Notes under the pieces: model-generated
Seen by the model: only the letters and a program-made list of their open reading frames with translations
What the model was told of the DNA's origin: nothing
Databases searched by the model: none
Translations under genes and position numbers: made by a program
From: a virus
IMG/VR virus record: IMGVR_UViG_3300035180_001847
Span: 1 to 64,000 of that record
Reading direction: 5' to 3' (one strand)
DNA length: 64,000 bases
In this document: piece by piece, positions 1 through 64,000 of the stretch
Position numbering within the stretch: the first letter of the stretch is position 1
Layout of the letters: the number at the start of each line of letters is the position of its first letter

Positions 1-15
1 TATAAAAAGTTTGTT

Positions 16-894
16 TTATTCCCAAAAACATTGATGCGTGATCGCCTTCTTTTCTTCACTACTCTCGTTATTTTGTTTTATTGGTAGAGGGTAATTAGAA
101 ATAAAAAGTTCATTTCCCTTTTTCGCTTTCCCCTGCTTGTAATTATTCATTCCATATTGCAATTTCCAATTATAGATATTCGCAAATTCAAAATTGTTTC
201 TAATTTTAGGACAATCATCATAGGTAATTAGCCATAAATGATTGCACTTTTTCATCTCATTTGCAAAATCATTATGGTTAAATCCAGTGTGTAAAATGCC
301 ATTTTTTCCGTATAACTTTGACTTAGTTGCTTTGAAATAAGGTGGATCAAGAAAAGTAAAGACTTCTTTTCCTCCACTTGATAAGACTTTGTGATAATCC
401 AAAAATGTAATCCTGATTCCTTCTAAGAGTTTTCCAAGTTTTGCAACACGTTCAATTGAAGAATCTGTAAACCTTCCAGCAAATGCCAATTGTGAGTAAC
501 CGCCAGATTCAGCTACACCAGAAAAAGTGATTCGATTTAAGACAAAGAAACGAACAGCACGCTCAAATTCAGTTAATGTTTCTGTTTTCACATTTACTAA
601 TTCATTGAACAATTCCCGTCCATTTGCTCTTTCTATTTTAATTTTCAGAACTTCCTTCGCTAATTTTTCTGAATCAATTTGGGCATACTTCCAGAAGAAA
701 TATAATTCGAGATTTAAGTCATTAATCCAAATTTTCAACTCTGGGAAGACTTGTTTTAAATAAATAAAAAATGACCCTCCGCCGACAAATGGCTCTCGAT
801 ATTCCTCAAACTCCTTTGGCAAAAGGGATTTCATTTGCTGTATTGCACGGGATTTTCCGCCAGGGTATCTCAATGGGCTTTTCATAATTTTCAT
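16..894 (-). CDS. Dam/D12-family N6-adenine DNA methyltransferase
   Basis: SPLRYPGGKS, EPFVGGGS (motif I), DPPY (motif IV). Confidence 0.92.
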   Translation of the reverse strand: MKIMKSPLRYPGGKSRAIQQMKSLLPKEFEEYREPFVGGGSFFIYLKQVFPELKIWINDLNLELYFFWKYAQIDSEKLAKEVLKIKIERANGRELFNELVNVKTETLTEFERAVRFFVLNRITFSGVAESGGYSQLAFAGRFTDSSIERVAKLGKLLEGIRITFLDYHKVLSSGGKEVFTFLDPPYFKATKSKLYGKNGILHTGFNHNDFANEMKKCNHLWLITYDDCPKIRNNFEFANIYNWKLQYGMNNYKQGKAKKGNELFISNYPLPIKQNNESSEEKKAITHQCFWE

Positions 895-1099
895 GGTCTG
901 TTAGGTAAAATTTGAATTTCAAGTTTCTGATTATTTGAAGATTTATGATTTTAATTTTTGTAAAATTTCTTCTTCTCGTTTGGAGCAGCTTTCTTTGTTT
1001 TAACTCAAGAATTGTGCCAACAAATTTTCATCATATGGCATTGATAATGACCCAGAAACTTTTTTACTTGTCAACTTCAAGTGTGACATGAAAGGCTGG

Positions 1100-1262
1100 G
1101 AAGAAATCCTTCTGTGGAATTTTTGCTTCTTGTAGAAAACGAGGGATGAATTGCCATTGTCCTCCCGTCACAGTGACATCTAAAATTTTTATGATGTCGT
1201 TTCCAAAAATATCCACAACTTTAACTGCAATCTTCCGCCGTCCCGCGGGGACTTTTATCTGG
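1100..1262 (-). pseudogene. Fragment of a Type III R-M mod/res gene junction
   Basis: RRKIAVKVVDIFGND resembles a Mod C-terminus and is followed by an overlapping ATG (MAIHPSF), like Res N-termini; both are truncated. Confidence 0.5.
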
Positions 1263-1386
1263 GCTGGCTGGGATTCGACTTGTGAGCAGAAAAAACCCGA
1301 AGCCAGTGTCTCGACAGGCTCGACAACCAAAAACTGCTTGAAAATGCGGCAGAATCCCACCAGTCGGCTGCAAGCAGTTATTGGAC
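1262..1386 (-). repeat. attC-like site, right end truncated
   Basis: GTCCAAT-AACTG-CTTGCAGCC left end plus internal stem CTGGTGGGATTC/GAATCCCAGCCAG; no L'/R'. Confidence 0.6.
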
Positions 1387-1390
1387 TTCA

Positions 1391-1669
1391 CTAATTTTGA
1401 AGAACATGCTGCAATAAAAAGTTACCAAGAACAATTAGCGCAACCGCAAGAATTACAAAATCAAACCAACCAAGAGGCGAAACTTCACCACCGCACTCTT
1501 CGGCAACTTGTGAGTTGTTTTCACGCGACTCTCCCATGCGACGCAAGTTTTCTTCGTGCGCCTCTTTTTCTGCGCGTTCAATCGCTTCAATCTGATAACC
1601 ATGTGCAACAACTCCATCGGAGCGTTCCCACATTCGATAACCATCTTTATCTACACTTTGCCACGACAT
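1391..1669 (-). CDS. Cassette-like hypothetical membrane protein
   Basis: RBS AAGGAG before ATG 1669; C-terminal hydrophobic helix; flanked by attC-like sites. Confidence 0.65.
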   Translation of the reverse strand: MSWQSVDKDGYRMWERSDGVVAHGYQIEAIERAEKEAHEENLRRMGESRENNSQVAEECGGEVSPLGWFDFVILAVALIVLGNFLLQHVLQN

Positions 1670-1696
1670 AAGACTCCTTTGTTGAGTAAGGAAAAA

Positions 1697-1824
1697 GACC
1701 AACGGTTTACGTTAGTGGTTTGCGGGCGGAGTGGCATCCGCTCCACCAACAAGATTAACTTTGGTGCAGATTTACCTTCCGATTCCGCAGACTCCCTGCA
1801 AATCGGCTGCGCGCTTTGTTAGTT
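1697..1824 (-). repeat. attC-like site (complete)
   Basis: AACTAAC-AAAGC-GCGCAGCC...CACTAAC-GTAAACC-GTTGGTC; long imperfect inverted repeat; upstream gene stop TAA lies in R''. Confidence 0.85.
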
Positions 1825-2016
1825 TTCTTGCCAACCAAAGGCAAGCACAAAATACAAAAACTGAAAATTGAAAAAGGTAACTTGGTCAATCTTACGCGAA
1901 TTGTATGCTTCCATCGTTTCGCCAATAGTGAAGCTGATTACCTTAAATGGGTCTCCGCGAAACCAGCCAACGTTAAGCCATAAATTTTTATAATGAACAT
2001 TGAGACACTTTTGCAT
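1819..2016 (-). CDS. Cassette-like hypothetical protein
   Basis: RBS AAGGAG; stop codon inside attC R''. Confidence 0.65.
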   Translation of the reverse strand: MQKCLNVHYKNLWLNVGWFRGDPFKVISFTIGETMEAYNSRKIDQVTFFNFQFLYFVLAFGWQEN

Positions 2017-2039
2017 TGTTACTCCTTTTGCAAGATGAA

Positions 2040-2066
2040 AACTAACGGACTTGCTTTAGTAGCGTA
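2040..2066 (-). repeat. attC-like right half-site
   Basis: CTACTAAAGCAAGTCCGTTAGTT followed by RBS and ATG. Confidence 0.55.
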
Positions 2067-2193
2067 TGGGAGGGCGTGGATAAACTTTGAGAGCAGATAA
2101 AACCAGAACGTAGAAAAATGCCAATAAACCGCGTAAAATCCCCGGACGCCTTAATTATTGGTTTAAGAATTATGTTTACAAAATCAGCACCGC

Positions 2194-2412
2194 TCATTTA
2201 ACACCGTATTTTTTAGCAAGCAAAACAGATGTAACAAACAAACTAATTCCACCACCAACGAACATGAAGTCCGCAAAAATTGGCATGATCGCTGGAATAT
2301 GAGCCAAAAAATCAATCACGCCAAAAAAAATAAACGAAACAGAAATTCCAATTTTTGTTTTATCAGATGTCGAAAGATTGTCAACCCAAGTTGCGTTTTT
2401 GGAAATATTCAT
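2194..2412 (-). CDS. Small two-TM membrane protein
   Basis: RBS AAGGAG before ATG 2412; two hydrophobic segments. Confidence 0.6.
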   Translation of the reverse strand: MNISKNATWVDNLSTSDKTKIGISVSFIFFGVIDFLAHIPAIMPIFADFMFVGGGISLFVTSVLLAKKYGVK

Positions 2413-2743
2413 ACTAAGTTCTCCTTTCTCTTCTCCAAGTCTCCAAATAGAACCATTAAGAAAATCTATTTTCTTTGTTTCTTCACCGTAAATCAAAGTA
2501 TTTCCTTCTAAATTTCTTTCATCTTTTTCTATTTCTATTTTGGGAAAGTTGTAATAAGTATCTGAATAACTTTATTTTCAGCAATTTCATGATTAAAACC
2601 AACATAAATTTTACTCATTTTATTTAATCTCCTTTTTTATCTGATATTTTTTATTATATATCAAAACTCAATTTCTGTCAATTCTTAAATACCAATCACC
2701 CTATAACAAATTCCAAATAATCCATTATAATCCGATTATTGTT

Positions 2744-3238
2744 TTACCTTAAATAAAATGTCTGTGCGGGATAGAGAACAATATCTTTTCCTAAATCAGT
2801 GGAACATTCCTTATATCTTAAAAATTTTAATCCATCTGAATCTAATAATTTGATTGTTTTTTTGGTTGCCGAAATTCCAACAGTAAAATGGTCATATCTT
2901 CCACCTATGCCTATTATAACACATGACTTTGGAACTGCAAGGAATTCAACAATGGAATTCCAATAAACTCTTGTGCTTGGATTGGGGTGACCAGCCCAAA
3001 TAAGAGTTTTATTTTTTATTCTATCACCAAGAACATCTCTCATTATCATCGATATATTCTTTTTCCAAACACCACCTAAAATAGCGTCTTTCAACATTCT
3101 TTTTCTGGAAAGATATTTTATAATGTCATCAAATAATAATTGACATTCTTCTGGATTGGCATCATTCAAGTATTGATATGCATTAATAATAGAATAAATT
3201 CCACACAAACTATCTAATCCTTGATAAAAACCATTCAT
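2744..3238 (-). CDS. Hypothetical protein, possibly cysteine-peptidase (C39-like) fold
   Basis: Q-x5-CG near N-terminus, later H and D residues; family call tentative. Confidence 0.45.
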   Translation of the reverse strand: MNGFYQGLDSLCGIYSIINAYQYLNDANPEECQLLFDDIIKYLSRKRMLKDAILGGVWKKNISMIMRDVLGDRIKNKTLIWAGHPNPSTRVYWNSIVEFLAVPKSCVIIGIGGRYDHFTVGISATKKTIKLLDSDGLKFLRYKECSTDLGKDIVLYPAQTFYLR

Positions 3239-3450
3239 TTTATTTTAACACCTTCCCGAATTGCCTTATTCAACATCTGTTCCATTTGATTAGCTCGTTT
3301 TGTGGCAATGCCAGCCAAAGACGTGCCTCTATGTTTCAATGCCAGTAACCGAAGACCACTAATTTCTGAACGAACATCTGAAATGTGGCCATCAAAACGG
3401 TTATGCTTTTTTATGTTGTTTAAATGAAATTCCAATGTTTTCTCGTTCAT
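3235..3450 (-). CDS. Hypothetical protein
   Basis: RBS AAGGAG; ATGA overlap with next gene. Confidence 0.65.
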   Translation of the reverse strand: MNEKTLEFHLNNIKKHNRFDGHISDVRSEISGLRLLALKHRGTSLAGIATKRANQMEQMLNKAIREGVKIK

Positions 3451-3466
3451 GAAATGCTCCTTTTAT

Positions 3467-4372
3467 TTATGATTTTGATTTTTTATCAGCAACATTTAAT
3501 AAAAAGACATCATTATACATATCTTGACCAACCAATTCCAGAAATTTCAATCGGGATTTTTCAGACTGAATTCCATAGGGACGCATGTGATTTTGAATAA
3601 TCCCACAAATCCAAATTATATCATTCGTGGAAACATTCTTGACATCCAAATAAAACATGGCTTCATACGCTGAAACTGATTCATGAGAATAAAAATGCGC
3701 TATATCGGATGGATTTCCTTTGGAGTCTTCAAAAGTTTTAGTGTATAGTTTTCCAATATCATGAAGTATGGCGGCACGTTCCATTCTTTCGTTTTCATAA
3801 TCCAAAACTTCTCTGTAAACACTGCGTGTATGCTCACCCAGCGTTTTAGAGTGATGGGGATTATCTTGATTGAACGCGTCCATTTTTTTCCACAAATCGT
3901 TCCAATTATAATTATCGGGATTATAATTATAAACAATATTGATTTCATCCCAGCCTTCATTATATTGTGGCATCTGAAATTGTTTACGATAACGAGAAAT
4001 AACATGAAGAGGAACTACCCGTTCACGCATCTCGTTTTGCCTTAGACATTTTTGAAACTCTGTTGCCACAACAATCGCTATTTTTTTCACATATAATTTA
4101 TTTATTTTTTGAAGCAATGCAACACGATATTTTGCTGAAATATTTGTGGAATCTAGTATGACGCTTTTTCCACTTGCTAACAACGACAAAATATCGGAAT
4201 GAATTTTGTCAAAAATTTTTGAATTATCTCCTTGCCTGGATTCATCGCCATATTCTTTTTGACGATAAATATCCGAAGATAGGATAATAACGGGAGCATA
4301 TTCCGCAATTTGTTTTGCCAGAGTGGACTTGCCGCTTCCTTGCAAACCGATCATCATAATAAATTTTACCAT
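3467..4372 (-). CDS. Polynucleotide kinase (AAA_33) fused to HD phosphohydrolase
   Basis: Walker A GLQGSGKST, ILDSTN; H...LHDIGK...H HD motif. Confidence 0.88.
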   Translation of the reverse strand: MVKFIMMIGLQGSGKSTLAKQIAEYAPVIILSSDIYRQKEYGDESRQGDNSKIFDKIHSDILSLLASGKSVILDSTNISAKYRVALLQKINKLYVKKIAIVVATEFQKCLRQNEMRERVVPLHVISRYRKQFQMPQYNEGWDEINIVYNYNPDNYNWNDLWKKMDAFNQDNPHHSKTLGEHTRSVYREVLDYENERMERAAILHDIGKLYTKTFEDSKGNPSDIAHFYSHESVSAYEAMFYLDVKNVSTNDIIWICGIIQNHMRPYGIQSEKSRLKFLELVGQDMYNDVFLLNVADKKSKS

Positions 4373-4375
4373 CGT

Positions 4376-5434
4376 TTATTCTCCAATTATTTTTAATATA
4401 CGATCATTTGATTGATTAAAAATCCAGGTTGTAAAACTATCTACTTTCAAATCAGCCATTGAATACATTGCGCTCGGAAATGATGTGGAGTTCGCCCATA
4501 TAGCTAAATCTCTTCTATTATTATAAGATGGAATAGTAGACCAATCCTTCTCCATAACTTCAATCACATTATTTATTTTACGCTCAATATCACTAAACAT
4601 GCCGCGATACTCAGGATAATAAGCCAGAAATTCATCTTTCTCGTTTGTACGAATCATATCCAAAATTCTTGATTTAGTAACAACACCATTATTTCTAAGA
4701 TGATGAGCAACAACATACGCCCTGGATTTAATCTTAACCCTATTATAATTAGCATCCACTACGACATACCCTTCTTCATTGAAAGACATTTAACTTGTCG
4801 CTTCTAAACATTCATCTAAACTTGATAATGCGTATTGTTCTGGCTTCTCGATGCCAATTTCAACATCTAATTCTTCAAGGGTATGATTATCTCTCGTTCC
4901 AATATGATACAACTTTGTCTCTGGATATGCAATTACAACCTTATTATAAATAGATACTAATTTAAAAATATAAGTGTATCCATTATTTAAAACAGTGTAA
5001 AGATGTGATGGAAACACGCTGGTAAATAATTCACCAAAATTATGAAAATTCGAATCCGTCACTGGAAGCTCACAATTAAACGCATCAATTACGCCATTGG
5101 TGCTAATTCTCCAAGTTCCATTATAAAACCATAACTTCATAATTGAACCATCAATTTTTTGTTGAACCTTTGCACTTTTCCAATCAATAGAGTCGGCATT
5201 TTTTTCTTGAACATTAAAGAATTTGAAAAAGGGAACGCACACAAGCACAAAATGCTTATCAAAAATAATTCCACGACATTCACGCACAAGGGGGATTGAA
5301 AAATCGCTGAAAAGTTGATTGTAAGAAAACAAATAGAAATCACCATCTTTTTTTATATCAATATAATATGGGGCATTGGAAAGTTTTTCTTTCCAGTCCA
5401 AATTTTCTTGAATGAATTTCTGTAATTTCAACAT
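4376..5434 (-). pseudogene. T4 Rnl1-like RNA ligase interrupted by one in-frame TAA (4790-4792)
   Basis: CRGIIF and KIDGS (motif I) in 5' ORF; EGYVV and VKIKS (motifs IV/V) in 3' ORF; both ORFs in the same frame. Confidence 0.8.
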
Positions 5435-5495
5435 GTTGTTTTCTCCTGCTTGAAAAATTGTTTCTTGAAAATTGTGGCATAAGAATACTTATATA

Positions 5496-5696
5496 TCAAA
5501 TAATTTTGTTCACATCTTGTCTCAACTCATATTTATCATCTGTTTGATTATATTGAATCAATTTTTCCTTATTCAATTTCGTCAAAGACTTTGCAACCGC
5601 TTTTTCGGTTATACCAAATTTTTTTGACAATTCTTTTTTAGATTGTCCTCCATCTCGAAGATGGAGCAGGATGGCTAAGTAAGTATGAAAAGCCAT
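5496..5696 (-). CDS. Small winged-helix DNA-binding protein
   Basis: SKKELSKKFGITEKAVAKSLTKL HTH pattern. Confidence 0.7.
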   Translation of the reverse strand: MAFHTYLAILLHLRDGGQSKKELSKKFGITEKAVAKSLTKLNKEKLIQYNQTDDKYELRQDVNKII

Positions 5697-5887
5697 TATT
5701 TCCCAATCCCTCTTTTATAGTCCTCTTCAAGTTTAAATGATATTTCCTTAATACGAAGGGCAACGAGATTTAATTGTTGAACAATGTATAAATTATCTTT
5801 TTCGGAATTCTTTTTTGCCCATTCCTCAAAAAATTTTATAATTACTTTCAGTGATTTATTGCTCAATTCATTCTCTCTTATTTTCAT
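5696..5887 (-). CDS. Hypothetical protein
   Basis: ORF translationally coupled to neighbour. Confidence 0.55.
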   Translation of the reverse strand: MKIRENELSNKSLKVIIKFFEEWAKKNSEKDNLYIVQQLNLVALRIKEISFKLEEDYKRGIGK

Positions 5888-5931
5888 TTCACGAATCCTT
5901 TCATCTAGTCATAAAACACTTATTTCATAGT

Positions 5932-6762
5932 CTAATAATTCTTATAAAGACTTTCAAAAACATATTCGGAATTGGAACTTCCAACAATTCTTCTAAATGG
6001 AGAATTTCCAGAAGCTAAATAAACATGATTATTATATAATTTCTGGGGAACATCATAAGTCATATCACTCGTTGCAGTCCTTCCATTAAAAGAAAGAAGA
6101 TATTTTCCACTTTGTTTTTCTAACCATCCCCACATTTTTTCATAATCAATTGCACCATAATACATTCCTTTTGTTCCGGTATAGGGTGGATCAAGATATA
6201 GAACATCATTTTCTTTTGATTGTATTTTTTCATATGAAATATTTTCAAAGACCACATTGTTTTTATTCAATAATTCACTCCAAATTTTTAATATTTTTTT
6301 TAATTTATCAGGAAGAATTCCATTTCTTTTCACATGAAAAGCAGTATTAAAATTTCCATTTTTATTATATCTTGGCATTCCATTTACAGCTGTTCTCATT
6401 ATAAACATAAAATCGATTGGATTTCTTTCTAAATTAAATCTATCTCTAATAGAAAAATAATATTTTCTTTTTCTTTCTATGTCGTCATCTTTATTCAAAT
6501 CCATCCACAATTTTTCATATCCACTACTTATTTCTAAAGGAGAGCTTTTTATTTTTTTCCAAAGACTAATCAAATCATTATTCAAATCTGAAATCATAAA
6601 ATTTTTTACTTTTATATTAGAAACCATTAATTGAAACAAAACTGAACACCCTCCACAAAAGGGTTCATAGTATGTATCAATTTCTTTCGGAAAAAGAGCG
6701 ATTATCCTTTTCGCCTGACTCCGCTTGCTTCCAGACCATTTAATAGCAGGTTGTATAATCAA
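5932..6762 (-). CDS. Dam/D12-family N6-adenine DNA methyltransferase
   Basis: KWSGSK, EPFCGGCS, DPPY. Confidence 0.9.
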   Translation of the reverse strand: MIIQPAIKWSGSKRSQAKRIIALFPKEIDTYYEPFCGGCSVLFQLMVSNIKVKNFMISDLNNDLISLWKKIKSSPLEISSGYEKLWMDLNKDDDIERKRKYYFSIRDRFNLERNPIDFMFIMRTAVNGMPRYNKNGNFNTAFHVKRNGILPDKLKKILKIWSELLNKNNVVFENISYEKIQSKENDVLYLDPPYTGTKGMYYGAIDYEKMWGWLEKQSGKYLLSFNGRTATSDMTYDVPQKLYNNHVYLASGNSPFRRIVGSSNSEYVFESLYKNY

Positions 6763-6936
6763 GATGATCTCCTTTAAAAAATCAACAAAAAAACTTATTA
6801 ATCCAATTACAATTCAATTTTATTTATATCGCTCAACCAAACCACTATCACCTAAAAGCGATAGGTTAGACCCTGTGTGTAAACAATGAGTACAAAAAAG
6901 GTGGATATAAAATATTTTTCATTTTCAAACATATTT

Positions 6937-7473
6937 TCAATCCCCCAAAGTATGAAAATATTTTACAAATAATTCCATGCCATTATCAAAAGTTTTTTTC
7001 ATCAAACGATATTTTTCACGAATTTGCTTGTCTGTTTTACTATCATATAAATCTTCATCAATAATAACCATGTATGCTCGAAAGCCACTGGATATATCCA
7101 TTATGACTTGTCTAAAATTATTTTTAGCATTTTCCTCTTCTTCTTTTGTAAATTTATAGCGTCCCCTTTTTTCAAGTTCTTTCCACTCCACATCAAAAAA
7201 TTCCATTGGGATTCCAACGAGAGCATGGGGATTATCCAATTTTTCTTTAAGAGAATCCAAAATTTCTGGAATCATCCTTGCTAAATATGTATCTATTCCC
7301 CATGTTGCCGTATAATCCCATCCTTTTTGAACACGCTGAATTGCTTTTTTGACTTCATCATAAACATATTCTATAATCTTATGAGGATGAGATAGGGCGT
7401 AGCTTGGGCGATAACCAGCCAAACTTTTTTCTTTGAAAATCTTATTATCGATGAAATTTGCTATAAAATTCAT
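6937..7473 (-). CDS. Hypothetical phage protein
   Basis: 178-aa ORF abutting recombinase stop. Confidence 0.7.
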   Translation of the reverse strand: MNFIANFIDNKIFKEKSLAGYRPSYALSHPHKIIEYVYDEVKKAIQRVQKGWDYTATWGIDTYLARMIPEILDSLKEKLDNPHALVGIPMEFFDVEWKELEKRGRYKFTKEEEENAKNNFRQVIMDISSGFRAYMVIIDEDLYDSKTDKQIREKYRLMKKTFDNGMELFVKYFHTLGD

Positions 7474-8310
7474 TTATTTTTCCTCCGCCGTCAAATAATC
7501 ATAGACTTCATTCCGTGCATGAATATATTTTTCACCAATTGCCAAATTACTATGACCGGCAATAAATTTTACCGCATACGGGTCTTTCGTTTTTTCGTAA
7601 ATACCCGTTAGAGTATAATGACGAAAAGCGTGTCCATGACCAAATCTGGTAATTTGATCTGCTGTAAATCCAGTGGATTTTACAAAACGATTTATGCGAA
7701 GATATACAGCCGTGCCACTAATAGCATGTCCACCCCAAGAAAACAGATATTCAGACTTCTCATGACGCATTTGGGACACGTCTGCAATCATATCCAAAAT
7801 ATCTTGAGGAAGTTTAATTGAACGTTCTTTATTACCCTTCCCATGCACAAGCAATCGTCCATCAGAAATATCGGACAATTTAATATTTGCCATTTCGCTT
7901 GAACGCAAACCAATTCTTCCCAAAATGTTGATCATCAAAAAAAGTTTCTTGTTCCCCCTTGATTTTTCAAGAATATCTTGCATTTCTGATTCAGTTGGCA
8001 TTCGTATCATTTTTTTGGCGGTGGACAGATATTCAATCTTATCAAAAATATTTGATTGAATATATTCTTGCTGATACAGCCAGCTAAAAAATGAAGAAAT
8101 AATACGAGTTATGGTATTCTTGCTTGAATTTGTAATTTTTAAACTATTTCGATATTCACGAAATTGAATGGCCGTAACCGCCTTCAAGTCTTCAATAGAA
8201 TTGATATTCAATGCCGAAAGAAAAGCATCAATTACACTTCGATATGACCGAAGGGTAAGATGACTTTTATCGTTTTTCGCATTCAAGAATTGCTCGTATT
8301 CATTGAACAT
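7474..8310 (-). CDS. Tyrosine recombinase/integrase (XerC/D-like)
   Basis: GLRSSE, HGKGNKER, HAFRH, AGHS...KY catalytic set; N-terminal SAM-like domain. Confidence 0.92.
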   Translation of the reverse strand: MFNEYEQFLNAKNDKSHLTLRSYRSVIDAFLSALNINSIEDLKAVTAIQFREYRNSLKITNSSKNTITRIISSFFSWLYQQEYIQSNIFDKIEYLSTAKKMIRMPTESEMQDILEKSRGNKKLFLMINILGRIGLRSSEMANIKLSDISDGRLLVHGKGNKERSIKLPQDILDMIADVSQMRHEKSEYLFSWGGHAISGTAVYLRINRFVKSTGFTADQITRFGHGHAFRHYTLTGIYEKTKDPYAVKFIAGHSNLAIGEKYIHARNEVYDYLTAEEK

Positions 8311-8341
8311 AGTAGAATCCTTTCTTTATCAATATATTATG

Positions 8342-8397
8342 ATTATACAGTAAAAAAGGATTTTGTCAATAGTAAAATGTCATATTTTTAATGTCAC
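8342..8397 (-). promoter_or_regulatory. Sigma70-type promoter of the recombinase with adjacent TGACAT boxes
   Basis: TTGACA-16-TATAAT on minus strand; ATGACATTTT immediately upstream. Confidence 0.65.
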
Positions 8398-8460
8398 ATT
8401 TATAATTTTAATAATCTATCTATCAAATTTATTTATCATAATCTCAGCATCTTTTCTACA

Positions 8461-8724
8461 TTATTTTATCTTTTGTTCCGATGTATGTATAAATGAAAAA
8501 TATTTTCCTTTGGTTTCATATAAATAACCCATGCAAAAAAGCCATTCAAAATCAAATGATTCTGGTATCAGATCAACAACAATGGGTAGCCTTTTTTTAA
8601 CTATATATTTCACCATAGAATCTTTAGTTTCAATGGGTAGCTCTTTCATTTTATTTTTATCAAGAAGTTTTGTTTTCTTATCAACCATGCTATTTATGAT
8701 TTTATTAAATTCTCTTTTTTTCAT
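8461..8724 (-). CDS. Hypothetical protein
   Basis: ORF in minus-strand run. Confidence 0.55.
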   Translation of the reverse strand: MKKREFNKIINSMVDKKTKLLDKNKMKELPIETKDSMVKYIVKKRLPIVVDLIPESFDFEWLFCMGYLYETKGKYFSFIHTSEQKIK

Positions 8725-8851
8725 ATTTTATCCGCCATGATTTTGATTATAAACAATCATTTTAAATGCTTCATCCGCCATCATTTTTCTATCCGTTGCT
8801 ATTGCTTGAATCACGGCATCATTTTTCATTAAAAAATCAAGAATATTCATT

Positions 8852-9100
8852 CTATTCATCCTTTTTTGCGCGTAATCCAAATGAATTGCTATTTTGGTAT
8901 CCATGACAAAGAGAATAAAAATCATAAACGCCATTTGGGTCTAAAAGTTCAATCCAAGCATTTTCATTAGTGAATAAGGTGGAAGCATCGATAACGGCAT
9001 CCGTTGGATTTTCCTTGTCCCAAAGATGAAATCCATGTTCATCAACTATCAAAGTCCATCTTCCTGTTTCTGATTTAAATTCATGTCGGCTCATTTTCAT
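8852..9100 (-). CDS. Hypothetical protein
   Basis: RBS AAGGA. Confidence 0.6.
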   Translation of the reverse strand: MKMSRHEFKSETGRWTLIVDEHGFHLWDKENPTDAVIDASTLFTNENAWIELLDPNGVYDFYSLCHGYQNSNSFGLRAKKDE

Positions 9101-9163
9101 TTTCCTTTTTCTGTTTACAAAATCTTTCTTTTGCTAATTTTTATTTGTAAACCCAGCGCGCTA

Positions 9164-9391
9164 TTATTCACCCATTTTCACATCTTTTATTGTGTCAGTT
9201 TCAACAAACACTTCGTCCTTCGAGAGCTTTTCTAAAAGCTCTCCAGCTTTTGAATGATGATACACGACATTTTTCCAATTCCACAATCGATAAAGCCAAT
9301 TAGATTTACAATAATGCTCAACGTAAGTTTGGTGCTCATCAATTTCATCTAATATATTTTCTAGGGCATTCTTTACTTTTTCTTCTTCCAT
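9164..9391 (-). CDS. Hypothetical protein
   Basis: RBS AGGAG. Confidence 0.65.
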   Translation of the reverse strand: MEEEKVKNALENILDEIDEHQTYVEHYCKSNWLYRLWNWKNVVYHHSKAGELLEKLSKDEVFVETDTIKDVKMGE

Positions 9392-9475
9392 TTTATCTCC
9401 TATTTATGAAACAACAAGTTTATCAAAACCACAACCATCCTGATTTTATTCAGAATGGTTGTTTTTTTATTTTTT

Positions 9476-10534
9476 CTACTTTCCGTCCATGTGATTTACA
9501 ATTACATTCAAAGCCTTTTTCATTGTGTTGGCACGATTCCCAATAAACACAGACGATGTATCGTCTTTTTTACTTAAACGTTCATGATTTTCTATCTGTG
9601 TAAATACATTCCAAAGACCCCACATATCAGGCGTAATTGCAATTCCACGAGAGGAATTGTTGAAAAGCTCATATGCCAAATTTCGGTCACGTTCCGCAAT
9701 TTCATTTTTCTTGGCAAGAGCTTCAGCATTACGTTCAATAATTTTCTTGGGAGCATCTTTTGCCTCGGAAAATTCATAAACAGATTCAACAATTGATTTT
9801 AAAACATTCTCCGAATCAACTGGAATTGATTTCATCCGATTGAACAGATTGGAAATTAATTCAGCTTGCCTATCTGCCTTCTGGTCAATATGGCTCATCC
9901 ATTCACCCAAATCATTGAGGATATACGGAGAATTATGCTTGCCATTCCAAACTAAGCCCTCGTCAGTCCCATCGCTTTTTTTGTGCTTTGTTTGATTCAC
10001 AACCATTTGAAACGTATTTGAACACACAGTGCGAATTCCAGAAATGGCAAGCGTAATGGACATTTTTCCATCAAAACCACCAAGAATTGTTCCAAACAAT
10101 GTAACCTTGTCGTCTTTGCCAACAATTACATCCCCCTTCTTCAATTGCCAAGTTACGAACATGCGTTCACCATGATTTAAAAATCCCATTGTTTCAACTG
10201 GCTTCTTCACTTTTTCATCAAATTTCTTTGCAATGTCCTCAGCTTGCACAAGATGATAACTATCCGTACACCAACCAATCGGAATATACTTATCATCTGT
10301 TTTGGTGGGGAGGCGATAAATACGAAAATCGCCAGTCTCGTGCATCTCCCCATCGGGAGATTTTGCAAAATCTTTCCATAATTCAAAAATGGGAACTCCA
10401 TCGTGACCGTCAAACATATTCAATGTTTCCATCGCCGTTTGATCGATTTCATTCCGATACCCCAATGAATGCCATGCCGCACCAGAACGCTTTACGTCGA
10501 CATAAATATTTTTACCTTGAGCATTTACCGACAT
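9476..10534 (-). CDS. DUF932-family phage/plasmid protein
   Basis: AWHSLG N-terminus, ETMGFLNHGERMF, IRTVCSNT, WGLWNVFT. Confidence 0.85.
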   Translation of the reverse strand: MSVNAQGKNIYVDVKRSGAAWHSLGYRNEIDQTAMETLNMFDGHDGVPIFELWKDFAKSPDGEMHETGDFRIYRLPTKTDDKYIPIGWCTDSYHLVQAEDIAKKFDEKVKKPVETMGFLNHGERMFVTWQLKKGDVIVGKDDKVTLFGTILGGFDGKMSITLAISGIRTVCSNTFQMVVNQTKHKKSDGTDEGLVWNGKHNSPYILNDLGEWMSHIDQKADRQAELISNLFNRMKSIPVDSENVLKSIVESVYEFSEAKDAPKKIIERNAEALAKKNEIAERDRNLAYELFNNSSRGIAITPDMWGLWNVFTQIENHERLSKKDDTSSVFIGNRANTMKKALNVIVNHMDGK

Positions 10535-10824
10535 TTTATTCTCCTTTTGAATTTTATTTTCTTTTATCTTTCATCATTATAAAACAAATAATTCTTTTTG
10601 TCAATAGGCAAAATAAAAACCTGTATTCGCATCATAGATGAAATACAGGTTTCATGAACGATTGTTCTATTTAGTTATACATAAACATCCCAATTTCCAA
10701 TATGACAAATTGAACATAAATAACGTTCCGCTCTTTTGTTCAACTTTTCATAAAATTCAAATTCCGTTTCACATTCACAATGAAAACAATAATGTTTCAT
10801 GCCATCTCCAAAATTGATTTCAAA

Positions 10825-11028
10825 CTAAAAACGAATGGTCACATCATAAGAATTTCTACATTGTTGACATTTACGAATTTCAACAATATAGCCATCTTTT
10901 TCCAAAAAATTTAACTTTATATCTACGACAATCTCCCAAACAAGATTGAAGTCCCACCAATAATGCTGGCCTTTTTGTTTAAGATGCGATATCTCGTTTT
11001 GGATTTTTAGAATTGATGAACTTGTCAT
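10825..11028 (-). CDS. Hypothetical protein with CxxC
   Basis: ORF; CQQC. Confidence 0.5.
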   Translation of the reverse strand: MTSSSILKIQNEISHLKQKGQHYWWDFNLVWEIVVDIKLNFLEKDGYIVEIRKCQQCRNSYDVTIRF

Positions 11029-11044
11029 TGTCTATTATTTAATA

Positions 11045-11392
11045 TCAACGTTTCGCACGTTTCATCATGCGATCATATAACTGACGACCATAAAGTTTCT
11101 TCACCACATTGAGAGCAAAGCCAATGTTCTCATCAAAAACATCTCCCTCATGACAACGAACCTGGGTTTTATCGCCGTCGGCCCAAATAACTGTTGTCAC
11201 TGGATTTGAAAATATAATTTGTTTAACATGAGGAATAGTGTTGATAGGAATGCGAAGACATGAATTAGTATGGTAGGGAGGCTGGGAATTTGTTTCGCAA
11301 CCTAAACCTATTAGATTGCTTGTAATATAAATAGATTCATCAAGAATAGATTTGTCAAGCTGAATAGAATTATTTTTTTTAGATGTATTCAT
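11045..11392 (-). CDS. Conserved phage hypothetical protein
   Basis: IIFSNPVTTVIWADGDKTQVRCHEGDVFD pattern common in phage proteins. Confidence 0.65.
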   Translation of the reverse strand: MNTSKKNNSIQLDKSILDESIYITSNLIGLGCETNSQPPYHTNSCLRIPINTIPHVKQIIFSNPVTTVIWADGDKTQVRCHEGDVFDENIGFALNVVKKLYGRQLYDRMMKRAKR

Positions 11393-11979
11393 TTTTATTT
11401 TTACCCATTTCTTTTTTATTTTTATTCATTGTTCTTTTGATTATAATCATATAATATTTGCAAAACTAAATGAAAGTTTTTTTGATTTTGTTGACACCGA
11501 AGTGTATTAAAATATTCATTATCACTTCCTAAATAAAACCCGCTAATTGCGGCAACTATACCACTCGATCTTGAAATCCAGGTCTCGCATTAAACAATAA
11601 ATAAATTCCAACTATCCATAAACATGTTTACAAACCGAACGACGTTATTTGTTTGATATTCTAGTATAATCCAGCAAAAAAATTGACCATTGGCACTAAA
11701 TAATTTCTTTATCCACATCATGAAACTGGAGTCACAGGATATTATGTTTTATTATATTTTTCATGTTGACAATCCCATTAAACGAATCAATAATTTATAT
11801 ATTATATGATAAATTCGCCTTCGTGTGAAAGATTTTTATCTTCCAGAGTTTTGCGGGATACAACTTGGATTGTGTTCATCTTTTCACCCAATGTTTTTGT
11901 ATAATATCATGGTTTTTGTACCCGTCAAGATGCAAAATAAATCATCGGATGGTGAATCATAGTCTATTTTATAAAAAAT

Positions 11980-12441
11980 CTAGATATTTATAACTGGATT
12001 GCCATTTATAGTAAAAACATGACCCTTTGGCGTATCTATTATACCAATTTTGAATCCTTTTACTGGATAAGCAACAATTAAAAATCCATCTTGTATAAAT
12101 GGTTTTGGGCTATGCCAATCATTCATTAATTTTATCAGTTTTTCAAATAATATTTTTTGTCTTTCTTCTTTTTTCTTACCACTGGAAAACGAAAGACAAA
12201 TATTTTCAATTTCTTGTATTTGTTCCAAAGACAATGCAAACCACTCTCCTCTAATATTTTCTTTTTTATATCTAGAATGAAGAAAAAATTCTATTTCTTT
12301 TGCGTCGTTATGTTCAAAAACAAATATTATTTCTAATTCGTAAGGATTTCCAACCATCAATGTTTTTATTCTTTTTTCTATATTATTGGAAAACCCTATT
12401 TTATAGAATTCATTACATTTCATCACATAAACATATGGCAT
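11980..12441 (-). CDS. GIY-YIG / T5orf172 (MUG113)-domain protein
   Basis: YVYVM...YKIGFS...RI..L..GNP...E..LH...GEWF. Confidence 0.85.
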   Translation of the reverse strand: MPYVYVMKCNEFYKIGFSNNIEKRIKTLMVGNPYELEIIFVFEHNDAKEIEFFLHSRYKKENIRGEWFALSLEQIQEIENICLSFSSGKKKEERQKILFEKLIKLMNDWHSPKPFIQDGFLIVAYPVKGFKIGIIDTPKGHVFTINGNPVINI

Positions 12442-12875
12442 TACTTATTATCTCCAGTAGTTTTTTCTAATGTTTTTTCCACCAGTAGATTTATTGGAAT
12501 GCCATCCACCAACAGATTTCCATCTTTAAAACTAAAATCATGCTCATTATCTGTCAAACACCAGTAGATTTTTCCATCTTTATTTGTCATCCAACTTTCG
12601 GGAAAACTCATTTTGATTGCTTTGAAATCTCCAATTATTATCTGAACCGCCAGTAGTTTTGCCAGCAAGAGTGAATCCGAGACTTTTTCTTCTAAAATCA
12701 AGGATTCTTCCTTCGTGTGGGCATCTTTCAATACTTGTAATTTTTTTAATTCTTGTTCCATTGATTTTATTGGGGCTAACCCTTTTTCTTTGTCCATTTT
12801 TCCAGAAGGTATATATCCAGTAGATTTTTCCTGTCTTGAACCATTTTTCATTTTTCTTATCCCATGCTTTCCCAT
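12441..12875 (-). CDS. Hypothetical protein
   Basis: ORF coupled to the GIY-YIG gene; alternative frame 12580..12906 also open. Confidence 0.45.
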   Translation of the reverse strand: MGKHGIRKMKNGSRQEKSTGYIPSGKMDKEKGLAPIKSMEQELKKLQVLKDAHTKEESLILEEKVSDSLLLAKLLAVQIIIGDFKAIKMSFPESWMTNKDGKIYWCLTDNEHDFSFKDGNLLVDGIPINLLVEKTLEKTTGDNK

Positions 12876-13040
12876 AATAAAATTCCACTGAAGAATCGGG
12901 AGGCATTGCGAAAGTATTTATTTCTCCAGTGGATTTTAATGCCTCGTCAGCATCATTTATTCCAGCCAGTAGTTTATCCGGTAGGACTACTTCTACTGGC
13001 TTTATTTCTACCGCCAGTCTCTCATCCTCTTTCCCAGAGA

Positions 13041-14102
13041 CTAGCGATTCTGAAAATTTCCTCCACCGCCATTCTGTTTTTGATTTTTTTCAAAATCTCT
13101 TAATCCAGCAGGTCTAGGACGAGGATTTTGCGGCTGTACCTGTGACTGCGATTGATTTTCCTGTGGAAAATTGCCTTCATCCTCACGATGAGATTCTTGA
13201 CGTGATTGCAAAATAATTTTTTGCTCTGGTTTTTCCGATTCGGTATCATTGGCGGGGAATTGCCGAGATTGCCTAGACCGAATTGATTGAAGTTCTTGGC
13301 GAGAATTATTTTGAATAGATTGTTTCTGATTATTATTTCCACCTTGATTTTGACCGCTAGATTTAACAGGCGCTTTCTTAAATTCGGCGCGAACCTTGTT
13401 TCTCGCCTCTTCCAAAATGGGATTAAGCAATTCGGATGGAAGATGAGAATATTGTGTTTTCAAATCATTTACAGAATTTAATTCTGCTTCAATGCTTTGA
13501 AGTTCCGCCTCAGAACTCTTAATTGCCAAATTAATACTATTCTGCTTTTGAATAACCTTGCCAAGTTCTTGATTATGTTCTCTTTTCATCTTACGAATAT
13601 CATCTGCGCTATGCCATAATTGATACCCAATAAGATGAGCAGCAAACATTATACCAATAATGATAATTGCTACAACATCCCAGCCATCAATACTCGTAGT
13701 GGTTGGCAATAAACTTGTGGTCAAATTAATATTTCCATTAGAAGAAAGTCTTATTAAATTTACAATAAGCAATAAAATCGCTCCACCAGTTGTGAGACCT
13801 GTCATTATATGAGAAATACTTTGTTGACGAACACTGTTCAGTGGACGCTCAGAAACAATATGCCATCCTGCCAAAAATACACCGAATAAAACACCAATAA
13901 ATAAAGCTACTATTAAACCAAAATCTTGAACCGATGAAATGATATTCGCAGTAGTTTCAGTCCCAACCAATAATAAAAACATGATAAAAGCAGGCCATGC
14001 ATGGACATCAATTGCCTTTAAACCATTTTTAAGAGCTTCCCAAATACTTGTCTCATTTGCATTTTTTTGATTTTGATTTGAAGTCAAATTGTTATTCATC
14101 AT
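13041..14102 (-). CDS. Membrane protein (4 TM) with coiled-coil and Q/N-rich tail
   Basis: Hydrophobic segments in N-half; RBS AAGGA. Confidence 0.75.
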   Translation of the reverse strand: MMNNNLTSNQNQKNANETSIWEALKNGLKAIDVHAWPAFIMFLLLVGTETTANIISSVQDFGLIVALFIGVLFGVFLAGWHIVSERPLNSVRQQSISHIMTGLTTGGAILLLIVNLIRLSSNGNINLTTSLLPTTTSIDGWDVVAIIIIGIMFAAHLIGYQLWHSADDIRKMKREHNQELGKVIQKQNSINLAIKSSEAELQSIEAELNSVNDLKTQYSHLPSELLNPILEEARNKVRAEFKKAPVKSSGQNQGGNNNQKQSIQNNSRQELQSIRSRQSRQFPANDTESEKPEQKIILQSRQESHREDEGNFPQENQSQSQVQPQNPRPRPAGLRDFEKNQKQNGGGGNFQNR

Positions 14103-14114
14103 TTATCCTTTTGT

Positions 14115-14486
14115 TTATTTTATAGTTGTGCAATATTGTAATCTAATCCACCCACTGCCAGACCACAATCCCCATTGTTCACCCGCAGAATTTTTAACGA
14201 CACTTTCAATATGTATCTTTTGATTTTTTATCGCCCAAACCTTTATCGTTGAACAAGAACTATTAGCACAAGAACGTGTATTAAGAGCATCAACATTTAC
14301 ATAACAATCAAAAGAATTATTTGTACTCGTAACAATAATTGGAGTAATTGGAATGGTGGGTGAAATTGTTGGGGTTAAAGTTGCCAATAAATTGTTTCCA
14401 TTCAATGTTATGTCGCATCCAAAAACAAATATGGCAAAAAAAATAAAAATGATTACAATAAAAATATTTTTTCTATTCATTTTCAT
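14115..14486 (-). CDS. Exported lipoprotein with SH3-like domain
   Basis: Signal peptide with FGC lipobox-like site, T/P-rich linker, VNVDALNTRS...WG...GWI. Confidence 0.7.
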   Translation of the reverse strand: MKMNRKNIFIVIIFIFFAIFVFGCDITLNGNNLLATLTPTISPTIPITPIIVTSTNNSFDCYVNVDALNTRSCANSSCSTIKVWAIKNQKIHIESVVKNSAGEQWGLWSGSGWIRLQYCTTIK

Positions 14487-14782
14487 CCTTCATAATTATC
14501 ATTCCTCGCGTCATCAATTTCCGTTGAAGCAGTTTTCATACTTTCAATTTCATTAGACATATCTTTATTAATAATCCAAACCATTGATTTACCAACATAT
14601 TTACTTGGCTCAACTTCTATCTTTCCATAAAAATATTTTTTTTCAACATCAAAAGGCGAAACATATATTAGGGTTGGAAAATAATTATATTTATCAATGA
14701 AATATTTTATGGCATCATCAATTTTCTCCTCGAAAGTTTTTTGTTTATCTGTATTAAGAGCATAAAGCATTCCAGTCGTCAT
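14483..14782 (-). CDS. Hypothetical protein
   Basis: RBS GGAG; ATGA overlap. Confidence 0.65.
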   Translation of the reverse strand: MTTGMLYALNTDKQKTFEEKIDDAIKYFIDKYNYFPTLIYVSPFDVEKKYFYGKIEVEPSKYVGKSMVWIINKDMSNEIESMKTASTEIDDARNDNYEG

Positions 14783-14797
14783 TGGTCATTATCTCCA

Positions 14798-15424
14798 TCA
14801 CTCTATTTTTTTATATCCTGCATCATGGATATATTTTGTATAATCTCTTTTATATGCCTTTCTTTTTATCACATCATCGGAAGGAAAGTCGTAAAAATGT
14901 TTTAATAAATGCTTCAAGTGAACATTCTTCCCGCCCATCCTATTTCCAAAATTCATCTCGCCCGATATGAAATCAGCCGTAGTATGCAATGAATCGGCTA
15001 AAACCAAACCCAAATACATTGCCGAGAATTCAACATACAATGGATCAATAAAATAATGCCTAAAAACAACTATAAAAGGAAATCCAAAATACATCAACCG
15101 AATGAATGTTGAAACAAAATAACTATGACTGAGAAATCCACGATGCCCACCAAAACGCTGTATTGCTCTTGCATAAAATGTAGACATTACCAATAAGGGA
15201 ATAAGGATGACTGATTTTATCCAAAATGCCTCATCATCATTGATTCCTATTAAGTCTAAATCATTTGTAATGCCTAAAAAATGTAATCCATATCCCACCA
15301 GGAAAAATAAACCAAAATACCACCATCCTTCAATTGCAAAAAGCAACGCGATAATCACTGCAAATGGAATGAACGATTTCCAAATTTTTCTATGAGTTTT
15401 GCCATCAGGCAGAGTAATCACCAC
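14798..15424 (-). CDS. DUF2227-like putative metal-binding membrane protein
   Basis: PDGKTH, DLD, HRGFLSHS, LH..AD motifs. Confidence 0.7.
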   Translation of the reverse strand: MVITLPDGKTHRKIWKSFIPFAVIIALLFAIEGWWYFGLFFLVGYGLHFLGITNDLDLIGINDDEAFWIKSVILIPLLVMSTFYARAIQRFGGHRGFLSHSYFVSTFIRLMYFGFPFIVVFRHYFIDPLYVEFSAMYLGLVLADSLHTTADFISGEMNFGNRMGGKNVHLKHLLKHFYDFPSDDVIKRKAYKRDYTKYIHDAGYKKIE

Positions 15425-15621
15425 CTTTAAAATATGATAAATTCCACAAAAAACTCTGAATATTCAAGATAAAAACAATTTTTTACATAGGAAAAGATTA
15501 TATACTATTTTATCTATTTTGTCAAGGGCGCAATTTGATTTTACTGATTTTGTCTCTGGCATCAACCATCTTCAATCTCGTAAATTCCAAAAGATAGAAA
15601 TCACTCTTTCCCATCACTTGT

Positions 15622-16377
15622 TTACTGCACGCTTTTGTTAGAATGAGTAAGGGACTTAAGCCTTAAAACCGCCGATTGATTAGAATCACAGCCAATGCAA
15701 GACCTGCCTAACTCATGTGCTACTTTCAGAAATGAGCCACTGTCACAAAAGAAGTCTGCAACAATATCATTTTCATTCGATGAAGCCAGTACAATCCTTT
15801 TCATAATCTCACTTGGTTTCTGTGTGGCGTATCCGTTACGCTCTTTTGACATTGTATTGAAGGTCATTTCCCAAACATCGGACGGGATGCGTCCTGCTGG
15901 AATTGGACTTCCTTTTTGAGAACCATGCAGATATCTCCATTCTGTCATTTTACTCTTGTAGGGAATAAATACAGGATTGAAGGTGTATTTTTCTGACTTT
16001 GAATAAAACAAAATTGTATCGTGCTTTCTGGCAAAGCGTGTTTTTCCACGCCCGCCCATATCGTGATGCCAGATTATTTCATTCACAAAGTTATCATAAC
16101 CAAAAATTTTATCCATTTCAACTTTCACATAGTGAACGGCGTGCCAATCAAGGTGTACATAAATACTACCTGTTGGCTTTAGAAGCCTGTGCATTTCCTT
16201 CAACCGCTCAATCATAAAATCAAGGTAGTGTTGCATTGATTTCCAGCGGTCATCAAAATTTCCATAATCACGCTGTGAGAAGTAAGGCGGGTCAATGTAT
16301 ATTAGGTCAATTGTTTCGCTCGGCAATTCTCGCATGATTACGAGATTATCGCCTTCGTAGATTATAAAGGTACTCAT
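15622..16377 (-). CDS. Beta-class N6/N4 DNA methyltransferase (cassette-like)
   Basis: DPPY, YATQKP, DFFCDSGS (G to D in motif I); C-terminus SNKSVQ runs into attC left half. Confidence 0.85.
   Translation of the reverse strand: MSTFIIYEGDNLVIMRELPSETIDLIYIDPPYFSQRDYGNFDDRWKSMQHYLDFMIERLKEMHRLLKPTGSIYVHLDWHAVHYVKVEMDKIFGYDNFVNEIIWHHDMGGRGKTRFARKHDTILFYSKSEKYTFNPVFIPYKSKMTEWRYLHGSQKGSPIPAGRIPSDVWEMTFNTMSKERNGYATQKPSEIMKRIVLASSNENDIVADFFCDSGSFLKVAHELGRSCIGCDSNQSAVLRLKSLTHSNKSVQ
15625..15643 (-). repeat. attC-like left half-site
   Basis: TTCTAAC-AAAAGC-GTGCAG. Confidence 0.6.
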
Positions 16378-16386
16378 TTTTCAGAA

Positions 16387-16420
16387 GTCCCAACGGTTTA
16401 CCCCACCTGTTTTGTTGGAC
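16387..16420 (-). repeat. Collapsed attC-like site
   Basis: GTCCAAC-AAAA-CAGGTGGG-GTAAACC-GTTGGGA; both cores present, central stem deleted. Confidence 0.6.
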
Positions 16421-17195
16421 ATCGCTCTAATTGCACCAAACGCTCGTTTGTTAAAGCCACATGTTCAGCGGATATATCAATGCCGATATAATGACGGTTG
16501 AGAAGTTTGGCCATTTTCGGGGTAGTGCCCGACCCGCAAAAACAATCAAGGACGGTATCGCCTTCGTTTGACCAAGATAAAATATGATCTTGCGCTAATG
16601 CTTCGGGAAATGTGGCGGGATGTTGAAACGCTATTTTATCTGTTGAGCCTACCATCCAACCACCGCGAATATCCCAAACATTAGTACGCTTTGAGTGAGT
16701 GTTGCCATTTGCCATAAACTCTTTTGTCTTCCCGTTTTTCTTTCTCATGGATGATTTACCAGTTTTTATATATTTATTTTCACGGTCTTTCAAAAGATTT
16801 ATTGACTTCGGCTTTCCTTTGCTAAAAACGAACATATATTCAAAAGCCTGTGTATAGCAATAATTAGAACCCTTCGTTCCGCCTTGTGCGCCCTTATTGT
16901 AAATCATAGTATCGTGGAGATTGAAGCCACATTGCATAAAATAGAGTGCTTGACGGAAAGAAGTGCCGCTCTCCGTTCCCTTTTTTGTTTCATCAGTTAC
17001 AACCCACACCACCACACCGCCCGCCTTTGTGACCCGATACAACTCGCTGGTAATGGTTTTAAAATCGAAAACAAAGCCTTTATAGTCTCTCATGCTATCA
17101 TAGGGTGGAGACGTGATAGTAAGGTCTATGCAATCGGGTGGAAAGGATTGTAAAACTACTGCGCTATCACCTGAGATTATTTTATCAAGTTCCAT
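16398..17195 (-). CDS. Beta-class N4-cytosine/N6-adenine DNA methyltransferase (cassette-like)
   Basis: TSPPY, HPATFP, DCFCGSGTT; likely start MELDK at 17195. Confidence 0.88.
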   Translation of the reverse strand: MELDKIISGDSAVVLQSFPPDCIDLTITSPPYDSMRDYKGFVFDFKTITSELYRVTKAGGVVVWVVTDETKKGTESGTSFRQALYFMQCGFNLHDTMIYNKGAQGGTKGSNYCYTQAFEYMFVFSKGKPKSINLLKDRENKYIKTGKSSMRKKNGKTKEFMANGNTHSKRTNVWDIRGGWMVGSTDKIAFQHPATFPEALAQDHILSWSNEGDTVLDCFCGSGTTPKMAKLLNRHYIGIDISAEHVALTNERLVQLERCPTKQVG

Positions 17196-17214
17196 AATGT
17201 TATTCAAAATTACT

Positions 17215-17433
17215 TCAATCTTCAAACTCGTTGCCCTTGTCGCTTGCACGCTTTGTTGGACAACTGAGTGCGAAAGCAAAGAACCCAAGAGCAATAACCG
17301 AAACAATTGAAAAATAAAGCCAATCACCAGCAGACCACATAAACATATTTTCTGTCAATTTTGCAGCGATGTTTCGAGACACATTGTAAAAAGATGAGCC
17401 GATTGCCAATATGAAAGCCTTACCGTATTCCAT
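17215..17433 (-). CDS. Cassette-like small membrane protein
   Basis: RBS AAGGA; tail runs through attC left half GTCCAAC-AAAGC-GTGCAAGC (17242-17261). Confidence 0.6.
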   Translation of the reverse strand: MEYGKAFILAIGSSFYNVSRNIAAKLTENMFMWSAGDWLYFSIVSVIALGFFAFALSCPTKRASDKGNEFED

Positions 17434-17460
17434 TTACGATTCCTTTCTGTTGGGCATTCC

Positions 17461-17555
17461 GCCCAACGGCTCTCATGTCAGTTGCAAGAACCACTAACCT
17501 TTTTGATTTTCACGGCTCGAATGCCGACTCTTATCTACCGCGCGCGGCGTTAGAC
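17461..17555 (-). repeat. attC-like site (complete, diverged)
   Basis: GTCTAAC-GCCGC-GCGCGGTA...AACTGAC-ATGAGAGCC-GTTGGGC. Confidence 0.65.
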
Positions 17556-17733
17556 CCACACAACACAAAAGGGCGTGAGCCATGCCGCACGACTCGCACG
17601 GGCGATTAGGATTGTTGGCGGATGTATCATCGCCATAACAACCACACGCGGGAAGCATACAATCGGCGTAGGGCGTAACAAGCCAGGTTTTATGACAGAT
17701 AGGGCATGTGCTTTGACCAGCATTTAATGACAT
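17494..17733 (-). CDS. Cys-rich (Zn-binding) cassette-like protein
   Basis: CPIC, CGC, CESC; RBS AAGGAG. Confidence 0.65.
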   Translation of the reverse strand: MSLNAGQSTCPICHKTWLVTPYADCMLPACGCYGDDTSANNPNRPCESCGMAHALLCCVGLTPRAVDKSRHSSRENQKG

Positions 17734-17762
17734 TGCGAAACTCCTTATCTTGCAAGATGGGG

Positions 17763-17853
17763 GGATAACGATTTGCTTCAGTGGCGTGCAACGGATAGCG
17801 CTTGTCCAAAAATTACCTACGCTCGTCCATATCGGGTGAACGCATTGTTAGCC
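17763..17853 (-). repeat. attC-like site (complete)
   Basis: GGCTAAC-AATGC-GTTCACCC...CACTGAA-GCAAATC-GTTATCC. Confidence 0.75.
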
Positions 17854-18032
17854 CGCGCTATTGCTTCCATGAGATTTCCGGCAGAAACGGAAATGCCGTC
17901 TCCATTCAGCGCGTAATCTGTACCAATATAGTTTTTTGATTCATCATAATTATCATAATCATCAACTTTCACACCGTATTTATTAAACAATTCGCCTAGC
18001 TCAACCAAAAACTTAATTTGCTTCTCACTCAT
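17817..18032 (-). CDS. Cassette-like hypothetical protein
   Basis: RBS AAGGAG; ends ANNAFTR (attC read-through). Confidence 0.65.
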   Translation of the reverse strand: MSEKQIKFLVELGELFNKYGVKVDDYDNYDESKNYIGTDYALNGDGISVSAGNLMEAIARANNAFTRYGRA

Positions 18033-18365
18033 GTTTGCAATACTCCTTTGCTATAAGATATTTGTACGTTGAAATCATTTTGTTTTGCATAGTAGCTCCT
18101 AACTATATTTTGAGCGGTGAAATCACAGCTTAAACACCCAATTAATCTTGCTCATCACTCAGCAACCGCGCAATGTTCTGTAACATTGACGTTTTACTGG
18201 TTGATTTTTGCAACATCAAAACCGCAAATAGCACAACGTAAGGCACGCATAATTCTATCTATTCGCGCTTCCCATGTCTAATAGCAATTATTACAAAAAA
18301 CTTTTGGCATATTTACCGTTCTTATTCCAAATATTTTTTCTCTGCATCAATCTTACTTGCAATCT

Positions 18366-18431
18366 ATTATAAACTCTAAACCTTTAAAAGTCAATATGAC
18401 AAATATCACTCATTTTCAATATAAATATCAT
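18366..18431 (-). promoter_or_regulatory. Sigma70-type promoter with dyad operator
   Basis: TTGACT-17-TATAAT; ATGACAAATATCAC at 18396-18409. Confidence 0.7.
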
Positions 18432-18498
18432 TAATCATTTTTTTAATCATTTTTTCCCGTTTATTAAAGTTACACAATGCCGCTGGAAATTTTTCGCA

Positions 18499-20025
18499 TC
18501 ATGTTTCCAGCCAATCCATCGGTATCCAAAACGCAACAACCTTGCTTGTTCCAGCCGCAGGATAATCAAGCGGAGACCAAATCGGGCTGTAAATCGTCCA
18601 ACCGTTCGGAGTGGGATTGTATGTATTGTTTGGGTTGTGCACAGCCGAGCATTGCTGTATCAGATGCGGTGCGGTGTCGTGCGAATACTTACCCCAATCC
18701 GCCTTTCTGTAACACACCAAGCGGCCAAGCAACATGTCCGTTTTGCCAGACGAGTTCGGTAATTTGATGCTTGCCGTTTTTTGCGCGTCAATCATAACTT
18801 TCTCTCCGCCAAATAAAAGTTGTCCCCACTTCATTGTTTCCGCGGATTGCCAATCTGGAGCATCGCCAAAATACGGTCTGCCAGATGGTGCATAAAGCCA
18901 GTTCATCTTTTGGCTGACCGTCCCGTCCGATTGTGGGAACTGCAAAGACGCAAGATGATTGATGGCGGACTTGTCAAGTTTAAGGAAATAACTTACGGAA
19001 TCTGTCAACTGAATATCGCCGTTATCAAACTCATAACATAATCTGATAACCTGAAAGTTACTATCAATGGACGGCCAACCCGCAAGGTCATAAAACCCAT
19101 TAGATGTTTGTAACAGATGCGGGTCTCCCCATTTACGGACGGTATAAACTGTTTCCGTTGCCGTTGGTGTTGGTGGAGTCGGTGGGGGGAGTGTTGTTAC
19201 TGGCGCAGGTGTGAACGCATCCAACCGCGCAGTTGCGTTTGCGTCTGCGCTGGAAACGATGATTGTCGCGTCACTTGCTGGCGTGCTGAATGTGAACACG
19301 AATTTCTTATTAGTTTGAATCGGTGTTGGGGGTGGGGGTGTTGAGCCACCTTGCAGTTTCGTCGCAAGTTCGTCCGACATCCAGTTAAGGTCATTGGCCA
19401 GATACCCATTAGACCGTCCATTTTGGCTATACTGCCAAAGTGCGACATCTTCGACTGTCCATCCCGATGGAATAACAGAAGCAGGTGGGGCTGTAAAATT
19501 GGTTGGGTCTGTTGGATACCACGCCAACCACAACGGATAATTTTTCGTCCATGATGGCGGTTGCAACGCGAAGAATTTACTCGCGACGCGTGTCTTTACA
19601 AATTCCCAATAATGAACGGATGTGTAAATGAACGGAGTCTTGCCCGCGCCAGCAGCAATTCGGTCAAGCATCTCTTTGATGCTGCTTTGCCATGCAACAT
19701 TGCCATATCTGCCGCCATAATCTGCAAGCAAATCAATCTCGATATCTAGCGCACAGATATCCGCGCCACCACATTTATTCCACACACTCAAAAAAAGTGC
19801 CGCTTGTTCTGCTGCGCCTTCTGGAGCAGCAAAATGATACAAGCCAGTCTTTTTTCCTGCCGCGCGAGCTTGTTTGATAAAATTAACAGCTTGCGGGTCT
19901 TCCGCTCTTTCGTGATCCGCCGATTGACCGGACGCTTTGAAGATTGCCAAAATCACGTTGGGGTCATTGAGATTGATTGGTGCTTCGCCGGAATAGTAAT
20001 CAACCGCTCTATAAAGTGGAGTCAT
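18499..20025 (-). CDS. GH25 muramidase (endolysin-like) with P/T linker and C-terminal domain
   Basis: KASG, GLYHF, LDIE, IYTS, LWLAWY, LWQYS, DLN GH25 motifs. Confidence 0.85.
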   Translation of the reverse strand: MTPLYRAVDYYSGEAPINLNDPNVILAIFKASGQSADHERAEDPQAVNFIKQARAAGKKTGLYHFAAPEGAAEQAALFLSVWNKCGGADICALDIEIDLLADYGGRYGNVAWQSSIKEMLDRIAAGAGKTPFIYTSVHYWEFVKTRVASKFFALQPPSWTKNYPLWLAWYPTDPTNFTAPPASVIPSGWTVEDVALWQYSQNGRSNGYLANDLNWMSDELATKLQGGSTPPPPTPIQTNKKFVFTFSTPASDATIIVSSADANATARLDAFTPAPVTTLPPPTPPTPTATETVYTVRKWGDPHLLQTSNGFYDLAGWPSIDSNFQVIRLCYEFDNGDIQLTDSVSYFLKLDKSAINHLASLQFPQSDGTVSQKMNWLYAPSGRPYFGDAPDWQSAETMKWGQLLFGGEKVMIDAQKTASIKLPNSSGKTDMLLGRLVCYRKADWGKYSHDTAPHLIQQCSAVHNPNNTYNPTPNGWTIYSPIWSPLDYPAAGTSKVVAFWIPMDWLET

Positions 20026-20202
20026 TTTATTTCCTTTCTAAATTTAAATTATATGAAATATGATGAATTTTTTGAAAAATCCCCTTTATTCAAGGCAAAA
20101 AAACCCATGTTTTCACATGGGAAAAGATTATACACGATTTTGCCTATTTTGTCAATATCCAATGGCATAGTTATAATTTCATTTTATGAAAAGCTCCCAT
20201 TG

Positions 20203-20526
20203 CTATTCATGAAAATCTCCTTTTATCAACTCATTGATTTTAATTTCACGAATTTTATTCTTGATATCTGACATTTTTAATTTTTCAGCTTCTAAAAAAA
20301 CAGAAATCGCTTCTGATTCATCTTTACCAACATAAAGAGGATAAGTTAACTCAATTTCAGTATCGCCATTTCCAAACACCGAATATTCAATATCATTATT
20401 CTCACCAGACACAAACATTCTACAGGCATTGCCAGCAATATGATAATTTTCAAGTAAAAGCAGTTCCTCTATATTTTTTGGATTCTCGATCTTGTCAATT
20501 TGTACCTGCAAATTTTCTATTGTCAT
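20203..20526 (-). CDS. Hypothetical protein
   Basis: RBS AAGGAG before MTIENLQ. Confidence 0.65.
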   Translation of the reverse strand: MTIENLQVQIDKIENPKNIEELLLLENYHIAGNACRMFVSGENNDIEYSVFGNGDTEIELTYPLYVGKDESEAISVFLEAEKLKMSDIKNKIREIKINELIKGDFHE

Positions 20527-20600
20527 ATTTTCTCCTTTATATTGATTGAGTTTGCACATGCTCGGTCTTGTTTGTAACCTATCTTCCCAGAAAGTCTCAA

Positions 20601-20631
20601 CAAGCTCCCCATCAAAACTAGGGGAGCTTGC
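20601..20631. terminator. Hairpin / intrinsic terminator
   Basis: CAAGCTCCCC-loop-GGGGAGCTTG. Confidence 0.6.
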
Positions 20632-20806
20632 TAATGCTAGATAAATTTATTACAATTTTCTAAATTCTCTACGGAAAAAAATAAACAAAACCACACATGC
20701 AATAGCGGCAGCAATTTTTGCATAAATGTTATCAAAAGATAATATAGCAAACATGCTCCACCAGCCAACATTCCACATAAGAAAACCTCTCATTTGAACC
20801 TTCCTT

Positions 20807-21355
20807 TCAGCAGCGTGCTTGGACAGCAAGCCATGCATAGAATTGTTGAATTAGTGCAAACTCTTTCGGGGATAGTGTATTGCATTCCAAAGAATACCTA
20901 ACAGATAAATTTTCTTTGCCAAAAAGTTCTTCGCACTTCACACACCTATTCACCGGCATACTTGCTTTTGCGCGAAGGTCTGCGAGTTGTTCAAATGCTT
21001 CTTCTATTGCATATGGATGGGTTTCAATTATTCCCCATTTTCCATCGCGCGCCCATTCCAGGACTTCATCAATTTGCATATTACTTCCTTTCTGGAACAT
21101 CAAACGGTTTGCGTTGACCTTCGTTGATTTCCTGTGAGGCAGATTACAGGTGGGACAAACTGCTGGATTGTTAACATCAAATCCAGGAAATCTACAAGCA
21201 CATAACATGGTTTGTTGTTCATCTTGTTGAATAACTTCTTTGAGAGTGGCGATTTCACTTTCTGCCTGATGCAACTTTGCAAGCGTTACGTTTAGCGCAC
21301 CCCGACAATTGCCATGCAAAACTATTAGCTTATTCAATTCAGTTGTTGTGTTCAT
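20807..21355 (-). CDS. Two cassette-like genes fused in frame (starts 21355 and 21079)
   Basis: Both ATGs have an RBS; attC right half GGTCAAC-GCAAACC-GTTTGAT (21099-21119) lies between them inside the ORF. Confidence 0.6.
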   Translation of the reverse strand: MNTTTELNKLIVLHGNCRGALNVTLAKLHQAESEIATLKEVIQQDEQQTMLCACRFPGFDVNNPAVCPTCNLPHRKSTKVNANRLMFQKGSNMQIDEVLEWARDGKWGIIETHPYAIEEAFEQLADLRAKASMPVNRCVKCEELFGKENLSVRYSLECNTLSPKEFALIQQFYAWLAVQARC

Positions 21356-21376
21356 AAAACTCCTTTTGTAAGTTCT

Positions 21377-21515
21377 ATCCAACAAGTTGCTTTGCTGGCT
21401 GGTGGGCGATGAAAGTATCCGCTTTAGGAGCAATAAAGTCTTCGAGTGTAGATTGACTCGATGGGGGAGGAAGAATTCTAGCCCGCCACACGTCAATCTG
21501 CACGCTTTGTTAGCC
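21377..21515 (-). repeat. attC-like site (complete)
   Basis: GGCTAAC-AAAGC-GTGCAGAT...CAGCAAA-GCAACTT-GTTGGAT; upstream stop TAA in R''. Confidence 0.8.
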
Positions 21516-21770
21516 ACCTATGTGATTGGTAGCCTCGCCATTCGGATTGCGTGAGACATAGGCAATCCACTCCGCACCATCATACTGAGCAGGAAAATAA
21601 ACAAACTTCTCTGACCACGCTGTAAATGGTTTGCCATTCGTACTGCCATAGCCATTATCAAACTTCACATCAAGTTCTTCTTGTGACAGTGTGATTTTTG
21701 TGTTCTCAAATGTATCACCAGTCTCAACGAACACTTTTTCAAACATTTTGCGCCAAGTTACTTCTGACAT
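21510..21770 (-). CDS. Cassette-like conserved phage hypothetical protein
   Basis: FDNGYG...FTAW...VYFPAQYDGAEW; RBS AAGGAG. Confidence 0.75.
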   Translation of the reverse strand: MSEVTWRKMFEKVFVETGDTFENTKITLSQEELDVKFDNGYGSTNGKPFTAWSEKFVYFPAQYDGAEWIAYVSRNPNGEATNHIGG

Positions 21771-21796
21771 GATTTACTCCTTTTGAAAGATAGGTG

Positions 21797-21884
21797 GTCT
21801 AATGGTTTGCGTTAGTGACTTGCGCCGCCAACTACTTTACTTTTAAGCACGACGAGTGCAAGTACGCTGCGCGCTTCATTGTTT
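21797..21884 (-). repeat. attC-like site (complete, R'' degenerate)
   Basis: AAACAAT-GAAGC-GCGCAGCG...CACTAAC-GCAAACC-ATTAGAC. Confidence 0.72.
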
Positions 21885-22076
21885 TATATACCTACCAGCC
21901 TCAGCCTTTTGACATAAATCAATTAGATATTTATGTGCATCATCAAGACTTTTACTACTGGCAATCCACAAAGATTCTGCAATATCATCAACCCTCTGGG
22001 ACAGATTTTCATTTTTGCATTCAACAGCCATTGTGCGCTTGATGCAATCTGATATACAGGTTATTGTTGATGGCAT
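21876..22076 (-). CDS. Cassette-like hypothetical protein
   Basis: RBS AAGGA; between attC-like sites. Confidence 0.6.
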   Translation of the reverse strand: MPSTITCISDCIKRTMAVECKNENLSQRVDDIAESLWIASSKSLDDAHKYLIDLCQKAEAGRYIKQ

Positions 22077-22102
22077 GGTTTATCATTTCCTTTCACAAAG
22101 CA

Positions 22103-22125
22103 AACTAATGGTTTGCGTCACTTGC
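22103..22125 (-). repeat. attC-like right half-site
   Basis: AAGTGAC-GCAAACC-ATTAGTT. Confidence 0.6.
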
Positions 22126-22327
22126 TTTTCTTTTCAAATAAATCAACATATTCCTGAGTAGCAAGCCCATAAATATAAGCAAACCAATCGAGGGCGAGAA
22201 TAGTACCAACCACGCCCCAAACCCACCCCCCCGCATGGAATTTATCGAGCAACAAATAACAGATAAGCGAGAACTGCAAAGGCATACGAACGGGCAAATT
22301 CTTTTCTGCAATAACTTTTGTTTTCAT
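22118..22327 (-). CDS. Small membrane protein, copy 1
   Basis: Near-identical to 23127..23336. Confidence 0.7.
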   Translation of the reverse strand: MKTKVIAEKNLPVRMPLQFSLICYLLLDKFHAGGWVWGVVGTILALDWFAYIYGLATQEYVDLFEKKSK

Positions 22328-22353
22328 ATTTTTTTCTTTCCTTTCAAGAAGCA

Positions 22354-22445
22354 AATTAACGGATTGCGTCAGCTGCGTGGAACGGACGGCTCAAATTTCA
22401 AATAACGTTGGTCGCACCACATGTCAACTGCACACTTTGTTAGCC
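22354..22445 (-). repeat. attC-like site (complete), family copy 1 of 3
   Basis: GGCTAAC-AAAGT-GTGCAGTT...AGCTGAC-GCAATCC-GTTAATT. Confidence 0.8.
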
Positions 22446-22452
22446 AGCCGCA

Positions 22453-22773
22453 TTAAATATACAACTTCACGACCCAACCGATGAGCAAGACAAACAGTGG
22501 AGCAAACACAGCACGAGCAATAAGAGCCATGATGGGGTTGCTCGTTTCCTTATTTGACGATTCACTTTGCGTGTCTTGCTTTGTGAGCACGCCGACCACG
22601 AGAGCAAGGCCAATTGCCTTCGGAATAGACAAAGACGGTAAACCGAACAATGGCAAGACAAACCAACCCCAAAGGATTGATAAAACCCAGCCATTCATCA
22701 GCGCGCCTACAACCACGCTAACAACTGCGAGAACCGCGAGACCAAAATAAGAGAGACCAATATTATCTTTCAT
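22453..22773 (-). CDS. Cassette-like membrane protein
   Basis: Three hydrophobic segments, LWGWFVLPLFGLP; RBS AAGGA. Confidence 0.7.
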   Translation of the reverse strand: MKDNIGLSYFGLAVLAVVSVVVGALMNGWVLSILWGWFVLPLFGLPSLSIPKAIGLALVVGVLTKQDTQSESSNKETSNPIMALIARAVFAPLFVLLIGWVVKLYI

Positions 22774-22812
22774 AACCTTTTCCTTTCGTTTTTTAGAGCC
22801 TATGTTTAGGCT

Positions 22813-22834
22813 TGCTAATGGCTTGCGTTAACCG
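22813..22834 (-). repeat. attC-like right half-site
   Basis: GGTTAAC-GCAAGCC-ATTAGCA. Confidence 0.6.
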
Positions 22835-22911
22835 TGTTACCTTTTTGTAGAGACTGTGCCAATCAGACAAACACGCATGATAGATTGCAACAACTTCCGT
22901 TTCCGACTTAT

Positions 22912-23097
22912 CTAAATCAGACAAGTTTTTCGGAGTGGCTTCATTTTGCATTGGATATATTTCTTGACATCATCAAGGCTGCCAGAACTATCAGCACCCA
23001 ATTCATAACATTTGATATACTCAACCAACCAGTAGAAATCACCTTGCCGTTTCAGCGTAACCGTTTCGCCCAAGATATTTTGTGTGAGGATGTCCAT
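22912..23097 (-). CDS. Cassette-like hypothetical protein
   Basis: Follows attC right half 23112-23133 (AAGTAAC-GTAAACC-ATTAGAA). Confidence 0.55.
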   Translation of the reverse strand: MDILTQNILGETVTLKRQGDFYWLVEYIKCYELGADSSGSLDDVKKYIQCKMKPLRKTCLI

Positions 23098-23126
23098 TGC
23101 GCCTTCAAGCCTTCTAATGGTTTACG

Positions 23127-23336
23127 TTACTTGTTTTTCTTTTCAAATAAATCAACATACTCTTGAGTAGCAAGTCCATAAATATAAGCAAACCAATAGA
23201 GGGCGAGAATAGTACCAACCATGCCCCAAACCCACCCCCCCGCATGGAATTTATCGAGCAACAAATAACAGATAAGCGAGAACTGCAAAGGCATACGAAC
23301 GGGCAAATTCTTTTCTGCAATAACTTTTGTTTTCAT
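23127..23336 (-). CDS. Small membrane protein, copy 2
   Basis: Near-identical to 22118..22327; RBS AAGGAG. Confidence 0.7.
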   Translation of the reverse strand: MKTKVIAEKNLPVRMPLQFSLICYLLLDKFHAGGWVWGMVGTILALYWFAYIYGLATQEYVDLFEKKNK

Positions 23337-23362
23337 ATTTTCTCCTTTCCTTTCAAGAAGTA

Positions 23363-23454
23363 AATTAAAGGTTTGTGTTGGGCGCGTGGAACGAGCGGCT
23401 CGAATTTTAAATAACGCTGGTCACACCACACGTCAACTGCACGCTGTGTTAACC
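23363..23454 (-). repeat. attC-like site, family copy 2 of 3
   Basis: GGTTAAC-ACAGC-GTGCAGTT...GCCCAAC-ACAAACC-TTTAATT; shares central sequence with 22354..22445. Confidence 0.75.
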
Positions 23455-23627
23455 CGCAGCCAATAGGCAAAATGTGGAGACCATGTTTGAACCTGCCAGC
23501 AATGACGCTTGCCATTGAAGATTATGAACGCCGCAGGATGTGCCAGGTTCGCGCCGAACCAAAGATTAAAGATACCTACCCTAAAAGACCACTTGCCAGA
23601 CCAGCGAGAAAATTCTATATTTTTCAT
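23433..23627 (-). CDS. Cassette-like hypothetical protein
   Basis: RBS AAGGAG; ends VNTACS in attC; preceded by right half-site 23658-23679. Confidence 0.6.
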   Translation of the reverse strand: MKNIEFSRWSGKWSFRVGIFNLWFGANLAHPAAFIIFNGKRHCWQVQTWSPHFAYWLRVNTACS

Positions 23628-23684
23628 GTTTGCAAAACTCCTTTGTTGTAAGATGCGAGTAATGGTTTGTGTTAGTAGCCACCA

Positions 23685-23951
23685 TCATGCAATTCGCTTG
23701 TATTCATACCTACTGGAGCGCACAATAACTTGATAGATTGCGTTTTCGAGCTTGTAAACAAAACCAAATGGACGCTTGTTCATCTTGATAAATTCGCCAC
23801 CGATTTCAGCGACATACTTCTTATTCACGCCGTAATCGTTGATGTATTCGTAATCTTTTTCATCTTGCCAGCGGGAATACAGGTTCATCATAAGATTTTG
23901 CAATTTCTCAAAAAATTGTAATGCTTTTCCCTTACGTTCTTGTTCTGACAT
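23685..23951 (-). CDS. Hypothetical protein
   Basis: RBS AAGGAG; promoter TTGACA...TATAAT at ~23982-24009. Confidence 0.7.
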   Translation of the reverse strand: MSEQERKGKALQFFEKLQNLMMNLYSRWQDEKDYEYINDYGVNKKYVAEIGGEFIKMNKRPFGFVYKLENAIYQVIVRSSRYEYKRIA

Positions 23952-24033
23952 TGTTTCATCTCCTTTTGTAATCCATATATAATTATACAGATAATCTATG
24001 TATTGTCAAGGATAAAAATCGAATTGGGAAGGC

Positions 24034-24056
24034 GACTAACGGTTTCTTTACTTGCG
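24034..24056 (-). repeat. attC-like right half-site
   Basis: GCAAGTAAAGAAACC-GTTAGTC. Confidence 0.5.
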
Positions 24057-24147
24057 GATGAGCGTTAATGGCCTGTAAAATGCGATACCATCAATGGCAC
24101 TGAATAAATTACTGTCTAGTTTAATGATTGATGGCATATTTTTCATT

Positions 24148-24363
24148 TTAATATTCTATCTTTGAAATCAGCGTTCCATCGTCGTCAACTACCGCCAAAT
24201 TGAAACCTTGACCTTTAATTTTTCTTGCTAATTTTAAAAGCGTCAATCCCATTTTGACTACTTCACTTTCACTGGAATTGGTTTCATTAGCCAGTTTTTT
24301 AATAAATTCCGTAAATTCAAGAGGTAGTTTTAATTTCCCGTACTCCGATACAGACTTCAACAT
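24148..24363 (-). CDS. Ribbon-helix-helix (CopG-like) protein
   Basis: LKLPLEFTEFIKKLANETNSSESEVVKMGL pattern; RBS AAGGAG. Confidence 0.65.
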   Translation of the reverse strand: MLKSVSEYGKLKLPLEFTEFIKKLANETNSSESEVVKMGLTLLKLARKIKGQGFNLAVVDDDGTLISKIEY

Positions 24364-24714
24364 TCTATTTTCTCCTTTCTTTGTTGCCATAACCCATTCT
24401 ACATTATTTGACATGTCAACGGTTCATGCTTTGTACCATTGAAATATTTTCATCGTTCTTCTGACTGATAACACATAGATGATGTATCTATATTAAAATA
24501 TTCTGGAACATCTTCTGGAGTAATTTGTTTCATTTTATCCTCTCTTATGACAATTCGCGTCATAAATCGTGGATGTAATCATTTTTATTCTCCTTATACA
24601 ATTATTATACATCAAATTTCCAAAATTCACCAGTACTATTTGTCATAATCAAATATTACATTTGTCATATATCGTTTAGTATCGATGATGGTATTCTTAA
24701 CGCGCAAGCGGTTG

Positions 24715-24987
24715 TCATCCATCCTTCACACCATACTCAAGCACATATTTTTTAGCGACTTCTTTTGAGACATATTTATCATCCCAATCAAGGTAAATTT
24801 CACCTGGCATAAGATCAATCAATTTGCAAATGATTTCTTTTTGTTCAGGCGTGTCACGTTGCATAATCGCTGACATGGAACTACCCAATTCTTCATATTT
24901 TTCAAGCAATGCCTTACCTTCTGCACTGGTGACATTCCACGATTTAAGAGTTCCCCATTTCAAAGTAATATAATCTTGTTCTGCCAT
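24715..24987 (-). CDS. Cassette-like conserved phage hypothetical protein
   Basis: ITLKWGTLKSW; RBS AAGGAG; stop TGA in degenerate attC left half (24697-24719). Confidence 0.7.
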   Translation of the reverse strand: MAEQDYITLKWGTLKSWNVTSAEGKALLEKYEELGSSMSAIMQRDTPEQKEIICKLIDLMPGEIYLDWDDKYVSKEVAKKYVLEYGVKDG

Positions 24988-25010
24988 GTTTTCTCCTTTC
25001 ACCAAGTGGC

Positions 25011-25103
25011 GACTAGCGGCTTGCGTCAGCCGCGTGGGGACGTACGGCTCAAATTTCAAATAACGTTGGTCGCACCCCACGTCGGCCGCACGCTGTATTA
25101 GAC
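25011..25103 (-). repeat. attC-like site, family copy 3 of 3
   Basis: GTCTAAT-ACAGC-GTGCGGCC...GGCTGAC-GCAAGCC-GCTAGTC; central CGGCTCAAATTTCAAATAACGTTGGTCGCACC identical to copy 1. Confidence 0.8.
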
Positions 25104-25214
25104 CCCACCACTGGTTGCGTAACGCGGTAGGGAATATTGAGCGGGTTACTATTTTTGCAAGCGACTTATGAAAGCCCGCAACAATCATATAAAAGAACAA
25201 GTATAAAAACTGGA

Positions 25215-25517
25215 TCACAAAATAGACTCGATTTCCTCGTACACCCTTCGACTCAGATATTCCAATATGACTCCCGCTGCAGCGTGGTTTGGAGTCATAT
25301 CTTCACCAAAACAGATGATTTGCCCATTTTCATCGTGAAGTGCAGCCTCGAAGTAATTGCCTTCATCCTCTCTCGCTTTGTCGTAATAATCAACAGCAAA
25401 TGGGTCTTCTGCTTTGCGTTTTTGTGGATCGACATAGGTCAACGTGACCTTGCCGTACTTTGTCCAGATAATGACCCGATTACCATGCTTGTATTGGAAA
25501 TTGTTCATCGCATTCAT
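25215..25517 (-). CDS. Hypothetical protein
   Basis: RBS AAGGAG before MNAMNNF. Confidence 0.6.
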   Translation of the reverse strand: MNAMNNFQYKHGNRVIIWTKYGKVTLTYVDPQKRKAEDPFAVDYYDKAREDEGNYFEAALHDENGQIICFGEDMTPNHAAAGVILEYLSRRVYEEIESIL

Positions 25518-25575
25518 TTTAGACTCCTTATTGTCATTCGGTACTGAAGATAGTATTCTTGACGCGCACGCTGTG

Positions 25576-25803
25576 TTAAACCACGCCCATGCCTTCAACC
25601 GCTTCGATTGCCAAGCGACCATATTCAGCCTGCGGCATACCTTCTTGATAGCACAGCCCGCAAGCAATGGTTTCGCCATCACCAATGCGGACATCAACTT
25701 TCTCGCCATCGGTGAACTCAACTTCAACGTGATATGCGGGATTGCGGGCGTATGAGCCTGCATCATAAATTGGTTTGAATACTTCCAAAACCTTTGCGTT
25801 CAT
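25576..25803 (-). CDS. Hypothetical protein ending in attC left half
   Basis: Stop TAA in GTTTAAC-ACAGC-GTGCGCG (25563-25581); RBS AGGAG. Confidence 0.65.
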   Translation of the reverse strand: MNAKVLEVFKPIYDAGSYARNPAYHVEVEFTDGEKVDVRIGDGETIACGLCYQEGMPQAEYGRLAIEAVEGMGVV

Positions 25804-25865
25804 TTGATTCTCCTGTCCTATGTATGGTTGTAATTCAAAGAATTCTTTTTTTCATTGATATAATT

Positions 25866-25931
25866 ATTATAGCACAAAAACCACCATTTGTATGGTGATA
25901 AAAGTCATATCTTATTTATGACTTTTATCGT
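25866..25931 (-). promoter_or_regulatory. Promoter with tandem dyad operator
   Basis: TATAAT; GTGATAAAAGTCAT-9-ATGACTTTTATCGT. Confidence 0.65.
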
Positions 25932-26747
25932 TTATTCATATACATGCATCGGCGTCAATATCGCCGTTCTATTACTATCAGTGAAAATTACAGCACCGAG
26001 CTTATGAGAGAATTTGAAGGTAATAATTTCTCCCATTCCTTTAATCGCATCAAGAATAAAATTTACATTGAGATAAATTTCAAAATTTTCGCCATCTTTT
26101 GAATAATGATAGATTTTATCTTCTTTACCATATCCCTTCACCTTTTTTGTTTCTACGCTATAGGAGACCATTGACCGACCAAATTCCTCAGATTTTGAAG
26201 AAAATACAACACCATTTTCAGTTGAATCAATTTTCACGATATCAGACCCATAATGAGCCATTACACGGCACACATTTAACGCATCAATAAATGCATCACG
26301 CTCTAAGGTAAATTTTGCTTTAAAATCAACGGGAATAATCACCTTATAATCTGGACACATTGGCTCAAGCCCCAATTTTCTATTCTCGCAATATTTACAA
26401 TGACAATCGTCACTATTTTCAATAATATGCATTCTAAAACTATCACTCGCCCAATTTTTATGAGCAACTCTAATGGCCTCATGACCATTTTCATCAGCCT
26501 TTGCTAAATCAAGCCATTCAGAATTAGACATTTTCACTGGCTTAATTGGTTTCAAATCAAGATAAGCCCTCTTTGACTTGTTGGAATGCATAGAACGCCT
26601 ACGATTGGGGATAATCTGTCGAAGATATAATGACAAAGAATCTCCGCCCTTTAAATCCAGGTCATATTCTTGAACATTTAAATCATATTCTCCCAATTCT
26701 GGATTTTCAGGATAGCCCTTTTCAGCAAAATGTATAATTTTAGTCAT
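25932..26747 (-). CDS. Protein with DNA polymerase III beta-clamp C-terminal domain
   Basis: PDYKVIIP...ERDAFIDAL...FEIYLNVNFILDAIK...AILTPM resembles DnaN domain III; N-terminus unrelated. Confidence 0.72.
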   Translation of the reverse strand: MTKIIHFAEKGYPENPELGEYDLNVQEYDLDLKGGDSLSLYLRQIIPNRRRSMHSNKSKRAYLDLKPIKPVKMSNSEWLDLAKADENGHEAIRVAHKNWASDSFRMHIIENSDDCHCKYCENRKLGLEPMCPDYKVIIPVDFKAKFTLERDAFIDALNVCRVMAHYGSDIVKIDSTENGVVFSSKSEEFGRSMVSYSVETKKVKGYGKEDKIYHYSKDGENFEIYLNVNFILDAIKGMGEIITFKFSHKLGAVIFTDSNRTAILTPMHVYE

Positions 26748-26903
26748 TTCTCATTCTCCAAATCCAGAAAAAACCCAATTGATATAATTCTTATGCAAAT
26801 CCAACAAATGATTCGCGTCATGTTCATCCATTAAATCAATTCCCCACGTTTCAAGATGCCATTCTTTACAGAGTTCAGCCAATGTTTTTTCTTTTGTCAT
26901 TTA

Positions 26904-27137
26904 TCATTTTCCTTTATTAACCATTTTTTCAAATGCTTCAATAGATTCTTTTTTCGTCTTTCTCCAGCAAGCCAAGTGTATGTCATGGTCATAGGTAACA
27001 TAACCGTATGCTTTATGAAAGCCATAGAAAGCAATTTGAGGGAAGCCCCCAGTCTTAGGAGTCCATTTTTCACAGGCCTCATCATATCGTTTCATCATTA
27101 TTGATTCATACTTTTTAGATGTAACAGTTGTTTGCAT
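26904..27137 (-). CDS. Hypothetical protein
   Basis: RBS AAGGA; own promoter and operator 27170-27212. Confidence 0.6.
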   Translation of the reverse strand: MQTTVTSKKYESIMMKRYDEACEKWTPKTGGFPQIAFYGFHKAYGYVTYDHDIHLACWRKTKKESIEAFEKMVNKGK

Positions 27138-27425
27138 TTTTATTTTCCTTTATCTTTATTTATAATCAAATTATACAGCAAAAAGTAAGTTGTAGCCAGT
27201 GACAAACATCACATAAAAATCACTTTATATTATGACACAGCGCCTTCAATTTCCACAGGTCGAACCTTGCGAGATTGAAATCTTTATAGATTTTCGTTCG
27301 ACAATATGAGCGCACTGTTCACAAACCTGCTTGAGGTTAGGATTATATTTTTGCAATTCTTTCATGACCATATTTCTGACAGGATTTTTAATCAGCTGAC
27401 CACATTGACAAATCATATTTCCATC

Positions 27426-27689
27426 CTATAAAAAATGGATTCTTGCATTCTTTAAACCATTTTTAGAACGCTCTCCGATTTTAGCCTGAGATAAATCAGA
27501 TAAAAATACTAGAACTTTTCTACTAGGAACGTTAAAAGAATAAGTATAACCAGAAACATAAGCAACCTGATTATCTTGCTCTTTAACTTGTTTCTTTAAC
27601 TTGCGTTCTAGGGTTTGGGTGAGTTCTCGCTCCCCAAGATAATCCTCTCCGCCGTTCAAATAAATAATGGTTGTTCGAGTATTTTTCAT
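27426..27689 (-). CDS. Hypothetical protein
   Basis: Own promoter and tandem operator 27711-27776. Confidence 0.6.
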   Translation of the reverse strand: MKNTRTTIIYLNGGEDYLGERELTQTLERKLKKQVKEQDNQVAYVSGYTYSFNVPSRKVLVFLSDLSQAKIGERSKNGLKNARIHFL

Positions 27690-27810
27690 TTTTGTTTTTC
27701 CTTATAACTCATTATAATACTAAATAGAAAATAAAGCAATATGACATTCATCACTTTTTATTATGACAAAATCTTCATTTGCCTTCTTTACCATATTTCT
27801 GATAGTATTT

Positions 27811-28068
27811 TTAATTACCTGGCCGCAAATATGATTGATTATTTGCGTCCATCCAAGCGTAATTAATATGGTCAATTTCAGACGACGGGAAAGAGATGGA
27901 TTCAAAATGTTGCTTTTCATATTGAGAATACAATCGATATAGAAACGGAAGATTTTCATAAGCCCTAAGCGGATCATCAAAATTCTGATAAAATTTATCG
28001 TTGCAAAACTTCGGATAATCACCATGAAGCAAAGGAATGTTTTTATTTTTTTTCATTTTTTTTATCAT
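27811..28068 (-). CDS. Hypothetical protein
   Basis: Own promoter TTGACT...TATAAT and operator 28134-28147. Confidence 0.55.
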   Translation of the reverse strand: MIKKMKKNKNIPLLHGDYPKFCNDKFYQNFDDPLRAYENLPFLYRLYSQYEKQHFESISFPSSEIDHINYAWMDANNQSYLRPGN

Positions 28069-28311
28069 TTCCTTCCATGTTTTTTTATTTTATCTTATGA
28101 TTCATTATAATTCAAAATAAATAAAAAGTCAATATGACAAATATCACATCAAAATAAATCAAATGCAATAATCCATCACGCAACCACTAAAAACGCCACA
28201 ATCAATTTAATTGATAAAACCGTGATTTCATACCTGTTTGATTGTAAAAATCGCCCCTAAACGTTCATAGGGGCGTTCAGAGACATTGCCAATCAAATCT
28301 TGATAAGACTT

Positions 28312-28539
28312 TTACTCTTCATCTATTACAATTACATAAGAAGTATCATCGATACAATGAAGTGAAACAAGATAAATTTCAAAATCATCTAAAAATTTAT
28401 AAAAATTAGAAAGGAATTTTGAACCATCTTTTACCTGAACAATATAAATTCCTTTAGCCCAACGCACACGTTTGACAATATCCGAATGACTGTCCAATAA
28501 ATATTCTCTAATTTTTATTTGTGTTTGTACGTAATCCAT
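28312..28539 (-). CDS. Hypothetical protein
   Basis: RBS AAGGAGG before MDYVQ; tandem operator 28599-28634. Confidence 0.65.
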   Translation of the reverse strand: MDYVQTQIKIREYLLDSHSDIVKRVRWAKGIYIVQVKDGSKFLSNFYKFLDDFEIYLVSLHCIDDTSYVIVIDEE

Positions 28540-28752
28540 TGTATCCTGCCTCCTTTTTTTGATATTTATATTATGCACCAAGCTCCCAATGCTTACAAGT
28601 GACAAGCGTCATAATTTTATATGACATTTATTCTACATGTGAAATAAATCTTGTGCAAACACAACCCTGACAACCAATAAATTTTACACCAATAAATTTA
28701 CTGCGTTCCTGTTTTCATGCCCACATTCACATGCATCCAAAGCCACCAATGA

Positions 28753-28968
28753 TTAGAGCGTGGCTCGTTGACACAATGCGTCATCAATCTCACCATTTCT
28801 TCGTAAAGCCTCAAGCCACATTGAAAAGGTTATGCGAGTATCAGTCTTATACATTTTTCCCTTGCCTGAGTAATCCATAATCTTTTTTCTATCTGCTTCT
28901 GGAAAAATTTTCCAAAACGCAGAACGAAGTTGTTTTTGAGAAGTATATTTATAGTGTGAGCGACTCAT
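28753..28968 (-). CDS. Hypothetical phage protein
   Basis: Own promoter and tandem operator 29003-29067. Confidence 0.65.
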   Translation of the reverse strand: MSRSHYKYTSQKQLRSAFWKIFPEADRKKIMDYSGKGKMYKTDTRITFSMWLEALRRNGEIDDALCQRATL

Positions 28969-29161
28969 TTTCTACCAGTCCTTTATCTTGTTTGATATAA
29001 CTATTATAACACAATAACAAAAAGCTGCCAGTGATTAATGTCATATTTTGAATATTACATTAATCATTTCATGAAATGCTAGTTTCATAGCCTTCTTAAC
29101 AACCATTTTGCATTTTGACGAATTACGAGTTGTAAATAATTTTGCCTAGTTATGTTTTGTC

Positions 29162-29401
29162 TTACAGCCTAACAAAGCGTTGTCCATTCCAATATTCTTC
29201 CGCGCCAAGTTCCCTAGCACGTTTTTCAGCTTCCGCCAAAGAGGAAAGCCCAACGGCTATTTCCATGTCATCAATAATGACATCAAATTTATGAATAATA
29301 TCCGCCGCGAATCCATTAGAGCAATTTACCCATAACCCCGCTTGATTTTGGCGAATGCTGCCATTTCTTCCAGTGAACCAATGATGAATATGAGCTTTCA
29401 C
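29162..29401 (-). CDS. Hypothetical protein
   Basis: RBS AAGGAGG before GTG 29401. Confidence 0.55.
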   Translation of the reverse strand: MKAHIHHWFTGRNGSIRQNQAGLWVNCSNGFAADIIHKFDVIIDDMEIAVGLSSLAEAEKRARELGAEEYWNGQRFVRL

Positions 29402-29598
29402 TCTGCTCCTCCTTCTGTGTTCGTTGTTTTCTTTGCATCTGCACCCGCCGCCTGCGCGCCTTGCTGGGCAGAAATAATGGCAACGGAAGCGGCAGCAGAC
29501 ATAATAAGCGTCCCGATAGCACATGGGTTATCAGGATGCTTTGAACATTGCTCGCACTTCAAAGCGTGTTTGAAAAATCTTTGTGGCAAGGCTTCCAT
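29398..29598 (-). CDS. Cassette-like small Cys-containing protein
   Basis: RBS GGAG after attC; CEQC. Confidence 0.55.
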   Translation of the reverse strand: MEALPQRFFKHALKCEQCSKHPDNPCAIGTLIMSAAASVAIISAQQGAQAAGADAKKTTNTEGGAE

Positions 29599-29613
29599 AT
29601 TTTCTCCGTTTCT

Positions 29614-29720
29614 GCCCAACGATTTGCGTTAACGGCGGGTGGATTGAACAGAGCCACCGCCACCGCAGACCACTATTTTGGGGACGACTGTTCACCCGTC
29701 TGCTGCACGCTTTGTTTGAG
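29614..29720 (-). repeat. attC-like site (complete)
   Basis: CTCAAAC-AAAGC-GTGCAGCA...CGTTAAC-GCAAATC-GTTGGGC; stem ACGGGTGAACAG/CTGTTCAATCCACCCGC. Confidence 0.8.
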
Positions 29721-29852
29721 CGCGTCTATGATTTGCATGGCTTCTTCGTTACTGCGAAATTCAATTAGTGACCACGCTACGCCATTATGTGACACTTTCA
29801 GCCAGCGGACACCCTCTTGATGCTCATCGTTTACAACTTCAACTTTTATCAT
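29673..29852 (-). CDS. Cassette-like hypothetical protein
   Basis: Ends KQSVQQTGE (attC read-through). Confidence 0.6.
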   Translation of the reverse strand: MIKVEVVNDEHQEGVRWLKVSHNGVAWSLIEFRSNEEAMQIIDALKQSVQQTGEQSSPK

Positions 29853-29858
29853 TTGTCG

Positions 29859-29977
29859 CTCCAACGATTTGCGCTAGCGGCTTTTCGCGGGCAACGCAAC
29901 ATCAAAAATACAGGCACAGCGCGGGCAATTCGCCACCGCCACCGCATACCGAGAATCGGTTGCGCGCTTTGCTAGGC
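29859..29977 (-). repeat. attC-like site (complete)
   Basis: GCCTAGC-AAAGC-GCGCAACC...CGCTAGC-GCAAATC-GTTGGAG. Confidence 0.75.
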
Positions 29978-30113
29978 GTTCTGCCAATACTGCACGAATA
30001 TCGGATAAGAAACTGTTTTCGCTGGGATTACTCACTCGATGCGCCGTATCAATTAGGGCATTGAGTAAATCTTCATCGGAATATTTTTCAAGTGTATTCA
30101 TTTGCGTATTCAT
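29874..30113 (-). CDS. Cassette-like hypothetical protein
   Basis: RBS AGGAG; C-terminus encoded by attC. Confidence 0.6.
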   Translation of the reverse strand: MNTQMNTLEKYSDEDLLNALIDTAHRVSNPSENSFLSDIRAVLAERLAKRATDSRYAVAVANCPRCACIFDVALPAKSR

Positions 30114-30127
30114 TTGCGCTCCTAAAC

Positions 30128-30220
30128 GCCTAGCGATTTGTTAGTAGCATGTGGGCGAAGGAATAAGCCTTGATCTGGTTTACCACCGCCCACCCTTGTC
30201 ACCTGCAAACCTTGTTAGCC
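30128..30220 (-). repeat. attC-like site (complete, diverged)
   Basis: GGCTAAC-AAGGT-TTGCAGGT...TACTAACAAATC-GCTAGGC. Confidence 0.7.
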
Positions 30221-30225
30221 CACAC

Positions 30226-30456
30226 CTAGATTTCAACAATAATCGGTTCGATGATACCATCTGGATAACAAGATAAACCTTTTGAAGCCGCTTTTGCCAC
30301 AATGTCATGAAACGTTTCCGGAACGATTGATAGCCCATCATTTTGATTGTAATCTCCGGAAAACTCTTCTCCGTTAACGTTGCCACCAAAAAAGGCGACC
30401 ACGCCGTCAGCGCACTCTTCGCGCACATACTTTGTGAACGTTACTACCTTGTCCAT
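30226..30456 (-). CDS. Hypothetical protein
   Basis: First gene after promoter 30499-30542; followed by attC. Confidence 0.65.
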   Translation of the reverse strand: MDKVVTFTKYVREECADGVVAFFGGNVNGEEFSGDYNQNDGLSIVPETFHDIVAKAASKGLSCYPDGIIEPIIVEI

Positions 30457-30695
30457 GATACCTTATCCTTTTTTATAATCATTCTTTGCCATGCCACTAT
30501 TACAAGCTCCCATTCCTTAAAAGTCAAGGTGACAAATTTAACTTTTTCGTAACCTTCAATAAATTCTATGGGGAGGGGAATGATTTCTACCGCTTCGGTG
30601 GACTACACTCCAGGCCATCTCGACTTTACGGAATTTAGACTGCTTTTATCCGATATTGTTTATTTATTCGAGCGGTAGAATGAATGTTTTTTATT

Positions 30696-31262
30696 TTATT
30701 CTTCTTCGATCTGATTACGGCGACTGACTAGATAATCATAAACGTCATCGATGATATAACAATCCGATTCGGATTCAAGTTTACGCGCCAATTCTCGAAG
30801 CGACTCATCAGGTTGTCCGAAATAAACGCCCAATTCGGAATCGCTCAATTCATCGAACAAGTCCTCACAAAAATATTCTGGCTCATCCGTAAAGCAAGAC
30901 TCTAACTCATCTGTCAACTCATCGAGAGCAGAAGTGGCCTCGTCATCAAGCGAACCAATGTAATTAGAACCATTCCAATCGCTTGACCATCCGTCACAAA
31001 TTGCATCAAGCAATTTTTGACCTTCATCTGATTCGAGGAACTTCCGAACCAAACCACCGTCAAGAGTGTTTCTTAGTCTTGCTTCAATATCAATACCATT
31101 CCAAACATTCATTGAAGTCGAGTTTGTGTCGTAGTCCTGAGTAACACTTGCCTTGCGCGATTCGGGATGGATGTTCAACGTTGTCAAAGTCAATCCCTTT
31201 GTGTCGTGATGGTAAGGATCGAGTTCATGACGGCAATCAACGTTCCCAATTTTTACGGACAT
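30696..31262 (-). CDS. Acidic hypothetical phage protein
   Basis: RBS AAGGAG; very D/E-rich. Confidence 0.75.
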   Translation of the reverse strand: MSVKIGNVDCRHELDPYHHDTKGLTLTTLNIHPESRKASVTQDYDTNSTSMNVWNGIDIEARLRNTLDGGLVRKFLESDEGQKLLDAICDGWSSDWNGSNYIGSLDDEATSALDELTDELESCFTDEPEYFCEDLFDELSDSELGVYFGQPDESLRELARKLESESDCYIIDDVYDYLVSRRNQIEEE

Positions 31263-31769
31263 ATTTCATCTCCTTTTTATATTAGTTATTGGTTATTTAT
31301 TATTTGTCATTGGCTTATTATCGATGATTTGATTATATAACATTATTGCCAGAAAATCAAGGTAATAAATGTCATATACTCGTCATCTTTAATTAATCCT
31401 GACAAATCCTGACAAGCCTCTTGTACTCAATGCCCCAGCCATTATTAATAAAAACTTCGCGCCATTGAATTTTGCCACGATTTTCATCAATAAATTTCTT
31501 CATATTTTCCTTGCTTTTGAACGTCCTGATAATCCACATTTTTTTCTTCTCCGTTTCTTTTATCTTTATATTTATAATTATATTCATTCTCCCCGATTTG
31601 TCAACAGCCAAAAGTCACCAACACTACATGACATTAATCATTATAGTCTATTTGACCACAGGAAAGCCGCCAGCCGTTTTTATATCGAAATAGACACAAG
31701 CTCCCAGGTCTTAAATAAAAAACGCTCCTGGGGCTTCCAGAAGCGTTTTAGGATATTTATACGCCCGCT

Positions 31770-32081
31770 TTATGCCTTACTTTCTTGATTAAGGCGAATT
31801 GCTTCTTCAATCTCTTTGAGCAAAAGCGGATTGGAACACAAAGATTCAATTTCTTTTCTGATCCTCTTATATTCTCGCCGAGCATCCGTCAGTTTTTCTG
31901 TCTGAAAAAAATAAACGCTTTTTCCGTGCAAATGATCGAACCACGAAACAGTATAGACTCCATGTTCCAGATACATTTCTCCCGCTTGACCAAGAAAGTT
32001 GATCTTTTCAATGTATCCACAGGCAAGCCCGTAACTTGTCAGCCAACCGTCTTTTGTGTAAAATGGAATTTCCGTAGTCAT
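31770..32081 (-). CDS. Conserved phage hypothetical protein
   Basis: GWLTSYGLACGYIE motif; RBS GAGG. Confidence 0.7.
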   Translation of the reverse strand: MTTEIPFYTKDGWLTSYGLACGYIEKINFLGQAGEMYLEHGVYTVSWFDHLHGKSVYFFQTEKLTDARREYKRIRKEIESLCSNPLLLKEIEEAIRLNQESKA

Positions 32082-32098
32082 TTTTTACCTCTTGTTTA

Positions 32099-32413
32099 CT
32101 ACAAAATGTCATACGAACCAATGATGTTATATTTATCGTCGCCATCGTCAAATGTCACACCAGGGTCTAATTTTCCGTTACGCCAAAATTTATCGCCCTT
32201 AATATATCGCGGATGGATTTCGCCTAAACATTCGGCATTTTCATGAATTTTACTCCAGATATACTCTGTTTCAAATTCATTGAGCGGATTTTTATCGTTG
32301 AATCGTGACAATTGCCAAAATAAATTACAAGTTGTTTTTGGCTTACGGTTTACCAGATAGAGAGAATGGATTCCCGTGTGCATGTCAACCACGTCAATTG
32401 CATTCTTTGCCAT
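32099..32413 (-). CDS. Hypothetical protein
   Basis: RBS GAGGTG; tandem operator 32476-32512. Confidence 0.65.
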   Translation of the reverse strand: MAKNAIDVVDMHTGIHSLYLVNRKPKTTCNLFWQLSRFNDKNPLNEFETEYIWSKIHENAECLGEIHPRYIKGDKFWRNGKLDPGVTFDDGDDKYNIIGSYDIL

Positions 32414-32529
32414 TTTTCACCTCTTATTTATTTATTTATTTAATCCAATTATATCACAATTCAGGGACTTTGCCAGTGATAAAAATCATATTTTATACAT
32501 GACTTTTATAATCACCATCCAATATTATT

Positions 32530-33162
32530 TTATTTGAATACCTTTCCATTTTCATCAAAGAAAATTTCGTTGGCTTCCGTGTAATCAATAAAATTTTCTT
32601 TGGATTGTTGAAATTCGAGTTCATCTTCAATAATTCTCACGGCACAATCCGCGAGATTGGAAAATGCCTCTTTCAATGTGAATCCTTTCTTTATGTCGTT
32701 CAACAAACTGTATAGAAAATCATCGTCCGCGCAGTATCCCGTAAAAGGACAGGATATTACGTTGCCATCATTCCCAATGATATCATAATAAAATCCCCTC
32801 TTTCCCTCGTGAGTATAATTCACACGTTTAAAAGATTTTATCCCCAATCGATCCTTAATCCATTTATAAGCCCTCTGCCCTGTATAGTCATCAACCAGCG
32901 AATCACTATCGGCCAATTCGCTCCAGTAGGTAGGGATCGTAAACTTAACATAACTTCGAGAATAGTCATCATCGATATAGTAATCAATGAGACTACACCC
33001 AAAAGCCTTAAAAATAGCTTTAAAACTATCTACAATCTCATACTTTTCTAGCGGTTCACTTTGAGATTGTCTCCACTTTTCCAATGCGGAATCAAATGCG
33101 GAAGGGAAAAGCTCCCGAAGCTCATAGGCAGTATAAACTGTCTTTGTGATTGTTTTTGACAT
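32530..33162 (-). CDS. Conserved phage hypothetical protein
   Basis: TVYTAYEL...CPFTGYCADDDF...EANEIFFDENG; RBS AAGGAG. Confidence 0.72.
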   Translation of the reverse strand: MSKTITKTVYTAYELRELFPSAFDSALEKWRQSQSEPLEKYEIVDSFKAIFKAFGCSLIDYYIDDDYSRSYVKFTIPTYWSELADSDSLVDDYTGQRAYKWIKDRLGIKSFKRVNYTHEGKRGFYYDIIGNDGNVISCPFTGYCADDDFLYSLLNDIKKGFTLKEAFSNLADCAVRIIEDELEFQQSKENFIDYTEANEIFFDENGKVFK

Positions 33163-33251
33163 GGTTATGCTCCTTTTTTTCATAATTAATTAGACGTTAT
33201 GGCATACAATCCCATTCCATCGAGATTATATGCCATCTCGCAACTAATCAA

Positions 33252-33653
33252 TTATCGCGCCCAATATGTTACGCCGTCAAATTCTGATGAAGTGTAATCC
33301 TGTTTAAGATTTTCGGCGGTCTTCTCCCAATCTATGACGATCCAAGCGGGAAAATCTTGCGGAATATCTCCGAGGTCTTCTAAAAGTTCCTGTGTGTAGT
33401 CAACAAAATGAACCTCGTTGATTAGCGTCACAGGATACCAATCCCCGCGCCATTCCTCATCGCCACCATAACCCCGAAAGCCATCAATGAAATCTTGCAG
33501 TTGCGCGAGTTCAATACAATCATCGGATTCTTCCCATTCCGCCAATTTGTTATTTTCAAGAAGCGAGTCGCGGATGTCCTCCAGTTCCTCGATTCTCTTG
33601 AAAATATCACGAGAGTCTAGCACGTCCTGAGCGTTATTAATTTCGTTTGACAT
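33252..33653 (-). CDS. ardA: ArdA-like acidic antirestriction protein
   Basis: DYTQELLEDLGDIP..FPAWIVIDWEKTAENLKQDY resembles the ArdA C-terminal domain; highly acidic. Confidence 0.65.
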   Translation of the reverse strand: MSNEINNAQDVLDSRDIFKRIEELEDIRDSLLENNKLAEWEESDDCIELAQLQDFIDGFRGYGGDEEWRGDWYPVTLINEVHFVDYTQELLEDLGDIPQDFPAWIVIDWEKTAENLKQDYTSSEFDGVTYWAR

Positions 33654-33931
33654 GGTATATATCCTTTTCTTTTTTGTGTTGTGTTGTGTTGTGTTGTCAA
33701 TCGTTTTCTATCTTGACGTTATTCTACACCCACGCCATAAAAACGTCAATAGCCAAATGTCACAAAGCTCCCATTACTTTAATCATATTGCTTTATGCAG
33801 CATTACGCGACTCTATGACCTTGCGAGTCATTCCAAGCAATTTTTCAAACAGATAAAACTCTCGCGCCTTAATTTTCAGTCGTTTTTTGGCGTGTTTTGA
33901 GCGTTTTAGGGTGTGTTTTTTATCACGGAAT

Positions 33932-33972
33932 AGAGAAAATCCGCCATCGGTTAAGCGGATAGCGGATTTTCT
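33932..33972. terminator. Hairpin / intrinsic terminator
   Basis: AGAAAATCCGC...GCGGATTTTCT. Confidence 0.55.
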
Positions 33973-33987
33973 GCCAACGATTGAGTT

Positions 33988-34185
33988 TTACAAGCCTTGC
34001 ATCAATCGCTTTGTTTTTGCGAGTTGTTTTTTCGTTGGCACGACAACCCAGGACATGACGGCGGAACGATCGCAGCCTTCGGCCTTGCAAACTAAATCTT
34101 TTGCCGATTCAAAGTCTTTTGCAAAAACACGAATTGAGGTGATGGCATTGTTGCGTTTAATTTCAAATTTAAATTGCTTTTTCAT
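33988..34185 (-). CDS. Hypothetical protein
   Basis: RBS AAGGA. Confidence 0.65.
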   Translation of the reverse strand: MKKQFKFEIKRNNAITSIRVFAKDFESAKDLVCKAEGCDRSAVMSWVVVPTKKQLAKTKRLMQGL

Positions 34186-34203
34186 TTTGATAATCCTTTT
34201 TTA

Positions 34204-34470
34204 TTATGCGGTATATCTATCATAGTTACGAATCGGACTATAATCCACCGATTCCTTTTCGACAATCTGAGGCTTGCAACCATAAGTGGCAATATAGGCA
34301 GTAAAAAATTTACTTGCATCGGAATCCTCTTCAAGATAGACGGTATTCCCGTTCTGGTAGGAATGGCTTGAAATTTCGCCATCGATTCCGAGTTTTACCA
34401 GTTCGGAACGCTTTACCGCCAACCAGCCGTGACCTGCATCAGAATAGAATTTATAGATTGGTTTTTTCAT
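34204..34470 (-). CDS. Conserved phage hypothetical protein
   Basis: SDAGHGWLAV...ISSHSY...VYLEEDSDA. Confidence 0.72.
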   Translation of the reverse strand: MKKPIYKFYSDAGHGWLAVKRSELVKLGIDGEISSHSYQNGNTVYLEEDSDASKFFTAYIATYGCKPQIVEKESVDYSPIRNYDRYTA

Positions 34471-34682
34471 TTTCTTAATCCTCATTTCAAAGATAATATA
34501 ATTATATCTACTTTTTGCCATTTGTCAATGATGAAATGTCATAAGTTTGTCATATTATAGTCGGTCAAAAGTCACCATTATTTAACTCATCCAATTGACA
34601 AAAACCACCACTGATACACAGCCACCACACCAGACCTCGAACCTCCCGCGTGTTAATCACGTTAACCACGCCACCGAACCAC

Positions 34683-34711
34683 AAAAAGCCCGAAGTGTTT
34701 CAGGCTTTTTG
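34683..34711. terminator. Bidirectional intrinsic terminator
   Basis: AAAAAGCC...GGCTTTTT. Confidence 0.6.
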
Positions 34712-34738
34712 TATTATTCTGGCCTAACCAAACATAAT

Positions 34739-35125
34739 CTAATCTAATTTCGATAAGATTTTAACCGCCTTGCATGTGATCTGGTATTCTCTGACAAGAT
34801 CGGAATCGGTTGCCGCTGCCTCTTCTTGCCATCGATAATCGAAAATTGATCTGTTTTCAATCTCTTTTTTTGCGTAATCTAGCAAGTATGACATGCTGCG
34901 CCCTGATAACTCATGAATAAAATCGGTGCCTTTGTTTTCTGGATACCATAGCAACCCGCCAAAACCGCCCTTAAAATAAACTAGGATTTTCTCGGTTGGA
35001 ACATGATAAAAAATCTTATAATGACCACTTAAGCCGCCGTCTTCATCCTTTAGATTTACTGCTAGATTCCATGCGTTAAGCGTTAAAATGGTTGGAGACA
35101 ATCGAAATACATTCATTTTAGCCAT
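34739..35125 (-). CDS. Hypothetical protein
   Basis: Own promoter 35148-35214. Confidence 0.65.
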   Translation of the reverse strand: MAKMNVFRLSPTILTLNAWNLAVNLKDEDGGLSGHYKIFYHVPTEKILVYFKGGFGGLLWYPENKGTDFIHELSGRSMSYLLDYAKKEIENRSIFDYRWQEEAAATDSDLVREYQITCKAVKILSKLD

Positions 35126-35334
35126 CCTTTTTTATTTTTTGGCATAATTATTATAGCACAATCATCAAAAGCTGCCAGCAATCAACGCCATATTCGGAAT
35201 ATTACATTAATCACAACCCCATCACACCACACAACCCTACACCACACCGCCATAAAATGCTAGCATGACCTGGAACGGCCTAAATCTCGTTCCAGGTAAT
35301 GCTACAATCACCCATACTTGCCAGCAACTAGCAA

Positions 35335-35808
35335 TTAACTTAATTTGCTCTTAACGAGGTCTAGCGATAAATCCTCGATGTTGCCAGCCGCTAAGTCATC
35401 TTGCAATGACTTTTTGAGTTGAGCGAAAAACCGATCAAACGCATCAATGATTTTTTCCGGTTCGCCCTCGACTTTTCGGAACGGCAATTTTTTAAGGCTG
35501 TAGGTCTGATACCATTCTCGCGGTTTAATGAAGTAGCTTTTGTACTTGTTTTCTAACATGAGAGACGGTAAATCAGGGGCGGGCATATTGCCAAACACAA
35601 AAGCCCCATCAACCGAATCAATAACATGGAAGACGATGTTAAACATGTCATTCTCCCAATATCGGCGAATCAACTCAGATTCATCACCAGCCAAAAAAAG
35701 CCGGACGTGAATCGAGTGGCGCGATGGGGAGTGAACCATTATCTTACTTTTTGGAAAGTGAGAATGGTACGTTTTTTCAATATTGGTTATGAAATCTTGT
35801 GCGTTCAT
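35335..35808 (-). CDS. Hypothetical protein
   Basis: RBS GAGGAG before MNAQDF. Confidence 0.7.
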   Translation of the reverse strand: MNAQDFITNIEKTYHSHFPKSKIMVHSPSRHSIHVRLFLAGDESELIRRYWENDMFNIVFHVIDSVDGAFVFGNMPAPDLPSLMLENKYKSYFIKPREWYQTYSLKKLPFRKVEGEPEKIIDAFDRFFAQLKKSLQDDLAAGNIEDLSLDLVKSKLS

Positions 35809-35891
35809 TTCGGACTCCTCTTGTTTGTTGATTGATTGATTGATTGATTCAATTTTACCGCAAGCTGCCAGCAATTACAAGATGATAAATG

Positions 35892-36107
35892 TCACGATTC
35901 GACTATGACAAACACCATCCTAATCTGATTAAAAAACTCTTCATCTGTGAATTGACCGGATTCAATCGGTCTACCGCTTGCGAGTCTGGAATTAACGCGC
36001 AGACGGTCACGATATAAGTCCGAGTCTGACATGGATTCGCGCAAAATTGCGCGCGCGGATTCGAATCGCGGTGTTTCCGTTGATTCTGTTTGATTCAATG
36101 TTACCAT
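35892..36107 (-). CDS. Hypothetical protein
   Basis: RBS AAGGA. Confidence 0.5.
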   Translation of the reverse strand: MVTLNQTESTETPRFESARAILRESMSDSDLYRDRLRVNSRLASGRPIESGQFTDEEFFNQIRMVFVIVES

Positions 36108-36189
36108 TCTTAACATCCTTCGGCCTTATTTTATAATCTTAAGCTCTGACCGGAATTACGATTCCGGCCAGTGATTGAGGCCATAAATT

Positions 36190-36432
36190 TTATAGTTGAT
36201 TCAACGGCGATTCAAATTCCGATTCGAATTCTGCTTCAAGTTCTGCCGCGAGTTTTGCGGATTCAAGTCTGCGAACTCGCATGTCGTGTTTAAAATCTGC
36301 CACTGCCAACCGTTGAGTCGCCCGCCATCCTTGCGCCTCAAGTTTGAGGCATGACGATTTAACGCCCAGGTGAGGGAGGGGAGAGGCTTGAGTCTTGCGT
36401 GCTTTGTTTGTTTTGTTTGTTTTGGTTGTCAT
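36190..36432 (-). CDS. Hypothetical protein
   Basis: RBS AAGGA. Confidence 0.6.
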   Translation of the reverse strand: MTTKTNKTNKARKTQASPLPHLGVKSSCLKLEAQGWRATQRLAVADFKHDMRVRRLESAKLAAELEAEFESEFESPLNQL

Positions 36433-36448
36433 GTTTTTTGTCCTTTTT

Positions 36449-37045
36449 TTAGAGTTTTTTATAATCAGGTTTATGCCATTTTAAGGCCTTCCTGTTAAAA
36501 ATTACGTCAAGCAGAATCAATCTTCCCGCTTCATCTACTTTTAAATTCCGCTTGTTAAATTCCAGCCTGTAGGAATCTCCATAGTTACCGCAAGCGTCTA
36601 CAAGCGATTCAAGCGATTCGATTATTGACGGTTCAATCTGGCCGCGTAAAGCCTCAATGATTTCATAGTTAAAATTATAATCTGATACTCCGACTCGGCA
36701 GTTTTTCCATGCCGATTCCAGGATTCTAAACTGTCTCCATGCGGTCTTATGTTTCGGAGTCAACGGTTGATATAGTTTAGATTTAAATAGCATCGTGCCA
36801 TCGTCAAAGACTCCGATCTTTTCAATCTCTGGCAAATGCTCACCTATCGCAAACTCGGCTATGGCTTCCTTGCTGTAATCCGTTTCCCGCCGTTGCTGTT
36901 TAACGAACGAGTAAACCACGCCGTCAACCTCATAACACGTAGCGAAACTGCCACGCCCCAGGAATCGGGCTTCAATCTTAACCGGCTCACCCCAGCCGTC
37001 AAGAATTGTAATCATTCTCAAGTCGCCTTTTTTCATGTTAGTCAT
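36449..37045 (-). CDS. Protein-kinase-like fold protein
   Basis: FLGRGSFATCY Gly-loop, K, EFNKRNL (catalytic-loop-like, Asp absent), ILLD. Confidence 0.5.
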   Translation of the reverse strand: MTNMKKGDLRMITILDGWGEPVKIEARFLGRGSFATCYEVDGVVYSFVKQQRRETDYSKEAIAEFAIGEHLPEIEKIGVFDDGTMLFKSKLYQPLTPKHKTAWRQFRILESAWKNCRVGVSDYNFNYEIIEALRGQIEPSIIESLESLVDACGNYGDSYRLEFNKRNLKVDEAGRLILLDVIFNRKALKWHKPDYKKL

Positions 37046-37180
37046 CCTTTTCTTTTTTGGTATGGATGGATTTTAACCGATTCTCGTTGTGAGTCAAGGT
37101 TTTGCAAGGTGATTAATGTCATATATTTTTAAGTCAAATGTCATGAAACACTTGTTCTAATTTTTACATGGATTAAAAAA

Positions 37181-37223
37181 TTAAACAAAAAGAGTCTAAT
37201 TCCTTAGACTCTTTTTGTTTAAT
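37181..37223. terminator. Bidirectional intrinsic terminator
   Basis: TTAAACAAAAAGAGTCTAA-TTCC-TTAGACTCTTTTTGTTTAA perfect inverted repeat. Confidence 0.75.
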
Positions 37224-37231
37224 TTGATGGG

Positions 37232-37531
37232 TTAGGCGATATCTAGATTGCCCGCGCCGATGCTTGCCAGGTATGCGGATTCCGCGTCTCGCACCTCGCC
37301 TGCGATGTCATCAATGATTTTATTGATCGCGGCCTCGTGACTCTGGTATTCAGTCTCCCCGCGTCCCGTGATGGTATAAATTCGATTCGGACGCTCACCA
37401 TCACGCGGCGCAATGTAGGATATCTCTGTCATGTAATAGGGCGTGAACGGATCGAGATAAGCGGAATTAATGAGCTTTTCGAATCCAGTTGGCTCAGTGA
37501 TTAGTTTGGTTATCATGGATATAATCTTCAT
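37232..37531 (-). CDS. Hypothetical protein
   Basis: RBS AAGGAG. Confidence 0.65.
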   Translation of the reverse strand: MKIISMITKLITEPTGFEKLINSAYLDPFTPYYMTEISYIAPRDGERPNRIYTITGRGETEYQSHEAAINKIIDDIAGEVRDAESAYLASIGAGNLDIA

Positions 37532-37739
37532 TTCAGACTCCTTCTTGTTTATTGATTGATTAATTGATTAATTTACTTAATGATCCCGACTGATACCAGG
37601 ATCGAGCGGATCAGGAACAAAACGGCGAAAATCAAAAAAGCTACGAAAATTTGGACGGGGACGGCGGAAAGTGTGAGATTCATGATTGATTATCCTTTTC
37701 TGTGTGTTTTTTGTTTTTTGATTTTTTTAATTTTTTAAT

Positions 37740-38087
37740 TTAAATTCCAAAGAGAGCGGCGATTCGAAATTTAAGATCGTTTATCGTTTCCGATTCTCGC
37801 GCAATCGCGGCGATTGCCGAAACATAACCGCCTGTATATCGATTGAGCATGACCGTTAACTGATCTGGAGTTTCCGCGCCCGCTTGCGCCATTTTATCCA
37901 CGATCTCAATCAGATCGTAACCAGTTTGACACCCTGCAATCTGTGCATCATACCCGACTCTCATCATATCGTAGGCCATCCTAACCAGTTGCGAGAGATC
38001 GCGCGATTTGACCTCGATCAGATCACCATCACACGGGGTTAAGATCATTTTATAAGATGGTTTTTTTTGTTTTTTTGTTGTGGTCAT
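37740..38087 (-). CDS. Hypothetical protein
   Basis: RBS GAGGA; promoter and tandem operator 38127-38192. Confidence 0.7.
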   Translation of the reverse strand: MTTTKKQKKPSYKMILTPCDGDLIEVKSRDLSQLVRMAYDMMRVGYDAQIAGCQTGYDLIEIVDKMAQAGAETPDQLTVMLNRYTGGYVSAIAAIARESETINDLKFRIAALFGI

Positions 38088-38324
38088 TTCATCCTCTTTT
38101 GTTTTTTTGCTTTTTTGATTTGAATAATTTTACTCGATTGATTGGTAAGGGTCAATAGTCAAATGTCATAAAAATAATATAACAAACGTCATAATTCATT
38201 AATAGCGCGGATTGAAACGGCGCAGATTGAAACGAAGCCTAAAACGTCACCGAACCAGTAAACCAGCGAAGTACCAGCGGAACCGGAAACGTCACCGAGT
38301 CACTTCCCTTATTGGGCGCGTGGA

Positions 38325-38475
38325 TTATGTGTATATGTGTTTAGTTATGTGTTTATGGTTATGTCGTTATGGTTGTGTTTATATCGTGGTTGTGTGTTTA
38401 TTTGTTTATGTTTATATGTATATATGTATATATATGTATATGTGTATATGTATATGTGTATATATGTGTGTGTTG
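38325..38475. repeat. TA/TG low-complexity tract
   Basis: (TATG)/(TATATG)-like units, almost no C on + strand. Confidence 0.8.
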
Positions 38476-38980
38476 TAATGATAGACATGGCTTAATTTAT
38501 GGCTATTATGTTTTTTTATATGTTCGGGACACAATCGGCCGACTCCGATCACGATCCAAACCATAAGACTATATACTATATATTGTTAAGATAATATATA
38601 ATTATCTTAACATATGACGGGGTGGTTTTAATTTTTCGATGTTTTTTGGATGACCCCGTCGGTTAAAGCTCATTAACCCACACACAAAACCATCACCCCA
38701 CATATAAATCTAAATCAACCCTAAACAACTAAACCTAATTCTACATAACCTTAAACAAAACCAAGAGAAAAGAGCGAAGCGATGAATAACCGCCCCGAAG
38801 GGGCTAAAGTGACAAACAAGAACGAGTTATTTCTATAAATTATTAGATAAGTGGATTAAATTTGATTCTAACGATTAATTTTGCACAATTAAATAAGAAC
38901 AGCCCTTTTCATAGGGCTGTTTAAGGTAATGTAGAATTAGAAATGGGTTTTTAGAGGGAACGACAGGGAGTGAAGGACGA

Positions 38981-39048
38981 AAAAAGTTGTCACCTTATAA
39001 CCAATACTTAATTAATTATATATATGTTTATAAAGTGACAACTTTTTT
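38981..39048. repeat. Long inverted repeat with AT-rich loop
   Basis: AAAAAGTTGTCACCTTATAA...TTATAAAGTGACAACTTTTT. Confidence 0.8.
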
Positions 39049-39050
39049 GT

Positions 39051-40091
39051 TTATGGTAATCTTATCAGGTCATCGGTAAGGTATCTTTGATTGTATTCCC
39101 AATCCTTTGATGGGGGTGTAGGTTGTTCGTATTCATCTTTATCAATCATTTGCATAAATTTTTTTAATTCATTTTCATAATTCTCTTTCATTTTCAGATA
39201 CTTCTTTTTCGCATCTTTATTGACAAACGTGGCAAATTTTCCGTTCAGTGAATTTCTAAATTTTATTAATTCGTCGTATTCTTTTTTGTAAGAATCAAGA
39301 TTTTCTTCCAAATTATCTGTGCAGCCTATTAAAAATCCATATTGTAATTTATGAAGTCCCATTTGCTTTGCAACTTCTTCGTCCACGTTTCGATAAAATT
39401 CTGGTAGCCTTCCAATGAAAAATAATTTCCCAAGATTTTTTTGAGTAACATTTTCACTTAACATATTATTTAGGATTTTATTCTTTATGCTCAATATTTT
39501 ACTTTCCTCTTTATCCGTCGTGATTCTATCTTCTGTTCCATCGAATACCATGTGTCTTTTATCTACAAGTATGATGAAATTATCCTCTAAAACTTTTAGC
39601 GCGCTTTTAAGCATTTCTCTCATTTTAGCTTCTGTTCTAATATAAAATTCCTTCATATCTTTAATTTCAATATTTGTTGGACACTCACTGATATATGCTT
39701 CTATGGATTTTTTAGCTGGTAAGTATTTGCTATTTATCATTCCAGTTATTTCAAATATTTCTTTATGTGTAAGAAAAGTTCTCTTATCATCATTCACGAA
39801 AATTCTATCGTTTTTGTGTTCCGCCAGGTAATTTAACAATTGCACGGAAATATCCTCGACATAAATAGACCGATTTCCAAGTTTTCTATTATCAATTTTA
39901 GACAATTCATTTTTATATATTTTTTCAATTATAAGAGATTGACCATCTGATTTATTAAACTTGAAATATCTTTCAAGTTCTCTCATTTGATAAATCTTTG
40001 CTTTTCCAGTTTTTTCTTTAATATCAAGTAATACACAAAGTTCACGATAGTTTTTTATTATCTGACCCTCGGATATATTTCTAATGTTCAT
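39051..40091 (-). CDS. Conserved phage hypothetical protein (possible DNA-binding/replication protein)
   Basis: GQIIKNYRELCVLL N-terminus; overlaps MTase stop; ends at the inverted repeat. Confidence 0.7.
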   Translation of the reverse strand: MNIRNISEGQIIKNYRELCVLLDIKEKTGKAKIYQMRELERYFKFNKSDGQSLIIEKIYKNELSKIDNRKLGNRSIYVEDISVQLLNYLAEHKNDRIFVNDDKRTFLTHKEIFEITGMINSKYLPAKKSIEAYISECPTNIEIKDMKEFYIRTEAKMREMLKSALKVLEDNFIILVDKRHMVFDGTEDRITTDKEESKILSIKNKILNNMLSENVTQKNLGKLFFIGRLPEFYRNVDEEVAKQMGLHKLQYGFLIGCTDNLEENLDSYKKEYDELIKFRNSLNGKFATFVNKDAKKKYLKMKENYENELKKFMQMIDKDEYEQPTPPSKDWEYNQRYLTDDLIRLP

Positions 40092-40833
40092 TGATTTGTT
40101 CCATCCTTTTCTTTGCAATTTCAAATATCTCTTCGTCCATTTCCATACCGATAAATTTACGCTTCAAATCTAAAGATGCTATTCCAGTGCTTCCACTGCC
40201 CATTGCATTATCTAAAACCACATCTCCTTCTAAAGTATAACTTTTTATTAAAAATTTTAACAATTCAACGGGCTTTTGAGATGTGTGTAACCTATTGTAA
40301 TTATCTACACACTTATATGTCAATAAATTGGTGGGATAACGGGTTGTATCCCCGCCCTGATAGTCTCTTTTATTTTCTCCCAAATAAGCTCCTCCGTAGG
40401 TTTTGCCCTTTGCCGAATTTGTGGGAATATGTCCATCTGTTTTTTGAGGATAATAAGAGCCATTGTAAAATATAACTATTTCTTCTATCTTACGCAATGG
40501 TTGTCTTTTGGCGTGGAGGAAATGAGTGGATTGATTTTTTTCCCAATACCAACAATATTTATAGTTTTTTCTATTGGATGTTATAAGGTCTGTGGTAAAA
40601 GGTTGTTGTCCAAATAGTGCAACCGTTCCTTTTGGAGATAAAATTCTTTTATATTGTTTCCAGAGAAGAGTTAGGTCTATTGACTTATCCCATTTTGAAG
40701 CAAGTTGTTTATAGGGAAGATCGGCAAGAATTAGGTTTATGGATTTGTCTGGAATATTTTTCATTAATTCTAAACAATCACCCCACCAAAGCTGCACATC
40801 TCTGTTTTCAATTTGATTATTTTCATCGTTCAT
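40081..40833 (-). CDS. Beta-class N6/N4 DNA methyltransferase
   Basis: GDCLELM, DLPY, HTSQKP, DNAMGSGSTG; RBS AAGGAG. Confidence 0.92.
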   Translation of the reverse strand: MNDENNQIENRDVQLWWGDCLELMKNIPDKSINLILADLPYKQLASKWDKSIDLTLLWKQYKRILSPKGTVALFGQQPFTTDLITSNRKNYKYCWYWEKNQSTHFLHAKRQPLRKIEEIVIFYNGSYYPQKTDGHIPTNSAKGKTYGGAYLGENKRDYQGGDTTRYPTNLLTYKCVDNYNRLHTSQKPVELLKFLIKSYTLEGDVVLDNAMGSGSTGIASLDLKRKFIGMEMDEEIFEIAKKRMEQINEH

Positions 40834-40907
40834 GTTTTTCTCCTTGTGAAATATTATTGAATATGAAATATCATCATATTTAATAATATATAAATATCTA
40901 AACTCAA

Positions 40908-40985
40908 ATTTTACCACCTCGCGTCAAACTTGTCAATATCCTTGATTTCAACACTCTTGACAAATAAAATCTTTTATGATATACT
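40908..40985. promoter_or_regulatory. Back-to-back sigma70-type promoters at the strand switch
   Basis: Minus: TTGACA(40936)-17-TAAAAT; plus: TTGACA(40957)-17-TATACT. Confidence 0.75.
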
Positions 40986-41053
40986 GTTAAAAATAGAATA
41001 TTGTATTTTTAGGAGTTTGGACACGCCAACTGGAACTCATGCCCGTTTGTCAA

Positions 41054-41075
41054 CGGCTAATTCAAACTGTGGGGT
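41054..41075 (+). repeat. attC-like right half-site (degenerate)
   Basis: CGGCTAAT-TCAAACT-GTGGGGT. Confidence 0.5.
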
Positions 41076-41114
41076 AACAAGTTATTACCCAAAAATAAAA
41101 TCATCGGAGAAATT

Positions 41115-41723
41115 ATGCATACACATACAGCAAAAAACCTTTTCAATCAGAATATTCAAAGCGCCAAAGATAGTCTTGCGCTTTATGATGCAATTGCTGC
41201 ACTCCAGCCAAGAGGCGTGGATATCAATTGGGTACTCAGGTCTGCCGTTGTATTTGCGGTTTCAGCACTTGATACATTTTTCCACGACAAAATCAAATAT
41301 CGTGTCGGGAGATTTGATTTTGGAAATATTCCGCCTGCTTTTGCAAAATTTGAAATTGAAATCAAGGATTTAATTTCGTGGGACAAATCAAGGAGAAAAG
41401 GCGATATTTTGCAAAATTGGGTCACTAATTATCTATCAACGCGTTCTCTACAATCACGAACGGAAATCGAAGAGTCTTTGAAAATGGCGGGAATTAACGC
41501 TGTTTGGGACACTATTGAACCAGATAAAGATAATAAAAATGCGCTTTTGCGAGACCTTGATCTTTTGGTCAAACGACGAAATCAAATTTCTCATGAAGGA
41601 GATAGAGTAACTTCTCGTAGAAGTGGAAAAACATTGCGCCCAATCACTAGACTAGAAGTAGAGAATTGGATAAAGTTTGTTGAATACATCGTTCTTAAAG
41701 TTGAAAATGCATTTCCTGGCTAG
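41115..41723 (+). CDS. HEPN-domain protein (cassette-like)
   Basis: LRSAVVFAVSALDTFFHD N-helix and RNQISH (Rx4H) motif. Confidence 0.75.
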   Translation: MHTHTAKNLFNQNIQSAKDSLALYDAIAALQPRGVDINWVLRSAVVFAVSALDTFFHDKIKYRVGRFDFGNIPPAFAKFEIEIKDLISWDKSRRKGDILQNWVTNYLSTRSLQSRTEIEESLKMAGINAVWDTIEPDKDNKNALLRDLDLLVKRRNQISHEGDRVTSRRSGKTLRPITRLEVENWIKFVEYIVLKVENAFPG

Positions 41724-41737
41724 ATTATGAAAAAATC

Positions 41738-41870
41738 ACCCAATAACGTATGCTCCCGACTAGCGGGAGTCTGGTTGCCATAAATAGGTTTTATCTATTC
41801 TTTGAGTTTAATTTCCTTTCGGGCATTTTCTCAGCCCCGTTCCACAAGCGGCTGACGCAAACCGCTAAGT
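41738..41870 (+). repeat. attC-like site (complete), plus strand
   Basis: ACCCAAT-AACGT-ATGCTCCC...GGCTGAC-GCAAACC-GCTAAGT. Confidence 0.72.
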
Positions 41871-41890
41871 GGCTAGGGTAAAGGAGTCTA

Positions 41891-42442
41891 ATGGCAAGGA
41901 AAGAGTTTGTCGCTGGCAAAGCGGCTGGTAGGCAGGAAGGTTATACTTCAACACACTTCACGCCCGAAACGGCTGTAATTGATTTACTTCAATTCATCCC
42001 GTTTGAAAGTGGAGATATTGCACTTGATCCTTCTGCTGGCGTAAATAAAGTTTGGTTCAATAATTTTCCATGCAATAAAGATTACTGTGAAATTGATGAA
42101 GGTTTAGATTTCTTTGAGTATCCAAAACAAGTTGATTGGATCATAGGCAATCCGCCTTTCACTGATTTTATAAAGTTTCTTATGCACAGCCCCAGCATTG
42201 CAAGAAAAGGGTTTGCTTATCTTATCGGGCATAGTCGTCTCAATCAGGTTACACCGAAGCGATTGAGTATCTTGGAAGAAAAAGGTTTCTATTTATCAGG
42301 CATCCAAATCTGTACATTCAAAGCATGGTTTGGCAGGTATTACTTCCTGATTTTCACTCGCTCCAAGAATGAAGGTATCGGCTATTCACGAAAGAATTAT
42401 AGCCATGAAGTCTCTACGCCGCAGAACAATGTGTGCTGTTAA
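41891..42442 (+). CDS. Small N6-adenine DNA methyltransferase (cassette-like)
   Basis: FTP, LDPSAG, GLDFF, IIGNPPF; RBS AAGGAG; stop in attC. Confidence 0.8.
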   Translation: MARKEFVAGKAAGRQEGYTSTHFTPETAVIDLLQFIPFESGDIALDPSAGVNKVWFNNFPCNKDYCEIDEGLDFFEYPKQVDWIIGNPPFTDFIKFLMHSPSIARKGFAYLIGHSRLNQVTPKRLSILEEKGFYLSGIQICTFKAWFGRYYFLIFTRSKNEGIGYSRKNYSHEVSTPQNNVCC

Positions 42443-42506
42443 AATTTGAATAATTTTACGGTTTTATCTCGTCCCGCTCATATGCAGATAGCGCAAACCG
42501 TTGGCC
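42421..42506 (+). repeat. attC-like site (diverged), plus strand
   Basis: GCAGAAC-AATGT-GTGCTG...AGATAGC-GCAAACC-GTTGGCC. Confidence 0.65.
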
Positions 42507-42705
42507 ATTTTCTAGCACAATAAGGTAAAAAATTATCTCGCCCGTGATGGGATTCACATTGTTTAAAAAATAGAGAATAAAATAACTTATTATAAACTTT
42601 CCACCCCTGTATGAAACAATTATGATTGCATTTGATATCAATGATTATATTTAATATCAATGCAGATAAATTTAAAGAGTAAAAAGGATTTTATAAAGTG
42701 AGATA

Positions 42706-43062
42706 ATGTTGGATTTTTTGAAACAACAAATTGGTTTTTGGCAATGTGTTTTATTTATAGTTGGAATTATTTGTGTTTATGGCTGGTGGTTGTGGAGAAT
42801 ATATAAACCATATAAATATAAAGAACCAAAACAAAATCAACACTCCAAAGATTTGGAAAGATTGGGACAGATTAATGATGAAATTTATAATTTAACGTGT
42901 GATAGGGATTGGGAAAAAATTCAAGAACTTCGCAGGGAGCGCATAAAAATATTAAGCAAGCCTGAAAATTATAATCACTATGCCATTCAACGGGATTTGA
43001 TTTGGCTTAGTATTCAAAAAATTGGTGGTAAATACTTCTATAATTCAGATGCCAATTTGTAA
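42706..43062 (+). CDS. Hypothetical membrane-anchored protein
   Basis: N-terminal TM helix. Confidence 0.6.
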   Translation: MLDFLKQQIGFWQCVLFIVGIICVYGWWLWRIYKPYKYKEPKQNQHSKDLERLGQINDEIYNLTCDRDWEKIQELRRERIKILSKPENYNHYAIQRDLIWLSIQKIGGKYFYNSDANL

Positions 43063-43626
43063 TTTGACGGGTGAGAATTAATGTTTTTGTTAAATTATAA
43101 ATATGGAATATTTATTAATATGTAATATGTATTAAGAAGAGCAATAGCGGAGATAAAAGATAAAAAAATTTTTTATTAATGGTGGTTGAAGAAAAAAAGA
43201 GAGAGAAAGAAAGAAAAAAATAATCAACTGGAAGTATGAATGAGTTGATATAATTTATGTAGATAAGGATACTAACAACATAGAAAATATATGAATATTC
43301 GCAATTTTTATTTATTTGTAACAAGTCATAAAAATATTTCTTTGGATTGTGTAAACCCAACTAATCAGCCTGATTTAGATATAATGGATTTAGATGATAA
43401 TTTGAGTTTGGAGGAATTGAATAATATGGATATGGATGATGTTGAAGATGAAGATAAATATTTGGATTGGGAAAGTTTTTTTGAAGTAAATAAACACGGC
43501 GAGGGGAGATGGTCAGAAATGTCTTATAATAGATATTGTCAAGGAATTTTGGATCAATAAAAAAGGTGTTTATATTGAAAACTTTTTTTAGATAAAATAA
43601 TTTTTTGTGAAAGGAAATATTGAGCC

Positions 43627-46359
43627 TTGTCCCGAAAAATACAATCCTTTTATGTATTAAAATTAGAAAGCGAAAAACTAAAAAAACACGGATATAAAAT
43701 TAAAATAGATTTGAACGAGGCAAGAAAAAACAATGAAGTGGTATCATTGGCAAATAGTCAAATGATACGGACGATACAAGAAGTTATAAAATCAAGTTAT
43801 TCTCAGAAAAAATTAGATAGATTAGTAAAAAGAAAAAAAGCATTAGGAAATCAAAAAAATAAATCGATTTATCGAAAAGAATTGAGCGATATTCAAAATG
43901 AAATAGATAAGTTATTGTTTATTCCTGAATTGATAGTAATTCATTTTAATCATACATCACATTATAAAACAATTATTAAAAAGGGTCTTTTTATAAATGA
44001 CAAAGAATATGTTAGATTAATGACGGGAGCGGGTCACGCTCGTCGTAATTCCAGTATCTTCATTGAAAAAAATATTTGGATGAATGTCAATGAAATATTT
44101 GAAAATGGAAGAAACAAAAACGTTCCTCTAGTGTATAGCAAGTATAATGCCTATTATGGACTTTATGCTTCGGCAACTCAACCCGTCTCATTTCCTCGTA
44201 TAGCAGTTGTGCCAGACCTTGAATTGGAATTTATAAGAACATTTGATTTTGTTGAAGAAGTCGAACAGGAAGATGATTTGGTTTATGAAAAAATAATGCC
44301 CGTCAAGCAAAATATTTTTGATGGTATGGGATTGATAAGCATTGAATTTGCGAAACAATGGCAGTCAGACCTTGAACTTGATTATCTTCCATCTGGATTT
44401 ATATTTAGAGGGGGATTTTTCAAAGGAATGCTTGCAACATTTGATATAAAAATGTTTGCCAAAGAAAATAATTCTTTTGAAATAAAAGATGTTTGGGGAA
44501 ATATTCATAATGTAAAAGATATTGATATTATTGCAACCCAATCACAATTCAAATTATGGATGTGCTATAATTCAATTGATGACTACCGTGAAAACTGTGT
44601 AAAAAACAATATTGGATTTGGGGTAAGCAGAGTTTCTCCAAAAAAACAAAAAGATTTTTTTTATTCATCATATCAATATTTACAGGTATTGAATGAAGAT
44701 AAAGTCAATATTGAAAAATTATGTGAACCAACCTTAAATTATTTCAAAGATGTTTCTTCTGATGATGCTAATAAGGCAATTTTATATTTATTGGGCGATA
44801 AGGATTATCAAGATTTAGAAAAATTATTCGAGCAAATTGATAATAACGTGTTGAAAGCGCTCATGATAAATAAAAATGTCATAAAAGATAATCATATAAA
44901 AAACCATATTTTCAAGACTATTAATAAAAAGATACGAAATTCCTTCATGGGGAATCTTATTCTTGATGGATGTTATCAAATGAATATTGCTGATCCTGTG
45001 GCTTTCATGCAACACGCTCTGGGTCTTTTGGTAACGGGATTGCTAAAAGATAAAGAATATTATTCTAAATACTGGTCATCAAGAAAAATAAATAAAATCG
45101 CAACGGGTAGAAGTCCTTTAACTTGGAGAAGTGAATTAAATGTCTTAAATCTTATTGACAATAATGATACTGAGAAATGGTACAAATATTTGAGTGACGG
45201 GATTATAACCAATATTTATGGTGATGACAACTATCGTTGGGCGGATTCCGATATGGATGGTGATTTGATTTTTTCTACATCTAATGAATACTTGATAAAT
45301 GGGGCATTTGGCGGAAATCCAATCACATATAATCGTGACTCTGGAAATAAGGATATTATAAATACCGATGAATTATATAAAAGCGATATTGATAGTTATG
45401 GTTCGCGCATTGGTGTTTTAACCAATTATTCAACAACATCGTATTCAATGCTTTCCATGTTTGGTAACAAGGACAGTGAAGAATATAAAACCATTATAAA
45501 TAGATTGAAAATAACAAGAAAAAATCAGGGTCAGGAAATTGATAAGGCGAAATTGGGCGGATTTATAAAACCAATTCCTGAATGGGCTAAGTATAGGCAC
45601 ATAAAAAATTCCATGACCGAAGAAGAAAAAAATAAAATTAGGCTTCACAATAGACTTCTTCTTGATCGTCGTCCTTTGTGGATGATTTATCTTTATCCTC
45701 ACAAAATGAATGAATTTCGTCGTTTCAATAAGATATATGAAAACTATGTTCAAAGTAAAATGGGATTTTCTCTGGAAACATTGTTGAATAAAAAAGATAG
45801 AAACAAGAAGGAAAACGACATTTATAATAGTTATGTAAGATATTCTCCATTTATTGTTGAAGATAAGTCTATTATGATGAAGATTTATCAATATATGATT
45901 CAATCTGTTCGTGAACATAAACTTAAGATGAAAAACGATTCATTGACATTTGATTATACCATATATCTAAATAAATCCATCCCTAAAAACTCATATAAAC
46001 TGCAACAGATGGAAAATTTACTAAAAGAATATAAGTCCGCTAAAAAGAATTTATCTGTTACCAATAATTTTGAAAACAAAGAACAAGTCTTTTCTATTTT
46101 GAGAAATAAGGCTGAATTTAATATAAGTAATAATATATCAGAATTAACAAATTTGGCTGTTGAGGTTTGTTATGAAAAAGGAACTGTAAATTCAAGGCAA
46201 TTTGTTTTTGATCTGTTTGGCGATGGTATTATTCAGAATCTCTTGACAAATAATGGAAATAAGATTATGATACCAGTTCTTACTGAACCATCTGGAGATT
46301 TGGAATTTCTTGGAAAACACTATTCATTGAAAGAGGTTAAAATAAATAATGTCGTATAA
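43627..46359 (+). CDS. YonO-like single-subunit RNA polymerase (RdRP-family double-psi barrel)
   Basis: FDGMGLIS, FKGML, GRSP, catalytic ADSDMDGD (DxDGD), QEIDKAK; sits upstream of HU and head genes as in SPbeta. Confidence 0.88.
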   Translation: MSRKIQSFYVLKLESEKLKKHGYKIKIDLNEARKNNEVVSLANSQMIRTIQEVIKSSYSQKKLDRLVKRKKALGNQKNKSIYRKELSDIQNEIDKLLFIPELIVIHFNHTSHYKTIIKKGLFINDKEYVRLMTGAGHARRNSSIFIEKNIWMNVNEIFENGRNKNVPLVYSKYNAYYGLYASATQPVSFPRIAVVPDLELEFIRTFDFVEEVEQEDDLVYEKIMPVKQNIFDGMGLISIEFAKQWQSDLELDYLPSGFIFRGGFFKGMLATFDIKMFAKENNSFEIKDVWGNIHNVKDIDIIATQSQFKLWMCYNSIDDYRENCVKNNIGFGVSRVSPKKQKDFFYSSYQYLQVLNEDKVNIEKLCEPTLNYFKDVSSDDANKAILYLLGDKDYQDLEKLFEQIDNNVLKALMINKNVIKDNHIKNHIFKTINKKIRNSFMGNLILDGCYQMNIADPVAFMQHALGLLVTGLLKDKEYYSKYWSSRKINKIATGRSPLTWRSELNVLNLIDNNDTEKWYKYLSDGIITNIYGDDNYRWADSDMDGDLIFSTSNEYLINGAFGGNPITYNRDSGNKDIINTDELYKSDIDSYGSRIGVLTNYSTTSYSMLSMFGNKDSEEYKTIINRLKITRKNQGQEIDKAKLGGFIKPIPEWAKYRHIKNSMTEEEKNKIRLHNRLLLDRRPLWMIYLYPHKMNEFRRFNKIYENYVQSKMGFSLETLLNKKDRNKKENDIYNSYVRYSPFIVEDKSIMMKIYQYMIQSVREHKLKMKNDSLTFDYTIYLNKSIPKNSYKLQQMENLLKEYKSAKKNLSVTNNFENKEQVFSILRNKAEFNISNNISELTNLAVEVCYEKGTVNSRQFVFDLFGDGIIQNLLTNNGNKIMIPVLTEPSGDLEFLGKHYSLKEVKINNVV

Positions 46360-46626
46360 AATTTTGAATATTGATAATATGCAATATCAGACAGAAGAAC
46401 AAGCGGATTTAATATTTTGCGATTTTGTGTATGAGGATTTAAATTTTCAATGGGTGGACAAATATTGGAGATTTTTAAAAGAGGGGGGAGTATGGGGAAG
46501 TAGAATGTGCGGGAGGCAATCTTGAATAATGTAAATTATGTTGGAATTGAATATGATAAAGAACCGTTTGAATTAGCGCAAAAACGATTAAAAGAAGTTT
46601 ATGAGAAGAAAAATACTAATTCTTAA
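46349..46626 (+). pseudogene. Internally deleted DNA methyltransferase remnant
   Basis: ADLIFCDFVY...LKEGG N-part joined out of frame to YVGIEYDKEPFELAQKRL C-part. Confidence 0.6.
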
Positions 46627-47377
46627 TGAAATTACTCAAGCAGAAAAAATATTGAAGAATGGTTTCACCAATGGCATAATGTTTGGAGAATTAATGTTGT
46701 TGGCAAAATATTTTAAAGCATTGGGACTTAGACCAAAAAAAATTAAGGAAAAAATTGTCGAGTTTTGTACAAAAGAAGATAAATTTTTTAATGTTGATGT
46801 TTATGATAAAATGATAGCGACAGCTATAAATAAGTCCAAAAATTATAAGATCAAATCTGTTGAAGGCATAAATATCCCCATCTTTGAAGAAGAAATAGAT
46901 GTCATAAAATTTTTACCTCACCGTTTATATAAAATATTGTTTGTAATGCTTGCTCTTTCCAAGTATCAGAAATTTTTTCATTCCAGGATAAAAAATAAGA
47001 AAAGAAAAAGAATGTCTTATTTTTTGAATTTTGTGGATTTTGAAGATATATGTAGAATGGCTGGATTAGGAAGCAAAAATATAACCAAAAAATTAATTTA
47101 TAAAATTCGTTATGAATTGGATGGGAAGGGCGGATTTATATCGTCCAGCAAATTCTCAGAATCCAGTTATCAAATAATGTTTGCTAGGGATGAAGGTAAA
47201 ATAATTTCTTTGGTGAGGGATTTAGAAAATATAATAGATTTTATTCCTTATTTTTGCGTGGATTGTAAAAAACAATTTGATAAAAAGGGTAAACGTGATA
47301 GATGTGATGACTGCTATTTAGAATATAGAAGGAAAATCAATAGAGAAAATATGAAACGTTCCAGAAAAGAAGCATGA
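46601..47377 (+). CDS. Hypothetical protein with C-terminal Zn ribbon
   Basis: CVDC...RCDDC; next to RNAP gene. Confidence 0.72.
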   Translation: MRRKILILNEITQAEKILKNGFTNGIMFGELMLLAKYFKALGLRPKKIKEKIVEFCTKEDKFFNVDVYDKMIATAINKSKNYKIKSVEGINIPIFEEEIDVIKFLPHRLYKILFVMLALSKYQKFFHSRIKNKKRKRMSYFLNFVDFEDICRMAGLGSKNITKKLIYKIRYELDGKGGFISSSKFSESSYQIMFARDEGKIISLVRDLENIIDFIPYFCVDCKKQFDKKGKRDRCDDCYLEYRRKINRENMKRSRKEA

Positions 47378-47436
47378 AAATTTGTGTACAGATGTAATAC
47401 TTATCTAATTAATGAAAGAGGATAAAATAAACAAAA

Positions 47437-47853
47437 ATGACCGGAAAACGAAGTAAACCAAAAAACGAAAATTTTCTTGATACTGACCAATTTGCACGAG
47501 AGCTTGCTCAAAGAGCAAAGTTCTCTTTAAGTGATACCAAAATATTCATGAAGGAATATCAAGGTATATTCGAGGATTGTATTGAACAAAACATAGATAT
47601 TGATTTAAGGGGTTTTGTACATTTATATATACAGACAATTCCGGCGCACGAGGGAAACAATGCAAGAGAATCGAGGCTTAGAGGCGGTGAGCCAGTTAAA
47701 CAATGGTTTCCCGAATCAAAAAGAATTACAATTAAGGTTGCAAAAAACTTGACGGATATTCTTCGGAGTCCTGAAAAGAAAAAAATTCAAAATTCCAAAT
47801 CTACAAAAGATGCCTTACGTCAAATGACCTTGGATGAAAATATGGGTGGATAA
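47437..47853 (+). CDS. HU/IHF-like DNA-binding protein
   Basis: FARELAQRA, IDLRGFVHL, IPAHEG, PESKRITIK pattern. Confidence 0.72.
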   Translation: MTGKRSKPKNENFLDTDQFARELAQRAKFSLSDTKIFMKEYQGIFEDCIEQNIDIDLRGFVHLYIQTIPAHEGNNARESRLRGGEPVKQWFPESKRITIKVAKNLTDILRSPEKKKIQNSKSTKDALRQMTLDENMGG

Positions 47854-47865
47854 AGAGGTTGTTTT

Positions 47866-48306
47866 ATGAACTCATTAGCTGTCAAACCCGTTACAAATGA
47901 GATCGTTCAGGTGAAAACTCAAATAAGAAGATTTTGTTCTTGTTGCGGTGCATTTGTCAGAGGTGAAGATTATCATTGTACCATGCGACCTATTGAACTT
48001 AGATACATCATTGGCGCATCTATTTATGTGGAATGGCCTTATATTTGGAAAACAAATGAATATGGTTCGGGGAATAGGTATAAATATTTTTTAAAGCCAA
48101 TTAGAGTTATTTTGAAAAATGGTCAATTCTTTAGTTCCAGAGAAATTGTTGGTGAGAATGGTGGCAGCATATATATTGGAGCATTTCAGACTTTTGATGC
48201 CATTGAATTACATGAAAAAAATAAGGAATTATGGCCTACGGTTGAACAAGCCGAAAGAGCCGTTCATCATCCAGATGAAATTTTATATTCCAATTTTATG
48301 GGATGA
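47866..48306 (+). CDS. Hypothetical protein
   Basis: RBS GAGG. Confidence 0.65.
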   Translation: MNSLAVKPVTNEIVQVKTQIRRFCSCCGAFVRGEDYHCTMRPIELRYIIGASIYVEWPYIWKTNEYGSGNRYKYFLKPIRVILKNGQFFSSREIVGENGGSIYIGAFQTFDAIELHEKNKELWPTVEQAERAVHHPDEILYSNFMG

Positions 48307-48419
48307 ATTTTTATAAACAACTAAATAAATAGGCTTTTTTAAGTGCTTGATTATTTAATTTTTATAAAAATGCTTTTTTGAAGATATATTTTATTTCTAC
48401 GAGAGAGGAAAAAATAAAG

Positions 48420-48647
48420 ATGAATTTAAATGATAGAACCGTGAAATATTTCAATACGGACAATCGATGGGTCGGTATTGATCCAGAAAACATTAAAGAG
48501 GGTATGACTTTTCAAGTTTTTGAATTGAATGGTTCTCCGGTTATTCAAGATCGCGCGGCAATTTTTACCGCCGCGTCCGATTCCAAAAATATTGGAGGAA
48601 TCATAACTGTACAAGTTATCATAGACCCCGCATTCCAAGTTTTTTAG
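48420..48647 (+). CDS. Hypothetical protein
   Basis: RBS GAGG before MNLNDR. Confidence 0.6.
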   Translation: MNLNDRTVKYFNTDNRWVGIDPENIKEGMTFQVFELNGSPVIQDRAAIFTAASDSKNIGGIITVQVIIDPAFQVF

Positions 48648-48719
48648 AAATCAAGATAGAAAAAAGTGAAATCTTTGAAAAATAAATGTGATAAATAAAT
48701 TGATAGATGAGAATTTATA

Positions 48720-48911
48720 ATGAAACATTCAGCAAGAAAAATTAGTAAAAAATATCTGCCCAAAGGCTTGATTCGTAAATTGGATAAAAGTGATGGAAAG
48801 AGAAAATGGTTTTTAGGAAAAGATAAAAAATGGGATACGCTTCATCAAGTTGTGCTTGATTTAGGATACACGCCGGAAAAGAAATCATTGGATTCCCGCA
48901 AAGACATCTAA
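48720..48911 (+). CDS. Hypothetical protein
   Basis: Basic 63-aa ORF. Confidence 0.5.
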   Translation: MKHSARKISKKYLPKGLIRKLDKSDGKRKWFLGKDKKWDTLHQVVLDLGYTPEKKSLDSRKDI

Positions 48912-48963
48912 CAAGCCATTTAAAGTAATGAAAGAGTAATTTTATGAACGGAGGAGGCGAAAT

Positions 48964-49356
48964 ATGAGCGATTATGTTTTAACGGGTTTCACCACCAATG
49001 TTCTTACAATTCCAAATATAACAACGGCGGATGATTTATTTTTTACGGTAAAAGCCGATTTATCTCTTGATGATACTCATAGTATTTTAAAAATATCTCA
49101 AACAGCAGGATTGTTGATTTTATATGGACAAACTATTCCAATAAACGGAACGAATATTATAACATCCAACGATGGTTCAATTGCCATATCTGGATTGAAT
49201 CTTATTGTGACATTAAGTGCGTTAGCTTCAAGCGCTCTGCCCAATGCCGTTGGATTATTTGGAGATATTCGATCTAAAACAATAATTGGGAATATTATAT
49301 CTGTTCAAAAAAGTTTTACGTTGGATATAAATTATCCAGTTGGTCATTCGATTTAA
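48964..49356 (+). CDS. Hypothetical beta-rich (possibly virion) protein
   Basis: RBS GGAGG. Confidence 0.65.
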   Translation: MSDYVLTGFTTNVLTIPNITTADDLFFTVKADLSLDDTHSILKISQTAGLLILYGQTIPINGTNIITSNDGSIAISGLNLIVTLSALASSALPNAVGLFGDIRSKTIIGNIISVQKSFTLDINYPVGHSI

Positions 49357-49390
49357 TTATATGTAGATAAAAAGGAGAAAAAATAAAAAA

Positions 49391-49702
49391 ATGGAAAATA
49401 CTTTGGCTTCAATTATTTTGGGAATTGCTGGCGTGATTCTTTCTTTGATTTTTAGTTATTTCCCTGTCGCGCAAAAATGGTACGATGCCCAGTCAAATAA
49501 AGGTCTGTTGATGCTTGCTTTCAATGTTATTGTTGCTGGAGCATACTTTGGTTTATCTTGCACTCCATTTGCCGCTCAGTTTCATATTTCCGTAAGCTGC
49601 GATCAGAATGGGGTATTCAATATGCTTCAAGCATTGTTTGTAATGGCTTCTAGTAATCAACTGACTCTTCTGTTTTCCAAATCAGGAACTCCAAAAAATT
49701 GA
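49391..49702 (+). CDS. Holin-like small membrane protein
   Basis: Two to three TM segments in 103 aa; RBS AAGGAG. Confidence 0.55.
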   Translation: MENTLASIILGIAGVILSLIFSYFPVAQKWYDAQSNKGLLMLAFNVIVAGAYFGLSCTPFAAQFHISVSCDQNGVFNMLQALFVMASSNQLTLLFSKSGTPKN

Positions 49703-49714
49703 ATTTTCCACCCC

Positions 49715-49744
49715 TTGACAAGATAAGGGGTATTGTGCTATAAT
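49715..49744 (+). promoter_or_regulatory. Consensus sigma70 promoter
   Basis: TTGACA-18-TATAAT with extended -10 TG. Confidence 0.75.
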
Positions 49745-49753
49745 GCTTAGAAT

Positions 49754-49901
49754 ATTGGTAGTGAGAGAAAGTTTCATCTTAGCTTACGAATAATTGCGCG
49801 TATAGCTGTATGATGGATGCCCACTTATCAGGGTATGACACCTCCTAACGCATGGGTTGAGGCCATATAGATGGTTCTTATAAAACAAGATAAGTACCAA
49901 T
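49754..49901 (+). ncRNA. Candidate structured non-coding RNA
   Basis: Starts just after promoter; closing stem ATTGGTA/TACCAAT; GC-richer than flanks; no ORF. Confidence 0.4.
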
Positions 49902-49960
49902 GCTTTGAAAACATAATCGTTTTTTAAAATGCCCTATAAAAATTAGGGAATAAACCATAT

Positions 49961-50034
49961 GCGGATTTGGCAGAACGATCATGCACTTGCCTTCCAGGCA
50001 ATGTAAGAGGGTTTGACTCCCTCAACCCGCTCTA
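49961..50034 (+). tRNA. tRNA-Gly(TCC), degenerate
   Basis: GCGGATT/AACCCGC acceptor, TTGC-CTTCCAG-GCAA anticodon arm, GAGGG-TTTGACT-CCCTC T arm; ends TCTA not TCCA. Confidence 0.75.
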
Positions 50035-50141
50035 AATACAAAACATTTTTTAAATAAAACCGATTTTTAATGACGGAAATCATTTCATTCAAACGATTTG
50101 TCCATAAATAAAAAATTGAAAAATGAATAAGGAAAATATAG

Positions 50142-50492
50142 ATGAATAGTTCTATCATAGGCGTTGGTAAAGTTGTGGTTGAGTTTGCTGCTGTAATGGA
50201 TAAACCAAATATCAATGCTAACATTGTTGGTATAGTTGGAAAAAATTATTCTTTTAAGGTAATTTTTCAATCTTGTCCAATGTCATTATCTAAAAACAAT
50301 TCTATAAATGATTTGTGGTTTCAGACGAGTGACCACAGATGGATTCCAATGAAAATTGGAAATAAGCAATATTGTTCTTTTATTCCTTATAAAACAATTT
50401 TTATAAAAGATATTGGCGAAGAGCCAATTTCCATAATGGATGAAAACAACAATCATTATATTTTATATCCAAATGATTTGGTAAAGGAATAA
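50142..50492 (+). CDS. Hypothetical protein
   Basis: RBS AAGGA. Confidence 0.6.
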   Translation: MNSSIIGVGKVVVEFAAVMDKPNINANIVGIVGKNYSFKVIFQSCPMSLSKNNSINDLWFQTSDHRWIPMKIGNKQYCSFIPYKTIFIKDIGEEPISIMDENNNHYILYPNDLVKE

Positions 50493-50495
50493 TAA

Positions 50496-51794
50496 ATGGA
50501 TCAAAGTTTATACAATATATGTAAAAGAAAAAGTAACGGCGAAGATTCTAGAACTTGGGAAGAGATTGCAAAAGAAAATGGTATTTCTTCGGGAAAAGTT
50601 TTAAAGGATCGCTGGTCTCGCATTAAAAAATCTGGAAATAAAAATTTCATGGGCAATAAAGAATCAAATGTGGAAAAAGAAAGCACCACATTTACGGAAA
50701 CAGATGATGCAATTCATGTTGTTTGTGATTCAAAAAGAATTAAAACAAAAGAAGATGTAATCAATTTTTTTAATATTGATACTAATATTTGGAAAATAAA
50801 AGAATTCACCGTAAGAACAAGTGAAGGTTATCGTAAAGATCGCAAGGTTGATTGGAATGTATCCGATGGAGTTGTTGTAAATGGGGATGTAAAAGATAGT
50901 GGAAAAATTCTAATCGTTCCAATGATGCATACTGAGACAAAACTTGTTAGACGTGAAATGAATGATATTTCTTTCAAAGAAATAGACGAGTTTTTTAAAG
51001 AATACAAGCCAGTGAATTATGCGAACAACCCCAAAACCAAGCAATATAAAAATAATGGTTTGGTTCTTGAAATTGATTTAGCCGATTTGCATGTTGGAAA
51101 CGAGTCTTTGACATTTGAACAAGTAAGAGAAAGAATTGCCTATTTGATTCAAGATATAAAAGAGAGAACGTCCAATCTCTTGCTTGAAAAAATAATACTT
51201 GTTCAATTGGGTGACATTATGCATTTTGACGGAGTTAACAGGACTACAACTGGTGGAACTCTTGTGACCTACGGCGACAATTTCAAAGATGCTTGGGATA
51301 ATGCGGTATCTCTACTTATTTGGGTAATTGAACAATTGTCTCAGATAACTAAGGTAGAAGTAATAAATATTTATGGTAATCATGATAAATCTAGCTCATA
51401 TACAATTGCCAAAGCCGTTGAAATTGCTTTTAGTAAAAATAAAAATGTTGTAATTGATGCGAATCATAATATTAGAAAATATAGAGTTATTGGCAAATCT
51501 CTTGTTGCATTTATTCATGGTGATATGCCACCCAAAAATATAAAATCCATTATTCAGCGTGAGGCGCGAAAAGAATTTGGAAATACAGAATACGCGGAAA
51601 TACATTTGGGGCATTTGCATCATGAACATAGCGTTGAGGCTGATGGGGTCATAATGAGGTATTTACCAAGCATTACTGTTCCCGATGATTGGCATGAGGC
51701 TAACGGTTTCACTGGTGCAAAACAGGGAACAATGTCATTTTTATGGCATCCTGAAAAGGGATTAATTGAAACTTGGTTTACGGGGGTTCAATAA
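50496..51794 (+). CDS. Calcineurin-like metallophosphoesterase with N-terminal HTH
   Basis: DLH, GDIMH, GNHD, HGD, GHLHH motifs. Confidence 0.85.
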   Translation: MDQSLYNICKRKSNGEDSRTWEEIAKENGISSGKVLKDRWSRIKKSGNKNFMGNKESNVEKESTTFTETDDAIHVVCDSKRIKTKEDVINFFNIDTNIWKIKEFTVRTSEGYRKDRKVDWNVSDGVVVNGDVKDSGKILIVPMMHTETKLVRREMNDISFKEIDEFFKEYKPVNYANNPKTKQYKNNGLVLEIDLADLHVGNESLTFEQVRERIAYLIQDIKERTSNLLLEKIILVQLGDIMHFDGVNRTTTGGTLVTYGDNFKDAWDNAVSLLIWVIEQLSQITKVEVINIYGNHDKSSSYTIAKAVEIAFSKNKNVVIDANHNIRKYRVIGKSLVAFIHGDMPPKNIKSIIQREARKEFGNTEYAEIHLGHLHHEHSVEADGVIMRYLPSITVPDDWHEANGFTGAKQGTMSFLWHPEKGLIETWFTGVQ

Positions 51795-51807
51795 AATAAA
51801 TTTTTTT

Positions 51808-51910
51808 AACTGACCTGAACATCTAATTATACAACTGGTGACGATGACTGCTATTCGGCTGTAACGGTATGTGGGCTTGAGTAACCCTAAGTTGTATATG
51901 TGGTCAGTTT
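51808..51910 (+). ncRNA. Candidate structured RNA
   Basis: Nested stems AACTGACC/GGTCAGTT and ATACAACT/AGTTGTAT, then T-run. Confidence 0.35.
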
Positions 51911-52034
51911 TTTATTTAAGGGGGAGGGGGAATTTATTATTATGCATACACCCTATAAAAAATATTTTCAATAAATAATTGAAAGAGTATAATTTATATT
52001 ATATTGAAAGTATGGGTATTTTAAATAAATAAAT

Positions 52035-52108
52035 GCTTTCATAGTTTAATTAGCAAAGCCATCCTTTGTAACGATGAGTTGGTGGTGCAATTCCACCTGA
52101 AAGCTCCA
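52035..52108 (+). tRNA. tRNA-Thr(TGT)
   Basis: GCTTTCA/TGAAAGC acceptor, CATCC-TTTGTAA-CGATG anticodon arm, GGTGG-TGCAATT-CCACC T arm, encoded CCA. Confidence 0.82.
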
Positions 52109-52114
52109 TGATTC

Positions 52115-52141
52115 AAAGACACCTTGCAAGGTGTCTTTTTT
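52115..52141 (+). terminator. Intrinsic terminator after tRNA
   Basis: AAAGACACCTT-GC-AAGGTGTCTTTTT. Confidence 0.75.
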
Positions 52142-52280
52142 AATTTAAGGCTATGGAATATGAATAACAATAATAAAAAATTTTGTATTCATACTTGTTA
52201 AATAGCATGTTCCAATTCTATTGATGAACAGAAATAAACTTGTCTAATGGGGCATATATAACAATTGTAATTTAAGTAAA

Positions 52281-52358
<78 letters not shown>

Positions 52359-52367
52359 AAAATTAAG

Positions 52368-53405
52368 ATGGTTACTCTTTTCGATAAAGAGGAGGAAAAG
52401 AAAATGGGTAAAATAAGGTCTCGCAGATTGAATCAACAAGAACAAGACGAAATCATATATTGTCGAAAATGTACTTTACAAAAACCGCCTTCTGAATTTT
52501 ATGATAGTCCAGATAAATTACTGGATACGAATGGTAAATTGAGCGTGTGTAAATCTTGCGTTAATGATATTTTCAATGGATTTATGATTTCAACAAATTC
52601 TTCTCTATCCGAATCTATAAATAAAACATGCAAGATACTCAATATTTATTATTCTTCTAAATCTGTGGAATCATTGAAAGCCCACATTGAAACTTTGGGT
52701 GATAAAGCACTAGAAAAAAATTTATTTGGAATGTATAAAATTCATTTGGCAAGATTTTTAAGTTTAAATCAAGGTATCAATGGAACGTATGAGTTTGATG
52801 GCTCTTATGTTCGGCCAAGTGATGAAGATGCGTTGGTAAATGAAAATTCCGAATATAAAAAAGAGTTATATAATTTTTGGGGTACTGGTTTGGAATGGGA
52901 AGATTATCAATTTCTTGAAAATGAATTGGCACAATGGAAAACCACCCATAAGCATGATACTCGTTCAGAATTAATTTTCTTGAGAGAAATAGCCTTTATT
53001 TTATTGGATATAAAAAAGGCAAGGGAAAGTGGTCAATCTACTTCGACATTGATGAAACAATTTCAAGAAACTGTGAAAACCGCTGGACTTGATCCTGCAA
53101 ACGCATCCGCAATTACGGGGGCGCAAGAGACATTTGGTAATTGGATAAAAGAAATTGAAACTAAAACTCCTGCTGAATGGTATGAGAATGATAAATTATT
53201 TAAAGATGTTGATAATTTATCTAAATATTGGGAAAATTATGTTACTCGTCCTTTAAAAAATTTTATTACGGGTTCAAGAGATTTCAATATTTCTGAGGCA
53301 TCTGAAGAAGGCGAAGATTCTCCCGAATTAGATTTATCATCTGCATCATCAGATGGTGATTATGGAATAGATATTATCGGAGATTCAAATGACGGCGATA
53401 ACTAA
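52368..53405 (+). CDS. Zn-finger protein, probable terminase small subunit/partner
   Basis: CRKC...VCKSC; overlaps terL start; likely true start 52404 (RBS GAGGAGG). Confidence 0.6.
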   Translation: MVTLFDKEEEKKMGKIRSRRLNQQEQDEIIYCRKCTLQKPPSEFYDSPDKLLDTNGKLSVCKSCVNDIFNGFMISTNSSLSESINKTCKILNIYYSSKSVESLKAHIETLGDKALEKNLFGMYKIHLARFLSLNQGINGTYEFDGSYVRPSDEDALVNENSEYKKELYNFWGTGLEWEDYQFLENELAQWKTTHKHDTRSELIFLREIAFILLDIKKARESGQSTSTLMKQFQETVKTAGLDPANASAITGAQETFGNWIKEIETKTPAEWYENDKLFKDVDNLSKYWENYVTRPLKNFITGSRDFNISEASEEGEDSPELDLSSASSDGDYGIDIIGDSNDGDN

Positions 53406-55542
53406 TTTCAGAAATAAGCGGGAAATAAATAAATCTAAATCAAGACAAAATAACTTGTTTTTAGCTCCAAAGAAAATGACGAGAGCAGAAGATATAATTG
53501 GTTCAAGAAGAGACAGATTAATTGATTGGATAACTTTTTACAGAAGAAATATGCACAGATTCGTGCAACATTATTTAGGAATAAAACTGCATCCATATCA
53601 GATTATATGGATTTATATGATGTCCATTTCGGATTCTTTTGTGGCAATATGCAGTCGCGCAGCAGCTAAAACTTGGTTATTGGGGGTTTTTAGTGTTGCA
53701 AAAGCCATATTGTATCCAGGTTCTGAAATTGTGGTTGTAGCTTTAACAAAAGAACAGGCTGGGAAGATTATTACCGAAAAAATAAAACCGCTTGCGAATC
53801 GCTATCCTATGGTTGCAAGAGAAATATCTGAAATTAGAACGAGTTTAAATTTATATGAATGTCAATTTCATAATGGGAGTGTGATTAGAGTTGTTCCAAG
53901 CAGAGATTCGGCTCGTGGTGGAAGGGCATCCATGCTTATCATGGAAGAGTTTAGATTGATTTCAAAAGATATTTTGGATTCCGTTATTCGACCTTATTTA
54001 GTTGTTAGGCAAGCACCCTATTTAAAAATAGATAAATATAGTCATTTAATTGAAGAACCAAGAGAAGTATTTATTTCTTCTGCTTATCATAAATCAGAAT
54101 GGTGGTACAAAGAAAGTTTATCAACGATAAAAGCGATGTTGAAAGGCGATAACGCTAATTTTTTTGCAACCGATTTAATGGTGGCCATTAAGCATGGTAT
54201 AAAAACCGTGAAGCAAATTAAACGTGAAAAAACCAAAATGGATGAAGTTACCTATCAAGAAGAATATTTGAATATTCCATTTGGTGAAAGCGGAGATTCG
54301 TATTATAAATTAGGTATGTTTACGAAACTTAGGGATTTAAAAAAGGGTTTTTATCCGCAAAAGGCTGATACATATAACGCTAAAAAAAATCCTTATGCTA
54401 TTTTAAAAATTGATGATGAAATTAGATTAGTGTCGGTGGATGTTGCAACTCGCGCCGGAAAAACAAATGACTTAACGATTATAAGTTGCATTAGACTTTT
54501 ACCAACATCTCATGGTTATCATAGAGAAGTTTGTTATATTGAAAGTTTTTCTGGAAAAAATACAATTGAGCAAGGTTTACGAATCAAACAAATTTTCTAT
54601 GATTTTGAAGGGGATAATATCGTACTCGATATTCAAAATGCAGGGATGAAAATAGTTGTCCTCCCCATTAGTGATTTTGGGGTAATTAATTTGCGGAATT
54701 AAGCGGGAAGCCTGAAATGGTAATCCGAACCGAAGATTGAATTTAAAATTTCAATCAGGGGCAGAGCATAGTCTTGAAACTATCATTATATTGAAAATAT
54801 TATTACGATAGATATATAATAGACCAAGAGGCCGCAATATCTTTTTGAGAAAATGGTATTTGTGGTGAAAAATGATGATTCCAATTAATCATTAAAATTT
54901 CTTAAAAAGATAAAAAGATATGCCGAACTAATAGGAAACGAACTATTAGAACATGCTGATAAAAAACAGTGTGGATAACAAATTTGTTCTATTTTAGACC
55001 AGTTGGGCGTTGTCACAAAAGACGATGAGCGCGGAATTGAATATCCTGCTATGACGGTTATGCAACATGAATCGATTGAAGAAAAAGTTTATCTTGAATT
55101 AGTGGCAAGAACGCTTGGCGCAAATGCCCTTCCAATTATTTATCCTATATCCGCCACTGGAAATCTTAATAGCAATATTGCTGTTGATTTTAGAGATAAA
55201 TTGAAGAAAAAAATGTTTTCTTTTCTTTTGGATGAGACTGCTGCTGAAGATTTTTTGTTGAAACATAATAAAGAAGTCATGGTTGCAAATGATGAACTTG
55301 CTTTAAAGGCTTTTTTTATGAATCCTTATATTCAAACAACATTGCTCATCAATGAATGTATAAATTTATCGATGAGTATTATTTCAGGTAATATCAAATT
55401 AAAAGAACGATCTGGTGGTCGTAAAGATAGATATACATCCGTGAGTTATGCAAATTATTTTGCTAGTTTTTTGGATAAGGATATAATGAGAGAAGAAGGC
55501 AATCATGATGATGATTTATTGAATAGCGTCGTGGTTTTATAG
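53389..55542 (+). CDS. terL: Terminase large subunit, spliced: join(53389..54647,54987..55542), 604 aa
   Basis: LHPYQ, SRAAAKT (Walker A), LIMEEFR (Walker B), VSVDVA and KDRY nuclease motifs; splicing restores DIQNAG-ISILDQLG in frame. Confidence 0.88.
54648..54986 (+). ncRNA. Group I self-splicing intron (339 nt, no homing endonuclease)
   Basis: Exon GGGAU pairs with IGS GUCCU (U.G at 5' splice site); P/Q AAUUAAGCGGGAA and AAUCCGAACCGAAG; P7 GCAUA/UAUGC (GCAGAGCAUA...AAGAUAUGCC); terminal G; P10 AAAAUAG/CUAUUUU. Confidence 0.88.
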
Positions 55543-55596
55543 TGAATATGATAATAAATATAATAAAATTTAGTTGAAGGAGGTAAAATACTAAAT

Positions 55597-57201
55597 ATGG
55601 CTAGAACAAAAAAGGCTTCATCTCCTTCTAAGAAAGATGAAAAAAATGATGATGGGTTAATTTCGGCTGAAGATGTGTGGGATGTTTTGAAATTTGCGTC
55701 GAATTTATATGGTGGTGTGATTCCTCAATATGGAATTTCCGGTGTTTATAATCCAATGTTGACGAATGACATTATGAAAAATATGACGCTTCATCCACAG
55801 GCTGTAACATCCGATCAGGTTGACAAGGCTTTAGCAGACCCGAAGAACAATGAGCAAAATTTAATTGGATACAGCGAATTCTTCGAGTTGTCAAATATGC
55901 TTTATAAGCGGATTTTATATTATTTATCTGGCATGTTATCATTTGATTTGACATATGTTTGTATAAATGCAGAACCAGATGATTATAAGACAACAAGATA
56001 TAAAGGTGATTTACAAATAGTTCAAGATTTTCTTGATAAATTTGATGTAAAAAAAGAATTTAAAACCATTCTTCGTCAAATGCTCAGACAAGAGGCCTAT
56101 TTTGGAATTCTGCGTGATGATGGAGAAAAATACGTCATGCAAGAAATTGATGAGAGCTACTGTTTAATTACGGGAAGATTTGATTACGGGCTTTTGTTTG
56201 ATTATAATGCCATTCAAATGCTCAATCCTGGTTTTGACATCGATTTTTATCCAGAAATTTTCAAGACATTTTATGATAAAATTTTTAGAGATGGAAATAG
56301 CGCAAATTTATATAATCCCGCTGCATCTGTTATGAATAGAGATAAAAATTGGGTGTACTGGATACAGACGAGTCCCGAACAAGGGTTTGCTTGTTTTAAA
56401 TTCAATGAAGAAATTGGTACTAGAGTTCCTTTCTTTGCGCCTCTGTTTCCAGATGTGGTCAATGGAAATCTTATCCGCAAACTTCAAACAAATTCTTATA
56501 TAAGTGAAGCAAGTAAAATACTTGTTGGAAAGATTCCAATGATAAATAATCCTAAGGGTGCTGGTGTACGCGATAGTTTGGCTATCTCTCCAGAACTACT
56601 TGGCAAGTTCTTGGCATTATTGAAAGCGGGATTGGCAGAAACAGTTCGCGTCGCTGGAAGTCCGCTGGAGAATATGCAAGGAGTAGAATTTACAAGCAGG
56701 GATTATTACCAGCAATATTTAAAAACAACTGGTTCTGCATCTGGAATAGATTCGAGATTGATTTTTACCATAGATAAGCCTACTCAAATGGAATCGCAGC
56801 TTAGTACAAATGTTGATGAGTATTTAATTGGACACGTTTATAATTATTTCAATGACTTTCTTAATTATCATATAAATAAAAGAACTAAAAAATATAAATT
56901 TAGATTCTTTTTTGAAGGTACGAATTTATTTACAAATCGGGCGGAAAGATTGGATACTCAATTGAAATTGATGCCCTTTGGAATAGTTAATTATCAAAAA
57001 ATAGCTTCTGCCATTGGTCAATTACCCCATCATTTCCTGAAGCAGTTGCAGGAAACAAGGGCGATTGGATTTGTGGATATGTTGACACCAATTCAAACTT
57101 CTGCCACATTGAGCAGTAATTATGGCGGTGCGCCTAAAAAATCGGCTGGTGATTTATCGGATTCTGGGGCGCAAGCAAGAGATGATTCTGGGAATTATTA
57201 A
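55597..57201 (+). CDS. Portal protein (SPbeta YonE-like)
   Basis: 534 aa directly after terL; RBS AAGGAGG; GGAPKK C-terminal motif. Confidence 0.75.
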   Translation: MARTKKASSPSKKDEKNDDGLISAEDVWDVLKFASNLYGGVIPQYGISGVYNPMLTNDIMKNMTLHPQAVTSDQVDKALADPKNNEQNLIGYSEFFELSNMLYKRILYYLSGMLSFDLTYVCINAEPDDYKTTRYKGDLQIVQDFLDKFDVKKEFKTILRQMLRQEAYFGILRDDGEKYVMQEIDESYCLITGRFDYGLLFDYNAIQMLNPGFDIDFYPEIFKTFYDKIFRDGNSANLYNPAASVMNRDKNWVYWIQTSPEQGFACFKFNEEIGTRVPFFAPLFPDVVNGNLIRKLQTNSYISEASKILVGKIPMINNPKGAGVRDSLAISPELLGKFLALLKAGLAETVRVAGSPLENMQGVEFTSRDYYQQYLKTTGSASGIDSRLIFTIDKPTQMESQLSTNVDEYLIGHVYNYFNDFLNYHINKRTKKYKFRFFFEGTNLFTNRAERLDTQLKLMPFGIVNYQKIASAIGQLPHHFLKQLQETRAIGFVDMLTPIQTSATLSSNYGGAPKKSAGDLSDSGAQARDDSGNY

Positions 57202-57396
57202 AACTTATTTTCAACAAAATAAAAGTTTTCTTGTGAGACTGTCTTGAATTGTTTCATAAATTTTATAAAATAAATTTATCGGATAATATTTATGTTAGCC
57301 TCTTCATAAGGAAATTGTTTTTAGAATAAAAATAGTTCAAAAAATAGTGGTTCTTTTTTTGAAAATATTGAAATATTTAAGATAAGGAGGTGAATC

Positions 57397-57921
57397 ATGT
57401 CCTATAACGGTTCAAGACCCTTGATTTCAGATGATGTCAATAACAAGTTGAATTTGATAGTTCAAAAATTATTCATAGGCAATAGAATAATGGATAGGGG
57501 TATGAGTGTCATAGGTGTTAAATATCTGATGAATCATACTGTTGATATTATACATCCTCTTATAGCTCATCGATACCCATTAATGGCAGATTTGATTTCT
57601 GGTTATCAAGAAGCAAGAAATTGTTTGACTGTTTATGGTGATGTACCAACGGATGATACAGAATACAATTCTGTCCCAGAATTTTTTGACAGAATGGTTG
57701 AATATCAAATTGATTTGGAGAATTTGGTTTATCAGGTTTGTGAATTCGCTCAAGAAGAAAATGATTATATGACCAAAGTGTTTCTTGATAAATTTATGCT
57801 CGATTTAATTCCGTTGACTAAACAATTATTGTTGTTATCTGATAAGGCAAATATGTATTCTGATAAATGTGAAGATTTTGATGCAAGAATAGAACAATTT
57901 ATAATATTGGAATCTTTATAA
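57397..57921 (+). CDS. Ferritin/Dps-like four-helix protein
   Basis: Helical pattern AH.YPLMADLI...N and AQEENDYMTKVFLD. Confidence 0.55.
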   Translation: MSYNGSRPLISDDVNNKLNLIVQKLFIGNRIMDRGMSVIGVKYLMNHTVDIIHPLIAHRYPLMADLISGYQEARNCLTVYGDVPTDDTEYNSVPEFFDRMVEYQIDLENLVYQVCEFAQEENDYMTKVFLDKFMLDLIPLTKQLLLLSDKANMYSDKCEDFDARIEQFIILESL

Positions 57922-58085
57922 ATCTTGATTGAGTTCAAATGAGGGAATGCACCAGATTAATTACTAGATTGATAAGACAATCAAAAATATTTTTCTATCT
58001 GTCTTGTTTATGTTTGGAGTGTTTTTTGATTTATTATTGTAAAGTTTGTTTTAAGTAAAGAGATAAAAACAAGGAGATAAACATT

Positions 58086-58307
58086 ATGTTGATAAAAAAC
58101 GCAGATGAAATGGCGGAAACATTTTCTTGCGGTCAATTGCTGGGGAAGTGGCTTCACCATGACATGAATATTCCAGTATTGTCAATAGAAGAACCAAGAG
58201 ATTATGAAACGGAAACAAGATATATTTTTTCAAACACAGACCTTTTAAAAGAAGCTCTAAATAAAAAGCCTTTTTGGATAAAATTGGCAAATATTTTTGT
58301 AAACTAA
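58086..58307 (+). CDS. Hypothetical protein
   Basis: RBS AAGGAG. Confidence 0.65.
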   Translation: MLIKNADEMAETFSCGQLLGKWLHHDMNIPVLSIEEPRDYETETRYIFSNTDLLKEALNKKPFWIKLANIFVN

Positions 58308-58321
58308 GGAGGTGAATATAA

Positions 58322-60316
58322 TTGAATGATAAAATTACATTCGCCATAGATAAATACCAGCTTCTTAGCGATTCAGAAAATGAGCAACTTGCTAAACTTA
58401 AACTTTTTATCTGTCGTGAAGGAAATAACCTGCATAATTTACCTATATCATGGGATACGATTATTGCAGCGAAAAATTCACTGGTGGGAAAACCGATTCT
58501 AACAAATTATATTCCATACAAAGATGACTTTGGAAGTCACGATCCTCAGGAAAGCCCAGTGGGATGTTTCATAAATGAAAATGATATTTCCGAAGAAAAA
58601 GATGAATATGGTAATAAGTGGTTGACAAGCATTGGTTATATATGGAAAGGATATTTTCCCCAAGTATATGATGTTCTAAGAAAAAGAGACAATAAAAAAG
58701 AAAATTCACCCGTTTCAATGGAAATAGTTGTGTTAGATGGCGATAAAAATGATGATGGAATGTTTAACAGTGTTTCATTATTTAGTTTTATGGGCGTGAC
58801 ACTTCTGGGTTCTAAAGTTCAACCCGCCATTCCAAATGCCAGAGCAACATTGAATTTTACGATGATGTTAGAACAAACCAAACAGCTTCTTCAATATTCA
58901 TATAATCATATTGATTTTCAGATACCGTCCAATGTAAAATCTAATGCTCAAAAAGGTTTAGATTTATATTTTGAAAATAAAAGGGGCGGAAATTCATTTA
59001 ATTTAAGCATGGCTCGTTATCTATCTAAAAATAAGATGATAGAACCAGATAAAGTTAAAAAGCTCCATCGGGCACTACTATCCAAATCCAAACAAGACCT
59101 TGCCAAAGATGGGAATAATTATATTTCATTTATGTTGCTTGGTGGGAAAGCTGGATTGGATTGGTGCAATGGTTTAATAAATGATATGAGTAAGACTGAT
59201 AATCAGAAATCGTCTTACTTTGCGGAGGATGAATATATGAGCACTAATGAATATGGAAAAGGCGAAGCTATTAAAGTTGATAAATCATTTAAGGCAATGG
59301 ATATTAATTCATGGGGAAATGTGGATAAAACTTCTTTGAGAAACAAGGTTTTAAATGCGAGTAATTATAAAACATTGGTAAATGATGTTTATGCTTTAGT
59401 GGAATCTGGATGGGAAGATGCTCCCAGTGAACATCTCAAATATCCAATCATGGTTATTAAAAACGGTGTTGCTGTTTATAATAGATATGGTCTTTCTGCG
59501 GCATTGCAACGCGCAGAGGGTCAAAATGAAAGTGATGTTGTTTCAAAAATTAATGGTATTTATAAGTCATTAGGATTGGACAACGAAAATAAAAGCAAGG
59601 AGGAAAAAAGTTCAATGGCAAAAAAAATGAAAGAAGGTTCTTCCGAAGAAGAAAAACAAGAATCGCCTGAGGAAGAAAAGAAAGAGGATATGGCGACTGA
59701 AGGTTCTAAGGCAGAAGAAGAACAAGAAACCGCATCCGAAGAAAAAGGGGAGCAAGAACAAGGTAGGGGTGATAAGTCTGATTCCGAAAAGAAAATGGCT
59801 AAGTCTAAGAAATCTGCTGAAGGTTCTCCTGAAGAAGAAAAACAAGAATTTCAATTGGAAGATGACAAAGAAGATGCAAAAATGTCTCTCGATGACTATG
59901 CCGATGTTGGAGCAATGATGGCTATGCTTGGTATGGAGACTGAACAGAATCGTTCTCTTGCAAAAGAATTGGTTTCTCCTGAAATGGGAAATTTGTTTGC
60001 CGAGGTTTTTGCTAAGGTAAAAGAATTAGCTGAATTCAAAGCGGATATTGAAAAAGAGAAAATGGCTTATGAAGTTGAAAAAACCATGAGTGAAGTTGAA
60101 TTGCCTGCAACCAAGAAAGAAGAACTTAAGACTGAAGCATCAAAATTTTCTTTGGGGAATATTGATATTTGGAAAAACAAGGTCAAAGCCGAGGCCTATG
60201 AATTTTCAAAAATCAATAAAATGGAAAAGGTAAAAGACAATATCAAAAGATATGCCCTTCCTTTTAACGTGAAAGCCGAAAAGAAAAATGATTCTTTATG
60301 GCAAGGCAATGGTTAA
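58322..60316 (+). CDS. Prohead protease/scaffolding protein
   Basis: NNLH, DDFGSH, GYIWK, SMEI, GVTLLG..VQPAI protease motifs; acidic C-terminal scaffold. Confidence 0.8.
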   Translation: MNDKITFAIDKYQLLSDSENEQLAKLKLFICREGNNLHNLPISWDTIIAAKNSLVGKPILTNYIPYKDDFGSHDPQESPVGCFINENDISEEKDEYGNKWLTSIGYIWKGYFPQVYDVLRKRDNKKENSPVSMEIVVLDGDKNDDGMFNSVSLFSFMGVTLLGSKVQPAIPNARATLNFTMMLEQTKQLLQYSYNHIDFQIPSNVKSNAQKGLDLYFENKRGGNSFNLSMARYLSKNKMIEPDKVKKLHRALLSKSKQDLAKDGNNYISFMLLGGKAGLDWCNGLINDMSKTDNQKSSYFAEDEYMSTNEYGKGEAIKVDKSFKAMDINSWGNVDKTSLRNKVLNASNYKTLVNDVYALVESGWEDAPSEHLKYPIMVIKNGVAVYNRYGLSAALQRAEGQNESDVVSKINGIYKSLGLDNENKSKEEKSSMAKKMKEGSSEEEKQESPEEEKKEDMATEGSKAEEEQETASEEKGEQEQGRGDKSDSEKKMAKSKKSAEGSPEEEKQEFQLEDDKEDAKMSLDDYADVGAMMAMLGMETEQNRSLAKELVSPEMGNLFAEVFAKVKELAEFKADIEKEKMAYEVEKTMSEVELPATKKEELKTEASKFSLGNIDIWKNKVKAEAYEFSKINKMEKVKDNIKRYALPFNVKAEKKNDSLWQGNG

Positions 60317-60396
60317 TAATTAAATAAAACTATTGTGATTTTACCATCACAATTTATTTTTAAATATATAGAAAAGATAATGGAGGATTTTTAAAC

Positions 60397-60942
60397 ATGA
60401 GTCATGGAATTTTAGTACAAGATGCTGTGCAAGCAATGAATATCGATGCGCTTAATCGTAGTGCTGTAGCGGCTGTTGATTTAGATAGGGGCAATGTGTT
60501 TGCGCTTGATGCACAATCTGCGGTTGCCGGACAAACTGAAGCATGGACAGTCGTGCAACCTGCTACTGGAGCGCACTTAACTCATCTTTGGATGTGTTCA
60601 CAACCAGAAGATGTTGTAGTATATAGTGGTTCAAATGCTTATAAGGGACTTAATCCAGACCCTCGCAACTTTTATGTTAAGAGTGGTTTAGTGTTTACGG
60701 CTTTCCAACCTCAAATTGGAGATGTGATTGAATTGAGTGCCGATGCACTTGGAACTGGTTCAGGAGTTGCATCTGCTTACGCCGTTGCCGTTAATGGTAG
60801 TTATCAATTGACTTGGGCTACCGCCCCAATTTCTGGTTTGACACTTACCTATTTGTCAACATCTTACGTTTCTATTGCTGATGGTTCTATTGGCACTCAG
60901 CGTGTTACAATGTACAAATTTGCTGTTGCGGCTTTAGCATAA
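60397..60942 (+). CDS. Probable head decoration/minor capsid protein
   Basis: Between scaffold and capsid genes; RBS GGAGG. Confidence 0.6.
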   Translation: MSHGILVQDAVQAMNIDALNRSAVAAVDLDRGNVFALDAQSAVAGQTEAWTVVQPATGAHLTHLWMCSQPEDVVVYSGSNAYKGLNPDPRNFYVKSGLVFTAFQPQIGDVIELSADALGTGSGVASAYAVAVNGSYQLTWATAPISGLTLTYLSTSYVSIADGSIGTQRVTMYKFAVAALA

Positions 60943-60992
60943 TAATCCTTTGGGGTTATAAAATAAAATAGAATATTGGAGGATTAAATTAA

Positions 60993-62138
60993 ATGAAAAT
61001 CTCGAATAAAATTTTAACTTTTGCGGGTGGGGAAGATAAACTTGCTCCTTATTTGATGTTTGCTGATTACTGGAATCATTATCGTGCAGAACATAAAAAG
61101 GGCGATGATGCCAAAAACATTGATTACCAAAAATTTGATAAGAATGGTAATGTAATTAGCTTCTCCCAAAAAGAAGATGAAATGAACAGGGTGCTTCGTG
61201 ATGAAATTATCAGACAAGCATTCAATGGAATCAATCCAACTGAGAATAGTGTTCTTCCTTTGGAGGCATGGGCGACCCATCCTACTTTAAGTTGGGCGAC
61301 ATTCTCGGTTGTTTCTGCAATGATCGATATGGTGTTGCCGGATACAATAATTGAGTCGATTGGTTCTTACACTGATGTTAAAAGTGGAGATTGGGGAGAT
61401 TCTTTCTCTTTTGATATTACTCCCCGTGATTTGTTTGTTGTGTCAAAGCAGGGGCGCGATCGCAGAACAACGGAACTTCGCAAACAATATAAAGGTCAGG
61501 TAACTGTTGTTCCTGAACCTCGTCAATTGTCTGTAAGTGTTTCATTGTATAGAGTTTTGGCTGGCAAAGAATCTTTGGCGGAATTTGTTGCAAAAGTTGT
61601 TCGTTCACTTGAGTCCCAAATGACGGTGGATGTATACAACACATTTGCTACTGCTATGGCCGCTCTCCCAACTTCGCCTGCCAATACGGCCTTGCAGGTT
61701 ACCGGCTATTCTCAGCAATCTCTGGTTGCTTTGGCTGAACGTGTTGGCGCTTGGAATGGCGGAAATCAACCAATTGTGATGGGAACGCGCCTGGCTCTTG
61801 CCAAAATTGTTCCTGATAATGCTGGCTGGCGCTATGATACTGAAAGTGATTATGTCAAGATTGGTTATATTCGCACAATCAGTGGATATGACATCATGAT
61901 GTTGCCACAAGTTGCGGCATGGAACACTCCTTTTGCAACTGTTATTGACGATTCTAAATTGTGGATTGTGTCACCTTCTGCTTCAAAACTCGTGAAATTG
62001 TGTTTGGAAGGTTCAACTTTGAGTAATGTTAGTACAACTTTCCAAAATGCCAATTTAACTCAAAGTGCTTCAATCACTAAATCTTATGGAACTGCTATTG
62101 CAACTTCCGCAATTGCTGGTGTTGTTGCTTTGCAATAA
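60993..62138 (+). CDS. Major capsid protein
   Basis: 381 aa, position after scaffold/decoration, followed by terminator; RBS GGAGG. Confidence 0.75.
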   Translation: MKISNKILTFAGGEDKLAPYLMFADYWNHYRAEHKKGDDAKNIDYQKFDKNGNVISFSQKEDEMNRVLRDEIIRQAFNGINPTENSVLPLEAWATHPTLSWATFSVVSAMIDMVLPDTIIESIGSYTDVKSGDWGDSFSFDITPRDLFVVSKQGRDRRTTELRKQYKGQVTVVPEPRQLSVSVSLYRVLAGKESLAEFVAKVVRSLESQMTVDVYNTFATAMAALPTSPANTALQVTGYSQQSLVALAERVGAWNGGNQPIVMGTRLALAKIVPDNAGWRYDTESDYVKIGYIRTISGYDIMMLPQVAAWNTPFATVIDDSKLWIVSPSASKLVKLCLEGSTLSNVSTTFQNANLTQSASITKSYGTAIATSAIAGVVALQ

Positions 62139-62146
62139 AAATTAAA

Positions 62147-62178
62147 CATGGGATGGAAAATAAAATTTCCATCCCATG
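62147..62178 (+). terminator. Hairpin after capsid gene
   Basis: CATGGGATGGAAA-loop-TTTCCATCCCATG. Confidence 0.65.
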
Positions 62179-62207
62179 AACATAAAAAATGAAAGAGGAA
62201 AAATAAA

Positions 62208-62873
62208 ATGAGTGAGGAAAAAACAACTAAATTAAAATCAGGAAGATTGAATTCCAAAAAATCTCAAAGAGAAATTGATTTAGAAAAAAAAATTCTTAAA
62301 ATGCAGGAGCAACTGGAAGCAATAAAAGAGCCTCAAACTGAAGGCTCATCTATTTCAGAAGAAGAAAGAATTGACCCAACTGAATATATAAAGGTTATGT
62401 CATTGACTAATCATCTTTTAAATCTTACAACCCAGCCGAGAGGCGGGGGTAAAATATATTCATTTTCAAAGGGATTTGGTGAAGTAAAAAGAATTCCATA
62501 TTCTCATCTTGCTGATATTATTGAAAATCATCAATCTTTTGTTGAAGCTGGGAATTTTTATATTATGGATAAACGTGTTATATCTCAGCATGGTTTGGAT
62601 GATGCTTATGAAAAAATTCTTGATAAAGATAAGATTGAACAGATATTCAATGGAAATAAGAATGATGCTTTAAATCTTTTTAAAATGGCTAATCCTAAAC
62701 AGCAAGGAATGATAATTAATATGCTTATTGAAAAATTACGGGATGATCCAGAGTTTGATTTAAATGTTATTGAAATTATTTCAAAATATTCCAAAGTCAA
62801 TCTTCAAGAAAAAGCAATTTTCGCAAGAGAATTTATGGAAGATGAAGAGAAAGATGAACAAGAAGAAAAATAA
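62208..62873 (+). CDS. Hypothetical morphogenesis-module protein
   Basis: Position after capsid gene; RBS GAGG. Confidence 0.65.
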   Translation: MSEEKTTKLKSGRLNSKKSQREIDLEKKILKMQEQLEAIKEPQTEGSSISEEERIDPTEYIKVMSLTNHLLNLTTQPRGGGKIYSFSKGFGEVKRIPYSHLADIIENHQSFVEAGNFYIMDKRVISQHGLDDAYEKILDKDKIEQIFNGNKNDALNLFKMANPKQQGMIINMLIEKLRDDPEFDLNVIEIISKYSKVNLQEKAIFAREFMEDEEKDEQEEK

Positions 62874-62942
62874 TACGATTCAATTTTTCAAAATTTAGTT
62901 GAAGATAGAAATTAGATAATAAAAAATGATGGAGGTTAAAAA

Positions 62943-63410
62943 ATGGGTACTACTTATCAGGAAATCAATGACCTCTTCATGCTACAAATTCAGGATTATA
63001 GATTAATGGATTTGTATAATACATCCATATTGAATACCACTACGGATTTTGATGTATATTTAATGGGTTTTATGCTTTTGGCAATACCCGACTTTATATA
63101 TTGTACTCAAGACCTTTCAAATAGAGATGATGCAGCCAGAACATTTAATATAGTTTTGACAGATGAAACAAAAAAGATTTTATCTAAATTTATGGTTTTG
63201 GAGTGGTTGGGCAAAGAAGTAAAAGATGTTTTGCAAATGCGTTTGCATGTTCAAGATGCAGATTTCAAAACTTTTGCAGAGGCAAATAATCTCAATGCTA
63301 AACAAGCATCCTATAATATGTTAAGAGAGGAATGCTCTCAATTATTGACAGACATCGCCTATAAAAATAATAATTGGAATAATTGGATTTCTGGGGTTTT
63401 TTATCCATAG
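62943..63410 (+). CDS. Probable head-tail connector/adaptor
   Basis: GTTYQEINDLF...LTDETKKILSKFMVLEWL; synteny. Confidence 0.55.
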   Translation: MGTTYQEINDLFMLQIQDYRLMDLYNTSILNTTTDFDVYLMGFMLLAIPDFIYCTQDLSNRDDAARTFNIVLTDETKKILSKFMVLEWLGKEVKDVLQMRLHVQDADFKTFAEANNLNAKQASYNMLREECSQLLTDIAYKNNNWNNWISGVFYP

Positions 63411-63419
63411 GTGGGAAAC

Positions 63420-64000
63420 ATGACATATAAATTTATAAATGCATCTAAACCCATGCAAAAAACTCCAAAGGAAATATTAACTAATGATTTTCAAGAGAAT
63501 CTAACAGACCAATTTAAGCAATCTACTGATTGGTACACCATCAAAGAAGAATTTCCATTCGCATCTGGAATTTATAATGATATAGATGTAAGAATAACTC
63601 ATGCAATCGATAGTGTAACAGGAAAGAATTTGGGCGATGATTTTAAAAACATTTTATTTCCAGATTTAAACCATCAATTTCAAATTGGTTCAATGTATTT
63701 TTTTGATAAAAATTATTGGATAGTCATAAATAGCGAAATAAAAAGAAATCTTGCGGCATCTGTTACCATAAAAAGATGTAATGAAGAATTGAGATGGAAA
63801 GATAAAATAACGGGAAAGTTTTATTCAGTTCCATGTAGTATTGGTTACGATGTTCGTATGCCAAGAAATTATTCTACGGCTGGTTCTGCATTGGTTTTGC
63901 CTTCAGGATTCGCTGAAGTTATGACTCAGTTTAATGCTGCGACAAATACGATTTATCCTAATCAAAGATTTTTATTTGGAAATACGAATAATTGGATTGC
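63420..64000 (+). CDS. Partial virion protein (head closure-like), runs off window
   Basis: Open frame from ATG 63420 to window end. Confidence 0.55.
   Translation, partial: MTYKFINASKPMQKTPKEILTNDFQENLTDQFKQSTDWYTIKEEFPFASGIYNDIDVRITHAIDSVTGKNLGDDFKNILFPDLNHQFQIGSMYFFDKNYWIVINSEIKRNLAASVTIKRCNEELRWKDKITGKFYSVPCSIGYDVRMPRNYSTAGSALVLPSGFAEVMTQFNAATNTIYPNQRFLFGNTNNWI

Follow-up and report, generated by a model that had tools for sequence, protein, structure and literature searches.

The tailed phage IMGVR_UViG_3300035180_001847 (genome of 105,455 bp; source microbial mats and sediments) carries real integron-type attC sites that bound gene cassettes, about 15 of them, in several early-gene blocks. 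We consider it very likely that these repeats are genuine members of the attC family of chromosomal integrons of Chloroflexota (Anaerolineae), and that the phage arrays are CALINs whose cassettes were moved by an integrase supplied by the cell. The attC identity of the repeats, the linkage of their family to IntI, the cassettes shared with other arrays, and the breakpoints at GTT are all direct observations.

Within the window, i.e., the whole stretch of 64,000 nucleotides analyzed, the right core CTAACGCAAACCGTT (up to three mismatches) occurs 16 times compared with 1.3 expected, a count reached in 0 of 100 shuffles, and the left core CTAACAAAGCGTGCAGC occurs nine times compared with 0.05 expected. 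All but one of these core matches lie inside the blocks named in an earlier, sequence-only reading of this DNA, and those inside are all on the strand of the local genes. Our attC calls rest on R1, a home-built covariance model trained solely on outside members of the family and not on the phage sites, rather than on the IntegronFinder attc_4/HattCI model; the seed of R1 was a motif from this phage, which makes family membership partly circular, a limitation that does not extend to the IntI linkage or the covariation. At E < 0.05, R1 found 15 co-oriented sites in the 105-kb genome, namely, 12 full-length sites in the window and three at 87.6-88.5 kb. Two weaker matches were found in the window, and no match had the opposite orientation. 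The 12 window sites (90-143 nt) are as follows:

1695..1826, minus strand: attC of the long class, R'' holding the stop codon of ORF 1819-2016; 40.4 bits with R1
17761..17855, minus strand: weak attC after ORF 17817-18032; 16.8 bits, E 0.03
21375..21517, minus strand: attC of the shared cassette, left arm intact and right arm eroded; 16.0 bits; aligned with the L118 and L120 cassettes
21795..21886, minus strand: attC upstream of the shared cassette, R' = ATT; 31.6 bits; aligned with L016
22352..22447, minus strand: attC, in repeat families D2 and D7; 46.1 bits
23361..23456, minus strand: attC with R' eroded to TTT; 30.7 bits
25009..25105, minus strand: attC with a long bulged stem and mutated cores (AAT, GCT); 49.0 bits
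29612..29722, minus strand: best attC in the window, with both cores (AAC, GTT) intact; 52.4 bits, E 7e-13
29857..29979, minus strand: attC of the long class, R'' = AGC; 30.0 bits
30126..30222, minus strand: attC, R' = GCT; 23.3 bits
41736..41872, plus strand: weak attC after the HEPN gene, cores AAT and GCT; 16.3 bits
42419..42508, plus strand: weak attC after the methyltransferase-like gene, last of the plus-strand array; 16.6 bits

Of these sites, the ten left of 40.9 kb are on the minus strand, and the pair at 41.7-42.5 kb is on the plus strand. The sequence-only reading had assigned one small gene to each site and had given the sites the orientation of those genes (minus left of 40.9 kb, plus to the right), and the R1 matches agree on both points, each repeat bounding one small gene. 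Checking the sequence also confirmed that the stop codons at 1819, 21510, and 25576 fall within the first core and that a Shine-Dalgarno sequence and ATG follow each site. The count of about 13 complete sites in that reading is corrected to the 12 found by the model, and several of the sites called complete are eroded. The sites 22352-22447, 23361-23456, and 25009-25105 form a three-copy sub-family. In addition to sites at 1.7 and 25.0 kb, there are clusters at 17.2-17.9, 21.1-23.5, 29.6-30.2, 41.7-42.5, and 87.6-88.5 kb, and the phage has the arrangement that defines a CALIN, i.e., at least two co-oriented attC sites within a few kb and no intI nearby.

Beyond the model matches, about 10 half or collapsed sites can be read from the sequence. 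These are listed here together with the two weaker R1 matches:

15625..15643, minus strand: only a left core, where block B ends, directly before a consensus promoter
16387..16420, minus strand: collapsed site (GTCCAAC ... GTTGGGA) between two methyltransferase cassettes
17219..17263, minus strand: remnant with the left arm only, a left-core match; 12.6 bits with R1, E 0.5
18103..18160, minus strand: degenerate attC remnant with a terminal GTT
21097..21131, minus strand: remnant reduced to the right half, with ORF 20807-21355 running through it; 10.2 bits with R1
22107..22121, minus strand: right-half site xxGAC-GCAAACC-ATT directly after ORF 22118-22327 (core match, sequence)
22817-22831, 23116-23130, and 23661-23675: further right-half sites like the preceding one (core matches)

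Erosion is also visible in the model-positive sites, as AAC is kept in 11 of the 15, GTT in 10, and both in nine. The phage sites score 16-52 bits with R1 compared with 45-92 bits in bacterial arrays, which counts against our main reading, and many of them are probably inactive now.

The family has a conserved structure. Among the 36 reference members from outside the phage, the terminal cores AAC and GTT are invariant and frequently flanked as GCCYAAC and GTTRGGC, in agreement with the attC definitions of R'' (RYYYAAC) and R' (GTTRRRY), with the consensus GCCYAAC-AAAGC-GTGCA-N4-GA-stem ... N4-TAAC-GCAAACC-GTTRGGC. In these members, 87% of cells are paired and both sides have changed in 18 of 26 pairs (15 of 19 for the stem alone); the covariation score is 0.469, compared with 0.139 for shuffled and about 0.09 for slid controls. 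In the phage sites, 76% of cells are paired, compared with at most 37% in slid controls, and 13-14 of 14 have the GA step. The R''-L''...L'-R' layout proposed from the sequence is upheld by this covariation and by the R1 matches. In L'', the reference family has an invariant G17 and C18 opposite a single A, so that there is a net surplus of one base, and an unpaired A at column 24, 6 nt further in, is at least 90% conserved. In attC sites, extrahelical bases of this kind on the '' arm identify the bottom strand as the recombinogenic one. The resulting spacing, R''-5 nt-3 nt-[C]-6 nt-[A], equals that of attC-aadA7 as printed in the supplement of PMC9892861. Of the extra C proposed for position 4 of L'', the net extra base at positions 3-4 stands, and by analogy with attC-aadA7 this base would be the C.

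Folding of the phage sites also counts against our main reading. The expected long-range stem was kept in the MFE folds of only six of 14 phage sites (17 pairs in 25009..25105) compared with 31 of 36 reference sites, and the R''/R' pairs were closed in two of 14 only. Since the R box closes in only 20 of the 36 reference attCs, MFE folding alone cannot decide attC identity. The scarcity of the canonical attC shape in plain MFE folds of the phage sites and their flanks, together with the intergenic, G+C-rich, and partly palindromic nature of the elements, would suit phage-specific structured repeats (terminators, REP-like elements, or RNA processing sites) that merely resemble attC. We regard this as very improbable. 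No T run follows the sites and a terminator scan did not coincide with them, which counts against the terminator or REP-like explanation that the sequence-only reading had kept as its alternative. Moreover, the same family occurs in arrays beside bacterial IntI genes, and cassettes common to the phage and those arrays have their homology boundary at R'; these two observations and the breakpoint in a related contig (L180, below) already contradict structured repeats of any such kind. At the gathering threshold, Rfam, which has no attC family, returned two tRNAs only.

Arrays of R1 sites directly adjoin bona fide IntI genes (TIGR02249 cut-off, 265 bits) in three independent contigs, two of which belong to Chloroflexota MAGs:

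G005: IntI of 405 bits with TIGR02249, seven R1 sites
G011, contig 5 (a 330-kb Anaerolineales contig): IntI of 430 bits, four R1 sites
G012, contig 11: IntI of 446 bits, adjoining R1 array

The first of these records was also considered as a relative of the phage, and no relatedness was found. IntI, the integrase with a specific additional domain that a complete integron requires, is absent from the window, as had been noted before, and also from the whole 105,455-bp genome, and no recognizable attI was found in the phage arrays; both absences count against our main reading. The genome has two tyrosine recombinases:

7474..8310, minus strand: Xer-like tyrosine recombinase of 278 aa, best match XerA/XerC-like; 41.6 bits with TIGR02249
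about 69.9-70.9 kb: second Xer-like tyrosine recombinase

Neither is an IntI, as they score 35-42 bits against the cut-off of 265. IntI is evolutionarily related to Xer recombinases, and the right-half sites resemble a dyad whose halves are 7 nt apart, like those of double-stranded core sites. An autonomous system, in which one of these two enzymes acts on attC or on the simple right-hand site TAAC-7 nt-GTTAG and IntI is not needed, would accommodate these features. However, alignment of both enzymes to real IntI is limited to the surroundings of the catalytic motifs, in bacteria the attC family occurs together with true IntI, and no tyrosine recombinase candidate was found in G003 and G004, two further IMG/VR phage records in which this family forms dense arrays, so we consider such a system improbable. 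If it did exist, it would be a virus-encoded, IntI-independent cassette system that shuffles anti-defense genes among phages and taps bacterial integrons.

The cassettes and promoters of the phage arrays include the following:

15622..16377, minus strand: N6/N4 DNA methyltransferase cassette (PF01555, E 3e-51)
16398..17195, minus strand: N6/N4 DNA methyltransferase cassette (PF01555, E 2e-44)
21510..21770, minus strand: shared cassette gene, 86 aa, phrog_21631
40081-40917: methyltransferase-like gene, not bounded by model matches
41115..41723, plus strand: RiboL-PSP HEPN cassette (PF18735, E 2e-14)
41891..42442, plus strand: methyltransferase-like cassette (phrog_799, E 8e-17)
15525-15497: consensus promoter next to the end of block B
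18366-18394: promoter similar to that at 23982..24009
23982..24009, minus strand: promoter (TTGACA-16-TATAAT, perfect) that heads the 23.9-20.6 kb array
40957-40985, plus strand: promoter similar to that at 23982..24009

There are thus four methyltransferase-like genes rather than the three first reported, and the one at 40081-40917 lacks flanking model matches. The cassette blocks have a G+C content of 0.41-0.43 compared with about 0.32 in the phage backbone, and the record is a metagenome assembly, such that bacterial integron reads might have been joined into a phage contig. This is barely credible, given that there are at least six separate blocks, which follow the orientation of the phage genes and lie downstream of phage promoters. 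Moreover, the region is present in four runs from four studies, in which one contig covers both backbone and block B (14500-18094) with five differences, and the same backbone-array junction is found in the independent IMG/VR contig L180. The 34% G+C of the phage, compared with 50-60% in Chloroflexota attC arrays, counts against our main reading.

Cassettes are shared with other arrays. The cassette 21510-21770 has about 89% nucleotide identity to one in an unrelated attC array of 55% G+C (L016/L117), where homology starts at TTAG of R'; its closest homologues have attC on both flanks. The methyltransferase at 16398..17195 has 55% amino acid identity to a cassette located between two attC sites (L017), and the cassette of the weak site 17761..17855 is present in another array of the relative L180. 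This contig and the phage are 96% identical across 13.6 kb, ending exactly at GTT. Past this breakpoint L180 has other cassettes, one of which is 88% identical to a block-B cassette that is 70 kb away in the phage. The prediction that gene content would differ between relatives at these cores was borne out exactly at GTT of R'. At the strain level, contigs of four metagenome studies have insertions and deletions ending on attC cores, with all joints derived from short metagenome contigs; in one variant, a GTT replaces the mutated core of 25009..25105. The joints 25015/25578 and 17206/17763 are not clean G/TT products, which counts against our main reading. We left 17206/17763 (side of 21 nt) and 29440/30196 out of the evidence as too weak or off the cores.

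These joints also bear on an explanation that we consider unlikely, in which the sites are attC-derived but inert fossils and present exchange is integrase-free homologous recombination, the attCs serving as portable homology patches like PeSL of T4-type phages. PeSL, attributed to Arbiol, Comeau and Krisch (2010), are reportedly phage-specific promoter-plus-hairpin repeats that act via homologous recombination; there too, small accessory genes in plastic early regions are said to be bounded by repeated promoter/stem-loop elements that promote shuffling. The eroded cores and stems of many sites fit this explanation, as do the RecJ-like and ExoV-like recombination/exonuclease genes of the phage and the strain joints that fall between similar remnants instead of at G/TT (e.g., 24710/25573). 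In addition, near-identical attC remnants and cassette 5' ends occur at both 18.1 and 88.1 kb, and the copy at 88.1 kb, which resembles the remnant 18103..18160, is the point where the synteny of the relative breaks. However, the two best-resolved breakpoints lie exactly at GTT/TTAG of R', and their attC flanks are dissimilar, with less than 16 nt of common homology. Because the breakpoints are at R' and have so little homology, site-specific exchange fits better than homologous exchange. A further difference from PeSL is that the elements belong to an IntI-linked family of integron attC sites.

For site-specific exchange, we propose the following mechanism. Each site and the small gene before it make up one gene cassette. 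The early or accessory regions of the phage contain these cassettes in at least six co-oriented arrays, which follow phage promoters of the sigma-70 type, and the predicted cargo includes DNA methyltransferases and a HEPN protein. An integron integrase from the infected cell may have inserted, excised, or swapped cassettes at G/TT of R', either by attC x attC recombination or by using secondary sites for insertion into phage DNA during its replication. We infer IntI as the agent, and likewise the timing of recombination and the host involved. If the integrase of the infected cell does swap cassettes, the phage cassette pool would therefore be shared with bacterial integrons and related phages.

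Searches for relatives and for the host added little. The helicase was the sole anchor that yielded an IMG/VR relative, and none was found via the lysin, the YonO-like RNA polymerase, the clamp-like protein, or ORF 13041-14102. A blastn search of 20-26 kb against GenBank phages had zero matches, and a protein atlas search with the lysin led only to viral GH25 clusters. Among 401 Chloroflexota genomes, the sole match to the phage DNA at 43-62.9 kb was an uninformative AT-rich repeat (60 nt, 78%), and this outcome counts against our main reading. Chloroflexota is a poorly studied phylum.

CALINs with methyltransferase cassettes are known from temperate and virulent phages, each with 2-4 predicted attC in a single cluster, and attC x attI1 recombination assays of phage CALINs were positive (Qi et al., 2023, Front Microbiol 14:1091391; PMC9892861). 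The claim of an undescribed system therefore does not hold, and this phage does not represent a new system but is a large, well-supported case of a phenomenon whose first description dates from 2023. As in those CALINs, co-oriented attC-bounded cassettes, including N6_N4 methyltransferases, occur in a phage without IntI, which suggests that phages draw on the integron cassette pool. The present case differs in its 15 model-positive sites and about 10 remnants in at least six arrays of a 105-kb genome, in its Chloroflexota-type attC family, and in the cassette swaps documented against a 96%-identical relative. With the sedentary chromosomal integrons of Chloroflexota (Anaerolineae), the phage shares the attC consensus, two attC length classes (about 95 and 130 nt), one ORF per cassette, and homologous cassettes. 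Those arrays are dense, G+C-rich, and located beside IntI, whereas the phage arrays are interrupted by phage promoters and genes. Another phage genome with many attC is the Vibrio anguillarum prophage Va_90-11-286_p16, which captured a piece of a chromosomal integron (Qi et al., 2023; PMC9892861). It has 16 sites of the type of its host in one contiguous array with IntI, acquired by a prophage integrated inside the host integron, unlike the dispersed sites of our phage, which has no integrase and has arrays inside early transcription units.

Phage-borne attC arrays can thus far exceed the reported CALINs of 2-4 sites in size and dispersal, and here they in effect organize the accessory early regions of a 105-kb phage. 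The breakpoints provide sequence-level evidence of cassette traffic at G/TT, both between near-identical phages and between phages and Chloroflexota integron arrays. The integron cassette pool was recently shown to store bacterial anti-phage defenses. The methyltransferase, HEPN, and small phage-type cargo suggests that phages also use this pool for counter-defense and that some integron cassettes originate from phage genes. Several further phage records of IMG/VR also have this attC family at high density, so such arrays may be common in environmental viromes.

Sixteen matches to the right core (1.3 expected) and nine to the left core (0.05 expected) confirm that the repeats described in the sequence-only reading are real, and all but one of the core matches lie inside the blocks named there, on the same strand as the local genes. 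Read on the gene strand, each repeating unit consists of an R' core (GTTRG or ATTAG), a Shine-Dalgarno sequence with ATG within the next 10-25 nt, and one small ORF whose stop often falls within the next xxCTAAC (1819, 21510, and 25576). Besides the full sites, about 10 half or collapsed sites were read on the gene strand, including the following:

22107, 22817, 23116, and 23661: right-half sites, e.g., TAAC-GCAAACC-ATTAG
15625, 17243, and 25564: left-half sites
16387-16420: collapsed site

We also searched the whole phage genome with R1, a home-built attC covariance model made from outside sequences only (the motif used to find its seeds came from this phage). The search gave 15 full-length sites at E<0.05, 12 in the window and three at 87.6-88.5 kb, together with two weaker matches; every match is co-oriented with the genes. 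Taken with the evidence below, we consider it very likely that these repeats are integron attC sites bounding gene cassettes. Two ORFs run across such sites. The 182-aa ORF at 20807-21355 (-) is uninterrupted across a right-half attC remnant (21103-21117) and looks as if two adjacent cassette ORFs had fused. Outside the window, an 82-aa cassette ORF at genome positions 87855-88103 (-; L041:3855-4103) has no stop at R'' and continues across almost all of the attC site at 87838-87966.

Querying IMG/VR with both cores, spaced as in the phage, recovered 36 elements on 32 contigs; the element lengths cluster at 81-97 nt. Their 5' part reads GCCYAAC, AAAGC, GTGCA, four variable bases, G[A]C, and a variable stem; the 3' part has the stem complement, GC, four bases complementary to the variable ones, TAAC, GCAAACC, and GTTRGGC. 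With the family structure set by eye, 87% of cells in these 36 outside elements are paired, both-sided changes occur in 18 of 26 pairs, and the covariation score is 0.469, compared with 0.139 in shuffles and about 0.09 with slid partners. The invariant G and C of L'' stand opposite a single A, which leaves one net extra base, unpaired and conserved; an A six bases further in is a second unpaired conserved feature. The same extrahelical geometry is found in attC-aadA7, namely, R'', 5 nt, 3 nt, an extra C, 6 nt, and an extra A (supplement of Qi et al., 2023; PMC9892861). Both the family data and this geometry are consistent with the extrahelical base proposed earlier at L'', but which of the two bases flips out is not readable from the sequence.

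Members of this family adjoin integron integrase (IntI) genes, for which we used TIGR02249 with a cut-off of 265 bits. Seven R1 sites directly follow a bona fide IntI gene (405 bits) in an IMG/VR record, G005, and an Anaerolineales contig of 330 kb (G011 contig 5, L181) has four directly after an IntI scoring 430 bits. In another Chloroflexota MAG (G012), one R1 site at a contig edge adjoins an IntI of 446 bits. When one genome per species was scanned, most arrays of this attC family fell on large Chloroflexota/Anaerolineae contigs. Because R1 arrays adjoin IntI and are concentrated on such contigs, we assign the repeats to an integron attC family. IntI itself is absent from the whole 105,455-bp phage genome, which encodes two tyrosine recombinases, both Xer-like; with the IntI model they reach 35-42 bits, and their alignment to a genuine IntI is confined to the catalytic motifs. 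Of the three arrays linked to IntI, two (L181 and G005) have intI upstream of the cassettes in the same direction, the "inverted integrase" layout as opposed to the usual divergent one. G005 (IMGVR_UViG_3300021090_000015; loci L038, L039, L042, and L043; 52% G+C) is unrelated to the phage and holds a complete integron, with intI at 15003-15950 and its seven attC sites at 16.5-19.3 kb. The distance of 39.7 kb between its two portal genes (25.8 kb and 65.5 kb) suggests either that assembly of an approximately 40-kb phage ran beyond a single genome length or that two prophages lie in tandem.

Comparison with relatives gave the outcome that the sequence-only reading had anticipated, a change of gene content at the G/TT of R'. 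A close relative, L180, is 96% identical to the phage across 13.6 kb of replication genes (phage genome 101684-88114). This identity stops exactly at the second T of GTT (88116-88114), the end of a degenerate attC, and the cassettes beyond it differ between the two. One L180 cassette is 88% identical to the phage cassette at 18060-17831, 70 kb away in block B. Cassettes are also shared more widely. The 86-aa gene at 21510-21770 (phrog_21631) has about 89% nucleotide identity to a gene in L016/L117, contigs of about 55% G+C from other samples that carry arrays of the same attC family; the homology starts at the R' TTAG, and the attC sites upstream of it show no relationship. R1 matches flank each of its next closest homologs (L118-L120, 66-78% amino acid identity) on both sides, and no such flanking pairs were found around more distant homologs in ordinary phage contigs. 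In the contig L017, a cassette placed between two attC sites shares 55% identity with one of the phage methyltransferase cassettes. The region is also covered by contigs from four studies of sediments and microbial mats, and these include strain variants with insertions, deletions, and rearrangements terminating on attC cores, for example:

25015/25578: strain variant
24715: 567-nt insertion
22095/22839: strain variant
23.4 with 29.7 kb: joint between attC sites
29.9 with 18.1 kb: joint between attC sites

Since these are short metagenome contigs with low-stringency joints, we treat the variants as supporting evidence only. Summed contig depth in the bins 27541-28107 (an early-promoter repeat region) and 29809-30375 (a cassette with attC sites) is 5-10x that of neighbors, up to 362 and 126, respectively, which implies that each segment is also carried by other genomes abundant in the same samples.

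The phage sites score 16-52 bits with R1, below the bacterial sites at 45-92. AAC and GTT are both intact in nine of the 15; the rest read AAT, AGC, GCT, ATT, or TTT. In minimum free energy folds of the bottom strand, the long-range stem is retained in 6 of 14 phage sites vs. 31 of 36 reference sites, with mean z-scores of about -1.5 and -3.5, respectively. Given these weaker scores, mutated cores, and poorer folds, many of the phage cassettes are probably fixed and decaying. The sites at 29612, 22352, 1695, 87838, and 17761 look competent.

Arrays are preceded by consensus promoters and extend to the following promoter or to a hairpin near 20.6 kb that resembles a terminator. Other repeats lie ahead of early genes. 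Positions in the window are as follows:

24009-23982, 18394-18366, and 40957-40985: sigma-70-type promoters ahead of arrays
8366, 25895, 29027, 32472, 35174, and 36167: repeat families D5, D8, and D18
18364, 28102, and 30497: repeat family D12
43627-46359, plus strand: YonO-like single-subunit RNA polymerase (910 aa), opening the plus-strand module

The phage early promoters in effect stand in for the integron Pc promoter. The four repeat families have conserved motifs of 35-90 nt, e.g., GCCAGTGAT...ATGTCATATTTT and AAAGTCAATATGACAAAT, which look like common promoter/operator elements distinct from attC sites. The recognizable cargo comprises two cassette methyltransferases, a third methyltransferase-like cassette, and a RiboL-PSP HEPN protein; the remainder is many small proteins without assigned function, one of which, a membrane protein, is present as a duplicated cassette. 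Two simple repeats were also seen, namely, a long (TAAA)n microsatellite beside the second tRNA gene (52256-52371) and a TG/TA-rich 8-nt periodic repeat (38326-38475).

The 105,455-bp IMG/VR record, bases 1-64000 of which are the window, has direct terminal repeats and is a real tailed phage. Its genes include those for portal, terminase, tape measure, minor tail protein, DNA polymerase, a Dda/ExoV-like helicase, a RecJ-like exonuclease, a GH25 lysin, and two tRNAs. The closest relatives of its YonO-type RNA polymerase are in Bacillus and Clostridium phages (25-36% identity; Bacillus phage BUCT082 at 36% and Clostridium phage c-st at 28%). The backbone has about 32% G+C, and the cassette blocks reach 41-43%.

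Among 10,705 phage genomes, Qi et al. (2023; PMC9892861) found three complete integrons, one In0 element, and 17 CALINs (clusters of attC sites lacking integron integrase), with five methyltransferase cassettes in the phage elements; five of six assayed phage attC sites recombined with attI1 under IntI1. This kind of system is thus already known, and the proposal of an undescribed one does not hold, as phage CALINs with methyltransferase cassettes are on record there. Those CALINs have 2-4 sites each, whereas this phage has 15 sites plus remnants; its scale, its dispersal over at least six arrays, its Chloroflexota-type attC family, and the direct breakpoint evidence extend what was described there. 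The family also forms dense arrays in L025 (G003, 38.4 kb, at least 15 sites) and L024 (G004, 43.3 kb, at least 11 sites), both "complete" IMG/VR records that have a terminase gene as well as direct terminal repeats; a search of both found neither IntI nor a candidate tyrosine recombinase. It may be common for phages to carry large arrays of this attC family.
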